Below are positions 1-64,000 of a DNA stretch of 64,000 bases, one piece after another. Numbering within the stretch: the first letter of the stretch is position 1; every line of letters begins with the position of its first letter. Below the pieces are notes generated by a model. That model did not search any database. It saw only the letters and a list, made by a program, of their open reading frames with translations, and was not told where the DNA came from. The position numbers and the translations under genes were made by a program. The stretch comes from Fistulifera solaris (Eukaryota), in the NCBI GenBank assembly GCA_030295235.1, contig AP026124.1:806001-870000 (forward strand), written 5' to 3'.

Positions 1-154
1 CGAACGAACGGCACGTACGCTGTACGTCTCATTGTTCGGACCGCTGACCGCTGAGCCGATTGCATGCACCGTTATTTTTTGCAGCACAACAACAACATCG
101 GGAAGCAAGTCTTGCGGCAAAGCTTGTTGACTATAGAAAGCAAAGTTTCCAGGA

Positions 155-992
155 ATGTCTTTTAAATCACTTCACAATACGCTGATTCGACACACCCTTA
201 ATAGCATCAAGCGTCCGGGCAGTCACGTTCATGCTAGCAGCGTTTTGACGTCACATCGATCGCTCTCTTCGGAGGAAACATCGGCTCTCTTCCGCTTTCG
301 TCGAAGTAACCAATTGAGTCATATCTTGAACGACGACCGCGGTAAGCGACCGAATAGTGTGATGCTGTTTCCCGGTGACTACCAGGATGATGCTGAAAGT
401 ATGTGGGATGACGACGAGGATGATTACGAAGCGAGCGAAACGATGGGCGGATACGAAAGTGACACCGGGGGAGAGCAAACACTCAGCGAAACAGACCATT
501 TAATTGAAGAGCTACGCCGCAGAGAGGCCGAAGATCAAGCTCAACGTGCGAAGTGGATTGAGAATAGCTTGCCTCCCGTCTGGAAGTCTGAGATTGATGA
601 ACGCGGAAGAGCGTATGGGCGTGGTGGACGAAAGAAGGCTGCAGCACGCGTTTGGATTCAGCCGGGGTTCGGTGAAGTCACGGTCAACAAAAAAATCGTT
701 CGTGGATTATTTTCCGCGCATGTCGGATCGAGATTTGATTTTACAACCTCTCGTGGCCACGGAGACGTGTGGTGACTTTGATGTGCAAGTCATGGTGCAG
801 GGAGGAGGCTTGACCGGCCAGGCGGGGGCTGTGCGACACGGTTTGGCTCACGCACTTAACAGTTACAACCCGGATTTGTATCGACCGCCACTGAAGCGAC
901 TTGGTTTGTTAGAACGCGATGCTCGCCGAGTCGAGCGAAAGAAAGTCGGTCACAAAAAAGCCAGAAAGTCACCTCAGTGGGTGCGTCGTTAA
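155..992 (+). CDS. MRPS9: Mitochondrial ribosomal protein S9 (uS9m); one frameshift at the A-run ~688-695
   Basis: ORF 155-775 carries GRGGRKKAAARVWIQPGFGEVTVN; ORF 504-992 continues with VQGGGLTGQAGAVRHGLAHAL...RRVERKKVGHKKARKSPQWVRR, the uS9 signature. Basic Ser-rich N-terminus resembles a mitochondrial presequence. Confidence 0.92.
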
Positions 993-1037
993 AGCAGTAC
1001 TGAGATTCACTTGACTACACAAGAATAGCCTATAATA

Positions 1038-1945
1038 TTATCTAGAATCTGATCGTTTACGATACGCCCCGATCCAGTTAATATCCGTGTCATTCGGATC
1101 CAATTTCCACGACCAGTCACCAAAGAATGGAGGCTTCGTTAACACCATGCCCGACACGTCGACTTCTTCCATATCCACATGATTCATTAAGCGCGCTACC
1201 TCGTCCGGTGAACGGTATTCATGCCAATTGTGAGTCCCAATAGGAATATATCTCATAATGTACTCGGCTCCAACAATAGTAGCAAGGTGGCTTTTCATGG
1301 TGCGATTGATTGTTGAAAGGAACAGCAAACCATCGTTTTTCAAAAGAGCCGAAGCTGCTCCCAGCAACGACGCGGCATCAGTCGAATGTTCCAGTACTTC
1401 TAGCAAGCAAACCATATCATACTTTTTGTCCGAGTGCTCATGCGCAAACGTCTCCACTGTTTTCCCACCTTGATAATCAATGGTTCGTGTCCGAGGATGA
1501 AGTGCTGCGTGCTGTTTGGCGGCTTCCACCAACCTTACACTGGGGTCCAATCCTGTCACGGTGGCGCCTAGTCGAGCCAGAGATTCACTGAGTAAGCCCC
1601 CACCACAACCAATGTCCAGTGCCGAATATCCTTCCAGAGGATGCGCCGACGAAACAATCGTATCTTCCTTCTTAACAAGATTCTGATAGACCATTTCACG
1701 GATATATTTCATTCGGATGGTATTCATGGGAATGAGAACGTTCTTTTCGGATCCCACCAGTCCTGATCCATGGCACTAAATTTGTCCACTTCCGAAGACG
1801 ATACAGAGAAAAGACGACGCGCATGCGAAGGACGCATCGATGCGGTATGAGGAATACAAGATGAGGCTGTAAGGAATGGACGGGTGCTTCGTCGCACCGT
1901 TGCCCCACTAAGAGATGCGGGGCGAAGGAGCGATTTCGATCTCAT
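1038..1945 (-). CDS. COQ3: Ubiquinone biosynthesis O-methyltransferase (COQ3/UbiG); frameshift near 1745
   Basis: EVDKFSAMDQDWWDP in ORF 1724-1945 joins LDIGCGGGLLSESLARLGA, LEVLEH, STINRT and GTHNW in ORF 1038-1757; presequence-like N-terminus. Confidence 0.92.
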
Positions 1946-2201
1946 GGCTGATTCAGGACGATGAAATGAACAATATATTTTATATTATGAAAAAATGCAA
2001 TCAAATAAAATGGATGAATGCATTCTATCAGTTCGAGTTTTTTGGGTTTGGGTCGAGGAGGAAGAATGCCAGAAGGGGACGTTAAAATTCTGCCTCCCAG
2101 TACAAGATTCTACTTAGCGTCTACGACGAGGCAGAATTTTAACGCCGTTCCCAATCTCATCAATCATCATTACTCCGAGTATTATCTTTTGAGACGTACG
2201 G

Positions 2202-2215
2202 TACCGGTACCGGTA
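2202..2215. promoter_or_regulatory. Overlapping TACCGGTA palindromes between divergent COQ3 and RRP6
   Basis: GTACCGGTACCGGTA seen directly; function inferred from recurrence. Confidence 0.35.
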
Positions 2216-2431
2216 AGACTGCTGAGAGTCCGTCCGTTACACCAAAGGACTTTAACCTTACTTCCTATTCCTAATGATGTGTCGAGTGCAGCGCGCAGCG
2301 CTCTTCCATTCATTATTCCTTCATGAAGGGCAATGTTGATATCATCCGCGCCGAATCTCTTTTTGCTTGTACACTTCTTTCTCTTCGTTCCTTCTTCTAG
2401 GCTATTGTCAATATCGTAGAGCACGATTAGT

Positions 2432-5362
2432 ATGAGCACAACGGCAAATGATGAAGAAGAGGAGCTCTCGCAACTGCTTGCGGCGCTCGCGACCGGAGTA
2501 CGCGCGGTGACGCGTCTCCCGACGGATGAAGATGAGTTTCGTTTCTGCGCATCGTTGCCCGAATTTCAAAATGCACATCAATCATCACAGACGGCTTTAC
2601 TGGAATTGTTGAAAGAAATTGTCTCGCAACAACCGAACTTGAATGACACGCTTAACGGAGACACTAGCGATGATGTCATGTGGGATGATATCAACGATCC
2701 TTTACTCTGGGAACATTGCGCGGACGTCTGCGATGCCATGCTGGAACGGATAGAGCAGCAATTGGATGCAGTTTCATCTGCAACAGCACCAACAACAGCT
2801 TTTGTTCAACAAGCACGACAGCAGGCGAGGAATGGGTTGGACCGAATGATCGCAAACACCATGGATATTTCCAAGCCACAATTGAAGTTTGTGCTGTTCC
2901 CAGCACACAATCACCGAACGAAACCGTTTGTGCCCAAAATAACCAAGAAACCGAATGCAATTGCACCGCTCGATTTGACATTGCAGCCCATGTCTTTGGA
3001 TAACGACAGGAACGTGGTGAAATCATCAGACTTCGTTCAGCCGAGTCATTTTGTGCCTCACGTGTATCGGGCAGAAATCAAGCAACTCAAGTGCCCTCAC
3101 TTTGATGTTCCTGCCCAGCGACCTCCACGTATCCGACAGGCGAAGCCATCGTTGAAAGCGACATGGATTGATACGAAAGAAGGCCTGCAATCGTTGGTGG
3201 ATACGAAACTCATGAATGTGGATCGGATTGCTTTAGACTTGGAAGCTCACTCTTATCGCTCGTTTGCTGGAATCGTCTGTCTTATGCAAATTAGTTTCAA
3301 AGATAGCAGCGATAATTCCATTTACAACTTCCTTGTGGATACGTTAGCACTGCACGACGAGTTGCACGACTTGTTGCTACCAGTTCTCACTGACCCCAAC
3401 ATTGTCAAAATCATGCACGGGGCAGATTCTGACATTATGTGGTTGCAACGTGACTTTTCCTTGTTCATTGTAAATTTGATGGATACTGGTCAGGCAGCTC
3501 GAGCCCTTTCCCTTCCATCAGCTGGATATGCTTATTTGCTACAGAAATATACTTCGATTAAGAACCCCGACAAGTCGTTTCAGCTGGCCGACTGGAGAAA
3601 ACGGCCCTTATCGGAAGAAATGCAGCAATATGCGATCCAAGATACGCACTATTTGCTCGATATTTACAACTGCTTGTTGTACGATCTAGACCATTCGACG
3701 AATACCTCTGTGGAACGGGTGTGGCGAGCTAGTCAAAACATTTCGCTATCGACATACAAAGGCGTCCCGTTTTCTCCAAATGGATACCAAAAGTTGCTGC
3801 GACAACGTGGTCGCAACGTTCAACAATACACTCCTGTTCAACAATTAGCACTACAACGATTGTGGGATTGGCGTGATGCTACTGCGCGCGTTTTGGATGA
3901 ATCGGTTCCCTACATTATTACCAATGCTGTATTACTACGACTGGCGACCGCTTTGCCCACCAGTACAGCAGCATTACAAACGCTGTTCAACCCGATGCCA
4001 CCTATTTTGTGGCAGCACGCAACCGACGTAACTCAATTGTTGCAGCGACTTGTGCATCATCAACTGCAGCAGCTTCAAGATAATGACGATGACCAAGAAG
4101 AAGACGAACTTGATGTCAATGACACAGCTGGTGCTGAAGGCGAAGACGACGGTCAAGGCGATGACGACGACGAAGAAGAGGAGATCGAAGAAGATCAAAG
4201 AAATTTGCACCGCTCAGCGTTCTTCAAACCAGCTAGTGGCGAAACGCGAGATGGATTTGTCAGCCCTGTCCTTGGTACCGAGGCTCTTTATAAACAAGCT
4301 GGATGGATGACTCCGAACGAGCAACAGCAGGAAAAAGCCATAGCTACGTCGACAAGTGCAACGGAAGATGAATCTATTGACCGGGTTGACGGTAAGCCCA
4401 AGCGACTTTTGTCTGTGCACCCCTCCAATCAAGATTTTCGATCTGGCAGTTGCATGGAACATAGTATCGGCCGAGGACGGAGTGTGGATGGCATGCATAC
4501 AGTCCGAGCCATTCGAGCGCATTCGACATCCCCGGTACCTAACGAGGCAATTACCAGCGACGACGATCAGCAACAGCAGCGTTTGCGGGAACAAAGTCAA
4601 GCGTTACTGGGGCAGAAACAGCCTATTCCTGTTATATTGGGAATGATTTCTCCTGCGAATGATAAAGACGACGAAGAAGAAGAAGCAGTAGATGTGCGAA
4701 CAAAAGAAGAGCCTGGTGAAGCAGATGATACGGACGAGGAGCTTACCGTTCCGCGCTCGATGCGAGAAATCTATCGTATAAGCAACCGCAATCGTCGAAA
4801 TAAACAGACTGGATCTCTTACTCCCGAACGAGGCATGACACCCACCGACGACAAGGAACGGAACGAGCTGGTTAAAGCAGAATTGTTAATAAAAGAACGC
4901 GGCGCGGCAGCACAAGCATACTTTGAGTCGAGTCCAAAGCGTCCACGCACACAAACAGGGCGAGAATCTGAAGAGTCTGTTCCTCAAGAAAACAATGATG
5001 ATGAGGATATATCTTTCATGCAGGAGATCGGCTGGATCAAAGATCCAAAGGAAGCTGAAGAAATGTTGGAGACGCGCTTTGGGGTGCCTAAGCAGTCTCC
5101 AAGACAAACTCCCGTTGAATATACGAATGCTGTGGGAGTGCTGTCTGCGCAGCCATCTAATAATCCGTTTTTTGCTGGAGCTGCTCTTGCTGGGGGGACC
5201 CTGACGCACAATTTTGCAAGATCTTCACGGAAAACTAATACCAGCAACGTCAGCAAACCAAAGCCGACAAATAATAGCCGCCGCCAGCAAGAGCGCCCCG
5301 AAAAGAAAGACGGAAAGAGTCACGCTTACCGAAAGAAATATGACCACAGTGTACAATTTTAG
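2432..5362 (+). CDS. RRP6: Exosome 3'-5' exonuclease RRP6/EXOSC10 (PMC2NT, DEDDy exonuclease, HRDC, long acidic tail)
   Basis: IALDLEAHSYRSFAGIVCLMQIS, MHGADSDIMWLQRDF, QLADWRKRPL..YAIQDTHYLL and HRDC LWDWRDATARVLDES. Confidence 0.95.
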   Translation: MSTTANDEEEELSQLLAALATGVRAVTRLPTDEDEFRFCASLPEFQNAHQSSQTALLELLKEIVSQQPNLNDTLNGDTSDDVMWDDINDPLLWEHCADVCDAMLERIEQQLDAVSSATAPTTAFVQQARQQARNGLDRMIANTMDISKPQLKFVLFPAHNHRTKPFVPKITKKPNAIAPLDLTLQPMSLDNDRNVVKSSDFVQPSHFVPHVYRAEIKQLKCPHFDVPAQRPPRIRQAKPSLKATWIDTKEGLQSLVDTKLMNVDRIALDLEAHSYRSFAGIVCLMQISFKDSSDNSIYNFLVDTLALHDELHDLLLPVLTDPNIVKIMHGADSDIMWLQRDFSLFIVNLMDTGQAARALSLPSAGYAYLLQKYTSIKNPDKSFQLADWRKRPLSEEMQQYAIQDTHYLLDIYNCLLYDLDHSTNTSVERVWRASQNISLSTYKGVPFSPNGYQKLLRQRGRNVQQYTPVQQLALQRLWDWRDATARVLDESVPYIITNAVLLRLATALPTSTAALQTLFNPMPPILWQHATDVTQLLQRLVHHQLQQLQDNDDDQEEDELDVNDTAGAEGEDDGQGDDDDEEEEIEEDQRNLHRSAFFKPASGETRDGFVSPVLGTEALYKQAGWMTPNEQQQEKAIATSTSATEDESIDRVDGKPKRLLSVHPSNQDFRSGSCMEHSIGRGRSVDGMHTVRAIRAHSTSPVPNEAITSDDDQQQQRLREQSQALLGQKQPIPVILGMISPANDKDDEEEEAVDVRTKEEPGEADDTDEELTVPRSMREIYRISNRNRRNKQTGSLTPERGMTPTDDKERNELVKAELLIKERGAAAQAYFESSPKRPRTQTGRESEESVPQENNDDEDISFMQEIGWIKDPKEAEEMLETRFGVPKQSPRQTPVEYTNAVGVLSAQPSNNPFFAGAALAGGTLTHNFARSSRKTNTSNVSKPKPTNNSRRQQERPEKKDGKSHAYRKKYDHSVQF

Positions 5363-5720
5363 AAGAATTGACTGTTGAAAGCTCAAAGTCTAATGATCTT
5401 AACTGAATTTCTAAAAGTTTCTAAAAGTTTGTTTTTCATCCGTGAAAAATCTATCCCAATCCTTATGATGGTATCCATCGGTCGGTACAGTACTCATCAG
5501 TACTTTGTATACCGTCTACTGTAAACGATAACTGAAAAAATTCCGACTCAACTGAATTTCAATCCCGTCATATGTGTATGGTGTTTGGTTTATGGAGGGA
5601 GTGAGATATGAACAAATGAATGATGATTATTGACGATGATTCATTCAATGATTTCGGAGCAAGAGATTGTTAACCTGGTATCATAATATTTAAACCGCAT
5701 CAACTAATTCTATTAGACTC

Positions 5721-8036
5721 ATGACAGCGTGCGTACGCATCCTAAGCACGTCGTCGCCGGATTCATCGCCCGCCATTCTGTTGGTGGCACCCGATGGATC
5801 GAAAATTTTAGTTAATTGCGGTGAAGGTTGCCAGCGCACATTTCTCGAGAATTCACAACGACTCTCCACTGTAACGACTATCTGCCTGACACACATTGCA
5901 CATGACTCCGTCGGTGGATTGCCGGGATTGATTTTGACGAGTGCGGATGCATCAGCCGTGGCCATCGCATCGCAGTTCGCAACCACTGGAGATCAGGGAA
6001 ATAATGACACCAAGGCGAAGCTGGAAACGAAACAAATTCAGCAAAAGATACGCTGAACGACGAGACTTCCGGGCTCGACATCATTGGACCAGTCGGTACA
6101 CAAACCTTCATCCATTCACTAAGACATTTTATGCGTCGCGAAAAATTCCCGCTGCGTGTCCACGAAGGCCTTGTCACGCACCAGGCCGAGAATTCCAACC
6201 GACAGAAAAGAAAGAGAAAACGAAAAAGTAGCGAGCAAGAAGAAGACTCTTTCAAATTTACTGTGCAGTCGGTGGCTGTTGAGGACGAAGAAGGTCGACA
6301 AACTCTTTCCTATGTTTTTACCAGCCCTCCGATACCCGGAAAGTTCCTTCCGCAAGAGGCATTCAAGCTTGGTGTACCGAAGGGTCCTCTCTACGCACAG
6401 CTAAAAGCAGGAAAGTCGGTGACTTTTGTGGACGGTGCTTCAGGTGTAGAAAAGACGGTGGAAAGTCATCAAGTCGTCATGTCACCTACTCCCGGAATCG
6501 CCATAATGATGTTGAGCTATCGCACTCTTTCCTGTGGCGACAGACTCATCGGAAATGATTTACTCAGTGATATGGTCGAATCTAACGACTTGTGCGTGGA
6601 TCTGATCGTGCATATCGCTCCAAAGTCTATCTTCACTGAACTGATGGCGAGCGGGAAACTGTGGAAGCGAAATGAAGATTGTGATGTGGAGATCGAGCAT
6701 GTACTTGTTCCAGTTGAAGTTGATGGCTATTTAGCGTTCCCTGAATCAGAGCCCACACCTTTTCGCTCGGCAGCCGTTGGTGCTTATTGTCGATCGCTTC
6801 TTTGCCCGCAAATTTACGGCCATCCGTTGCCCATGAATTTGCCGAGTGAATCGGAAAGTGAAGTGGATTCAAACAGTCCGCTCGGCTACAGACTAGGAAG
6901 AGCAATGATGGAGTATCAATTCATCCCACGCGCTAGTAAAGGTTTTTCGGTTGGTTTGCAAGGCAATTCCGCCGCTGAAGCAGACCAAATCTACTTTGTC
7001 AATGTTTCTGGAGCAAGCGTACTCGCGAAAGAGATTATCGGAACGGATGAACAACAGGATCAAACAAAAAGTTGTTTGATCTTCACCGGTACGGGTTCTG
7101 CCATCCCATGTAAACATCGTAACGTCACTGGCATGTTTCTGAGGCAAAGTAATGGGCGCGGAATTCTTTTGGATGTCGGGGAAGGAACTGTCGGACAACT
7201 ACTTCGCACGCAACATATTTCATCCTCGATTGAATTGTTTCAGAGTGTCAAAGCTGTTTGGCTTTCACACCCTCACGCAGATCACCATCTCGGAGTACTG
7301 AGACTTTTGCATGAGAAAAAGAAACAACTTTCTACCGACGGTCCTGTCATCCTCATTGGACCAACTCCATTGTTTGATTTTTTTAAACGAGTACAGCAAA
7401 CAGGACCCTTCGATTGAAAATTCATTTGTGAAGGTAGATTGCAGAGACCTGGTCCACGGACAATCATCGATGCTTGCAAATGTTCTCGAACGTGAACTAG
7501 GAATATCCAGTGTTCGGACCGTTCCAGTAGCGCATTGTGCACACTCCTATGCGGTAGTGTTGGATGGAACGAGTTTTGGTCGTGTCGTGTACAGCGGTGA
7601 CTGTCGCCCTTCGCGTCAACTAGCTGCGGCTGCACTTGGTGCTGACGTGCTCATCCATGAAGCTACGTTTGAAGACGGCATGGAAGCAGAAGCTGTCCTC
7701 AAGCGTCACTCCACGGTCGGTGAAGCATTGAACGTGGCGCGCGACATGCAGGCTAAATGTGTCGTGTTAACACACTTCTCGCAAAGGTATCCTCGCATAC
7801 CCCCGACATCAAGTTATGAAAAAGACTCTATTGATTCGCCATCGCTTAAAGTCGTTTTCGCGTTTGACCACATGCGCCTCACACCTGGAAATTTGGGACT
7901 GGCTGCCCGCATCACTCCCGCTGTACGTCTATTGTATCCGGAAGATACAGAGAATGAAGTAACGAACAATGTCGGCGAGGACGTCATAGATTTACTATCT
8001 ACACCAGGATTATTTGCTCATAATAAGGTTCTTTAA
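5721..8036 (+). CDS. TRZ1: tRNase Z long form (ELAC2/TRZ1); frameshifts near 6045 and 7380
   Basis: NCGEGCQR pseudo-motif, GKF..A.KLGVPKGPLYAQLKAG exosite, GTGSAIPCKHRNV, DVGEGT, SHPHADHHLG, YSGDCRP, LIHEATFED, HST, LTHFSQRYP across three overlapping ORFs. Confidence 0.93.
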
Positions 8037-8070
8037 ATGATACAATGTAAACGCCCGTCATTGCTGCATA

Positions 8071-8928
8071 TTACAGCCTGGAGTGTTGTGGTATATTGCT
8101 AAACTTTGGTAAGGTTTTCGTAGATCGAGCCATCCACGCATTCTGCAAATCTTGGCTTTGTAACGCAAGCGCATTGTAGTTCGAAATCTGCTCCAAACTA
8201 TCTGCTACACTATGATCTCTTGCATATATGAGACCTTTCTTGGTGCCTTGCACTGCGACTGGGGAGTAAGAGGCAATTTTAGCACATAAAGTAGTTGCAT
8301 GCTCAAGAAGCGAGGCGTGATCCGATACAACTCGACTGACCAAAGCCATTTGCAATGCCTCAGAGGCGTCGAAATTTCTACCACTCAAGCACACATCCCG
8401 GACCCACGATTGATTACCGACAATTTTAGGCAGACGCTGCAAAGTCCCGACGTCTGCTGCCAACCCGAGCTTGACCTCCCTTACACTAAAGGTGGTGTCA
8501 TCCGTGCACCATCTTACATCCGCTGCACAAATAAGGTCCACACCCGCCCCGATGCAATTTCCATGAATAGCTGCTACGACTGGTACCGGACACTTTTCAA
8601 GTGACGTGAAGCAGGCTTGCATGTCGCGAATGAGAGGTGCAAACGCGATTCCTATGTGAGCCGCATCTTCCCCTCTGTTCGATGGCATCAATGACGTATC
8701 GGTCACATCAATACCAGCTGAAAACGATTCCCCATTTCCAACTAAGAGAACGCACCGACATCCATCCCCCATTGTTCCAAGCGACGAAAATACTTCTCCG
8801 ATTTCTTTCCACATGCTCCGATTGACAGCGTTCAACTTGTGAGGGCGATTGAGAGCGACTTGAACGACATGCTCGCCGATCCATGTCACAGATAGGTTTT
8901 GGTATTGTTCCCGCTTATTTAGGGTCAT
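8071..8928 (-). CDS. ECH1: Delta3,5-delta2,4-dienoyl-CoA isomerase (crotonase family), peroxisomal
   Basis: LNRPHKLNA, FSAGID, PVVAAIHGNCIGAGVDL, EVKLGLAADVGTLQRLPKIVG; ends in the PTS1 tripeptide SRL. Confidence 0.88.
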   Translation of the reverse strand: MTLNKREQYQNLSVTWIGEHVVQVALNRPHKLNAVNRSMWKEIGEVFSSLGTMGDGCRCVLLVGNGESFSAGIDVTDTSLMPSNRGEDAAHIGIAFAPLIRDMQACFTSLEKCPVPVVAAIHGNCIGAGVDLICAADVRWCTDDTTFSVREVKLGLAADVGTLQRLPKIVGNQSWVRDVCLSGRNFDASEALQMALVSRVVSDHASLLEHATTLCAKIASYSPVAVQGTKKGLIYARDHSVADSLEQISNYNALALQSQDLQNAWMARSTKTLPKFSNIPQHSRL

Positions 8929-9581
8929 TTTGAATAATGCTGATAGAAGATTATGGAGTGCTATTTACTTTCGTGTTCAAATAATAAAAAAATCATCATC
9001 GTCGTTTGTTTTTTCATGTTCGGAATGAACAAAGCATTTGCGATGCGTGAAGAGTTCAAAAAAAATACGTAGTAGGCTATTAGGATTTGCTCGTGACTAA
9101 AAGTCAGTCGTGGTGCGGTTTATCAAAGCCGCGGAAGACAACGATCCGAGAGAATTTTCAAGTTTACTCGTCAACAAGAATCAAAGCGCAGATTGAAGTG
9201 TGTAAGAAAAGACCTGGTAGTCAGCTGAGCCCGCAGAACGAACGGATTTATACGTAGTAGTACAAGTAGCAGTCTGACTTGTAACTATCTCGGTTCATGA
9301 CTGAATGTGAGTCGTGGAAAAAGGTCGCTAACACTTTGTTATATAGTACTTTGTATTGATTAATGAATGATAGTGTTTGGTTTCATTCCAAGTGGAACAT
9401 TTGCAGCTACGACAACATCGCCGTTCAAATAAATTTCACAACAACATTCGCAGACAATTGTCAGCATCTTCCTCCCACGACGAGACCTCTTCTTTTTCAC
9501 CTTTGTTCATAGCATTGTTGGATACGGGACCGCGGAGCCTGTATCCTGAAATTGCGAGCAGAACATTTTATTATCGGAACC

Positions 9582-10439
9582 ATGTCTTACCAATGGCAAA
9601 TGAAAAGGATATCTCACAAGAAGTGGGCTATCATCTTCTTGATTATAGGTGTCGTTTTCCTGCAGATGAGTTGCATATGTTATGCTCAAGATGTTATCGA
9701 GGAAATCGAACACAGTCATGACAGCCAAACAGCCGATGATATGCCAGCCGATCTGGTTGAATCGAAAAGCGAAGAAATTCAAGTGGAAGATTACTTGGAG
9801 TCGCTTTCGTTATCGGAGTTGGATGAAATTTGCCAGCACAGGGGTTTTGCCGTCGAGGGTTCCACTAGAGAAGATTACGTTAACGCGGCAAGGCGGTGTT
9901 TGTCCTTGGAAAATGAAATGAACGCAATCTTAGCCGCGAATCCGGAACTAGCTGCCGAACTGGAGAAAGAAATTGAACGGATGAAAGCCGAAAAGGAACG
10001 TCTCGAAGTCGAGCGTCAAGATCTGTTGGAGCAAATATCGGATTTACAGCAGCAACTGACTGAGGCAGGTATGAATGACGCGGCTCTAGAAGCACTTCTG
10101 ATACAACACAAAAACCCTGCGAATATGACATTCGAGGAGGTGTTCAAGGAATCGATTTCGCAGCTGTACGATCGCGTCACCCAAGACGTTCGCTTTGTCA
10201 GCAAACTAGTATCTCCCATTTTATCGCCCATAGTTCGTTCAATCTTGGGTGCCTTGAAATTTGGCTGGCGATACGCAAAACGAGTACTTTTGGAGGTTGT
10301 GCCCGAGGACACCCGGGTCAGGCTCGAAAAAAATGTGGCCAGATTCCTCCCGATTCAAGAATGGATCAGCGAAGGAGGAGCTATTCAGCAAATATTACAC
10401 CGGGCTAAGCTTTTATTCCAAGCTCAATTTATCCATTAG
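9582..10439 (+). CDS. Hypothetical protein with signal peptide/anchor, short helical motif and coiled coil
   Basis: Open frame to 10439; hydrophobic WAIIFLIIGVVFLQMSCICYA; ELDEICQHRGF motif; heptad-rich ELEKEIERMKAEKERLEVERQDLLEQ. Start may be 9582 or 9600. Confidence 0.7.
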   Translation: MSYQWQMKRISHKKWAIIFLIIGVVFLQMSCICYAQDVIEEIEHSHDSQTADDMPADLVESKSEEIQVEDYLESLSLSELDEICQHRGFAVEGSTREDYVNAARRCLSLENEMNAILAANPELAAELEKEIERMKAEKERLEVERQDLLEQISDLQQQLTEAGMNDAALEALLIQHKNPANMTFEEVFKESISQLYDRVTQDVRFVSKLVSPILSPIVRSILGALKFGWRYAKRVLLEVVPEDTRVRLEKNVARFLPIQEWISEGGAIQQILHRAKLLFQAQFIH

Positions 10440-10738
10440 GGAAGGGACAGTGAACTCTCGAGGCATCCATCGCTGCGATATTACCACTGAAGGACAAGCT
10501 TCCATTGATTCGGCGACCTTTTCATAAGCAACTATATAAATGCGAAAGTAGAGAACCGTTATTAAGCCAATTACTTTGTCGTCAAAACAATATTAGTCGT
10601 TGTTATCGTCCCCCAAGTAAGACGAAATAAACACAAATTGTTGAAAACTTAGTCGTACTTCACTGGATGATAATGATTACCTGGTATCTACCATGGGTTA
10701 GAATTTCGTCTCAAAAATTCATTTACACTGCCCCCCAA

Positions 10739-11206
10739 TTAAAACGCAGGCTCCTTTTTCTTCGGATTCCATACACCCTTCACGACACCTTTGATGCCAC
10801 CCGGACTTGAAAGTGCAATCTTGGACATTCCGATCATCGTCACGAGAGCGAGTCCAACGTTGACAATGCGAGCAGGTCCCAACAATGCTTTGGAGATTTT
10901 GGGGACGTAGTCCGTAATTACGTAATTGAGGCCGACCCACGAATGTGCGGTGATATTTGCCGAAAGCAACAAGCCAAATGTCTTGTTGAATTTTCCATCC
11001 GTCATCGAATCAGGAACCATAAAATACAGGGGCGTGAGAAAAGCTAACGAAAAGGTCATTCCGTGGTGAACGCGTGTAGCAAGAGAACCAGCATCGCCCT
11101 CCAAAAAACTGGGAGTGGTAGAGAACCTTTTCGGTGATTGAGCAAGTCGCTGTTGCGCTCGGCTCCGAAGAAGCATGAGGGATTGTGATGGTAGTGTGCG
11201 AAACAT
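10739..11206 (-). CDS. SDH4: Succinate dehydrogenase cytochrome b small subunit (CybS/SDH4)
   Basis: Mitochondrial presequence, three hydrophobic segments, HSWVGLNYVITDYVP motif. Confidence 0.85.
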   Translation of the reverse strand: MFRTLPSQSLMLLRSRAQQRLAQSPKRFSTTPSFLEGDAGSLATRVHHGMTFSLAFLTPLYFMVPDSMTDGKFNKTFGLLLSANITAHSWVGLNYVITDYVPKISKALLGPARIVNVGLALVTMIGMSKIALSSPGGIKGVVKGVWNPKKKEPAF

Positions 11207-11794
11207 AATTGGTACAAGATTATTTATGGTAATTTGTTTGCCTTTTAAATTGCGATGACCAAACCCGAAGTTTTTTTTTTTTGCGAAGATCGCTTTTGAC
11301 TTTTGACGCTTCTTCTTCGATGATCATCAATACGGAGTACTCCGTTGTAGTAAAATGCGTCGAAGCCTTACTGGTACTCCATACAATTACAAAAAACAAC
11401 GTTTGATGTCGCATCAAAATCATATCCGGGTCTTTCTACAGATAAATTTCCTACAGCGGCAACGTGAATTTTACGTAGACAATCGACACGGTCCAACTAT
11501 CATCCTTTATTCGTCTTGGGTTCGATTTCTTTATGTCTCAGTTTACGTTCATTAACACAACCTATGTTTGGAAAGGTGTTGATGCGATTCAAGGCAAACG
11601 GACCAAGAAGGTATGAGGTCGCAACGTCAAACTCCTCTATATCCATATCCGGGTGTTCTTTAGTTCGTACGACGTGCGGCAAAAAGCCGACTTTATACCG
11701 CCAGTGTAGTGCGACCATGAAACAATCCGATTATTCATTCATACCGGTACATTTCATTGGATCAGACCAGAACAATTAAGCAAACAACAACACC

Positions 11795-12763
11795 ATGCCT
11801 CAGCAACGATACCCAAAAGTAGAGATCCTGTCGGTTCAACCACACGAAATCAAATTTATTTTGTCGGAAACGGACACGAGTGTCGCGAATGCGCTGCGTC
11901 GCATCATGATCGCTGAAGTACCGACGCTGGCGATTGATTTAGTAGAATACGCTGACAACTCGTCTGTTTTGAATGATGAGTACATAGCGCATCGCCTTGG
12001 TCTCATCCCAATCCGTTATCAAAAACCAGACTCGATGAAAGGTTCGGATTGTACCGACGCTTTCTTACCTCATCACGAATGCGTTTGTTACGAACACTGT
12101 TTGCGTTGCTCGGTCGAATTCGAATTAGATGTGTCGTACACTGTAAATGGCGACGAAGATGTTTTAGCACCGTTGACGGTCACTTCGAGGGACCTACGCA
12201 GCAATAATGAGTTGGTACATCCTGCTCATTTTCTTTCTTCGGACGAACAAGAGGAAGCACAAGATGATGGAATTGCCATTGTCAAATTAGGTCCCGGACA
12301 GAAGCTAAAACTCAAGGCAATTGCACGACTTGGAATCGCCAAGGAACACGCAAAATGGAGTCCGGTGGCAGTAGCGACTTACCGATTCTGGCCGAATATC
12401 GTTCTCAACGACGAGCGATTGGCGACACTCTCTATGGAGCAAAAGCAAGAGTTGGTTGACGCCTGCCCGGATAGAATATTAGAAATTGACCAGACTACAG
12501 GAAAGCTACAAGCTGTGGAAAATGCCTGGGATATTTGTACGTATACCGAGGATTTGATGTATGCTCAAAACGCCCTCAAACGAAGAAAGGAAGATGATGA
12601 TTTTGTGACAGTGACACCATCCACAGACCGCTTCATCTTCTCTGTTGAAACAACAGGTTGTATGGATGCTGATGAAGTACTTATTGCGGCTCTGAAAGTG
12701 TTGAAAAAGCGGTTGAACGACTTGGCCCGAGAACTTGAGACGATCAAAGAAATGAATAGCTAA
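11795..12763 (+). CDS. RPB3: RNA polymerase II subunit RPB3
   Basis: ANALRRIMIAEVPTLAIDLV, NSSVLNDEYIAHRLGLIP, CVCYEHCLRCSV, GIAKEHAKWSP. Confidence 0.96.
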   Translation: MPQQRYPKVEILSVQPHEIKFILSETDTSVANALRRIMIAEVPTLAIDLVEYADNSSVLNDEYIAHRLGLIPIRYQKPDSMKGSDCTDAFLPHHECVCYEHCLRCSVEFELDVSYTVNGDEDVLAPLTVTSRDLRSNNELVHPAHFLSSDEQEEAQDDGIAIVKLGPGQKLKLKAIARLGIAKEHAKWSPVAVATYRFWPNIVLNDERLATLSMEQKQELVDACPDRILEIDQTTGKLQAVENAWDICTYTEDLMYAQNALKRRKEDDDFVTVTPSTDRFIFSVETTGCMDADEVLIAALKVLKKRLNDLARELETIKEMNS

Positions 12764-12914
12764 TTAAATCATTGATGTATTGTCGTGTACTTGATATTTC
12801 ATCAGCACGTTCAGTCAATTCTTTACTTGTCTGATATTTACAGTTCTAGAAGGAATGGATCTAAACCTTTTTAGAGAAGTTAACTCGCTATCTATGGTTT
12901 TTAAAAGTGCAACA

Positions 12915-14335
12915 TTACATCTCCTCCTTGAAGTTCTTGTGCTCCTGAGCAATGTACTTGTCAGCTCCGACCGCATCTGCTAGTTTGTCAAGAAGAATGG
13001 CTGATATTATTCTTATCGGTTTCTTCAAATAATTGGGATCGTGAGGCGGTCCCTTCATTTCACCTATTCGGTCGATTACTTCTCGACCAATAATGACAGT
13101 CCCGAAACAAGAAGGCGGCCCATCGTTGTCGGCTTGATTTATGTATATGGCCGGCCCCGGTCTATGTTTGCTTCTATCGTTTGGCTTGAAGCACACCGTA
13201 TACTTGGACTGTGGCAACGCATTGGCGCTGTCTTCCGGAAACGGCAAATGACCAAAGCCATGAGAAATCATTTTGTCTATTGGGATGCTGGATTGCTTCG
13301 CGTTTGAGGTTAACTTCTTTGCCAGCGAATTATTTGTGTTCATCAACTTTGCAGCCAAGGCAGTGGTGAGCGCGCCAGCAGACACTGTCTGCGTCAAATC
13401 GGTCGAAAGAGTGCGTCCATCATTGAAGTATATTGTTGGGCCACTCCACAATCCAAGGTCGATTTGTTTCAAGAAGAAGAAGACGCTTGTCGGAGCTACT
13501 TTCTCGCTTGTAATTTCAATAGTGAAGTACGAAAACATATCATCGACTTCATCTGTCAGTCTTGGCAAATAAAGCTGAAATTGGATAAAATGCGGACCGG
13601 GTCCAAACTCTTCAACGGTAAGTTTCTCAAAAAGTACTTGTAAATCTCTATCGATTGCACGTCTTTCTGCCTCAATTTGTGATGTGTAGAGCTGATACGA
13701 TCCCCATGCCTGTTTCACCTCTTCTGCAGCTTGATCGAGTAGCTTCCGTTCTTCCGAAAGCGCCAAAGCTTGCTGGGCGAGCTCTTTTGCAGCAGCTCTA
13801 AATGTTGCCCCATAAGAGACATTTTCTCAGGCTCATTTGTTACGTCGCTGTCAGTAGACATTGTGCTGTCTTTATTTTCCGAGTTTTCACCGTTTGTCAT
13901 TGCGTTCTGGATCGATTGCGATTGAGATTTGGCCAATTCTACAAGAAGTTTCTCTTGACTCAACAGTAGCTCATCCCTCAGTGAATTTTCAGCCACGTTG
14001 TCTTCCTGAATCTTTCTAGAAGCATGTTGTCCGAACATGATACCAAAGTAGAACGTTCCCCCGAGTAAGACTGATGATATTAAGAGAAGAAGCGCAAGAT
14101 TCTTCTGACAAGTTGGTGTGTGATTCTGATAGATATCTTCTTCGCAATTTCCAGCCGCAACCGAGGATAGATCCATGGAAGAGCTAGATTGGGAATCATC
14201 ACTGTCGATATCTCTTGAGAGCCAAGGTATTTTGGGTGTCATTCTACTTGGCAGCGAGTTTCTTTTCGAGGGAATGATATCATGGTACGTAGAATTTGTA
14301 TGGATTGGGAGAAAATCTGAGTGTCGCTTTCCCAT
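12915..14335 (-). CDS. Membrane-anchored protein with coiled coil and degenerate cyclophilin-like domain; frameshift near 13770-13790
   Basis: ORF 13715-14335 has TM LALLLLISSVLLGGTFYFGIMF; ORF 12915-13766 has FGPGPHFIQF, APTSVFFFLKQIDLGLWSG, PGPAIYIN and CFGTVIIGREVIDRI, resembling a cyclophilin fold. Confidence 0.6.
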
Positions 14336-14817
14336 AATTGCTTACTTGGTCGGTTCGTTTTTTTTTGCTTAGCTCGCTTCACTCATTCACCATGTGGGCT
14401 TGTTGATTTCAGAGAATGAAATCGAATTGGAATTAAAAAAGACAATCTTAACGCGATTGTCTCGATACAAGTGTCTCCGTTTGTCCGCTTCCAACATCGC
14501 GTTTGTATTATCATCGATACACTCCGTATCCAATTTTTTCAACGGAATAGAACGAAATATGTAAAATTTTCAACGGAACTTACAAAGAAGGTTCCTTAAA
14601 TTCATAATAACGTAGACGTTATCGGTGTGAGTATCAAAATACTTACAAGTTGGTAATAAATCCCAACGGATCAAAGCGCCTGTCGTTTGGCCGTCTAGCC
14701 CTAACCCCAAACAAACAACCGTTTCTGCCACCTCTAATTGTGCTTCATCCATTCATTCCTCATCAACACATTTCGAGAGACTCTCTACCAGATGGTAGAG
14801 TGCCCCTAATCGACAGT

Positions 14818-15672
14818 ATGGTCAAGCCAAAAGGAGGTAAAAAGAAATCAAGCGGACAGCACTCGCGGATCAAAACATCGCACCAGCAACGGGTTCGAGA
14901 TGGGATTCTAGAAAGCAATGAGGAAGACATTAAACGGCGCAATGAAGAGCTTACATTCTGTGGAGAAGTGAAGAAAGATCCGTTCAAAGGCCTTTCGTTG
15001 AGAATGTGGGACTTCGCTCAGTGTGATCCGAAACGGTGTACGGGAGCACGATTGGCGAAACGTGGTATTTTTCAGAAAATGCCGTTGAAGCAAAACTTCC
15101 GAGGAATTGTTCTCAGTCCCCAAGGTACTCAATCGGTGAGCCCCGCGGATTTGCCTATTCTCGAGAAGTCCGGTATATCATTGATTGACTGTTCTTGGGC
15201 GCGTCTGGACGAAATTCCGTTTCGACAAATGCAAGCAGGGCATCATCGACTTCTACCATTTATGGTGGCGGCGAATACTGTCAATTACGGCAAGCCAAGT
15301 AAGCTGAGCTGTGCGGAAGCTGCTGCTGCGACTTTGTATATTTGTGGAAAGCAAGATGCTGCTATAGCTTTAATGGACGAGTTTTCCTGGGGTAAGGAAT
15401 TTTTACGTCTCAATAAAGAAGTACTTGAATTGTACGCAAGTTGTACAGATTCGACCGAAGTTGTGGAGAAGCAAAACGAGTGGTTGGCAAAGTCAGAGCT
15501 CGAAGCGACTCGCCTGGTAAATGTTGATGACTATGCGTTAGGAGATCTTCCTCCCGATGACGACGAGTTCCATGAGGACGACGAATATTCAGCAAGCGAC
15601 GATGCTTCTGACGCTGAGGTTGACAAGTTTGGTAATTTCGTTGAAAAGGGGATTGAAAATAGTGATGGCTAA
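14818..15672 (+). CDS. TSR3: 18S rRNA aminocarboxypropyltransferase TSR3
   Basis: MWDFAQCDPKRCTG, LIDCSWARL, RLLPFMVAANTVNYGKPSKLSCAEA, FSWGKEFLRLN, acidic tail. First plausible ATG is 14818 (MVKPKGGKKK). Confidence 0.95.
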   Translation: MVKPKGGKKKSSGQHSRIKTSHQQRVRDGILESNEEDIKRRNEELTFCGEVKKDPFKGLSLRMWDFAQCDPKRCTGARLAKRGIFQKMPLKQNFRGIVLSPQGTQSVSPADLPILEKSGISLIDCSWARLDEIPFRQMQAGHHRLLPFMVAANTVNYGKPSKLSCAEAAAATLYICGKQDAAIALMDEFSWGKEFLRLNKEVLELYASCTDSTEVVEKQNEWLAKSELEATRLVNVDDYALGDLPPDDDEFHEDDEYSASDDASDAEVDKFGNFVEKGIENSDG

Positions 15673-15979
15673 TACCATTTGTCGTCGGAAGATGATTCCG
15701 AAGGAGAAGTGGATCGTATCGGTAAATTCGTCGCGAAGAAGAAAAATGTTGGTGAGGAGATTGTCGATTAGCTTGCACGTCAGACATGCGTTGCCATGGT
15801 CGACATCGATATAACAAAGTCTACGAAGGCAACATGGATCGAGTCTTATTAGCAAGCGTTTTGACGATCAAAGATGATGCAATAAGAGTCCATTTTCAGA
15901 ATGCAGCACTCAGCGCTCATTATCCACGATGTTAAGTATGTTCCGAGATCCCCTATAACTCTACTTGTAAAATATTGTA

Positions 15980-17599
15980 TCACAACTTAACTCTCTCTTT
16001 GGGATGCATAAAAAAACAGTCTTTGCGTGCACACTCCGCCCCGAAGCGACATTGTACTTTTTGAAATCTTCGTTTATCCTTCTTGGTAGCCGCGTGCCCT
16101 CCTCCCCATTTCAACACCGAAGGTGCAGCTTTATTTGATGTTGCGTCGGGTAGAATGGCATCCATCCCGTTGTTAGTCCATTCAACATCATCTGCTCGAA
16201 CAGTTACTCCCTCTTCGACACACAGTGGACATCTTAGCAGCAGATTGTCGTCCTTTTTTGATGTCGACGACATGCATTTATCACACATGAGTACTGGAAC
16301 ACCGCACATACTGCATTTCTTTTTTCCAAGATAGCGATCCCATGGTTTTTCGCACAAACAACATTTTGTATCTGTTGTAGATGAGTGGCTGTGACCGAGA
16401 ACACCTCCATCGCCGTCCCTATCTCCGGCTCCACAAGCTTCCCGTTTATCAAATACAAAGTTTTTACCTCGAAAGTATCCTCCCGTCGGAAATTCTTGTA
16501 AGTATTTCTCCACACCACCTTGTAGTTGGAATACTCCTTTCACATTGTTAACTGTATTCCGTAAGTACGCGGAAGCACGTTCGCAACGCACTCCACCCGT
16601 GCAGAACAGCATGACATTCTTGTCTTGTAACTTTTCCTGTGTTTCTTTTTTGTTCAGCCACTTGGCAAAATCTGTACTCTTGCGCATCTTCGGATCAATG
16701 TACTCTGCACCTGGTGCTGTTGGTGCATCTGCCTGTTGTCCATCAAATCGTCCCAAGGCGGCTTCATAGTGATTTCGGACGTCAATCACGACAGTACTCG
16801 AAGAATCTTGTTCCAGCATTTTATGAAAGTCGGCAGGAGGAAGGTGAAAACCCGTCTTTTCCAATGGTGCTGGGTCCTGGTCTTCTTTGCGTTTAGGAAA
16901 ACCGTAAAACACTAGTTCTTGCACCGGAAATAGCTTGAGATCCTTGAAATGTCGGTCCGCTTGTACATGGTCAATGAATTTAAAATCCGTTTGACTAAAT
17001 ACTTTGGGATCGAATCGTTTCAAGTCTCGGCAGAAATGACGCAGTGTTTCGACCGCTGTATTGTGTTGGTCGTCGATGGCACTCAAGGTCACGTTGAGGC
17101 CTTCTCGCGCCACCCGGATGCGACCACCTAGATTCGGTCGATGTTCGGCGATTTGCACCAGAAAGGCCATGAGCAAATCAACTTTGGATTGCGGCCACAG
17201 TGGTTCTGTTACATACTGATAAAAGAGAAGGATCGAAGCTGTGGGTAGTTGCTCTAGTGGTGTTTCTTTCATGAGTTTCAGAATCTCAGCATTCGTATAG
17301 TGCACGGACGATTTCAGCACGACGGCTTTCGGAAACCATTTGCCCAAAGATTTGGTGTGTTTGGCACTCATGTCTTGGAAGGAAGGAATCGGTGTGGGTA
17401 CATATGTCTTTTCGAGTTCTTCTTCGCTGGGAATCGTTCGTTGAATAGTGTTGTTGTTTAGTGCTTCATTCGATGCAGTGTCACTCGAATGCTTTTCTGA
17501 TTCTTCCCGTTGCTTCTTTCGCGCTTTTTGTTCTTTTCGACTCAAGCGACCGCGTTTTCGATCGGCCTTCGCTTTTGGGTGCTCATCTCCATTTGTCAT
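15980..17599 (-). CDS. Rhodanese-domain protein of the TrhO/YceA/TSTD2 (UPF0176) family with C-terminal CCCH-like finger
   Basis: LLFYQY, GRIRVAREGLNVTL, IDVRNHYEAALGRF, MLFCTGGVRCERAS, QLQGGVEKY, GKNFVFDKR; CRFGAECARKDCFFMHP at the C-terminus. Confidence 0.88.
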   Translation of the reverse strand: MTNGDEHPKAKADRKRGRLSRKEQKARKKQREESEKHSSDTASNEALNNNTIQRTIPSEEELEKTYVPTPIPSFQDMSAKHTKSLGKWFPKAVVLKSSVHYTNAEILKLMKETPLEQLPTASILLFYQYVTEPLWPQSKVDLLMAFLVQIAEHRPNLGGRIRVAREGLNVTLSAIDDQHNTAVETLRHFCRDLKRFDPKVFSQTDFKFIDHVQADRHFKDLKLFPVQELVFYGFPKRKEDQDPAPLEKTGFHLPPADFHKMLEQDSSSTVVIDVRNHYEAALGRFDGQQADAPTAPGAEYIDPKMRKSTDFAKWLNKKETQEKLQDKNVMLFCTGGVRCERASAYLRNTVNNVKGVFQLQGGVEKYLQEFPTGGYFRGKNFVFDKREACGAGDRDGDGGVLGHSHSSTTDTKCCLCEKPWDRYLGKKKCSMCGVPVLMCDKCMSSTSKKDDNLLLRCPLCVEEGVTVRADDVEWTNNGMDAILPDATSNKAAPSVLKWGGGHAATKKDKRRFQKVQCRFGAECARKDCFFMHPKERVKL

Positions 17600-17903
17600 G
17601 TTGTTGATAATGGAAATGAGTAGATACAAGTATTTGTTTCGTCAACGCGAGTTCTTTGCCTTTTTTGCGCTCAGCGATGTGGATTCTGGATGGTGGATGG
17701 TGTAAGTTGCAAGGCTTAACTCTGTCGTACTGTTATACGAAGATACCTTGTGTTGACGGTCAGACAATGGTGTCTCGAAACCAATCACCAAAGAAAGAAA
17801 AACCGAGCCATTTCGCGGCCCTATCCCATCCTAGTTTCTTGATGTTATTTCAGATAAAAGCCGTGTCATAACTCTTCATACGCACACAAGAAAAGACTAT
17901 CAA

Positions 17904-18728
17904 ATGGCAAGCGAGGATGAGGAATCATCTCGAGTGGGCGGAGAAGGAGAGAAAACGGAGCAGGCCGAGACGGACAAGAAACGCCGTCGTCGCAAAAGAA
18001 ATCGCAACAAGAAGAATGCCGAAGACCAAGAGGAAGAACAGGCTTTAACACCGCAACTCACTTCTATTGAAAATGAACGTACCAGTCAAGTCGATAGGAC
18101 AGTATTTGTGGAAGGCATTCCCTATACTGCGAAACCCGACGACATTCGAGAATTCTTTCAACAACATGGACTAGAAGATATCGAGGATGTGCGTTTGCCG
18201 GTATGGCAAGATACCGGACGATTGCGGGGCTTTGGTCATGTTGTTTTCACGAGTCTAACATCGAAAGACAAAGCGCTGGCATTGTCCGGCAAGTACCTGC
18301 AAAATCGCTACCTTTCCATTTCAGCGGCCAATAAACCCAAAGAACAACGATTCGAAGCGACATCGTCGGAACCTTCCAAAAAGATAATGTTGAAAAACTT
18401 ATCTTATGAGGCTACAGAAGAAGACATTCAAGTTGCGTTAGAGAAATATGGTCGGATTGTCGAGGGTGGCGTCCGAGTTGTGCGCCATTCGGTCGGTGAG
18501 CGTAGAAGCAAAGGATTCGCCTACGTCGAATTCGGAGTCCATCGAAAGTGCAAGGAAGGTTATGCAACAAAAATTGTCATTCACAATCGCCAAGCGTTCT
18601 GTGATTACGATCATGGTCGAGTGAAAGGTAGCTTTCGTACCGCTGATGGCCGCTATTGGCAAAAGAGTATGGTCATACCACCGATGGCAGAGAGTCCAAG
18701 AAACAAAAAGTATAGACCCGCCAGCTAA
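17904..18728 (+). CDS. Two-RRM RNA-binding protein (nucleolin/NSR1-like); probable local indels near 18535, 18570 and 18665
   Basis: RNP2 TVFVEGIPY and RNP1 RGFGHVVF; second RRM IMLKNLSY and KGFAYVEF; basic NLS. An alternative frame after 18535 reads ESIESARKVM, a better RRM helix. Confidence 0.82.
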   Translation: MASEDEESSRVGGEGEKTEQAETDKKRRRRKRNRNKKNAEDQEEEQALTPQLTSIENERTSQVDRTVFVEGIPYTAKPDDIREFFQQHGLEDIEDVRLPVWQDTGRLRGFGHVVFTSLTSKDKALALSGKYLQNRYLSISAANKPKEQRFEATSSEPSKKIMLKNLSYEATEEDIQVALEKYGRIVEGGVRVVRHSVGERRSKGFAYVEFGVHRKCKEGYATKIVIHNRQAFCDYDHGRVKGSFRTADGRYWQKSMVIPPMAESPRNKKYRPAS

Positions 18729-18910
18729 AAGCTAAACATTCAGAAAAATTAATAGAAATAATGTCATGTGGATAATTGTGGTTATTTTAAGTCATCCTGC
18801 AGCTTCGGATTGTTTTCTTTCAACAACGTTTCTGGTGAGCTAAAGAATGAGTGCAGCTCTAACTCATAGTATATACGCAAAAAGAAGCTCGTAGCAAATA
18901 TGCAAGCGAA

Positions 18911-19327
18911 ACATCGAGGTAAACAAGCAAAAATTAAAACACAAGAGTACTGGTAAGCTGAAAAGCAAAAGATCGTTTTCTTGAAAAATGAAAAGGATAG
19001 ACCTTAGCTCTAACGCGGATTCGAACCACGGAAAAATCGAGGGAAACAAGCAAAAATTAAAACACAAGAGTACCGGTAAGCGCTTGAAAAGCAAATGACA
19101 AGATCTCACCAGAACAGTCCGTTTTCTTGAAAAATGAAAAGGATAGACCTTAGCTCTAACGCGGATTCGAACCACGGAAAAATCGAGGGAAACAAGCAAA
19201 AATTAAAACACAAGAGTACCTGCTACCGGTAAAAGCGCTTGAAAGCAAAAGACAAGATCTCACCAGAACAGTCCGTTTTCCTGAAAAATAAAAAAACACT
19301 AGCTCTAACGCGGATTCGAACCACGGA
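18911..19327. repeat. Tandem repeat, ~3 units of 120-149 bp, each ending in the 27-nt 3' end of tRNA-Thr
   Basis: AGCTCTAACGCGGATTCGAACCACGGA at 19006, 19152 and 19301 (periods 146 and 149); shared spacer ATCGAGG.AAACAAGCAAAAATTAAAACACAAGAGTAC...CGTTTTC.TGAAAAAT. Confidence 0.95.
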
Positions 19328-19374
19328 CCTCCTCATTACTAATGAGGTGCTCTAACCAACTGAGCTATTAGAGC
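19301..19374 (-). tRNA. tRNA-Thr(AGU)
   Basis: Reverse complement GCTCTAATAGCTCAGTTGGTTAGAGCACCTCATTAGTAATGAGGAGGTCCGTGGTTCGAATCCGCGTTAGAGCT: acceptor stem GCTCTAA/TTAGAGC, anticodon arm CCTCA-TTAGTAA-TGAGG, TPsiC GGTTCGAATCC, followed by an oligo-T Pol III terminator. Confidence 0.96.
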
Positions 19375-19609
19375 TGCCACAAGAATCCCTCTTGTGATAG
19401 TATATATATTGATTTACATGATCGTTATTGTACCTGGTAGCTCGCTTTGTGGCAGTCGTCGTCGCGACGCCGCATTCAAAGGACAAGTTTACGCGGCATC
19501 TCACAAAGCAGTACTGTATGCAAAGTGCAAAATCTCACCCCAAGGAATCACAATCACGTTCATGTCAAATCATCGAATGTTTATTTGGGACTTTAAAAAA
19601 TCATCTTTT

Positions 19610-20464
19610 ATGCACAAACGAATATTTTTACATTTACTGCTTTGTCTCCTAAGCTATGAGTCCCAAGGGGCTCTCCCTTTCGTGAAGAGTGCTTGCCAGA
19701 GGCGACACGGCGACATGTTGATGAAAGTATCGTATGGCGGGGCACAGAATTTGGACCCAGACGAGTCTCCTGACAATCCTCAAAGACCTTCCCGGCGGCC
19801 GGATCGAAAAAAGAAAAAGAAATCCCCCCTGGTGCATCTTGCGGAGAAATCGGTGCAACTATCGACAAAGACGGCGTTCATGACAGCGAAGCAATCTGGA
19901 AAGGCTGCCTATTATTTAGTCAAGCCAAAACACGTGGACAAAGAAGAGCTCTTTGGATTATGGCGCATCGAACAGCAAATATCCGGCGACGGTACTTTGC
20001 CGCTGGAATGTTCGGCCAACATTGAATTTAGCCCCAGTGATGTCTTGGTCACGGTACGTGACGACCAGGAGAATGAGGTAATAATGAAAACACCTTGGAT
20101 ATTTCAACCATCACGGTGGCCACGAGCTGCTAGAGTCGAGTTTGCAGCCAAGGCTTTTATGCTAGAAGGACACCAAGAAATGTTTTATTACAAGGGACAA
20201 GTGGATCGGAAGCTGGCTGCACGATCGGTAATAAAGATCAAGGGGGATATTTATCGAATCGAGAAAACTGGCTGGAGAAGGAAAGAACGCAAGTACGTAC
20301 GAATTGGAACGTTTATTGCCAGACGACGAGTCAAGCTTCATGGCGAAGATCAGGTTGATAACAGGGACGACGATGATGAAAGTGATTTGGGTGACCTCAC
20401 TGAAGACGAGGATCTAAGTGATTACGAAGACACTGACAGTCGGTATGAACATGAAGACGATTAA
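19610..20464 (+). CDS. Hypothetical protein with N-terminal signal peptide and acidic tail
   Basis: MHKRIFLHLLLCLLSYESQGA signal-like start; globular beta-rich core (LFGLWRI...VEFAAKAF...FYYKG...IGTFIARR); D/E-rich end. Confidence 0.65.
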   Translation: MHKRIFLHLLLCLLSYESQGALPFVKSACQRRHGDMLMKVSYGGAQNLDPDESPDNPQRPSRRPDRKKKKKSPLVHLAEKSVQLSTKTAFMTAKQSGKAAYYLVKPKHVDKEELFGLWRIEQQISGDGTLPLECSANIEFSPSDVLVTVRDDQENEVIMKTPWIFQPSRWPRAARVEFAAKAFMLEGHQEMFYYKGQVDRKLAARSVIKIKGDIYRIEKTGWRRKERKYVRIGTFIARRRVKLHGEDQVDNRDDDDESDLGDLTEDEDLSDYEDTDSRYEHEDD

Positions 20465-20469
20465 ACAAT

Positions 20470-23400
20470 TTAATGCCTAGATTTCTCCCATCCGACTCCT
20501 ACTCTTTCCGGCTGTCTTTTTGTCCCTCCTTCTCCTTTACCTTGTTTAACTAGTTTACCCCCAACAATTTTAAACGCTGGTTTCTCGATCTTTGTCGGAG
20601 GCGGTGACGAAGCATCGTTCTTCACCAGTTTACCATTTTTGATGACAAAACTTGACTTGGCTTTAGCTGATTTTTTGGAAGCACTTTTACCCCACTCTCC
20701 GTCGTCGGCTAGGACTATATCAGATCCGCGAACGGCAAATTTACTAGACTTTGTATCCGTCGTCGCCTTGCTGCTTGATTTTGTTATAGCTTTGGTTGCC
20801 TTGCCTTTGCCGGGCTTATCACCTTTGGTAGCAGGCTTAGCTTTTGCTTCAGATTTACCTTTAACATCTCTTTCGCTACTTTTCATTTTGGCCTTTTCTG
20901 GTTTCTTAGGCGAAAGAGCCGGACTGACTTTCTCACCAAAATCGGTCACTTTCCTCTTCGGTTCAAAGTTCCCAGGTTTTCCTCCTTGTAACAACCTCGT
21001 TGAGTTCTTGTCAGTGGACTCGTCATCGCTCTCCATCGTGTCGCTCGAGCTACTATCTTCGGAATCATCGGTTGTCTGGGCTGGTACACGTGGTATTGGT
21101 GCATTACTGGACTTGAGCGTAGATCGTGCATTGGACGTCGAAGCAACGGGGTCGCTATCCTCTTCACTTTCGTCACTGCTGTCTTCCAATGATCCCGCAA
21201 TAGTTTTTGTAATTGCCACGGATTTCCTGTGTTCATTATTTGTTTCGCCGACGTCTTCTTCATCATCGTCGTCGTCATCGTCATCGCTACTTGAATCAGC
21301 CTTAAAGACTTTTGTTGATGTTCCTGGAGTAGCCCGGACTTCCAAAGTTGTTGTTTCCCGATTTGATCCTGTAGCTTCTGCTGATCTTTCTTGAGTGTGG
21401 TCTTCCTCTTCGCTACTCGAATCGCTATCGTCGTCAGGTTTAGATGATGAAAATGGGACTGAGTTTAATGCCTGCGATTCCGCCGTTTTTTCCTTGTCGT
21501 CGTCTTCGTCGCTACTGGAATCGCTATCGTCGTCGGCTTTGGATGATGAGGAAAACGGGACTGACATCGACGTCGGGACTTCCGCTTTTCTCTTGTCGTT
21601 GTCTTCATCGCTACTGGAATCGCTATCGTCGTCTTTGGGTGATGAGAATGGGGCTGACCTTGATGCTTGTGGTTCCGCTTTCTTCTTGTTGTCTTCTTCG
21701 TCGCTAGAGGAATCGCTATCGTTGTCGGTTTTGGATGACGAGAACGGAACTGATTTTGATGCCTGCAGTACCGCCGTCTTTACCTTGTCGACGTCGTCAT
21801 CGCTACTGGGATTGCTATCGTTGTCGGTTTTCGAGGATGAAAACGGAGCTGGCCTTGTTACCTGAACTTCTCCCTTTCCCTTGTCGTCGTCTTCGTCGCT
21901 TCTGGAATCATTATCGTCATCCGCCTTGGTAGTCGAGAACGGGACTGACTTCGACGTCGGCACTTCAGCTTTTTCCTTGTCGTCTTCATCACTACCGGAA
22001 TTGATATCGTCGTCGGCTTTGGATGTCGAAAATGGGGCTGACCTTGACAGCTGCGGTTCCGCTTTTCCATTGTCGTCTTCTTGGTCGCTATTGGAATCGC
22101 TGTTGTCGGCTTTGGGTGATAAAGAAAACGCGGCGGGTTTTGCTACCTGAGCTTCTGTCTTTCCCTTTTCATCGTCTTCGTCGCTACTAGATTCGCTGTC
22201 GTCGTCGGATTTTGATGAAACCAATGGAGCTCGTGGTGCAGACTTGTTGGTTGCATCACTTTGATCAAGTTCTTCTGTGTGACCCATGGTAGAGCTCTCA
22301 TGCGGGAGCTCTGCGGCCAAATTCCTGCTTACAGGATCGAAAGTGAAACTACCTTCATTGTCCTCGCTATCGTCGTCCTCGCTCTTTTTTCTTCCGAGGA
22401 TGCCACGGTAGCGACGACGATGTGTCCGCGAATCGTGTACCCCCGGAAAACGGTTGTCTCAAGCTTGTCGACTCTCCAGAGGTTTCGATGACACTTTCGT
22501 TGGCGTTTCGTGCGCCAATGGTCTTGAACTTTTCAAGAATTCAGGGACAGTCTCCTTGTCGATTACATCACTTGATTGTTCAGCAGCTTTCTTGCGTGCC
22601 TGGGCTTGTAACTTTGCTAGAAAACTCGACACCGGTTTGCCAGGTTTTGATTCTGTTGTTGCTTCGTCTGAACTTTCCTTATCATCCTTCAAAGCGGGTG
22701 CGGATCCTCCAGATTGCTCGAATTGCTCGTGCGTTGCATCACTGGACGCTACAATGACTTTGTCTTTTTCCACAGAGATTTCTTGAACACGGGAGTGATT
22801 GGAATGAGCCATTTCGGGCGGACTTTTGTGAGTAGCCTGAGTTGCTAGCACCGACAGACTCGAAGAGCTTAAGATGCGACTACTGCTTGATGTATCCGCC
22901 ATAGATTGTATTACAGCAGTGTCGCTGTCAGAGGTGACATTGGTTGTTACCGTATTTTTCTCTTTGTGGAGCGCGTCTTCTACGAATTCATCTTCCATGA
23001 ACAGAAATGCGTTTGCAGACAAGGGAGTCGACGGCAACATGTTTCTATGAGGAACTCCAGCCCCCAGAGACTCTTTGTGTGCTGATATCTGGGTTCTTTC
23101 AATTTTCTCTTCAGGCCTAGTGATCATGAAAAGCAAATCGTCCACATTGGCTTCTGGGACTGATGACGCGGCCGCTTCTATAGTCGACAATTCGATATCT
23201 TTTAATGTCAGCAAGACTCCATCAGTTTGAGTTTCAACTTCGCAAGGAATAAAGTCGCTATTCATTTTGTGTGTTGTTTCAGTTTGCGTCTCGGCGTTAA
23301 CCAGTAAGTCTGAAATGGTTAAGTGAAGCTCAGTTTGGGCTTGAGTATCTTTCACCTCTTTCATGTCTGTTTGACATTCTCTGTCAATTCTGTCGTAGTC

Positions 23401-25979
23401 AGTTTGTGTCTCAACATCGGCTCTCTCCATTGAATGCGATGCATTTATCCACTCTCCCGCTTCTCCTATTGACGCACGGCGTAATCCATTCTTTAAACCT
23501 GCCTTCAAAAATTCTTTCGAGGGAGGAAAAAGGGGCAACGAGTCTGTAGTGAAAGGGGGTGTTTTCATTGGACTGTTCACCGAAGAAGCGAATAGGACTG
23601 GAGAAAGCGCGTATGCGTTTAGAGAGCTCGGCTATCTCGTCACGTAAAGATTATCGACTCGTTCTTTCTCAAGAACGAGAGAAGTATTTTGCTTGATGCT
23701 TCAGTATAGGTATTTTCAAGGTGAAGAATCCGATTATCTCTTTCTCGGATCATTGCTTGAAGAGACTTGCCAGTCATGTGCATCTCGTTCATCTTCCAGA
23801 TGACAGCACTCAAGTCGTGCTCTTTCTTTTCAAGCTGATCTTTCACAAATTTACTTTCCTTTAAGCTTTTTAACCGCTCCAGGGCCGCAGCCACGCCAAC
23901 ACTTTTGTAAGCGTTTCAACTTTCTCTTTCTCCTCCACAAGGGATCTTTCAAGATGACTGGCTTTTTTCTGAAAGAGACAACAGCTCTGATTCGAGATCA
24001 TTTTCTCGCATTTCCAAATACTTTCCAGCTGGGGTAATGTGAAGTCGCTGCCTCGCTTCAACGTGTTGAGGTTTGTCTCTTACGATCGCAGATTTAGAAA
24101 CTGACGCCGCTTCGTTCAAAAATGCTTTCGACTGCATCATCTTAATGGCACCGTCGGAACTCCTAGCCATTGCTTCGGGACTTGTTTTAAAATATGGATC
24201 AATATCACCACCAACTTCATTTTGCTCTAGAAGTCCACTTTCAACCATAAGACTATCAATGTCAAGCAGCTTGTCAAGACTAGGCGCGCCAGGAACTTGC
24301 TGAATGATTTGGCTGACATTCCCGCTCCCATCTGCAGCCATTTGTTTACGCAGTCGAAAGTAAAAACGTCGAAATTGTCGAAGAAAGACAACCGCTTCGT
24401 TCTCCCGAAACTGGCTAGTTCGCAAATTGTACTCCGCTTCTTCCTTTTGTGCTTTTGCCACCAAAACTTCGTTCTTCAAACGAGCGAGCTCGGCTTCAGT
24501 AGTTTCTTTCCCTTCCAGCAAGCGAATATTTTGGTCTTTGAGTAATTGAAGGTCGGACTGCATTTGGGTTACACTACTCAGTAATTCGTCCCGAGTTTGT
24601 ACTGCGCGCCGCATTTCGGATCTAAGCTTCATTTGCTCGGTTCTAATCTGATGTTCTGCCTTTGTTTCAATAGTAAATTTGATATCCCGGTGCTCCGTGG
24701 TGGCTTCTGTAATATCTAAAATAACATTTTCCAAAGTTGTGGAAGAAAATCGAGCTCCTGATTTCGACTGAAGTCTGTGACATTCACTTGCGAGAACCCT
24801 CACTAGCTCTTCAAAACGAAGGTTGTTCTCCCTAGCCTCCGTTAATTCCGCGGAACAGTCCTGCCATCGTTCATGGAAGTTAGAAGCAGGTATATTGTGA
24901 ATTGATCGACAAAGTTCACCGAATTTTAACGTGTCGATAGTTTCTTTGGCAGCAGCATCACTGGTCGACGCGGTTAACAAAATCATTGTATGCGATGACC
25001 CACCCAAATAAGGAGACAAGAGTTGAGCAAGTAGAGGAGCCGTAAGTGGCATGGTCACCGGTACACCACTTCTGCGTTCTTCGACAAGTTGTTTCAAAAC
25101 ATGTAAGGAGTTCGACACCCAGGTTTTCTCAGCGCTGCGTTCCGTATTGCGATTCTCGTTCCCAGTCGTCGAGCATTGACTTCCAACGAGGTCACCAATC
25201 AATAATGTGCTGGACTTGACACTCTGAGAGCGCGAATCGTATTGCTCTATTTCCACCTGTATTATCATCGACGAGCGAATCGATTCTCTACATGGGTAGA
25301 TCGACGAGCTCGTCCTTGCAGCATGACCGCGATTTACAGTAGTGATAATATCCCCAGCACTCAAACAAGAAAGACGAGAGCATCCTTTTAGTTTTCCCCC
25401 TACCGCACAAACGTGACAAGAGTCGACCAGCAGGTCTCTGAGTCGATCCAAATATATTTCCACGACGGAACAGCGTACAGTAAATTCCACGGCAGGATCC
25501 GCCGACTGAATCGCATCAAACATAGCTCGGGCGAGCCGCGGAACGATTCCGTCTTCTGCTCGGCGCTCATCGACTCCTCTGTCTAAGTCTCCCAGTATTG
25601 AATATGTTTTCCCGGAGCCTTGGGCCCCATACGCAAAAATGGCACAATCGAAACCATCCAGAAGTTGCTGAGGAACGTTAACGCATGTTCTGTGAAAGAC
25701 AACTTCTTGATCGCTGGAAGAGTCAAATACCTTCCCAATGAGAGCAAAGGTTTCGCGTTAGATCCTTGTACGAGGTAATAAATACTTTCAGGTCTTCTAT
25801 TAGTCACTTACGGAATCGAAATCGGTGTGATACTCTCCGACACTGTCGTTCTTGACCGACACCCTCGTTTGGCTGATGGTTTCCGCCGCCGAACCGCATC
25901 CTAACGTCTCTTCCAGTTTGCTAAAAGGTCTCAGTCTGAGAAAGACTTTGACCGGCTCCTTTCGCGCTGCCGTCGCCAT
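20470..25979 (-). CDS. Divergent kinesin-like protein (N-terminal motor, coiled coil, long disordered repeat tail); intron 25731-25811; several frameshifts between ~22380 and ~23980
   Basis: ATG 25979 MATAARKEPVKVFLRLRP...DFDS|GTAAGT intron AAG|VFD...CAIFAYGAQGSGKTYS (P-loop), GIVPR, VEIYLDRLRDLL, YLGGSSHT, ETIDTLKFG. ORFs 23949-25523, 23640-23894, 22459-23580 and 20470-22320 abut on the same strand with no intergenic gaps. Confidence 0.8.
21400..22220 (-). repeat. Coding tandem repeat, ~9 copies of ~32 aa (PFSSSKxDDDSDSSSDEDDDKxKAE...) in the kinesin tail
   Basis: Seen directly in ORF 20470-22320; DNA motif CGCTACTGGAATCGCTATCGTCGTC recurs about every 96 nt. Confidence 0.9.
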
Positions 25980-26601
25980 GGTATGATGCGTTTTGTTTGC
26001 AGGAAGCTGATGTTCATTAATTACTACCACGTACAGTATTTCTTTTCGTTTTTTCTTTGGACGAATGACCTGGGTACCAGTACGATCACTGTCTTTTGGG
26101 CGGCCGGACGATTTTTTGTCGACCAAAATTTCTCTACCAGGTACTGTCGACAAAATAATACTCCGTACAAAGTAGAATGGTGGATGAATGAGGAAGAAAG
26201 TGGGTACGGAACCGTATGCAAAGAGGAGTCATCCTGGCATCCTGTTGGGATGGGTCATTTTTGGTCTTTCTTCATGGTTTACTTAAGCTCAACCAATACC
26301 GGTTCACGCAAACGGATCTACTATGCACTATCAACTGGATCTTGCCATGGTTCTCATTAGTACTTATTGAGCGAGAGTATATGGTGTTTCCGTCACTGCC
26401 CAAAATAATGATCAAATTGGGACTGGATCGAGCATCGAGCCAGATCATCATCGAACTGCCACCACGCTGAAAAGTTGCGCGAGGATCTGAAATGACCGTT
26501 TTCCGCATAAAATAAACTTCATCTATTGCAGTTTTGTTTATCCGAAAGTAATTATCATTCGTATCTATTGAATATACGATAGATTATCCACCGTTTCGAA
26601 G

Positions 26602-29600
26602 ATGGCAAGTTTTTTTGGATTAGGTGGTCTCGGCTCGAGCGACAAGCGCGAGGAATCTGCTTTGATGGCGCATGACAATCTTGGTAGTGGTGAATTGGGA
26701 AGCTCCACTGCTAAGAAAGTCAAGGACGCATCGAAGAAAAAAGAAAGATAAGAAGAAACTCAAAGGATCGGACGCAGCTCTTCATAATGCTGAACTCGCG
26801 GAAAAAGCGGCTCAGGAAATGAAGAGTGCGATGAGTTGGTGGAAACAGGGCCCTACCGGGGCAGCCGATCTAGCGAAGAATAATGACCTCAGCTGGTTGA
26901 ACGATAAAGTGGAAGACGTGAGCGTGATCAGTAAATTCAGCGTCCCTGACATCGAACAATTCCAGGAAGTCGACAAGAATGTAGACATCATGGCAAACTT
27001 GAAAGATCGTAAGCTCCGTACCTTCAAGTACGATCCGGAAGAAGAGGCCAAACGAGCGAAGGAGAATTGAAGAGCGTACAAACAAGATGTTTGACGCGGT
27101 AAACTGGTGGCAAGCAATGAAACCAGGTAGCGCTGATGTACCGGCTGTTGATGTAAATGCTGGAATTGCAGAGTTTAAGGAATTGGCGCAGTGGTGGGCC
27201 GACAACGGGAACCTGCACAAGACCAACATTAAGGCCAAGCGAGCTGGGAAGATCCGTGGCTACATCAGCAAATACAAAGGCCAGACAGCATATATGGCGG
27301 AGGAAGCCGCAAAGATACACAAGGCGCTTTCGTGGTGGGTGAAGAACGGCCAGCAGTATCAAGTTGATTTGGTTGTGTTCGAAGAAAACGTTGAGAAGCT
27401 GAAGAAAGTCAACTTTTGTTCGATCACTGGCAGCTAAAGAGCCTCCCAGTCCGGATGCATGTCAATCCACTTACAGATCCACGTGGCGCTGAACGATTGG
27501 CACAGAAGCTTGAGACGTCTCTTGCACGCTTTATGGAGAAGGGAGAGTTTCAGTTTTCGAGAATCGAGGCGAATGAAGCAGATCCTTTTCGCCAGATCAA
27601 GCATGAACTCATTCGCATTCAAACTAGCAAGATGGGTCCTGAGCGTGTGTCTGAAGAGGTAGAATCGATCCTGTCGTGGTGGAAGGGGCAAGGAGTGTCC
27701 TTCGATCCTCAGAATCCGAAGTCCCCGGATGATTTTATTATGTTTCAAAAAGCGTGTGAGCTTTTCAAATTCTGGGGGATCGAAGAACCGAAAAATGTTC
27801 CTCTCAGCCGTCTCGTGGAGCTTGAAAAGGAGATTCGCAACTCTATTTCTTTTTGGAACCGCAGCAAAGATGTGGACGACGAGCACTTGGATCCCTTTGA
27901 AATGGAAAAGCTGCGAAAGATCAAGAATGTGTCTATTAATTTGTGTCAATACATGACGGAAAAGCAGACGAAGGACTCTATCAAAACCATTGAAGATATG
28001 ATTGGCTGGTGGCGTCTGAAAGGAGGAAAGTTCAATCCAGATTCCAGCTCTCCTAGTGATCTCAAGCGTTTCGAAGATCTCAAAATGCTGTACACCAGTT
28101 ACCGATGCGGACCAGACCTAGTTGCCGATATGGCAGCCAAAGAGCTCGGAGACGATCTGAACTGGTGGCTTCGCAACAACAAAGGGCTAGATGCAAGCAA
28201 GTATAGCGATGCTGATATGAATAGATTCAAAAGGGTTCAGGGTGCTATGCAGTTGTGGTTGAGTAACGGGAAAAGCAAGCAGCTGCAAGGGAAGGCATTC
28301 AATGACTTATCCGAACCTGATGCCATCAGCTTGGCAAAGGAAATAGTTGACTCAATGGAGTGGTTTAACGAGTCGGGCAAGTCTTACGATGTTAAAGAGG
28401 TGCGCGAAAAGCTCCGAGAGTCTTCTGTGTATTCGAGAGAGGCAAAGGACATGTTAGTTTGGCTCAACGATCCGGAAGGCTTAAAAGGTCTCACTACGAT
28501 CGATCTTGAGCACTTCAAACCGAAAGATCTTGATAAACAGGCGAAAGCCCTGAGAGATCAGATGGACTGGTTCAAGAACGAAGGGAAAAACGTTGGTGTC
28601 GCCGAAATCGACAACGAAGAAAAAGTATCAAAAGGCCCAAAAATTAGCTCAGTGGTGGAATGATCACGGTCGGCCGATCTCGAAGAGCGACGCGAAGGAA
28701 GCTACATCAGCTATTGAGGAGATGTTGGCGGGGGCTCGAAGCGCGAAAGGAGACCCCATGCTCGATAATCCGGCCAGGTTCAATTTTCTCAAGAATCTAT
28801 TAAGTGTCTGGTCACCTGAAAGGTCGTCCGGAAAAGCTCTCGATGAGCAAGTGATGAATGAAATCGAAGAGCATTTAGGATGGTGGCGTCAGACAAAGTT
28901 TCCTATTGACACCAGAAAGCTGTCGGAGCCGGAGAAGGTCCCGGTGCAAAATTTACTGCAACTTGTTCATGCTTTCAGAGCCGCGCGAGCAGGACAGAGA
29001 ACGGAAGACGACACGAGTGACGTTCTAGCCTGGACTCGCGAGTCAAATACGACGATCGAATTAGATTCTCACATAGGAAATGCATTGGAGGATGTCATGG
29101 GCTGGTTTGATGTTCAAGGTGCAAAGGACGTCTCAACATCGCCTCTACCAGTCAGTGCCGAAGAGAAGTTCGAGAAAGTGAAAGAAAATCTCGTGTGGTG
29201 GGAGAGGACCGACCCGTCTGCTCGACCCAGAAAAGGTGAAATCGACCAGCTTTACCTCAAGTTTGACTTATTGCCTCCCCTCAAGGAGTGGTGGTCTCAT
29301 CGTGGCAAGGAGTTCGCTGTCCGTAACGGTCATATGAATCTGGAAGAAGCCAAGGATGTCGATAAGAAGCTGAACGCTGCTTTCTTGTGGCTAGAGAAGA
29401 ACTTAAGGGGTGCTGATATCCCTTCTGGTATCGCCACGGATGTGAACAACATGACCAATGCTTTGGGTTGGCTCAGAGGCAAGGATACTGATGCCGAAAG
29501 TATCATGTCCAAGTCTACATCAGCTGGGAACAAGTTTGCTGCAACGCGCCCCTTGACTGAAGAAGAGAAACGGGCTAAAGAAATGGAAGACGCTTTAAAT

Positions 29601-32600
29601 TGGCTTCGCAACAACGACATGAACTTCGGAGACAAAAACCTTGACATTCAGTCTCTAGCTACTCTTTCGAAAATATCCGAGATTATTCCGGGAGCCAAAA
29701 ACATGGAGAAGAGCGATGTTGAAGCTACGATGGAAAGTGCTTTAGATTGGCTCCGTAGCAACGACGACACAAAAGAATTTAGCTTAGACGACATTTCCGT
29801 CGCATCATGGAAGAAAGGAAGGTCGGCTCTCGGTATTGCTAAGACCGATGAAGAACAGAGGGCCAATGAGATGGCAAGCGCCCTTGACTGGCTGAGAAAC
29901 AACAATGTGGCAGACTCCTACGATGTCGCGTCAGTCAAATCTTTCAAATCGCTTGCCAGTTCCAACTTTCTTGCCAAAATTCCAGAGTCTGGATCCGATG
30001 CCGACAACGGCTTTGGGTGGCTGCGCAATGATAGAGCAGTGCGTGGTTTCGATGACATGTCGGACATGTCTTCTAAGAAAAGTACAGGTCAGCTAGCCCT
30101 TAGACCAAAGACCGCCGAAGAGCTTCGAGCAGCGGAAATGGCAAGCGCGTTGGATTGGCTTCGTACGGAAGTTGTCGATTCCCAGTCTGTGGCAAGTGGT
30201 TTAGGCTCGCTCGCTTCGTTTCAAACAATCGGTGGCGGGAAGATTGGAGATACAAGTGAGATGGCAGCAGCTTTGAACTGGTTACGTCAGAACGACGCTG
30301 GTCTTAGAGGTCTCGACGATCCTTCTGTAGCGTCTTCACGTAGGCTTGGAGGACCAATGACTGAAGCTGAGAAGAAAGCCTTGGAAATGCAGAAAGCTCT
30401 TGACTTGTTTAAGCCCGGTGATGCAAGTGTCGGTGGGATGTCCGCTCCCTCCATGGGATCCTTGGGCCTTAGTCTTGCTGGGGGTGGTGCAGAAAGCTCG
30501 GCTATGGAAGATGCACTAAACTGGTTAAGAGGCTACAAAGGGAATAAAGGTGACGATTTGTCGTCTGCTTCGCAAGCGCGCGGTCCTCGTGGTCCAATGA
30601 CTGACGAAGAGAAGAAGGCAAGTGAAATGCAAAAAGCGCTTGACTTGTTGGAAGTCTAGTAACGCTAGTGTTGGTGGAATGTCCGTTCCTTCTGTAGGGT
30701 CACTAGGGCTAGCAGCGTCTCCAGAGATGGGTGACATCTTTGATAGATTCAAGAAAAGACAACTTGATGACCAGTCTATTGGATCTGCGACTTCGCGTCC
30801 ACCCTTGCCAGAACAGAGAAAATCAAATCAGATATATAGTGCATTGGCCTGGTTAAGAAACAACACGCCAGATATTGAAGATCTCGACATGGACACGCTC
30901 AACGCATTTCGGAACCTCGCTGGATTGCCAATTATGGACGTTGACATATCCATTGATAAGAAATCAAAAGCGATTGATGACGCCCTCGACTGGCTCCGAA
31001 AGAACCCACCCAGTGTCGAGTCGTTGGATGACGAGGCCATAGGTACTTTGGCAACCTTGGCTGGTATTGATATGCCTTCGTTTGACTTCTCTCCCGACGA
31101 CAAGGCACAAGCATTTGACGACGTGCTGGCATGGGTGCGGGCGAACGGTCTTGATGCCAACGACATTGATGATGTAGCACTGGTTAGTTTCGCTAATCTT
31201 GCAGGGCTGAAAATGCCTTCGAAGGGAGCCTTATCTCCTGGTGACAAGAAGAGAGTCTTTCAGGATTCTGTGAGCTGGTTACGTAGTAACGACCCTACGA
31301 TCGAAGACGTACAAGCACTGGATGATGACGCCCTTCAAGCCTTGTTGAAAATTAGTGGAGTTGACATAGCACGAAGAAAACCGGAAAAGCTTTCTGATGG
31401 ACAAAAGGAAAACATCATAGAAGGAGCACTCGATTGGCTCCGAAACAATGATTTCACCCCTAATGTCTTGGACGATGCTATGGTGTCTGCTTTGAGCGAC
31501 TTATCTGGACTCCCTATGCCCACGAGAACTATTTCTGAAAAAGATAAAGTTCGCGCAATGGATGACGCACTCCAATGGCTCCGTCAAAAGAATCAGGACT
31601 TTGGAAAACTCGATGAAGGCAAGCTAGTTGCTCTTGCTGAACTAGCGGGCCTTGCAATGCCACGACGAAAAATAGGTAGCGACGATGAAATAAAAAGAAC
31701 TGTCGTGGAGGGTGCCATGAGTTGGATTCGGGGCAAGAAAGCGAAGCCAAGCGCCGTTGATGATCCAACGTTAGCGGCACTGTGCGATATGGCTGGTTTG
31801 GATCTTCCAGATGTCTTTGTTCCAAGCGAAGATAGAGAAGATGCAATGAGAAACGCCTTGGAATGGCTGAGAAATAACCAACCTGATCTCGAAGATGTCG
31901 ATTTTGACGACACATCCATCTACGCGTTTGCCAATTTGGCCGGACTTGACTTGCCACGAGGCAACTTAAATGACACGCAGAAAAAGGAGGCTGCTTCACA
32001 AGGACTTAAATGGCTAAGGAACAACGATGTAAACCTTGAGGAACTTGATATGCCGAGCTTGACCGCTCTTCTTAACATGGCGCGTGTTGACCTTCCGGCT
32101 GCCGAATTTACAAAGAATGATCGCAAGAAGGTATTCGATGATGTCCTGAAATGGATCCGTTCCAACGCTTCGTCTGAGGTATTCGTCGACGAGCTGCCAG
32201 GTTTGAACGCGCTCCTTGAATTGGCTGGAATGTCTGCTCTCCCTGATAACGATGCCTTGAATCCCGCTGCGCACGCGAAGGCCGCATCAGAGGCACTGGT
32301 ATGGCTCCGTGACCATCAACCGAAGAAAGCAAATGTAAACGACCCTATGCTTTATGAACTTGCAAGACTGGGTGGCATCGACTTGCCAAGGATGGAAGTT
32401 TCGAATGAAAACAAGAAACGGGCAATAGACGATGCTCTGCAATGGTTGCGAGCTAACGACCCTATTGTTGAGGATCTGGACGACGTTGACATAGCCGCCT
32501 TCGCCACCGTTGCCGATATCCCACTTCCTCAAGGAACGTTATCTCGCCATGCAAAGCACCACACAATGGATGCTGCTCTTACTTGGCTCAGGGAAAACAA

Positions 32601-35600
32601 TCCTCATGTTGAGAATCTTGACGCCGTCACTGTTGAGGCTTTCAAGAATATCCCTGGCATCCCTCTTCCGAAAAAAGTCTCCTCACTTGACAGGGCGAAG
32701 AAAGTGGAGGAAGCATTTGAATGGTTACGGAATAATGACCCCAATTCGGATGAATTGGACGAAACGGCTCTAATGGCCATTGCCAATCTGAGTGGAGTTC
32801 CGATTCCGCGAAAGATTCTGTCTTCGGAAGAAAAGACAAAACTTGCAGAACAAGCATTTGTGTGGCTAAGAAATAATGATGGAATCGATGCAAACGACGT
32901 TGGACTGCCTGTTGTAGCAGCCTTAGCCGACTTGTCCGGGATTCCACTTCCGCAGAAGAAGGTGACAACAGAGTCAAGAAAGGAGACCGTGGCTGACGCA
33001 CTGCACTGGCTCCGAACACACGATACGCTACATTTGGATGATACAACCGCTTTAGCCCTGGCGAATGTGGCTAACCTAGCACTTGATATACCACGAGGAA
33101 GAGAAAGGGCTAAGCTTTTCGATGATGCGATGCATTGGATAAGAAAAAACAAGGTGAACGTCAATGACGTGGATGAGCCGACCTTGCGAACTCTCGCTGA
33201 AGTATCCGGAATAGATTTACCGAAGGGCAAACTGACGGCATCTGCCAAAAGAGAGGTCTCAACGATATAATGGAGTGGCTTCGAAGCAGCCAAATCACAC
33301 ATGAAAACCTGGACGATCCAGCCTTGCATGCTCTTGCCAAGGTCGCACATATGAAGTTACCGAACAAGCGCCCAATGCCCTCTAACAGCCAAGCTCTTAT
33401 AGATAAGGCCTTACATTGGATCCGAGATAATAATCCCAAGTTGAAGAACGTCGACGACCCAAGCTTGCGAGCTCTCTCGAATCTTGCCGGACTTTCGTTA
33501 CCGAAAGGGAATCTATCCTTGTCTGCGAAGAAAAGCATTTTTGACGATACGCTGCAATGGCTTCGAAAGAATCAAGTCAGAGAGGAAGACATAGACTACC
33601 CGACTCTACTTGCTCTTGCCAACGTCGCAGGGTTGCCTCTCGAAAAAATCCCTTCGACGAATGATGAGATCGTAGATTCCGCTCTTAATTGGATCAGACA
33701 TAAAACACCCAAGTCCAGTGATCTAGATGAACCAACGTTACGGGTTCTAGCAAAGCTCGCCGGGGTCGATTTGCCCAAATCGAAACTCAGCGCCGATGCT
33801 ATGCGAAAAGGGCTACACGACACCGTCAAATGGCTTCGGAACAACGATGTGAGGCAAATTGAACTCAGCGAACCGACAATAGATGCGCTCGCAATTCTGG
33901 CGGATATTCCCTTACCGGGTGGTCGTTGTCAACAAGCGCTTGATAGGAGGAGACTCTTCAAAGATTCTGTAAAATGGCTCCGATCAAATACTCCGAAGAT
34001 CTCGTCAGTCGGCGAACCTGATTTACGGACTCTGGCGGAGTTGGGTGGAATTTCTTTGGCTGTTGGGAAGCTCACTTTGCTGGATAAGACAAACGCTCTT
34101 CATGATGTGCACGAATGGATACGAAACAGCATCTTGAATTACAGTGAATTCGACGATCCTACTTTACGTGCCCTCGCCAATATAGCTGGAATTCCGCTTC
34201 CAGCATCGATGGACTTGCCGAAGAATGTTCAAGAAGAGGTCGACGTGGCTTTGGAGTGGATTCGCAACAACCACCCAAAAGCTAACGAAATCGACGACCC
34301 TACCTTACGCATATTGACCGATCTTTCTGGCACAAACCTGCCCAAAGGAAAGTTGTTCCCTTCTAGTCGGCAGAAAGCACTTGACGATTCTCTGCAGTGG
34401 ATCCGTCAAAATGACTTGCAGGCCAAGAACCTAGACCAACCGACCATCTCGGCCTTGCAAAAGCTAACTGGTATCGTGTTACCTCGATCAAAAATGACAA
34501 CTCACGAGAGGATTGTCGAAGACGTCCTGCAGTGGCTCAGATGCAACGACCCCGACGCTAGTAAGGTTGATGACCCTACCTTACGAACATTGACCAATCT
34601 TTGTGGAATCAAGTTACCGAACCGCAAGCTTCACCTTAAGGAGAAGCAGCAAGCTCTTGATGGGGCTGTACGGTGGCTTCGTGAAAACAGGTTCGAAGTG
34701 GCAGGGTTGGACGATCCTGTAGTACAAGCTCTTGCCACTTTATCAGGGACAAAAACGCCTTTTTTGGTTGCCACGCCATCCTCCACCGATCAAATGGTGA
34801 AAGATGCTATTGAATGGTTGAGACACAACTCTCCCCAAGTAAAGGATATTGACGACCCAAGCTTACTGGCTCTAACGCGAATGAGTGGAGGGGATCCTGT
34901 TGAGGTTTTTAAAGCCAATCCGGAAGGGAAGCAGAAAGCTTTGGATCATGCATTAGAGTGGCTTCGTAACAACGAAGTGTTCTTCGGAGACCTTGACGAT
35001 CCTGAAATCAAGGCCCTTGCCAACCTTTCTGGCATTTCGCTACCGATTGAAGCAGGATTGCCTATTGACAAAAAAGTCAACTGTTGACAAAGTTTTACGA
35101 TGGCTACGCGAGAATAATACTCCAAGCCCCGAGGACCTGGACGAAGATACCATACGCACCTTGGCAAAACTTGCAGGGCGGCCGCTACCACGTGGCGGTG
35201 TCTCCTACGAGAAAAGGGAGAAATCGCTTGAACACTCCGTAGACTGGTTACGAAATAATCGTCTTGATGCCGAAGGCCTCGATGAGCCCACTCTTCAAGC
35301 ACTAGCGAACTTGGCTGGGATTCCAGCTGTTCGTGTTTCGGGCTCTATTCAAAGTCAGCAAGCGACGGTAATGAAGGATGCTCTTGAGTGGCTCAGGAAC
35401 AACAATGTAACAGCAGCAGACTTAAATGATCCCTCAGCACTCGAGGCTCTTTTCGATCTGGCAGAGATCGAATTCCCTGAAGGACTTAGAGTTGATGGAA
35501 GTAAAACGATTGAAGATTGTTTGAATTGGTTACGTAGCAACGAACTCAATCCGAACGAGTTGGACGACCCGATTATTCAAGCTTTTGCTAATATGACAGG

Positions 35601-38600
35601 TTTACCTCTACCTGGGGATTCACTATCAAGGGATCAGAAGGACTTAATTGTTGAAAATGTCTTAGACTGGCTAAAGGAGAATGAGCCGAACCTAGAGGAC
35701 ATGGACGGACCCAGTATTCGCATTCTTTCCAACCTGGCTGGAAAACCACTCCCTAAAGGAAAGATGACGAAAAATGCAAAGAAGAAGGCTCTGGACGATT
35801 CAGTCGAGTGGCTCCGCAGCAACAGACTTAATGGAGAGTCGCTCAGTGAGCCAGTCGTCAAAGCACTCGCAGATTTGGCTGGTGTTTTGTTACCACGTGG
35901 ATCTATTCCTGATGAAGAAAAGGCACGAGTCGTCGCCGATGCATTAAGCTGGGTTCGAGGCAATAACTCACCATCCGTGAATGACGTTGACGAGCCGACC
36001 TTGCGAGCCCTTAGTTCTCTGGCAGGACAGCCTCTACCACGCGGTAGATTATCCCAACCGGAGAAAATTCAAGCCCTCGCTGATGCATTGAATTGGTTGA
36101 GAGCTAACACCCCGATTATCGCTTTTTGGATGATCCATGCGTTCATGCTTTGGCAAATCTCGTTGGAATCACTTTACCTGGTTCCAAGCTGATACCTGAC
36201 GCCACAAAGCAGGTTATTCTCGACGAAGTTCAGGAGTGGATGAGAAACAGCACACCGAAGGCCTGTGACATTGACGAGCAGGGCCTTCGACGACTTGCGA
36301 GCCTTGCAGGAATCGAGCTTCCCCATGGCAAAGTATCTTCTGCGGCAAAGCAAAAAGCTCTTGATGACACACTTATCTGGATGAGGACAAACGATACAGA
36401 CCCAAGGAAAGTAGACGATCCTTGCCTTCACGCTCTAACTACACTTTCTGGAATTCCCTTTCCTCGCGGTGACATCCCACTCCACCACAAAAAAACTGTC
36501 ACGGAACAAGTTTTGTCATGGGTTCGAGCCAACAATCCGGTTGCAGATGACATCGACGAGCCAACTTTGCGTACTCTTTCGACAATGGCAGGCACCCCGC
36601 TCCCAAAGGGGAAACTGAATTCCCTGGTAAAACAGGAAGCGCTGAACAATGTTGTTGAATGGTTGCGAAGAACGAACCCCGATCCGTACAACATTGATGA
36701 CCCCTCAATCTTGGCACTGGCGAACGTAGCCAATATCAAAATGCCAAATGGTGACATTCCTTTGGACCAGAAACGTCAAGTTCTTCAGTACGCTTTGGAG
36801 TGGGTGCGACACAGTGATGCAAAGCCTGAAAACCTTGATGATTTTTGTATTCGCGCATTATCGAATTTAGCCGGGTCCCCTCTCCCTCGTGGTCCACTCT
36901 CTCGAAAGGACAAGAAAACGGCATCTGAGAACGTGTTGAAATGGTTAAGAAACAACCAGCCAAACCCGGCTGATCTAGATGACAGTACTATTCAAGCCCT
37001 TGGGAATCTTTGTGGAATTCCGTTGCCTACTATAAGTATTCCGAAGCATAAAAAGCAGCTGTTGCTTGACGCTGCGATGGATTGGATTCGCGTTCATGAC
37101 CCCAAATCAAATGATTTGGATGAGCCGACTATCAAAGCTTTGGCGACAATCACAGGGATTCCGATGCCAAAAGGCAGACTATCTCGACCGAAAAGTGAAA
37201 AGATCCTACGTGACGCAATCACATGGTTGAGAAGTAATACACTTGATCCAAATGACCTTGATGATCCATCAATTCACGCGCTTTCGACACTTACAGGTAT
37301 TCCTCTAGCGCGGGGAGCTATACCCGTCGAAAAGAAGCAAATCGTGCTTGAAAACGCTCTCCAATGGATACGAGATAACAAACCAAAAGCGGAAGAACTA
37401 GACGAACCAACTGTGCGGACGCTGTCAACTCTTGTCGGCACTCCCCTACCTCCAGGTAAGCTTTCCCGTCTACAAAAAGAGAAAGCTTTAGGTGATGCGG
37501 TCGAGTGGCTGAGACATAACAAGCCGGATGCATATCTTCTTGACGATCCAGCAGCCCATGCACTCGCAAGCCTTTCGGGGTTATCCTTACCCCGTGGAGA
37601 TTTGCCTATTCACAAGAAACGCCCTGTTGTTGAGGACGCAACGGAGTGGTTACGAAATCATCAACTAAACGTTGCTGATATAAGTGAACCTGAATTGCGT
37701 GCTCTCATAAATCTCGCCGGAAAACCCTTGCCACGTGGAAGACTTACTTCGAAGGACAAAACAGAAGCCTTAGACAAAGCTATTCAATGGCTTCGTCATA
37801 ACGATGTTGACCCAAATGACATTGACGACCCGACCGTCTTTGCGTTATCATCCCTCGCCGGGTTTCCTTTGCCGAAAGGTCAGATTCCTTACGAAGATAA
37901 AGCACCAATTGTAGCAGACTCTCTCGATTGGATTAGAGAGAACAATAATGTAACACCCGGTGATTTGGATGAACCATCCGTCCGTGTCCTCTCGACGTTG
38001 GCTGGAATCTCGCTTCCTGTTCGCAAGCTTACTCCACGAGAGAAGAAGGAGGCGATCGACAGCTCAATGGCCTGGATGCGTGAAACAACGCTCGATCCGC
38101 ACGACTTAGATGACCCCGCAATCCATGCCCTTGCCAACTTAGCTGGACTATCGCTTCCGAAAAGATCTTTATCAAAAGCCCAAAAGACAGCTGTCTTGGA
38201 GGACTCACTGGAATGGCTGAGATCAAAGAGTGTTAGTTTTGAACATCTCGACGCTCCTGCGCGCGTTCTTCTTTCAAATCTCACCAACAAAGCACTAGAG
38301 ATTCCTCCCAAAGTTCAGTCGAAAAGGGATAGATTTGAAGATGCCGTTGAATGGATTCGTGGAAACAACATCAATCCCGATGATGTGGATGAGCCAGCCC
38401 TTGTTGCTTTATCGAATATGTCTGGTATTCCACTTCCCAAGGGAAAGATTCCGGTGAAACAGAAAGAAAAAGCTCTCAAATCAGCCTTGGATTGGATCAA
38501 GAATCATGAATCGCTTCCAGATGATCTTGACGAGCCGTCGATCAGGTGTCTTTCGAGCTTAGCGGGATTACCTTTGCCCAGAGGCAAATTGTCTGATCCG

Positions 38601-41600
38601 GTGAAGAAAAAATCTTTGGATGAGGCAATCGAATGGCTTACACACAACTCGCCCGATGTACACAACATCGATGATCCAACCACTTATGCATTAGCCAATC
38701 TTGGGCGCGCGCCGATTCCTGAATATTCCATTCCTTTTGAGAAGAAAGCCCCAATAGTGGAGGAATCACTGGCGTGGGTCCGTGATAATGAACCCAATAT
38801 GAACAACCTTAGTGAACCCGCTTTGCGTTGCCTGGCGAATTTAGCGCACATTCCGTTATCCAGAAGCAAACTTTCCACCCCCGAAAAGGAAAAGGTTCTT
38901 GGTGATGTTGTCAATTGGTTGCGATCGAACGAAGTTCATATCCAAAACCTTGACGACCCCACAGTCCATGCTCTAAGTACTTTGGCGGGGCTTTCGATAC
39001 CTCAAGGCACAATTTCCATCGACAAGAAACGGAATGTCGTCCGAGATTCTCTCCAGTGGGTACGAAATAACGCACCGAGTGATGATAATGTAACTGAGCC
39101 GACTGTTCGAGCTCTTGCAAATCTCGCTGGAATTGTTCTTCCAAAAGGGACCCTTCCTAAACCAGCCAAAAGAAAAGCACTTGATGACGTCTTGGATTGG
39201 TTGCGGTCGAACGAACCTGACGTTTACGCCTTGGATGATCCAGAAGTTCATGCACTTGCATCAATTGCAAGTATTCCGATGCCAACGCCTGGTCGAGGAC
39301 TTGCCGAGAGCGTTAAACGCCCCGTAGTCGAGCAAGCGCTAGACTGGGCACGCAACAACCTAAGCGCTCCGGACGATTTGGATGAACAAACCGTTAGAGA
39401 ACTATCTAACTTGGGAGGAAAACCTTTGTCACGGGGACGACTTTCCAAGCCAGCAAAAAGAAGGCGCTAAATGATGCAATAGCGTGGCTTCGTGATAATC
39501 AACCCAACCCAGATGAGCTGTGTGATCCATCAGTTTACGCGCTTGCGAAATTGGCCTCGGTTCCGTTACCACAAGGACTTATACCACTTGAACAGAAAGA
39601 AGATGTATTAAAGACAACACTGGAGTGGATTCGCAACAACGAACCGAAGCTTGGTGACTTGGACGGACCAACCTTGCGCTGCCTGTCTAACCTAAGTGGG
39701 ACGCCCCTCCCAGTAGGAAAGATGAAACCATCCGAAGAAAAGGTTGTCCTGAACAATGTAGTGGAGTGGTTGAGACAGAACGACCCCAATCCCAATGAAT
39801 TGGACGACCCAACAATTGCGGCTCTGGCCAACTTGTCTGGAATTCAGCTTTTCCCAAGGGATCTCCCAATCGCGACGAAAAAAGCCATCTTAGACGATTC
39901 ACTGGAATGGCTTCGCAACTCTAGACTAAGGCCCGAGGACTTGGACGAGCCCTCTCTTCGAGCTCTTGCAAACTTGGCCGCTGTACCAATACCCCAAGGA
40001 GGTGTCCCTTCTGAAGTAAAAAAGAAGACTTTGGATGTCGTTGTGAATTGGGCACGAGTGAACACCCCAGATTTGGCTGATGTTGACGATCCCACTCTTC
40101 ACACTTTGGCTAATCTAGCAGGGACTCCAATTACCACCAAAAATATACCGTTGGAGCACAAACAACATGTCGTCCCAACTTCTTTTGATTGGTTGAGAAT
40201 GAACACTCCAAGCAAAAGGATTTGACGGAGCCATCGTTGCGGGCACTCGCAAATCTCTCTGGCTTGTCTCTTCCTCAGAGGAAACTTTCGCCAGAGGAAA
40301 TAGAGAATGGATTTGATGATGTACTGGAGTGGCTCCGCACCAACTCGCCTGACATCGAAGAAATGGATGACCCAACTCTTCACGCTCTAGCAAATTTGAG
40401 CAGCGTTCCTATTCCTCGTGGAAACATTCCATTAAAAAGCAAGAACTCCATTATTGACCAAACTGTAAACTGGATTCGCAAGAAACACACCGTCATTGGA
40501 GACGTCGACGAGCCGACTGTCAGAGTGCTGTCAAATTTAGCGGGGCGTCCTCTTCCACCAGGCAAGCTACCTGCCGCTTTGAAGCAGAAGGCACTAGATG
40601 ACGCAATTGAATGGCTCAGACATCATAAACCTCATCCGCATGATGTTGATGACCCAACAACTATCGCGCTGGCTAGCATTGCGGGTTTATCGATTCCCAG
40701 AGGCAACATTCCGATCGAAAAGAAGGGGCCTGTTTTGAAAGATTGTCTTGATTGGGTCCGAAATAACCCTGTCAGTCCCGACGATGTAGATGAATCCACT
40801 TTGCGCACTCTGTCCAATCTAGCAGGCTCGCCGCTTCCACAAAGAAAGCTCTCCCCAACTGAAAAGAGAGATTTGTTGGACAAAGCAGTCGACTGGCTTA
40901 GACGAAACAATCCGAATCCATCAGACCTTGATGACCCAACTATGTATGCTTTGTCAAATCTCTTCGGGATGCCGCTACCACGCGGTGAAATACCCGTTTC
41001 TAAGAAAGTGTCAGTTATCAAGACGTCACTTGAATGGATCCGCAACAATGACCCTTCACCAGACGATATTGACGAACCCGCGCTTCGTGTCCTTTCTAAC
41101 ATGGTCGGACATCCTCTACCACGAGGTGGAATCCCTGCTACGTCAAAAGCAAAGGCCCTCGATGAAGTTGTTGAATGGCTGCGAAACAACAACCCAGATC
41201 CATTCGTGGTTAGTGACCCAACGACAATAGCACTAGCTAATCTCGCGGGCGTCCCCGTTCCGAAGGCGGGGCTACCTTGTGACCAAGTTGAACGTTTAGT
41301 TCAAGATACACTTGAATGGCTCCGAAAGAGTAACTCGATCCCAGATGTTACCGACGAACCATCCTTGCGAGCGCTATGCAGCCTTGCAGGTGCCCCGCTT
41401 CCCAGAGGTAGACTAACCTCAGCGCAGAAGGAAAATGCTATGCATGGTGTGGTAGACTGGTTACGGAACAACAACCCTGATCCTTACGATATTGATGACC
41501 CGACTGCCGTAGCACTCGCCAACCTGGGCGGACTTCCGACGCCGTTAGTTGACACCGTCGTTGAACAGAGGGCTCCACTTGTTGAAAGCGTTCTGGACTG

Positions 41601-44600
41601 GCTTCGATCAACCAATCCTGACTTGAATGATATCGATGAGCCCACGATTGCCGTTATTTGCAACTTGCCAAACGGTGACAAGCTTCAACCAAAGATTCCT
41701 GAATTGAGTGATGACCAGGTCGTTGATAACGTCATGGACTGGCTTCGAAATAACACACCTGGCGATGAGGAAGTTGATGATCCGACTGTTAACGCCTTGG
41801 CTAATTTATCCGGTATCCCGCTACCGCGTGGAACTATTCCTCTCGATCAATCTCGCCCCATAATCGACGCGGGACTGGACTGGGTACGACGAAATGAACC
41901 GAAGTGCGATGATCTAAGCGAACCCGATTTACGCGCCTTGTGCAACCTGGCAGGATGTCCTCTTCCGCGCGGACGCCTCGCTTATCCTGAGAAAGATAAG
42001 GCTTTCAATGACGTTATGGACTGGCTCAGAATCAACAGACCCGATCCAAATGAAGTCGACGACCCAACCACAGTGGCACTAGCCAACTTAATGGGTGTCC
42101 CTTTACCACGGCGATCTATCCCGGCTGACAAAAGAAGTTTGTCATCGAGGAGTCAGTTGACTGGGTTCGTCATAATCAACCTACTGTCGACTATTTGAAG
42201 GAACCGGACTTGCGTGCTCTGGCGAACCTGGCATCAGTCCCGCTCCCTCAAGGAAAACTTTCACCTGAAGTAAAGGAGAGTGCACTTGACGAAATCGTTG
42301 ATTGGTTACGCAAGAACGATCCCAGCCCACTTGATTTGGATGATCCGACCATCCATGCACTTTCAACGCTCTCTGGTGTCCCTCTTCCGAGGGGTAACAT
42401 GCCACTGGAAAAGAAACGTGCTGTTGTTGAAGACAGCCTTGATTGGTGCCGTATCAACAAACCGAAACCAGAAGAAGTTTCAGAACCCAACGTTCGAACT
42501 CTTTCGAATTTGGCAGGAATCCATCTCAACCCCGGCCGACTCCAGCCCGATGAAAAATCGAAAGCATTAGATGACGTGATGGACTGGCTGAGGAGTCACA
42601 ATCCCGAGCCCTCCGAGCTTGATGATCCATCTGTAATTGCATTGTCAAACATCTCGGGCGTCCCGCTACCGAACGGAGAAATCCCTACGGAAGGCAAGAA
42701 AGTCATTATCGACGATGCGCTTGAATGGGTTCGTCACAACGAACCAACACCAGATGTTCTCAAGGAGCTTGATCTCAGAGCTCTTTCAAACCTTGCTGGT
42801 TTTCCTCTCCCCGAGGCACACTCAGACCGTCTCAGAAAACCGACGCATTTGAGGACATCGTTGAGTGGCTTCGCCATAATAACCCGGATCCGAACAATGT
42901 TGACGATCCCACGACACAGGCGCTCGCAAACTTGGCAGGTTTGCCGATGCCAAGAGGGATCCGTGCCATCCCTATTGAAAAGAAACGCCCTGTGATAAAA
43001 GAAGTTATGGACTGGATTCGTAACAATGAAGTTGCGCCTGAAGACGTTGATGAACCCACACTGAGAGAGCTGTCGATTTTAGCGGGATCGCCGTTACCAA
43101 ATGGAAGACCGACACCAAAAGAGAAAGAGGAGTCTTTAGATAATGTGATGCAATGCTTGAGACGAAACGAGCCCAATCCCGATGATGTTGAAGATCCTAC
43201 AACACAAGCGCTATGCAACCTGTCCGGACTCCCGCTACCACGTGTGGACGTTCCCCTTCCGAGCAAAAGAGCTGTGGTCGAGGACGCAGTTGATTGGATC
43301 AGGCATAATCGCCCTCAACCTGCAACCGTTTCAGAGCCCGACTTGCGTGCCCTCGCAAATCTCAGCGGGGTTGCACTTCCCAATCGAAAGCTTTCCCCTC
43401 AAGAGAAAGCGGAAACTCTAGATGAAGTCATGGATTGGTTACGGCATAACAAGCCGGACCCCAAAGATCTTGACTCACCATCAACATTAGCGTTGTCGAA
43501 TATTGCCGGAGTACCGATCCCTCGTGGTTTCATTCCACGTGAAGAAAAACAACCTGTCGTCGAACAAGCCTTGGACTGGCTCCGCACGCGTGAACCGAGT
43601 CTGGAAGATTTTGACGAGCCTACATTACGAGCTCTCACAAATATGGCCGGTGTACCACTCAGTCCGGGAACACCATCTCAGTCCGATAAAGAGCAAGCTG
43701 TCGCTGATGTCATGGACTGGATCCGCTCCAAAGACCCTCACCCGGATGATTTGGACGACCCAGTAGTGCATGCACTTGCAAATATTGCAGGTTTGCCTGT
43801 CCCACGCGGTGAGATCCCTGTTGACCAAAAAGAAACCTGTAATTGATGACGCCATCGACTGGTTGAGGCATAACACACCAACGCCAGATGATATTGATGA
43901 GCCGACGCTTCGACAACTATCGAACTTGGCAGGAAAACCCTTGCAACGTGGACATCTTTCGTCTCCGGATAAGCAGAATGCATTAGAAGATGTAATTGAT
44001 TGGTTGAGGGAGAATAAACCGAAACCCGAGCACATCGATGATCCAACTACGATAGCACTGGCCAACATTTCAGGCGTGCCTTTACCTAAGGGTTCGCTTC
44101 CAATGAATGAAAGAAAACCAATTATTGAAAGTACCATGGAATGGATTCGTAGAAATGAACCGGCACCCGAAAACCTTGATGAACCGTCATTGCGCGTACT
44201 TGCTAGTCTCACTGGTCATCCTGTTCCTCGTGGTGCAATTTTGCCTCACAAGAAGAAAGATATAGTCGATGATGCTATTGAATGGTTGCGTTCGCATGAT
44301 CCTCGCCCAGAAGATCTTGACGATCCGACAATAACGGCGCTGGCTAATCTTATTGGACTTCCACAACCCTCTCCTCAACCAGTAAAACAGAAGGGACCAG
44401 TGTTAGAAGAGGTCTGTGACTGGCTACGAAACAACAAACCCCAAAAGAAAAGCATCGATGAGCCGACTCTCTCTTCGTTGTGTAATCTAGCTGGAATTCC
44501 GCACCCTCCTCGCGCAGTTGGAGAAGTTCCAGTACAGAAAGCGATCGATGATGTCGTAGATTGGCTTCGAGCCCATGAGCCGAGTTTGGAGGACATTGAT

Positions 44601-47600
44601 GAGCCCACTGCTACTACTTTGGCGAATATTGCCGGATTGCCACTTTCTGGAAATCCAAATCCCACGAAGGAAGAGGTAATAAGGGATGTCATGGACTGGA
44701 TACGCACCAACGAACCGGAACCTGATCATTTAGACGAGCCTACAGTACGTGCTTTAACAAACCTTGCTGGAATTCCGCTGAAACCGGGGCGTCTATCTCC
44801 TTCAGAGAAAAAAGAAGCACTGGATGACGCATTGGACTGGATTCGAAACAATGAGCCGTCCCCGCAAGACGTAGACGGGCCTGCAACAGAAGCTTTAGTT
44901 AATATCGCGGGACTTCCGATTCCCCGAAGACAGGTTCCTGCTGTAGAGAAAGAATACATCATCGACGAAGCAATAGACTGGATTCGTCACAACGAACCGA
45001 AGTCCAAGAATGTAACCCAGCCTGACTTGGTTGCTCTCACAAACTTGGCTGGTTTGCCCAACCCGACGAATCCCACTCCTCCACAGAAAGATAAAGTTGT
45101 TGACGACGTCGTTGACTGGCTGCGACACAACGACCCGAATCCTAGCAATGTGGACGAGCCAACAATGGCGGCACTGGCCAATATCGCTGGCATTCCGCTT
45201 CCACAGGGACTTGTTACACCGAGTGATAAAAAGAAGGCAATTGAAGACGTAATGGACTGGGCAAGACAGAAAGATCCAATTCCTGGCGATATCGACGAAC
45301 CATCTACACAGAAGCTTGCCCGTCTCGCTAAGGTTCCTCTCCCTACAAACCCAGTCAAGAAAAAGGCTTTGGATGATGTTATGGATTGGTTGAGAACGAA
45401 TCCCAGTGTTCACGAGATCGACGAACCAACTGCTCGAGTACTGGCGGACCTATCCGGCCAACCTCTTCCGAAGATAAAAATGTCTCCAGCCGAAAAGTCT
45501 GTATTGCTTGATGACATTGTTGAATGGCTAAGGAATAACGAACCAACCCCGACTTCTTCGATGAACCAACTCTTCACGCTCTAGCGAACATTGCTGATGT
45601 GCCTCAACCATCGAAGGAACTTCCTATAGAAGACAAACACCGTGTCCTTGACGAAGCGATGGAATGGATTCGCAGCAATGAACCCAAAGCTGAAGACGTG
45701 GACGTGCCAACACTTTGTTCTCTGGCAAATCTCGCCAATATACCAATACCAGAAAAACCATTGACAGAACCAGAGAAGAAAACGCTTGTTGAGGACTCGT
45801 TAGACTGGCTCCGTTCTAATCGTCCGAATGTTGATCTGGATGAGCCGACCTTGATTACTGTTGCAAATATCGCAGGCGTTCCGGTTCCTAAATCCTTGAC
45901 TACGGAAGACAAGACAAGTATAGTTGATGATACAGTAGACTGGCTGCGAAACCACCCTCCAGAACCAGACAACGTATCAGAACCAGAAGCAAAAGCTATT
46001 GCCTCCCTTGCTGGCGTTCCTCTCCCTAAAAAGCTTCCGCTGCCAATAAAAGAAAAGATCTTGGATGATGTCGTGGACTGGCTGAGGAAAAATGAACCTG
46101 CAGCGGAAGTGTTCGATCTTCCGACTGTCTCAGCCATAGCAAATCTGACAGGGGTCAACTTACCGTCAATAATACCACCCGAGGAAGCGAAGAGGACGGT
46201 GGATGATACTTTGGAATGGATCCGCTCTAACGAGCCGAACCCATCAAGTATTGATGAACCTACACTCATTTCTCTCGCCAACGTAACGGGCACACCACTT
46301 CCAAACATGACGTCTCCCGAAGATAAGCAAAAGTTTATTGATGATTCTCTTGATTGGATTCGACAAAACCCTCCCACGCCAGAAGATGTGGATACACCGA
46401 CGCTTGGTGCATTAACGAACCTAGCTGGAGTTCCCAACCCGAGTCGCCCATTGGGACCTCAGGAAAAGAAACATGTGATAGACGACGTGGTAGATTGGCT
46501 AAGGAGAAATGAACCTAACCCAGATGACGTTGACCAGCCAACCCTTCTTGCGATGACTAATTTGGCAGGAACCCCTTTTCCTCTAACTGAGCTGGCTCTT
46601 GAACCTTCTGAGGAACCATCGTTTGACTGGACCCGACAGAAAGGTCCGAAGTATGGTTTGGGAAACCCAACTCGTCCACAACTGAGTAACCTCCCCATCG
46701 TTCCTGTCAATGCGCTACCACTCGACGAAAGAAAGCAAGCAGTTGAAGATGCGCTTGACTGGTTGCGAAACAATGAGCCTCCACTGGACGATGTTGACGA
46801 GCCAACGCTACGAGCATTCACCAACTTAGCTCAAGTTCCTTTGCCCACGGAAATGAGCCCAGAAGATAAAGCCAAAACGGTGGATGACTTCATGGAGTGG
46901 ATCCGAAGCAATGAACCAAAACCGGGTGATATTGATCTACCGACTCTCACTTCATTGGCAAATATTGCTGGTGTTCCAGTAACAAAAAGCTATCGCCTGA
47001 GGACAAGAAGAAAGTTCTTGACGATTCAATTGATTGGCTACGTAATAATACACCCAATCCCGAAGATCTTGACAATCCCATTGTCACTAGCATCGCGAAC
47101 ATGGCAGGTTTGCCGATGCCAGAAAATACGAAGCCCGAAGACAAGGTCAAGGCTATGGAGGAAGCTATCGATTGGATAAGGAACAAAAACCCTGATGAAC
47201 TTTTGCAGCCTAGCGGTTTCGTGCCGAATAATTTGAGCGGAGTGGAACTCCCCCACCGAACAGGGAAAAAGATGTCGAGACTGTCATGGATTGGCTACGA
47301 AGCAAAGGTGCTAATATACCCGACGAGGAGCCGGAACCCCTAACATCCAAAAACATTCCCCCGGTGCCAGTAAAGAAGCCGGAACAAAAGACCAAGGCAA
47401 TGGAAGATGCCATTGATTGGCTTCGTAACAAGAAGCCAGGACACCCCAATGAAGAAATCAGTCCCATACAATTTCAAAACATACCCTCTGTCGATGGAAT
47501 ACCACAGCCTCAGGATACACCAAGCTGGGATTGGAACCGCAACCGCTATCCACCAGGAATCGACGAACCTCTTCCTTTAGAGTATCCTAGGGCACCAGGA

Positions 47601-49247
47601 CAAGAAACTCCTCGGCAATCTCAGGCTCAGGATGGAGCCACGCCCGTTCAACTGGAACAAGAGGAGCCTGCTTGGGACTGGAACCGAAACCGTGTACCTC
47701 CAGGAACTGATGACCCACTTCCCCTGCAGTTCCCGAGAGGACCGGGACAAGAGACTCCTCTTCAGTCTCAGGCCAAGGACGGAGCTACACCAGCTCAACT
47801 GGAACAAGACGAGCCTGGTTGGGACTGGGCTCGTAATCGTGCACCGCCGGGTGTTGACAACCCAAATCCCATGGACTACAAGAATCTTCCCGGCCCAGAC
47901 GTAGAGAATCCTGAATTTGACTATGACCTCGAGCCTATTGACAACCCGGACGTTGTTGATGGATCAGCTCCGTGGGCTTCAGCACCTGACGAAGCGTCCG
48001 ACGACGGCCGGGGTCCAAAGCCGATGGCCCTTCCAGAAGACATCTATAGCGAACCTTCTTCGGAAGAGCAAGAGGAGCCAAAAGGAACTGTGGTCCCCGT
48101 ACCGATGATGCTTACAGTTGCTATACTGGGATCCATCATTGGCTCGGCGGCGATGTCTGCTGCGCCTCCCGTTCAGCCTGTTCCACCACCAGGGACAGTT
48201 GGACCGACAAGTCCTGGAACACAAGTACTACCCGATTTACCAGTCGTACCCGACATTCCTTGCATAGAAGACCCCGCATGTAATTTCATCATGGGTGCAA
48301 TTGACCCTGTGTACCCTCCAAGTACAAGAGCACTCATTAATATCCCAGGAACCTGCCAAAACTGGTCAAGAGAATGGCTGCGAACCGGCAAAGATATAAT
48401 GGAATTCCAAGTCGAGCGAATTAGGCAGCGTTTCGCAATGGCTCTTGTGTACTGTGAGTTCAATGGTGACAATTGGTTAGAGGGCGAATTGTGGGTCTCT
48501 GAGCTGCATGAATGCGATTGGTATACAATGATCGGTGTGGACCCATGTGGCCGCCGTGAACAGTATCAAATTATCAGAAATACAGGCCAACAGATGCGCG
48601 GTACACTTCCGCCTGAGATCGGTATGATATCATCCCTCTGGGAGATAAGTCTCTCTGATAACCTGCTTTCTGGAACAATCCCAGAAGACTTGAATCGACT
48701 AAGTGAATTGGACACTGTGTCTCTGTCATTCAATCTTCTCACGGGTACTATCCCGTCGTTCATGTATGAATTTTACGACATGACCCACATGGATCTCGCT
48801 TACAACTTTTTCGAGGGACAGTTACCAAACAATAAGCTTAGCATATCGCAGCCAAATCTCAAAGTGCTCTTTCTGGAGAATAATGACCTGAGTGGGCCTC
48901 TGCCGGACGATCTTGGACAACTTCCGCTGAAAAAACTACACTTGGACGGAAACCAGTTCACTGGAAAGATTCCCGAAAATATCCATACACCCGATATGGA
49001 AGAGCTCATGCTGCACAACAACCAGCTCACTGGTACCTTCCCAACCAGTGAGTTTGCCGCAGATGCCGCTGCCGCAGCAGCAAACCCGAAAAAAGTATCC
49101 CCACTGCGAGAAGTAAGCCTTCAAAACAACAAGTTGGAGGGCAGCGTCGACGACATGTGCCCTCTAACAACCCCGAACGTCGGCAGCCTTGCCACCTTCC
49201 AAGTCGACCCAACAGTAGATTGCAGCTGTTGTACTACAGGCGTGTAG
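26602..49247 (+). CDS. Giant (~7,500 aa) predicted single-pass membrane protein: Trp-repeat array, TM segment and C-terminal LRR domain; split by about 18 apparent indel errors
   Basis: ATG 26602 (MASFFGLGGLG). An unbroken chain of overlapping + strand ORFs (26672, 27087, 27416, 28593, 30622, 33270, 34993, 36126, 39551, 40189, 42195, 42932, 43770, 45599, 47101, 47286) keeps repeat register across frame switches. Ends with MMLTVAILGSIIGSAAMSA, QRFAMALVY..FNGDNWL..ECDWY and LxLxxNxLxGxIP LRRs. Confidence 0.82.
30830..47450 (+). repeat. Coding array of roughly 115 diverged ~47-aa (141-nt) repeats
   Basis: Consensus A(L/I/V)(D/E)W(L/I)RxNxPxxxD(L/V/I)D(D/E)PxxxAL(A/S)NLAGxPLPxGxxxxxxK; W-to-W spacing counted as 47 aa. 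Copy number is estimated as 16.6 kb/141 nt. Confidence 0.93.
47526..47860 (+). repeat. Recent 147-bp (49-aa) tandem duplication in the juxtamembrane region of the giant protein
   Basis: WDWNRNR/WDWARNR codons at 47526, 47673 and 47820; PGQETPxQSQAxDGATPxQLEQ(E/D)EP repeated with high DNA identity. Confidence 0.9.
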
Positions 49248-49435
49248 GTCTGTCGCATTCTACATTATATATTTTACGTAAAAGACGAAACGAGGTTTAT
49301 TGAATGCAGGAAAGTTACTTCCCAAGCTTTCTTGCAATCGCGAAGAAGAACGGCAACCATCTCGGGCCGAAGACTCAAAATGATACAAGAAATCGAAGTT
49401 CTTACATCTAATACATATGTTTTCTATTTAATAGG

Positions 49436-50838
49436 CTATATGGTAGGAATAGTAAATGAGCAATAGGTTCGAGCGTCGACGAAAAGCTCTGCCATGGCTT
49501 CCTTCATTTGATGGATGGTCTCAATCTGCAGTTCCGCGTGGGGAGACGAGATTGGATTGCCGCAATCTCTCCCTTTCTTGCCCACCAATACTTTTTGCCA
49601 CCCTTCCCGCCTGGCTGCCTCCAGATTTGACAAATTGTCGTCCAACAAGAGACATCGTGATGCATCTCGCACACCTGCTATTGCCATGGCTCGTCGAAAG
49701 GAATAGGGAGAGTGTTTTGTCTCCAAATCACAGCACTTGCAGTCGATGATGCGCTCTACAGGAAACAAGTCATCAATCCCAAGTTGCTGCAAGCAGCGCT
49801 GAGCATGATGCCAAACACTCGCCGTAAAGATATACTTTGGGATGGCGGGGTCAAGATCAAGAAGCATAGATCGCAATGCGTCGTCTCTTGGCAGCTCGAG
49901 CGGAATGTTGTGCACCGCTTCCAGATAGATATCTATTTCACTCTTATCGAGGTATTCTTCTGCAAGTAATCCTTTAAGACAAGTTCCATAATTTTTGTAC
50001 AGTTCGTACGCTTTGCCTTCTGGCAAACCAAGCTTCTTCACACAATAGTCGTCAATCTTTTTCGTAAGTCGGTTGGCTGTCTTCCAATCATCAAAATAGA
50101 GACAATCATCGCAGTCAAAAAGATGGCCAGTGGTCTGGGTCGCAGACCGTAATTGTCCAAATTACTACTCGAGCACCCGACTAGTAGGCGTCGATCGGCT
50201 CGAATGTCAAGTTTGCGTTGGAAGTAGAGACGGAGTGCATGACAAGCGTCCGGCATAAAGTCGTCGGGTCTGTCTTGAATGCGCTGATACAACTCGTGCA
50301 AGGACATTCGGTAACAGTCCTCCACTTCGGAGGGTTGCAAACGTAGATCGCGCATTTTACCAGTGAATGTGCACTCGTAAAAGTCGCCCCACACTTTGAC
50401 TCGTTCATCTTGATACGCAAATGTAAACAATCGATCGAGTGAATTATTCTCGTTTATCACGATACCCATTTCTTCATGAATCTCTCGTTCTGCATTTTCG
50501 CGATAGTTCTCGTTATAACCAACAATGCCTCCTGGTGTCGGATCGAGCTTTCCGGGACAATAGTCTTTTTTCATCGATCGTTTCTGCACTAACACAAAAT
50601 CTTCGTCGTGGTACTCTAAGTCCGTCGGACGGTGCTTCACCAGAATGTAGGTAGCTCGATGCCAAAGATTATGTTTTCGCATATCCTGACGACGAGCTCC
50701 TCCGGAAACAACTTGATTCTCGGGTGTGACCAGGCATACTCGTTCTTCCGCGTCGAGTGTTTCGTGCGGTGATAGCTCTCGACGGCTCCAAAAAACCGCC
50801 AGTATTGTAGATAGAGAAAAGAGCGTTATATCCAGCAT
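49436..50838 (-). CDS. Nudix hydrolase (YfcD/IDI-like) fused to HAD pyrimidine 5'-nucleotidase (SDT1-like); frameshift at A-run 50117-50121
   Basis: Nudix box GIVGYNENYRENAEREIHEEMGI. Adding one base to the run restores IFFDCDDCLYF (HAD motif I) in frame with YKNYGTCLKGL, YIFTAS, ETKHS and LLDDNLSNL. Confidence 0.85.
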
Positions 50839-51382
50839 GGTGATACAGAAATAGAGGTAACCTTACCAGGTAGCAGTTACCAAAGCGACCAACACTAATC
50901 CTGGCTTACGAAAAAGTAGTCTTCGCAGCAATGATTACCTTACAAGGGGAGACGGTGATGAATGAGCCCGTCGCAAATCGCAACCGGCGTTTATTTGACT
51001 GCCTTGTAATTTTCCCTCCAGTGTGCACTAATAATACTCCGTAGAATGTAACGGTGAAGTGCTGTGACTCAACTAGGCTACAGTCCCGGCACTTAGGGCC
51101 CATGCCCATGTCTTACCAGGTATCGCAGTCCTGGAAAGTTGTCCCGGAGTGAGGAGTGAGGAGGATTGGGCGTTCTACGTTAATCGAAGAATAAGGTTAA
51201 GACTATTCCGGGAAAGAATGACCCTTTTCCCTTTTGACTTGATTGCCTCACGGTTTTGAGCGAACAAAACCACATGGGGACAGAATATATTATTTGGTCC
51301 TGATGAGTATGCTCTCGGCAACAGTTGTTCATTGCAACAAACTCACACAATACTGCTGGAGGTAATATTTTCTATTATAGCA

Positions 51383-52579
51383 ATGAGCGACGAGCAAAGC
51401 TGTCAAAAGTCACTGCAGCAAAGCACTAACGCTACAGAATCGGTGCAAGAAAAGATGGACGAAAAAACGTCCATGACAACGACTGAGACGCCTACATTCA
51501 CATTGATTGCCAAGTTCGGCAAGGAACGAATTCAACTAAATGATCTTTCTCCACACACAACCATCGAACAGGTCAAAATCATCCTACAAGAGCGAACACG
51601 TGTTTTGTGTAAGCGTCAAAAATTGGTGGGTCTCGTCGCGAACGAGGGCGGCGCGAAAGGTGTACACGATGCATTGCCGATCATGCACTTGAAAACCAAC
51701 ACGAAAGCTAAATTAACAAACGAAAACAGAACAACTCATCAATTCATTCTCATGGGAACGCCTGAAGAGAGTATTTTTGTTGACCCCGATCAACTCGATG
51801 AGTTGCCGGATGTCATTGAAGATTTTGATCTCGACTTCAATGCCGGGTCCGAAGAATGGCTCAGGCACGTCGCCAACGGAGAAAATTTGAAAAAATTCAC
51901 GGCGGACACTCTCATTCATATGATGAATCCTCCGCGGGATGGTAAACCGTTGTTGGTGCTCGATCTAGATCACACGCTGCTCGATTTCAGCTCGAGATCG
52001 CTGCAACGCGATGCCGTGTCGGTTCCAGTCGGACAGGGCGCGGCAAAAACCATGAAACGATCGCACATGGACGAGTTTTTGACGCACATGTATCAGTATT
52101 ACGATCTCGTGGTCTGGAGTCAAACATCGTGGCGATGGTTGGAGACAAAGCTCACCGAATTGGGTATGATTGGGTCCGCCTACAAATTTTGTTTCGTACT
52201 GGACAAGACCAGTATGTTTACCGTTACCACTACCGACAAATACAATCAAACTCGCACGCATCATGTCAAGCCACTGCAAATTATCTGGAGCAAATTTTCT
52301 CGTTGGTCCGCAGCCAATACCGTGCATCTTGACGATTTATCACGAAACTTTGCACTCAACATGTCATCTGGACTGAAGTGCACGCCGTTTTATCGAAAGA
52401 AGAACCCGAGAGATGCAGAACTATTGGCAATTGGGAAGTACCTGGTGGATATAGCACAAGCCGGCATTCGTTTTGATCAAATTGATTTCGGCAGGTGGAA
52501 AGACGTCGTCCAGGGGGAGTGCTCGTTGCTGGATACTTTGACCCAACAAGACGGTTCGAACGACCAGAACGGACAATAA
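51383..52579 (+). CDS. UBLCP1: Ubiquitin-like domain-containing CTD phosphatase 1
   Basis: UBL (RQKLVGL...LMGTPEE), then NPPRDGKPLLVLDLDHTLLDF, VWSQTSWRWLETKL, VKPLQIIW, HLDDLSRNFALN. Confidence 0.92.
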   Translation: MSDEQSCQKSLQQSTNATESVQEKMDEKTSMTTTETPTFTLIAKFGKERIQLNDLSPHTTIEQVKIILQERTRVLCKRQKLVGLVANEGGAKGVHDALPIMHLKTNTKAKLTNENRTTHQFILMGTPEESIFVDPDQLDELPDVIEDFDLDFNAGSEEWLRHVANGENLKKFTADTLIHMMNPPRDGKPLLVLDLDHTLLDFSSRSLQRDAVSVPVGQGAAKTMKRSHMDEFLTHMYQYYDLVVWSQTSWRWLETKLTELGMIGSAYKFCFVLDKTSMFTVTTTDKYNQTRTHHVKPLQIIWSKFSRWSAANTVHLDDLSRNFALNMSSGLKCTPFYRKKNPRDAELLAIGKYLVDIAQAGIRFDQIDFGRWKDVVQGECSLLDTLTQQDGSNDQNGQ

Positions 52580-52635
52580 GCTAGCTATCAAACATCCACA
52601 TTATAGGTTCTAGACTGAATGGGACATTAAATTAA

Positions 52636-53724
52636 TTAGAAATTTCGGTCACCCACGTCACCTCGCTTGTTGCCACTGCCTCGCGGGTTTTCATCTTTAA
52701 AATCATCCCAATTGCGGTCGAGCGCAGCACTGGCATCTACGAGGTCAGCATCATCTTCCAAACCATCTCGAACCAAAAACTCGTATCGTCGCGGGGCAAG
52801 AGCGCGCTCCAATTCCGCTTCCTTTTGTGCCTGTTCGCGAGCTAGGGCCTGCTGTAGTTCGCGCTCACCTAATTCTTCAAGTGTCATGGTGGGTAGATTC
52901 CAGCCCGGTCGCAGAACGTTGGCCTTGATTTCTTGTCGTTCCAGACGTAACTGACCTGTAGTAATATCCTGAGTAATTTGCGTGACTTGCAAGCCTTTTC
53001 CTTGCGGCGGTCTTAGAGGTGAAGATGTATACCGTTGCTCCTGCGACTGGTTTTGCAATTGTTCGCGTCCCATTCTTGCGCACAGAGGCAGCTCTTGCAA
53101 CACACTACCCCATCCGTCAAATGCTTGCACTTTATGAATTTTACCAGTAACTGTCAGAGCAATGGAACGTTCTAATGATTCATCGTCGTGACCATCCATT
53201 GTTTCATTTTGAGCAATATTCAATCTCCTTCGTCGATCCTGTAGTGATTTCAACCGGTCCTTCTCTTGCTGCGCCTCTTTTTGCATCTGGAAGCGTGCAA
53301 TTTTCATTTCTCGGGAAATCGGAGGCGACAACATAGGGTTTTGATTGTCGTTATTATCATCAAGTCTCTCTTGCACTTCCAAAAGTGCACGAAACTGCTT
53401 CTTCTCTGCCGCTGAGAGCAAGTCGAGCCGTTCCAGTCGTTCAAAAAAGGCTTGCCATAAATCGCACGCGCGACGCAAATTTCCGAGTCGTTCGACCATA
53501 CCATTTTGCATGGGAAGATCAACATAAGCCTCCGCCAGAAGATGCTCCAAAGACAGATACGGCAGATATGATGTAGCGATGTCGTTGAGATCTTCGTTCG
53601 AGGAGATGCACAAAGCAATTTCTGCCTGTAAGGATTCGAGCGCCGCTACCATTTGCTTTTTGTCGGATAATAGTTGAGCCTGCTCGAAGCGTTCTTGTAG
53701 ACTCTCTCCATGACCCGTCATCAT
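52636..53724 (-). CDS. TAP42: TAP42/IGBP1 (alpha4) PP2A-family regulator
   Basis: SSNEDLNDIAT..LPYL, REMKIARF, LPTMTLEE, RNWDDFKDENPRGSGN. Confidence 0.92.
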   Translation of the reverse strand: MMTGHGESLQERFEQAQLLSDKKQMVAALESLQAEIALCISSNEDLNDIATSYLPYLSLEHLLAEAYVDLPMQNGMVERLGNLRRACDLWQAFFERLERLDLLSAAEKKQFRALLEVQERLDDNNDNQNPMLSPPISREMKIARFQMQKEAQQEKDRLKSLQDRRRRLNIAQNETMDGHDDESLERSIALTVTGKIHKVQAFDGWGSVLQELPLCARMGREQLQNQSQEQRYTSSPLRPPQGKGLQVTQITQDITTGQLRLERQEIKANVLRPGWNLPTMTLEELGERELQQALAREQAQKEAELERALAPRRYEFLVRDGLEDDADLVDASAALDRNWDDFKDENPRGSGNKRGDVGDRNF

Positions 53725-54285
53725 ATTAAACGCTTTAATGAGTCGTTATTTAACTTACAAAAGGAATTTATTGATAATGGACATGGGAATCAGGCCATCG
53801 ATAACTTTTGCACCACAACGGATCGTCGTTCCTTGGTTTTCGAGACCACGACTGCAAATCAATCATGAATACAGATTTTCCTAATAGTTGACTGCTACCT
53901 AACGTTCGTTCGTTCAGTAAAGCAGTTTGAGCTACATTTATGGTAACAACGATGTCAATAGTCATTGCCTGGTACCTTGAGTAATATTAGGAAGACACGC
54001 ATCGATTGTTTACGTCAGTTTGAAACGACGACTGCAATCTAGTCACGAAACAGTGGTCTCTAGCAATTTATGATATCGGTTTAATTCCTCAGTTCATGCT
54101 GCTGGTCCAGACAAGCTAAATACAGTAACAAACTCTTGGTCTTGATAATGGATAATCGGTTGATTCATTGTTGGTTTCAATTGAATTCACTTAAAATATT
54201 TAGTCAAAGGAGAAGTCGTAGAAAAAAGAGGACTATATTATGTTATACTGGTATATCTTGCACATAGATTTGCTACTTGAATTTC

Positions 54286-55477
54286 TTACGAAGCTTTGCG
54301 TCCAGCGTCCCTAGCCGCTGCTTCACGGACAGGCGCAAAGTACATATGACCCATGGCTTCCTTGGCGGAAAGGCGTTCTTGATGATCATAACGCAGTAAC
54401 TTTGAAACAAAGTCAATTGCCTCGTCTGAAACAAGGTGTTGATTCTCCGGCGTAATGAACTTTTGCCAAGGCTTTTTCGAGTGACGACCCAAGATACCAT
54501 CAAAATGGGGGTCCAATTCCAAATCGTACGTATCCAAGTAATGAAATAACTCTTCCGTTCCCAAGACCTTGGCGATTTTCACGAGCTGATCATAATTATC
54601 GTGTCCATGAAAGAAAGGCTCCTTCCGAAAGATCATACCCGCAAACATACAGCCCAAACTCCACATGTCGAGAGAATAATCGTATTCCTGCAGATCGACC
54701 AATAGCTCGGGACCTTTGAAGTAACGAGATGCCACACGAACGTTGTATTCACGACCTGGATGATAGAATTCAGCAAGGCCCCAGTCAATCAATCGAAGCT
54801 GACGCTTCTCGTGATCGATCATAACGTTGTGCTATCAAAGACCAGATTGTGAGACAGGAATGTAAAAGACGCAGACGACTCAAGCAAAGAATTCTTACCG
54901 GCTTGACGTCACGGTGCATGACGCCATTCGAATGACAATAATCCAACGCTTTGAGCAATTCAAAGATATAGTATCGGATGTCAAAGTCCGAAAGCGTGGG
55001 ATAGAGAATTTTAAAGTCAGTATTGTTGACATGCTCAAAGATGAGCGAAGGAGTCTTTGACTGAGGATCTCGAACGACATCCAAAAGCTGAATAATGTTT
55101 GTTCCACCGCACATATTCTGCAAAATCTTAATTTCTCGTTTGATTTTCTTCTTCTTGACAGGTTTCAGAATTTTGATCACGCACTTGGTATTATTAACTA
55201 CATTGACACCCTCAAACACTTCACTGTATTTTCCGCGGCCGATCTTGCGGATCACTTCATATTCTTCTTGATCGCCCCAGTTTACCGTTAGTGCCTCGTA
55301 GTCCCAATATTCACGGGGTCGATGCACATTGACATCGGGATAGACTCTAAGGATTGTTGTGGAGAGAAAAATAAGCGATAAAGAAAGGGAAGTCATGAGA
55401 ACTCGTCGAGGTGTCATCGAGTCGACAGATTGCGTTGAGTCTTTGTACCTCCAATTCACTTACCTCGCTCTACTCAT
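54286..55477 (-). CDS. CKA1: Casein kinase II alpha subunit; introns 55347-55463 and 54832-54898
   Basis: Spliced product [22 protein letters not shown]...[24 protein letters not shown]...HRDVKP|HNVMIDH...[27 protein letters not shown]; both introns GT..AG. Confidence 0.97.
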
Positions 55478-56112
55478 GATGGTCGCTTTCCTGTATGAAT
55501 TGCTGATCTGTGAGAATCGTCCTCTGTTATCCCAATTTACTGCGAGTTGCCGAAGCCCAGATATACGCGATGTTATACGCGAAGATATCTTGAGCTAATG
55601 GTGAAGCGTACAGGAGTTGCCTTCGTGACTTCTTCAAATCCGAAATGAGACTTGAAGATTTACCGACTACGAGCGCGTTCGTGAAACAAAAGGGTGTGCT
55701 GCTGATAATGATAAGCTACAGATGCCTCTCTTGCTTTGACGTGCAAATATTGAAAAAGACTCGAGGCCCCGCAATTTGCAACGCCGTCAACAGCGGCAGC
55801 CGCAGCTGGCGGGGCATAGCGCCAGACGAGCGAGCAATTCGAAGTTGTCCGTTCATTCCATAGCCAATGGCCACTGGCCACTCGCCATTCTGTCATTCTT
55901 CCTTGCTTACGGCTTTTTACAGTCCAACAGAATGTATTAGGCCTGTCCCAGGTACAATATTGTACAAAAATATTGGTCATTAGTGGTCATAAAATCCTTT
56001 ACAGCACAGTAGTATTTCAATACCGATACGATACAGAACCCTATAAGATTTACTCCGGGTAGTAGTCTATGGTCGTCAAAAATTTTTAGGAACGTGTTAG
56101 TATCGTAAACGA

Positions 56113-56207
56113 TACCGGTACGAGAACATAATGTAGTACTTTCGACAATGAACAAACAACATAGCATTCGCACGTTAGTTGGAGCGTACCTGGTACCGGT
56201 ACCGGTA
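56113..56207. promoter_or_regulatory. Cluster of TACCGGTA/TACCTGGTA palindromes in the CK2/monooxygenase divergent intergenic region
   Basis: TACCGGTA at 56113, TACCTGGTACCGGTACCGGTA at 56187-56207; the same motif recurs in other intergenic regions. Regulatory role is inferred only. Confidence 0.4.
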
Positions 56208-56288
56208 CGAGTTGACACACACACACATACAAGTACAAACATTGCACCTTCATTTTTGATCCATTCACTTTACCCCGTCAAATAAGCC

Positions 56289-57770
56289 ATGAGACTTTCA
56301 ATCGCTTTAACAACTGTAGCTCTTCTTCAATTTATGCTGGTAGGTGCTTTGGAACAAAAGCCGATAAGACGCGTCGGTGTCATCGGATCCGGAGTGGCCG
56401 GTTTGACCCTTGCCCATGCTCTTCAAGACCTCGTCCAGGTGGAAATATTTGATGCTCGAAGCGAACTCAACCGAAAAGAAGGAGCTGGATTTCAGCTCAA
56501 CGGCGGTCTTGCGTCTTTCGAAGCTAATCTTCAAAGAGCCGTCGCGGAAGCTGGAATTCCATTGGAAGGCATTCAGAGTAGATCAAAAGCATGGTTTGGA
56601 AAAACGGAAAACCAAGATTACAGTACCTTACTGCAACTCAATATAAATGAACTGATAAGGCAAGCTTCCGGAGAAGTTACCGATTCGCTTCTGGATGACA
56701 AGGGAATGGCAAGGTGGACAGCTATTACGAGAGGAGCCCTTCAGGAAGTCTTACGAGACAATCTACCCAGCACCATCCCCATCCGATTCAATAAGAAGCT
56801 GACCAGCATAAGCGAGCTCGAGAGTGGTGGTGTACTTTGTGGGTTTGACGACGGTTCAAGTTCAGGTCCGTTTGATATGGTCGTTGGCTGTGATGGAATA
56901 CGGTCAGCCACGAAAGAATATGTGAATACAGCGAAGATTGAAGAAACCAAAACATCATTAGCTCCATCGAACGCTATTTACTCCGGTATTCGTATCCGTT
57001 TTGCTGTTGTAGACGAAACAGCTGAAGACAAGCAGGGATCAGGGGCAAAGTTGACGCAGTACTTTGGCGACGGTGGCTACGCCTTACACGGAAAATTTGG
57101 GGCAGGGAAAGGCCGGCCGCTTACCAGCATGGCTGTTTTTGTCTATCTGGATGAGAACTATATCGGGCCTTTTCAGGTAGCAAAAGAGAAGAAGGATCGT
57201 GTAGCAGTTAGTGAAAACGCAGACTGGACTCAAACTGTCGAGCAGCAGCTCGAAAGCTCCAGAAGTAACATGCTATCTCAGCTGAAAGGGTTCAATATAC
57301 CAGACAAAGACAAAGATCTTGAATCTGTAATAAGGAATGCGGACCGTATATACGAATTAGGTTCATACTTCCACAATCCCTTCACCCGGTGGAGTCGGAT
57401 ACTAAAGAACGGTTCCTGTGTTGTACTCTGTGGTGACGCGGCTCATGCTATGCCACCCTTTCTGGGACAGGGTTCGAACCAAGCGATTCAATCCGCTTAC
57501 TGCCTTGGTAATAAAATTTTAGAATACAACCAGAAACTGGGAGACGATAAATACAATATAACTCTGGAAAAAACCCTCGCTGCTTACCGAGAAGTTCGGT
57601 GGAAGCCGACTTTCGGTATACTTTGGAAAGCGCTCTTTCTCGGATACCTCGAAACAGGAGGAGGAAACGGCATATACTCAAAGCCTAGGGACAGCTTCTT
57701 CCAGTTAATGGGGGCTGTTGGTGTTGCAAAAGGAGTGCTACTAGGCGCTGCAGTTCCCAAGATTATGTGA
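56289..57770 (+). CDS. FAD-dependent monooxygenase (zeaxanthin epoxidase/salicylate hydroxylase-like) with signal peptide
   Basis: VIGSGVAGLTLA, VVGCDGIRS, LCGDAAHAMPPFLGQGSNQAI; hydrophobic N-terminal leader. Confidence 0.85.
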   Translation: MRLSIALTTVALLQFMLVGALEQKPIRRVGVIGSGVAGLTLAHALQDLVQVEIFDARSELNRKEGAGFQLNGGLASFEANLQRAVAEAGIPLEGIQSRSKAWFGKTENQDYSTLLQLNINELIRQASGEVTDSLLDDKGMARWTAITRGALQEVLRDNLPSTIPIRFNKKLTSISELESGGVLCGFDDGSSSGPFDMVVGCDGIRSATKEYVNTAKIEETKTSLAPSNAIYSGIRIRFAVVDETAEDKQGSGAKLTQYFGDGGYALHGKFGAGKGRPLTSMAVFVYLDENYIGPFQVAKEKKDRVAVSENADWTQTVEQQLESSRSNMLSQLKGFNIPDKDKDLESVIRNADRIYELGSYFHNPFTRWSRILKNGSCVVLCGDAAHAMPPFLGQGSNQAIQSAYCLGNKILEYNQKLGDDKYNITLEKTLAAYREVRWKPTFGILWKALFLGYLETGGGNGIYSKPRDSFFQLMGAVGVAKGVLLGAAVPKIM

Positions 57771-57868
57771 AAGTAGTCGTTATTTGGAAGGAAATTATCT
57801 TATGCTTTAAACCCACAATAACTATACCGTACTAGGAAATAGCGCGTCACATTAGAACATTTGTATAG

Positions 57869-59060
57869 CTAAACCGTTTCCTCCATCATGGATGCGCTAT
57901 CAAGAGCCATTCCCATAGCATGTAGACCATTGTCGACGTACATCGTGATACCAGTGATAGTGCGAGCCATGGGACTGAGCAAAAATAAACCAGCATTGCC
58001 AACATCATCGTTGTACAAGTCCTGAGCCAAAGGGGCGTTGGCCTTGCTGTAGTCGATAGCCTTCTCAATGAATGTTCTCGATCCAGGCTCCTTCGACTTA
58101 CCAATTGCAGTGGCAGCTCGGCTCTTTAGGGGACCAGCAGAGATCGTGTTCACGCGGATTCCGTACTTGCGTCCCGCCTCAAAGGCAAGAGTGCGTGTGT
58201 CACTCTCGAGTTGGGCCTTGGCGGACGACATACCGCCTCCATAACCAGGGATGGCCTTCTCAGAAGCAATGTACGTGAGGGAGAGGAACGAACCACCCTC
58301 ATTCATGATGGGACCAAATTTCTGAAGAAGCGACACGGCAGAGTACGCAGAAGCAGAGGAAGCGGCGAGGTAACCCTTACGAGAAGTCTCGAGAAGAGGC
58401 TTCACAACTTCAGGACCGTTCGCAAGGGAGTGAACCAAAATATCGATCTTTCCGTAATCGGCTTCGACAGCCTTGGCGACTTCGGAAATAGTGAAACCAT
58501 CCAAGCCTGCATAACGTTTGTTGTTCTTGATGTCCTCAGGGACATCATCAGGCTCATCGAACACAGCATCCAAGGGGTAAACCTTTTCGATGGTCATTTT
58601 GGAACCATCCGACAAAGTGGAGTCTTCGTCGAACTGACCCTTGCTTAAACCCATCTGGAAAATCTTGAGCACAGGAGGCCAAGTTCCGACAACAATAGTA
58701 GCACCGGCATCAGCAAGGGCGCGAGCGATAGCCCAACCGTACCCTTGGGAGTCAGCAACACCAGCAACGAAAGCCACTTTGCCCTTCAAATCGACCGTTT
58801 TGGCCATGTGAAGGCTAGTATCGGCAACTCTGGGCGATTGGGCGACATAAGATGCCGATCGCGTACCGTATCCTGTCACAAAGAAGAAAGACGAGACAGT
58901 CGGAATTCCGTGAGACAAAAAAACCTTACGATGCAAGGGATGACGACGCGCGCTTGATTTCGAGGTCATTGATCGTTGACGTACCAAAAGTGGACGGGGT
59001 GAAAGCGTTGGTAGAAGCGGATAAGAAGAGAGTAATGAATAAAAGAGCTCGGGAGATCAT
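57869..59060 (-). CDS. fabI: Plastid enoyl-ACP reductase, copy 1; intron 58873-58984
   Basis: Exon 1 [26 protein letters not shown] (ASAFAP-type); exon 2 has [43 protein letters not shown]; ends MMEETV. Confidence 0.95.
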
Positions 59061-59955
59061 TATTGTTCTGCTTTGCGAAAATTATTCTGTGCTCAAAATT
59101 CGAGATGCTCAGTAATCGGATAACAGCGTCACAACGTTAGCGAAACACGTGCTCCTAGTTCGGATAGTACGGCGATGAAGGTAAATTTTTAACTGTGAGT
59201 AGATCCAAAGATGGAACGATGAATCTGTTTTAATCGATACAAAAGGCAACGTTGAAATGGAAAACAAGGTCACATTAACGAGAAGACGGTTTAGAAAATA
59301 GAAAGAGACTGCGAGGAGGACGATCGGACTGGGGTACAAAGTACTTGTACTGGTACGTCAGTTCGCCGATAGGATCTTGTTTGGCGTCAGTCGTGGATAC
59401 CTTGTTTCCCTACTATATTCCCACGAAGTGAGTTTAGTACTCGTACCGGCACTAAATATAGGTTCAATTTTGAATGCCAATCCTAAGACCTATGAGGCAG
59501 TCTAATCTTAACAATATCATCATCAGCACCGAAACAACGCGTTTTTGCAATCAATTCCAACAGTCACCATTCAACGTTAACATTATCGCCCAAAACGTTG
59601 TTGTTTACACCCTTAACAGTTTGTTTTATCTATGAACTTGTTAAGCTTCTCTCGCGACGGGATTCTGTCAAGAATTGATGACCGAGATCTTGCATGAGCG
59701 GCGATAATGCAGACTATCACTATCATTGTACCTTCGAAAGCCGAATCGTATGTCAACAGCAGTTAATTTCAAAATGAAAATAAACTATTTTTGGACAGTA
59801 AGCCTCGTGTAAGCTGTGAGCCAATCAGCCCAACAAAATGGTTCATAGCATGTATTTTTCAATCAGCGTAGAATAAAAAACTTGATAAAGCACTACTTCA
59901 AGTCCAAGATGAAGGCATATTTCAAAATCTATTACTCCGTACAATCCATGTCGAT

Positions 59956-61210
59956 TTATGCACTAACCATTTCCGGCTCTTTCGCCGATTCGGGAACGGG
60001 TTCCTCCATCATGGATGCGCTATCAAGAGCCATTCCCATAGCATGTAGACCATTGTCGACGTACATCGTGATACCAGTGATAGTGCGAGCCATGGGACTG
60101 AGCAAAAATAAACCAGCATTGCCAACATCATCGTTGTACAAGTCCTGAGCCAAAGGGGCGTTGGCCTTGCTGTAGTCGATAGCCTTCTCAATGAATGTTC
60201 TCGATCCAGGCTCCTTCGACTTACCAATTGCAGTGGCAGCTCGGCTCTTTAGGGGACCAGCAGAGATCGTGTTCACGCGGATTCCGTACTTGCGTCCCGC
60301 CTCAAAGGCAAGAGTGCGTGTGTCACTCTCGAGTTGGGCCTTGGCGGACGACATACCGCCTCCATAACCAGGGATGGCCTTCTCAGAAGCAATGTACGTG
60401 AGGGAGAGGAACGAACCACCCTCATTCATGATGGGACCAAATTTCTGAAGAAGCGACACGGCAGAGTACGCAGAAGCAGAGGAAGCGGCGAGGTAACCCT
60501 TACGAGAAGTCTCGAGAAGAGGCTTCACAACTTCAGGACCGTTCGCAAGGGAGTGAACCAAAATATCGATCTTTCCGTAATCGGCTTCGACAGCCTTGGC
60601 GACTTCGGAAATAGTGAAACCATCCAAGCCTGCATAACGTTTGTTGTTCTTGATGTCCTCAGGGACATCATCAGGCTCATCGAACACAGCATCCAAGGGG
60701 TAAACCTTTTCGATGGTCATTTTGGAACCATCCGACAAAGTGGAGTCTTCGTCGAACTGACCCTTGCTTAAACCCATCTGGAAAATCTTGAGCACAGGAG
60801 GCCAAGTTCCGACAACAATAGTAGCACCGGCATCAGCAAGGGCGCGAGCGATAGCCCAACCGTACCCTTGGGAGTCAGCAACACCAGCAACGAAAGCCAC
60901 TTTGCCCTTCAAATCGACCGTTTTGGCCATGTGAAGGCTAGTATCGGCAACTCTGGGCGATTGGGCGACATAAGATGCCGATCGCGTACCGTATCCTGTT
61001 ACAGCGAATTAATGAAAGATTAGAGAGACGAAATTTCGGCGAGAAAAGCGTTGCGGGGAGATGGTTCCTGGGAGGCAAGAGTCGACGACCCGTGCTCGAC
61101 TCATTCTCGAGTAGCCTGTCGATCATTAACGTACCGAAAGAAGACGGGGCGAAGGCATTGCTAGAAGCCGACAAGAACACGGCAATGAGTAAAGTAACAC
61201 GAGAGATCAT
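59956..61210 (-). CDS. fabI: Plastid enoyl-ACP reductase, copy 2; intron 60996-61134
   Basis: Exon 1 [26 protein letters not shown]; exon 2 matches copy 1; ends [18 protein letters not shown]. Confidence 0.95.
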
Positions 61211-61719
61211 TATTCTTTATCAAATTATGTAGGAACTATTATGGGAAAACCAGCAACTATGACGAGGCAGATCAAATTTGTTACGTTTGTGAGAATTCTC
61301 AGTGTTGTGATGGATGATGAATGGCAATAGTCAACATCACGTCTTTTTGTGGAAGAGCAAACACACACGTCATACGTCACACAATACTTTGTACAGTAAC
61401 GAAATCTACAAGCAATGAAGTATCGGGTATTGGCAACGGTTATGTACGTCTGCAAACTCGTTTTATAGAATGACCTACTGAGCCGAACCGGTACTGTGTC
61501 TTGTCCGAGTGCACTAGCTTTCAAAATTTACGAGGGAGGGATCTCGTTAAATTCGCTATTCTTGCAGGCTAAGATGGGTCACTCCAACAAAACCATTGTC
61601 GCCTTTGCATACGGCAGATGCATAATCCGAAGTTTGTGGTAACCAATGAAGAACGATGTAATCTCGAACGAATGGGCTATTGTTTAAACCCTATTTCTTC
61701 TCACGGGAGGTAAAGAAGA

Positions 61720-62442
61720 CTAGCCAAAGTACCCACGGGACAAAGGCGCGCCTTCCATCAATGGACGCATTTCAAGCTCTTGCAACTCTTTTCGCTCCAC
61801 GCGCATGCGTATTCGTTCGTTCTGACTTTTCAAGCTACGACCGAGCCGATCATAGTATTCCCATGATTTTGGATAAGAATCTGTTTGCGCATGTCCCATG
61901 GACCTCTTTACAGCTTCTTGTTTGGCTTCCATGATACTATTGACCCAGACAAGTGCTTGCTCATGATCGCTTGCGCAATAGTAATACTGTTTCCGAAACG
62001 TTGACACACAAAACAGCGTGCCGACTTCCAAAGGCGTCCTTTCGTTGCCAATAGGCAGACATCGCAGGGAGTTGTTATCTACGATAAATGCTTCTAATGA
62101 ACTCAGAGCCAACGGGCTACCTTTGGGATGAGAAGGGGTGTCTCTTTGTGTAACATGATCCTCAAACTTGTATAGGTAGCTACCCAATAAAACAAGGTAA
62201 CGCGCTTCCCAGCTAGGACAGGAAAATCGATTGAGCACTGGAACAGATGCGACGCATCTCTGTATGAAACGCGGCAATAACGAGTAAATCAGAGGGATGT
62301 GTAGTTTCCGAACCGGTCCATGTTCCTGAGGCGATGCCTTCAGCAATGCGGAACGACTCAAAGCGAGAGGTGACGATGCACTACCTTTGCTCATTATTTC
62401 GGCGGTAGATCCTCGGCGTTGGCGTAATTGCCCTTGTGACAT
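61720..62442 (-). CDS. PH-domain protein
   Basis: WEARYLVLLGSYLYKF, PKGSPL, FCVSTFRKQYYYCASDHEQALVWVNSI match PH strand/helix pattern; likely start MSQGQLRQRR at 62442. Confidence 0.75.
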   Translation of the reverse strand: MSQGQLRQRRGSTAEIMSKGSASSPLALSRSALLKASPQEHGPVRKLHIPLIYSLLPRFIQRCVASVPVLNRFSCPSWEARYLVLLGSYLYKFEDHVTQRDTPSHPKGSPLALSSLEAFIVDNNSLRCLPIGNERTPLEVGTLFCVSTFRKQYYYCASDHEQALVWVNSIMEAKQEAVKRSMGHAQTDSYPKSWEYYDRLGRSLKSQNERIRMRVERKELQELEMRPLMEGAPLSRGYFG

Positions 62443-62973
62443 ACTGAGATGAAAGAAACGATCGTATTTACGTTTGCAACAAGTATCTTTTTTCATTTAC
62501 CCACCTCTTCCTTTTCTTTCTGACTCCGCGTTCTCACGAGAAACAAAAACTCGTTCCGTATTCCGTATCCCTTATCCCTTTCTTTTTCGCGTAAGTACCG
62601 GTTATAATTTTCCGGTATCCGTTTTCCATAGTGAAACACTTGTAAATGTCGTGGAGACTCATTTGCTTCTTTGAAAATTGAAATTCCTATCAGCCTCATT
62701 TTCTGTGTCGATGTATGAAGTACAATGTTTGCACAGGGAATCTTGGTGAAGCCCTTTGCAACCGCAAAAGTTGTCCCCCCCCTCCCCCCCCTGAACACGC
62801 ACTTCGTTCGGCAAAGCCCATCACTCAAAACCGAAAGACGCCGTTCCACAACGAGGCCAATACCAGGTACAAGTGCAGCCAGTCAGCAGCCCAACAACAG
62901 CGAAAGCCACCATCAACTTGACGTTGTCATCGTTGTTTCCCGGAATAATAAAGAAAACAACCCCACTTGCATC

Positions 62974-63405
62974 ATGATTTCCCGTATCCTACTCCTCCTT
63001 ACTGTTCTTGTGCTTGGAACTGAGGTATGTAGTTAAAGCACGAAAAATAAATTTTGCTCGGCCAGGCAATTTTTCTAGATTGCTTCGTCTCGCCAATAGC
63101 ATCGCTTGTGACTCACGTCTTTTTTATTCGAAATACAGGCATTTGTTATCCCCACTTTGCCTTCGTCTTCCAGCGTATCGCCTTTGATGGCCAGCCGCGT
63201 CAACGCCAAGAAGGAAAAGATCAAGCGCAACCGTGACAACATGCGCAAGTTCAAGTCCGTCGGACGCAAAGGAACCAGCCGCAGAAAGATGCTCAAGAAG
63301 GCACAAGCTTCCAAAGCTCGTCAAACGGAAGCCGAATTCATTGCTCAGTGCTACATCACCGCCCCTCCCCCCGAACTCTGTCGAGGAACCCAAGCAGTAA
63401 AATGA
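62974..63405 (+). CDS. Small, very basic protein with bipartite plastid-type leader; intron 63025-63138
   Basis: MISRILLLLTVLVLGTE|GTATGT...TACAG|AFVIPTLPSSSSVSPLM then ASRVNAKKEKIKRNRDNMRKFKSVGRKGTSRRKMLKK. Confidence 0.78.
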
Positions 63406-63595
63406 TTGTTTTCTTTTTTAAATAATAAAAAGTAAATGGGAATGAATGTGGTGATTCGCCTTCTGTGATTGAGAGTTTGCGGTCCTATTACCTAGACTAG
63501 CTCGTAGTTTTTTTCTATTTATTTAATGCTTATCGTGAATAAGTATTTTCCTCAGTAGTTTCCAAAATATTTCGATTCGCACCAAGCGTCACTCC

Positions 63596-64000
63596 TTATT
63601 CTTCATCCACTCGCTGACTAACAGCACCACTTTCCACGACAACATGTGGACGAGGCTCAACCATTCTTCGGGCAGTCTTTCCCATAGGGTTGGGTCTGTC
63701 TTCCAAAGCAGTCTCATTGGGGAAAAGCTCGCACTGTGCTTTCTGCATCATGATGTGATCCATCAATGTCAAGGCAACCATTGCTTCCACCATCGGAACA
63801 GCACGGGGTAGAACACACGGGTCATGGCGACCTTTGCCTCGCAACTCTACTTCCGTTCCGTCTCGTGTCACAGTTTTCTACAGACAGACAAAAAGGAAAT
63901 GTCGATAGTGAGAACGAATGCTCGATAAATGCACGAAGAAAGTAAAAACGGTGAAAGTATTACGTACCTGTACTTGTCCAATGGTAGAAGTTGGCTTGAA
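63596..64000 (-). CDS. aroC: Chorismate synthase, 3' part (gene runs off the window); intron 63878-63967
   Basis: [18 protein letters not shown]...[21 protein letters not shown], the chorismate synthase signature. Confidence 0.93.

Follow-up and report, generated by a model that had tools for sequence, protein, structure and literature searches.

The window, a 64,000-nucleotide stretch of contig AP026124.1 of Fistulifera solaris, carries a long run of overlapping ORFs on its plus strand. A stop-to-stop listing gave 16 overlapping ORFs between 26666 and 49247, and a 17th piece, in frame 0, is opened by an ATG at 26602 and ends in an A-run near 26745. Positions 26602 to 49247 are thereby covered by 17 ORF pieces and 16 frame switches without a gap. 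Our analysis supports the view that the pieces are one real gene, encoding a protein of about 7,550 aa (roughly 830 kDa) with the following parts; P0004 and P0006 are related library proteins.

26602..49247, plus strand: complete coding region of a single gene, with about 7,550 codons once 16 single-base frame errors are corrected
26602..30816, plus strand: N-terminal region of about 1,400 aa, collinear with P0004 and in part with P0006
30817..47142, plus strand: array of 112 canonical 47-aa units (HMM of the unit, AF2 models)
47140..48086, plus strand: juxtamembrane region with three truncated units, three Pro-rich repeats and an acidic segment
48087..48164, plus strand: single predicted transmembrane (TM) segment (TVVPVPMMLTVAILGSIIGSAAMSAA), best Kyte-Doolittle 19-mer 1.96, next best 1.32
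48165..49244, plus strand: C-terminal 360 aa with a Pro-rich linker, Cys-containing N-cap, leucine-rich repeats (LRRs) and CSCC end
49245..49247, plus strand: stop codon of the giant gene

The first-pass annotation had proposed a single hidden gene at this locus, made of about 17 overlapping plus-strand ORFs that cover 22.6 kb without a gap and keep their repeat register across the frame switches. The pieces and switches were found as it described. A Trp-containing motif recurs with a period of 141 nt (47 aa), and its spacing over the switches is 140, 142 or 143 nt, so that the register is held within 1 to 2 nt. The annotation had also stated that stops persisting in accurate reads would speak for a pseudogene or several genes; instead, the stops were lost. 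Among the indels listed for the short-read contigs, a compensating 1-nt indel lies within the overlap zone at 12 of 12 switches inside 29300-49250, in contigs from up to four runs and three studies, and A or C runs of 4 to 6 are present at 10 of these 12 read-covered switches. Applying the 12 read-based changes yielded a single open frame of 6,899 codons, from 28554 to the stop at 49245, ending PTVDCSCCTTGV. The remaining four junctions are spanned by P0004, a 1,598-aa NCBI/JGI 'hypothetical protein' and a 92%-identical relative (80-96% along the first 1,598 aa), which starts at the ATG at 26602, stays open across the four upstream switches and is collinear over five, including the one at 30650. 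The switches, all on the plus strand, are given below, with depth with the change / depth at the site in short-read contigs of runs X1, X3, X5 and X6.

26714..26745: switch 1 (frame 0 to 1), in or adjoining an A-run; P0004 reads through
27060..27064: switch 2; P0004 query coordinates continuous (154 then 153)
27413..27419: switch 3; P0004 continuous (272 then 271)
28575..28648: switch 4, three A5 runs in the zone; P0004 continuous
30650: switch 5, 1 base extra in the window; X1 10.9/10.9, X3 39/39, X6 19.5/44
33246..33247: switch 6, one A missing (A4 run); X1 10.1/10.1, X3 32.6/32.6, X5 2.83/2.83, X6 30.7/30.7
35070: switch 7, one A extra (A6 run); X1 31.5/31.5, X3 32.3/32.3, X6 9.2/20.6
36109..36110: switch 8, one C missing (C4 run); X1 23.7/23.7, X3 23.8/23.8, X6 23.3/23.3
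39454..39455: switch 9, one A missing (A5 run); X1 142.5/142.5, X3 16.2/25.8, X6 14.6/14.6
40213..40214: switch 10, one A missing (A4 run); X1 85.6/85.6, X3 42.1/42.1, X6 12.2/12.2
42129..42130: switch 11, one A missing (A4 run); X1 73/73, X3 30.9/30.9, X5 3.65/3.65, X6 25.2/25.2
42811..42812: switch 12, one G missing (adjoins a C4 run); X3 19.3/33.2, X6 16.2/16.2, X5 0/5.2, X1 without cover
43827: switch 13, one A extra (A5 run); X1 144.1/144.1, X3 25.2/25.2, X5 3.32/3.32, X6 19.5/19.5
45546..45547: switch 14, one C missing (C4 run), partial support; X1 167.6/284.1, X3 42.5/70.7, X6 0/16.6
46983..46984: switch 15, one A missing (A5 run), single supporting run; X3 35.2/35.2, X6 0/19.4, X1 without cover
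47249..47250: switch 16, one C missing (C5 run); X1 305.3/305.3, X3 16/16, X6 8.2/19.4

Because correcting indels occur at all 12 read-covered switches and P0004 is open across the other four, each of the 16 frame breaks is a single-base error in the assembly consensus, 12 of them identified from read contigs and 4 from P0004. A nearby kinase gene has a break of this kind too (Pfam profile positions 127/132), which also argues for the one-gene reading. Mis-assembly of the array is argued against by the contigs of X1, X3 and X6, none of which fits two places (X5 has one such contig), and by a maximal DNA identity of 67.5% between any two units. Contigs of X1, X3 and X6 are present in 30 of 30 bins of the stretch; X1-X4 are taken as RNA by guess only and possibly come from the same sample as the assembly. 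The freshwater metatranscriptome X5 contributed 54 contigs, 20 of them at 99% identity or higher, in 24 of the 30 bins. Such short-read contigs are blind to the continuity of a single transcript and to its start site; a single transcription start is what the one-gene reading suggests. Related fragments came from a source labelled merc, presumably a marine eukaryote transcript catalogue. The 40 listed variants in frame comprise 27 synonymous and 13 non-synonymous changes, with 28 at codon position 3; in-frame variation is mostly synonymous, a pattern that speaks for coding constraint.

The N-terminal region begins with the Gly-rich MASFFGLGG, followed by a Lys-rich stretch (about aa 36-55) that P0004 shares and by degenerate Trp-helix units with irregular spacing, of the xxWWxxxG type and then of the EEKRAKEMEDALNWLRNN type. 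Beyond the array, the juxtamembrane Pro-rich repeats carry WDW(N/A)RNR and the acidic segment reads PWASAPDE...GRGPKP; WDWNRNR and PWAS.PDE elements are also found in the relatives P0001 and P0006. The one hydrophobic stretch announced by the first-pass annotation was recovered as the sole strong 19-mer, and the runner-up (1.32) sits within a repeat. The Kyte-Doolittle scan started at 26666, downstream of the first 21 residues, which by hand calculation are mildly hydrophobic only. The Cys-rich cap, plant-type LRRs and CSCC end that it noted after the hydrophobic stretch were likewise borne out. A Cys-containing N-cap (QRFAMALVYCEFNGDNW...C.W...C) follows the Pro-rich linker, and Pfam LRR matches lie at about 48759-49049, with LRR_1 (PF00560, 53.5 bits, cut-off 20.6) and LRR_4 (PF12799, 33.2 bits, cut-off 27) above their cut-offs and LRR_8 (25 bits) under its cut-off of 27. 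Cys makes up 2.78% of residues after the TM segment vs 0.42% before it; the 10 Cys among the 360 aa include C..C ahead of the LRRs and CSCC at the end, so that Cys caps flank the LRRs on both sides next to the TM segment, as in cell-surface LRR ectodomains of the plant or stramenopile type. We found no kinase domain among the Pfam families of the five ORFs scanned; the other array ORFs consist of the same units. The TM-LRR module has 480 relatives at E 0.001 or better, including 'leucine rich repeat [Seminavis robusta]' and MMETSP transcripts, and a QR[FY]A cap is present in 60 of the 120 listed, 41 of which have an upstream hydrophobic segment.

An HMM built from 76 exactly spaced units placed 112 units with scores over 30 bits in the span from nt 30817 to about 47140, with the consensus.K..ALDDALDWLR.N.P.P.DLDDPTLRALANLAG.PLP.G.LP... 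Trp at unit position 12 (W12) is present in 99% and R14 in 97% of the units, and in the middle third of the array two unit types alternate to form a 94-aa super-repeat. The units are anciently diverged: their mean identity is 36% at the amino acid level (46% for DNA) and no DNA pair exceeds 67.5%. In agreement with the first-pass annotation, which could assign the repeats to no named family, the unit matched no described family in Pfam or among PDB sequences. No Pfam family fitted it in five ORFs, which gave only summed sub-threshold scores and 0 separate stretches; UBA_7 matched weakly in 9 of 39 two-unit pieces, with a best E of 8.7e-4 that is under the cut-off. Three array ORFs gave no match to LEM (PF03020) or SAP (PF02037) with E up to 0.1, neither family was among the 25 of 42 Pfam families listed for the 39 two-unit pieces, and the 18 PDB sequences matched with E up to 10 included no LEM or SAP chain. 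KASH, spectrin and CH families were likewise absent from the Pfam matches listed for the scanned ORFs. A library search with an E limit of 0.001 returned 401 proteins, one of them from Pseudo-nitzschia; 64 of the 401 reached 1e-30 or better. The gene defines a family of 47-aa 'DWLR' repeats, as yet unnamed and widespread among environmental eukaryote sequences.

In the two-unit AF2 model (pLDDT 91.2, pTM 0.79) the unit has a helical turn and a short helix, which a loop of about 10 residues links to a long helix; the LEM/HeH fold is a helical turn plus two helices connected by a loop some 10-12 residues long. Compared with 48,161 PDB chains, the model had its best match in the emerin LEM domain (Z 5.6, rmsd 3.0, 47/47 residues aligned), followed by emerin LEM at rank 2 (Z 5.2, 42/42 aligned) and LAP2 LEM at rank 4 (Z 4.5), with SAP-type domains further down. 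All three are weak matches, and a Z below 8 may mean a common arrangement only, as the structure-comparison tool itself cautions. The six-unit model gave the same top fold matches, and its pTM of only 0.45 is too low to support a rigid rod; Foldseek returned zero matches at E 0.001 or better. These models tentatively suggest that the unit is a LEM/HeH-like helix-loop-helix hairpin, a proposal new to the account of this locus, and since it models in this way, about 112 small folded domains probably follow one another along the array. In each unit a 10-residue Pro-rich loop would join a short first helix to a long second one, at whose end the invariant Trp stands, and the extended array could reach a few hundred nm, an estimate made without calculation.

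We compared the protein with its relatives. P0001 (1,383 aa, cut at the 5' end), P0004 and P0006 represent an unnamed family, made up of diatom and environmental proteins, that has in common with it the degenerate Trp-helix N-terminal region, the 47-aa units, the WDWNRNR and PWAS.PDE elements, the TM segment, a QRFAMA cap, LRRs and a Cys-rich end. A modest N-terminal region had been expected of relatives, and P0006, at 1,448 aa, fits: from end to end its parts follow one another as in the window protein, with about 6 canonical units as against 112, and it aligns to window residues 827-1549 and 6325-7529 without the roughly 4,800 residues between. P0002 (2,270 aa) has 24 units by the same HMM and 26-28% identity over about 1,700 aa, but lacks TM and LRR and is regarded as soluble; it differs further in a coiled-coil-like N-terminal stretch and a Ser/Pro/Lys-rich tail. 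Across this conserved layout of a membrane protein, the number of units varies between about 6 and 112. None of P0001, P0004 and P0006 is annotated at giant length, named or given a function. The prediction that annotation would fragment such genes agrees with the filing of P0004 and with the presence of at least one unit in 140 of the 142 matches shorter than 600 aa.

Three features suggest a type II topology: a signal peptide appears to be missing, the N-terminal part is very large, and Cys is enriched after the TM segment. Because 7,144 residues without a signal peptide precede the TM segment, the array would lie on the cytoplasmic side, and the Cys-rich LRR domain outside the cell or in an organelle lumen. 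The start MASFFGLGGLG, whose 11 residues are mildly hydrophobic, counts against this signal-peptide-free reading; the N-terminus of P0006 has no hydrophobic stretch. The flank N-terminal to the TM segment is acidic (SEPSSEEQEEPKG) and the C-terminal flank neutral, a charge difference that does not favour N-in. The C-terminal part resembles stramenopile and plant-type LRR receptor-like proteins, which combine a single TM segment with Cys-capped extracellular LRRs, in its above-cut-off LRR matches, its Cys caps and its LxxLxLxxNxLxGxIP pattern. The receptor-like proteins of plants are of type I, whereas here the LRRs lie C-terminal to the TM segment, the orientation is reversed, and a predicted cytoplasmic part of about 7,140 aa has no kinase domain. 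Emerin and LAP2 also have a C-terminal TM segment, but LEM proteins have one or two copies of the domain rather than 112 in an acidic tandem array, and the likeness here lies in the predicted unit fold, weak in Z, with no match at the sequence level. In nesprin, ANC-1 and MSP-300, small helical repeats form a giant array in the cytoplasm, and a single TM segment near the C-terminus is followed by a short exoplasmic end. The window protein is like these giant KASH proteins by analogy of layout only: Pfam gave no spectrin repeats, CH domain or KASH peptide in the scanned ORFs, and the predicted exoplasmic part is a 360-aa LRR domain.

Taken jointly, the most plausible account, and one we consider reasonably probable, is that of an intact, expressed nuclear gene of a diatom-type eukaryote whose single-pass, type II product of about 7,550 aa places its LRRs outside or in a lumen and uses the array as a spacer or scaffold. 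The LRR domain would bind an extracellular or lumenal partner, and the array would serve as a spacer or multivalent scaffold anchored in the membrane, longer or shorter as units are gained or lost; receptor, tether, spacer and scaffold are all proposed roles. It is highly improbable that the breaks are real and the locus a pseudogene or several separate genes in a row, of which pieces at most would be translated. The 16 breaks in the window as assembled, the annotation of P0004 at just 1,598 aa, and the uncorrected depth (116.5 of 284.1 in X1 at 45546, and X6 at 45546 and 46983) would fit it; they stand against correcting indels at all 12 junctions, 10 in homopolymers, that restore the 6,899-codon frame, against P0004, the mostly synonymous variants and the similarly broken kinase gene. 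The same variants also argue against a lineage-specific, largely neutral expansion of the array, in which only a few units would matter besides the N-terminal region and the TM-LRR module, and length would have no role. P0006, with its few units in the same layout, is what such an expansion predicts, but a neutral insert of 16 kb should decay with time, and the units, old and diverged as they are (mean DNA identity 46%, maximum 67.5%), have without exception stayed in open frame and retained the core residues, which makes this distinctly unlikely.

A credible minority possibility is a signalling receptor, in which the LRRs sense a ligand and the roughly 112 units, or their DW(L/N)RN.P ends, dock a cytoplasmic partner as a platform and not a spacer. 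W12 and R14 are kept although the units otherwise share 36% identity, the motif persists as WDWNRNR in the degenerate juxtamembrane repeats of the window and P0001, and the occurrence of the unit in P0002 marks it as a portable module. The conserved Trp may, however, be merely the hydrophobic core of the hairpin; the docking array has no known partner, no kinase or other signalling domain appeared in the Pfam scan of the ORFs, and about 6 units suffice in P0006. We consider unlikely a nuclear-envelope or chloroplast-ER tether, with a nucleoplasmic or cytoplasmic LEM/HeH-like array, a C-terminal TM anchor and lumenal LRRs. It draws on the emerin and LAP2 LEM matches at the top of two independent models, the TM position near the C-terminus, the NLS-like Lys-rich stretch that P0004 shares, and the N-in, C-terminal-TM layout common to LEM proteins and nesprins. 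Yet Z is just 5.6, LEM, SAP and KASH are absent from the Pfam matches listed for the scanned ORFs, and the net charge of -268 before the TM segment (array) fits DNA binding poorly; Cys-capped plant-type LRRs are typical of cell-surface proteins, and a domain of about 800 kDa is far over the known size limit for the inner nuclear membrane. More speculative than the spacer or scaffold reading, and on the unlikely side, is a membrane-anchored molecular ruler or tether of more than 110 LEM/HeH-like domains, a diatom counterpart of LEM/LINC envelope proteins. It might sit in the nuclear envelope, the chloroplast ER or the plasma membrane under the frustule, with lumenal or outside LRRs, and the number of units would fix how far, at a few hundred nm, a cytoplasmic or nuclear structure lies from the membrane.

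Homopolymer errors of a long-read assembly hide a 22.6-kb gene whose relatives are filed only as fragments, and an annotation pipeline would turn this region into about 17 hypothetical genes. Should the array prove to be a folded chain, the protein would be among the longest membrane-anchored proteins outside animals and a candidate, open to test, for the connection between an LRR sensor at the surface or in a lumen and structures far inside the cell.

Our analysis shows that the giant gene at 26602-49247 (+) is a single gene, which is assembled as 17 pieces separated by 16 frame switches. The first-pass annotation had described about 17 overlapping + strand ORFs without a gap, and a stop-to-stop ORF listing indeed gave an unbroken chain from 26666 to 49247; the ATG at 26602 starts an extra frame-0 piece that runs into an A-run near 26745. 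The Trp motif of the encoded 47-aa repeat has a period of 141 nt, and its spacing at the frame switches is 140, 142 or 143 nt. The claimed continuity of the repeat register thus holds to within 1-2 nt, which rules out introns and indicates single-base indels. When contigs from four public sequencing runs (X1, X3, X5 and X6) were aligned to 29300-49250, a 1-nt indel was present within the overlap zone at all 12 junctions of this region, with a base missing from the window in 9 and an extra base in 3 (taken from the indel rows listed, 7 more rows lying outside them). Ten of the 12 indels sit in homopolymers of A or C, 4-6 bases long, a position typical of long-read consensus errors. At 9 of the 12 junctions, two or more runs showed the indel at full depth. 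Support was weaker at junctions 42811 (depth with the change/site depth, X3 19.3/33.2, X6 16.2/16.2, X5 0/5.2), 45546 (X1 167.6/284.1, X3 42.5/70.7, X6 0/16.6) and 46983 (X3 35.2/35.2, X6 0/19.4). With the 12 changes applied by script, one uninterrupted frame of 6,899 codons runs from 28554 up to the stop codon at 49245-49247. The four junctions upstream of 29300 lie outside the contig comparison and were judged by collinearity with P0004, a relative of 1,598 aa filed as 'hypothetical protein' in NCBI and JGI. Its N-terminus reads MASFFGLGG..., as in the giant protein, and it is 80-96% identical to, and collinear with, window positions 26602-31401, a span that includes five frame switches.

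X1 and X3 share an organism label; X5 is a metatranscriptome from freshwater and X6 a wetland metagenome. X1-X4 possibly come from the assembled sample, which is immaterial for error correction, and X5 and X6 belong to other studies. All 30 bins of 29300-49250 are covered by X1, X3 and X6, and no contig of these runs fits two places; X5 has one such contig. The 6 of 30 bins without cover in X5 carry no evidential weight. Contigs of X1 and X3 on this region contain no intron-like joints. The four joints listed are events of low depth from the metagenome or metatranscriptome runs and were rejected as introns, the frame being continuous without splicing. In X5, a library of rRNA-depleted RNA, 20 of 54 contigs on 29300-49250 match at ≥99% identity, so that the giant gene or a close allele is probably transcribed in nature, although DNA carry-over may contribute. 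The depth of X1 rises from ∼34 on the 5' side to 240-316 on the 3' side, as expected of cDNA primed on the poly(A) tail of a single long transcript; we gave this gradient no weight because contig depth is unsuitable for ranking the parts of a gene. X1 and X3 contributed 74 and 129 contigs at ≥99% identity, 31 and 50 at 95-99%, and 29 and 49 at 90-95%, respectively, and the contigs at 90-99% point to a putative second version of the giant gene, diverged in sequence, as an allele, a haplotype or a paralogue.

A protein kinase gene at 54286-55459 (-) is similarly split into two overlapping ORFs, which meet at positions 127/132 of the Pfam Pkinase profile. This is probably another single-base assembly error, and such errors are therefore not peculiar to the giant gene. 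Further overlapping ORF pairs on the same strand lie at 6008-8036 (+), which includes a Lactamase_B_2 match, at 12915-14341 (-), and at 49436-50862 (-), where the HAD-hydrolase and NUDIX matches may belong to separate genes or to a single broken one; frameshift errors may be frequent throughout the window. ORFs of 662 and 390 aa at 20470-23631 (-), neither with a Pfam match, share one frame with a single stop between them; they may be separate genes, or parts of a larger one interrupted by an error. The neighbouring ORFs at 57869-59056 (-) and 59956-61008 (-) have near-identical Pfam matches to adh_short_C2, of 168.5 and 169.2 bits, and are a tandem duplicate of an enoyl-ACP-reductase-like gene. 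A kinesin gene in divergent orientation and a HAD-hydrolase gene in convergent orientation flank the giant gene itself, a setting of ordinary eukaryotic nuclear genes.

We numbered the residues of the giant protein on a read-through starting at 26666, with X at frame breaks. Up to the membrane, the following parts were distinguished (all + strand):

N-terminus: a Gly-rich start, then a Lys-rich stretch
Degenerate units, ∼1,400 aa: helices at irregular spacing, with ends W-W or W-L-R
30817 to ∼47140, canonical array: 112 units of 47 aa
Juxtamembrane region: three Pro-rich repeats keeping WDW(N/A)RNR only, then an acidic PWASAPDE...GRGPKP segment

The single hydrophobic stretch seen earlier corresponds to one predicted TM at 48087-48164, and the Cys-rich cap, LRRs and CSCC end reported to follow it form a C-terminal domain of 360 aa that begins with a Pro-rich linker. 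The consensus of the canonical unit is.K..ALDDALDWLR.N.P.P.DLDDPTLRALANLAG.PLP.G.LP.., with W12 kept in 99% and R14 in 97% of units. Two unit types alternate in the middle third of the array, DDP...HALA...PRG.IP and DEPTLR.LS...PKGKLS, and unit identity is 0.40 at even lags versus 0.355 at odd lags, giving a 94-aa super-repeat. The 112 units have a mean identity of 36% (maximum, 70%) at the amino acid level and 46% (maximum, 67.5%) at the DNA level; this low identity implies that the array is old and uniquely mappable. Among the best-supported 40 of 1,810 variants, 27 are synonymous and 28 fall on the third codon position in the corrected frame, a bias that indicates purifying selection on the giant gene.

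The unit belongs to no Pfam family. Pfam listings for the array ORFs (DUF6570, DUF3052, UBA_7 and others) were rejected as repeat artefacts, being summed scores with 0 separate stretches; the best hit of a profile search of PDB sequences (E 0.047) was judged to be chance, and the ESM Atlas gave no usable match. An AlphaFold2 model of two units, built from 39 aligned two-unit pieces, reached a pLDDT of 91.2 and a pTM of 0.79, with each unit modelled as a ∼15-residue helix, a short helical turn, a ∼11-residue helix and an extended, Pro-rich linker of ∼10 residues; a six-unit model was less certain (pLDDT 74.5, pTM 0.45). In an all-against-representatives structure search, the LEM domain of emerin took ranks 1 and 2 for both models (Z 5.6, rmsd 3.0, 47/47 aligned; Z 5.2, rmsd 2.1, 42/42 aligned). 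LAP2 LEM also matched (Z 4.5), and SAP-type domains (CDNF, MANF, Hcc-1, SLX4 and the Rho N-terminus) ranked lower. In the matched part, model residues 16-65, the linker joins the turn and short helix of a first unit to the long helix of the unit after it, which is a helix-extension-helix topology. Because these LEM Z values are below the level advised for trust and Foldseek against the PDB returned nothing at E ≤0.001 with either model, we treat the LEM/HeH-like predicted fold as a lead and not as membership.

In a search of 1.84 billion representatives, a 94-position unit profile matched 401 proteins at E ≤0.001, of which 64 reached ≤1e-30. Among the matches taken for closer analysis, 142 are shorter than 600 aa and look like fragments of long genes; 140 of the 142 contain at least one unit. 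Within the size range of 1,961-5,000 aa, a word-index search gave no full-length relative, which is weak evidence. The relative P0006 (1,448 aa, with a Met start and the end CNCCSSGD) shares the degenerate N-terminal region, PWAS.PDE element, TM, cap and LRR of the giant protein, has ∼6 canonical units, and aligns with both ends of the giant protein, lacking ∼4,800 intervening residues. P0001, a relative cut at its 5' end, has the same C-terminal half as the giant protein, P0002 (2,270 aa) has 24 units without TM or LRR, and P0090, a Pseudo-nitzschia multiseries model (JGI Psemu1), has diverged WLR repeats. For the TM-cap-LRR module alone, 480 proteins in the size range 212-676 aa were relatives at E ≤0.001. 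The QR[FY]A cap is present in 60 of the 120 listed; in 41 of these 60 a hydrophobic segment lies upstream, and a WDWNR-like motif precedes that segment in 17 of the 41. Relatives that have a name come from diatoms (Pseudo-nitzschia, Seminavis) or are MMETSP transcripts, and on these names the window, too, is probably from a diatom. Two long proteins, P0028 and P0036, contain only a diverged unit of ∼50 aa (...LP.K.GQSPEDRA.EME.AL.WLR..G), the type of the N-terminal units at about nt 29450-30520 of the window; the superfamily of Trp-helix repeats thus extends beyond the 47-aa form. Three bacterial surface proteins (P0015, P0095 and P0142) match the unit profile with E values between 4e-50 and 3e-17 and were set aside as compositional look-alikes, without the Trp motif or a unit HMM match. 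All three have a tandem ...NLSG.NTGDQDL... repeat whose likeness to the unit is limited to a LANL(A/S)G stretch; two of the three have a hydrophobic, signal-like N-terminal segment, P0142 has a Fib_succ_major domain, and P0095 has an Lcl_C match below threshold.

As proposed before, the giant protein appears to have no N-terminal signal peptide: its first 11 residues are only mildly hydrophobic, and P0006 also lacks one. With 7,144 residues preceding the sole TM, the array should therefore stay on the cytoplasmic side. Cys is 6.6-fold enriched in the LRR domain, which should thus face the outside or the lumen, but the charges flanking the TM do not favour this orientation, which we therefore give as an inference. 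The LEM-like predicted fold, the C-terminal position of the TM and the N-terminal Lys-rich stretch together suggested a nuclear-envelope protein, against which stand a net charge of -268 and an LRR of the surface type. The array would form a chain of ∼112 small folded domains plus ∼25 degenerate ones and could serve as a putative spacer or tether; alternatively, it could be a platform for multivalent docking. The persistence of DW.RN.P even in the degenerate juxtamembrane repeats favours docking, in which this motif would bind a putative partner.

Full-text literature searches, in the text available to them, found no paper on such a protein, and databases list its relatives as hypothetical proteins or as fragments. 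Both the LRR module and the concept of giant repeat proteins anchored in a membrane are already known. Relatives share a conserved layout with a variable number of units; the unit family, the predicted reversed orientation of the LRR domain and the 112-fold array are new.
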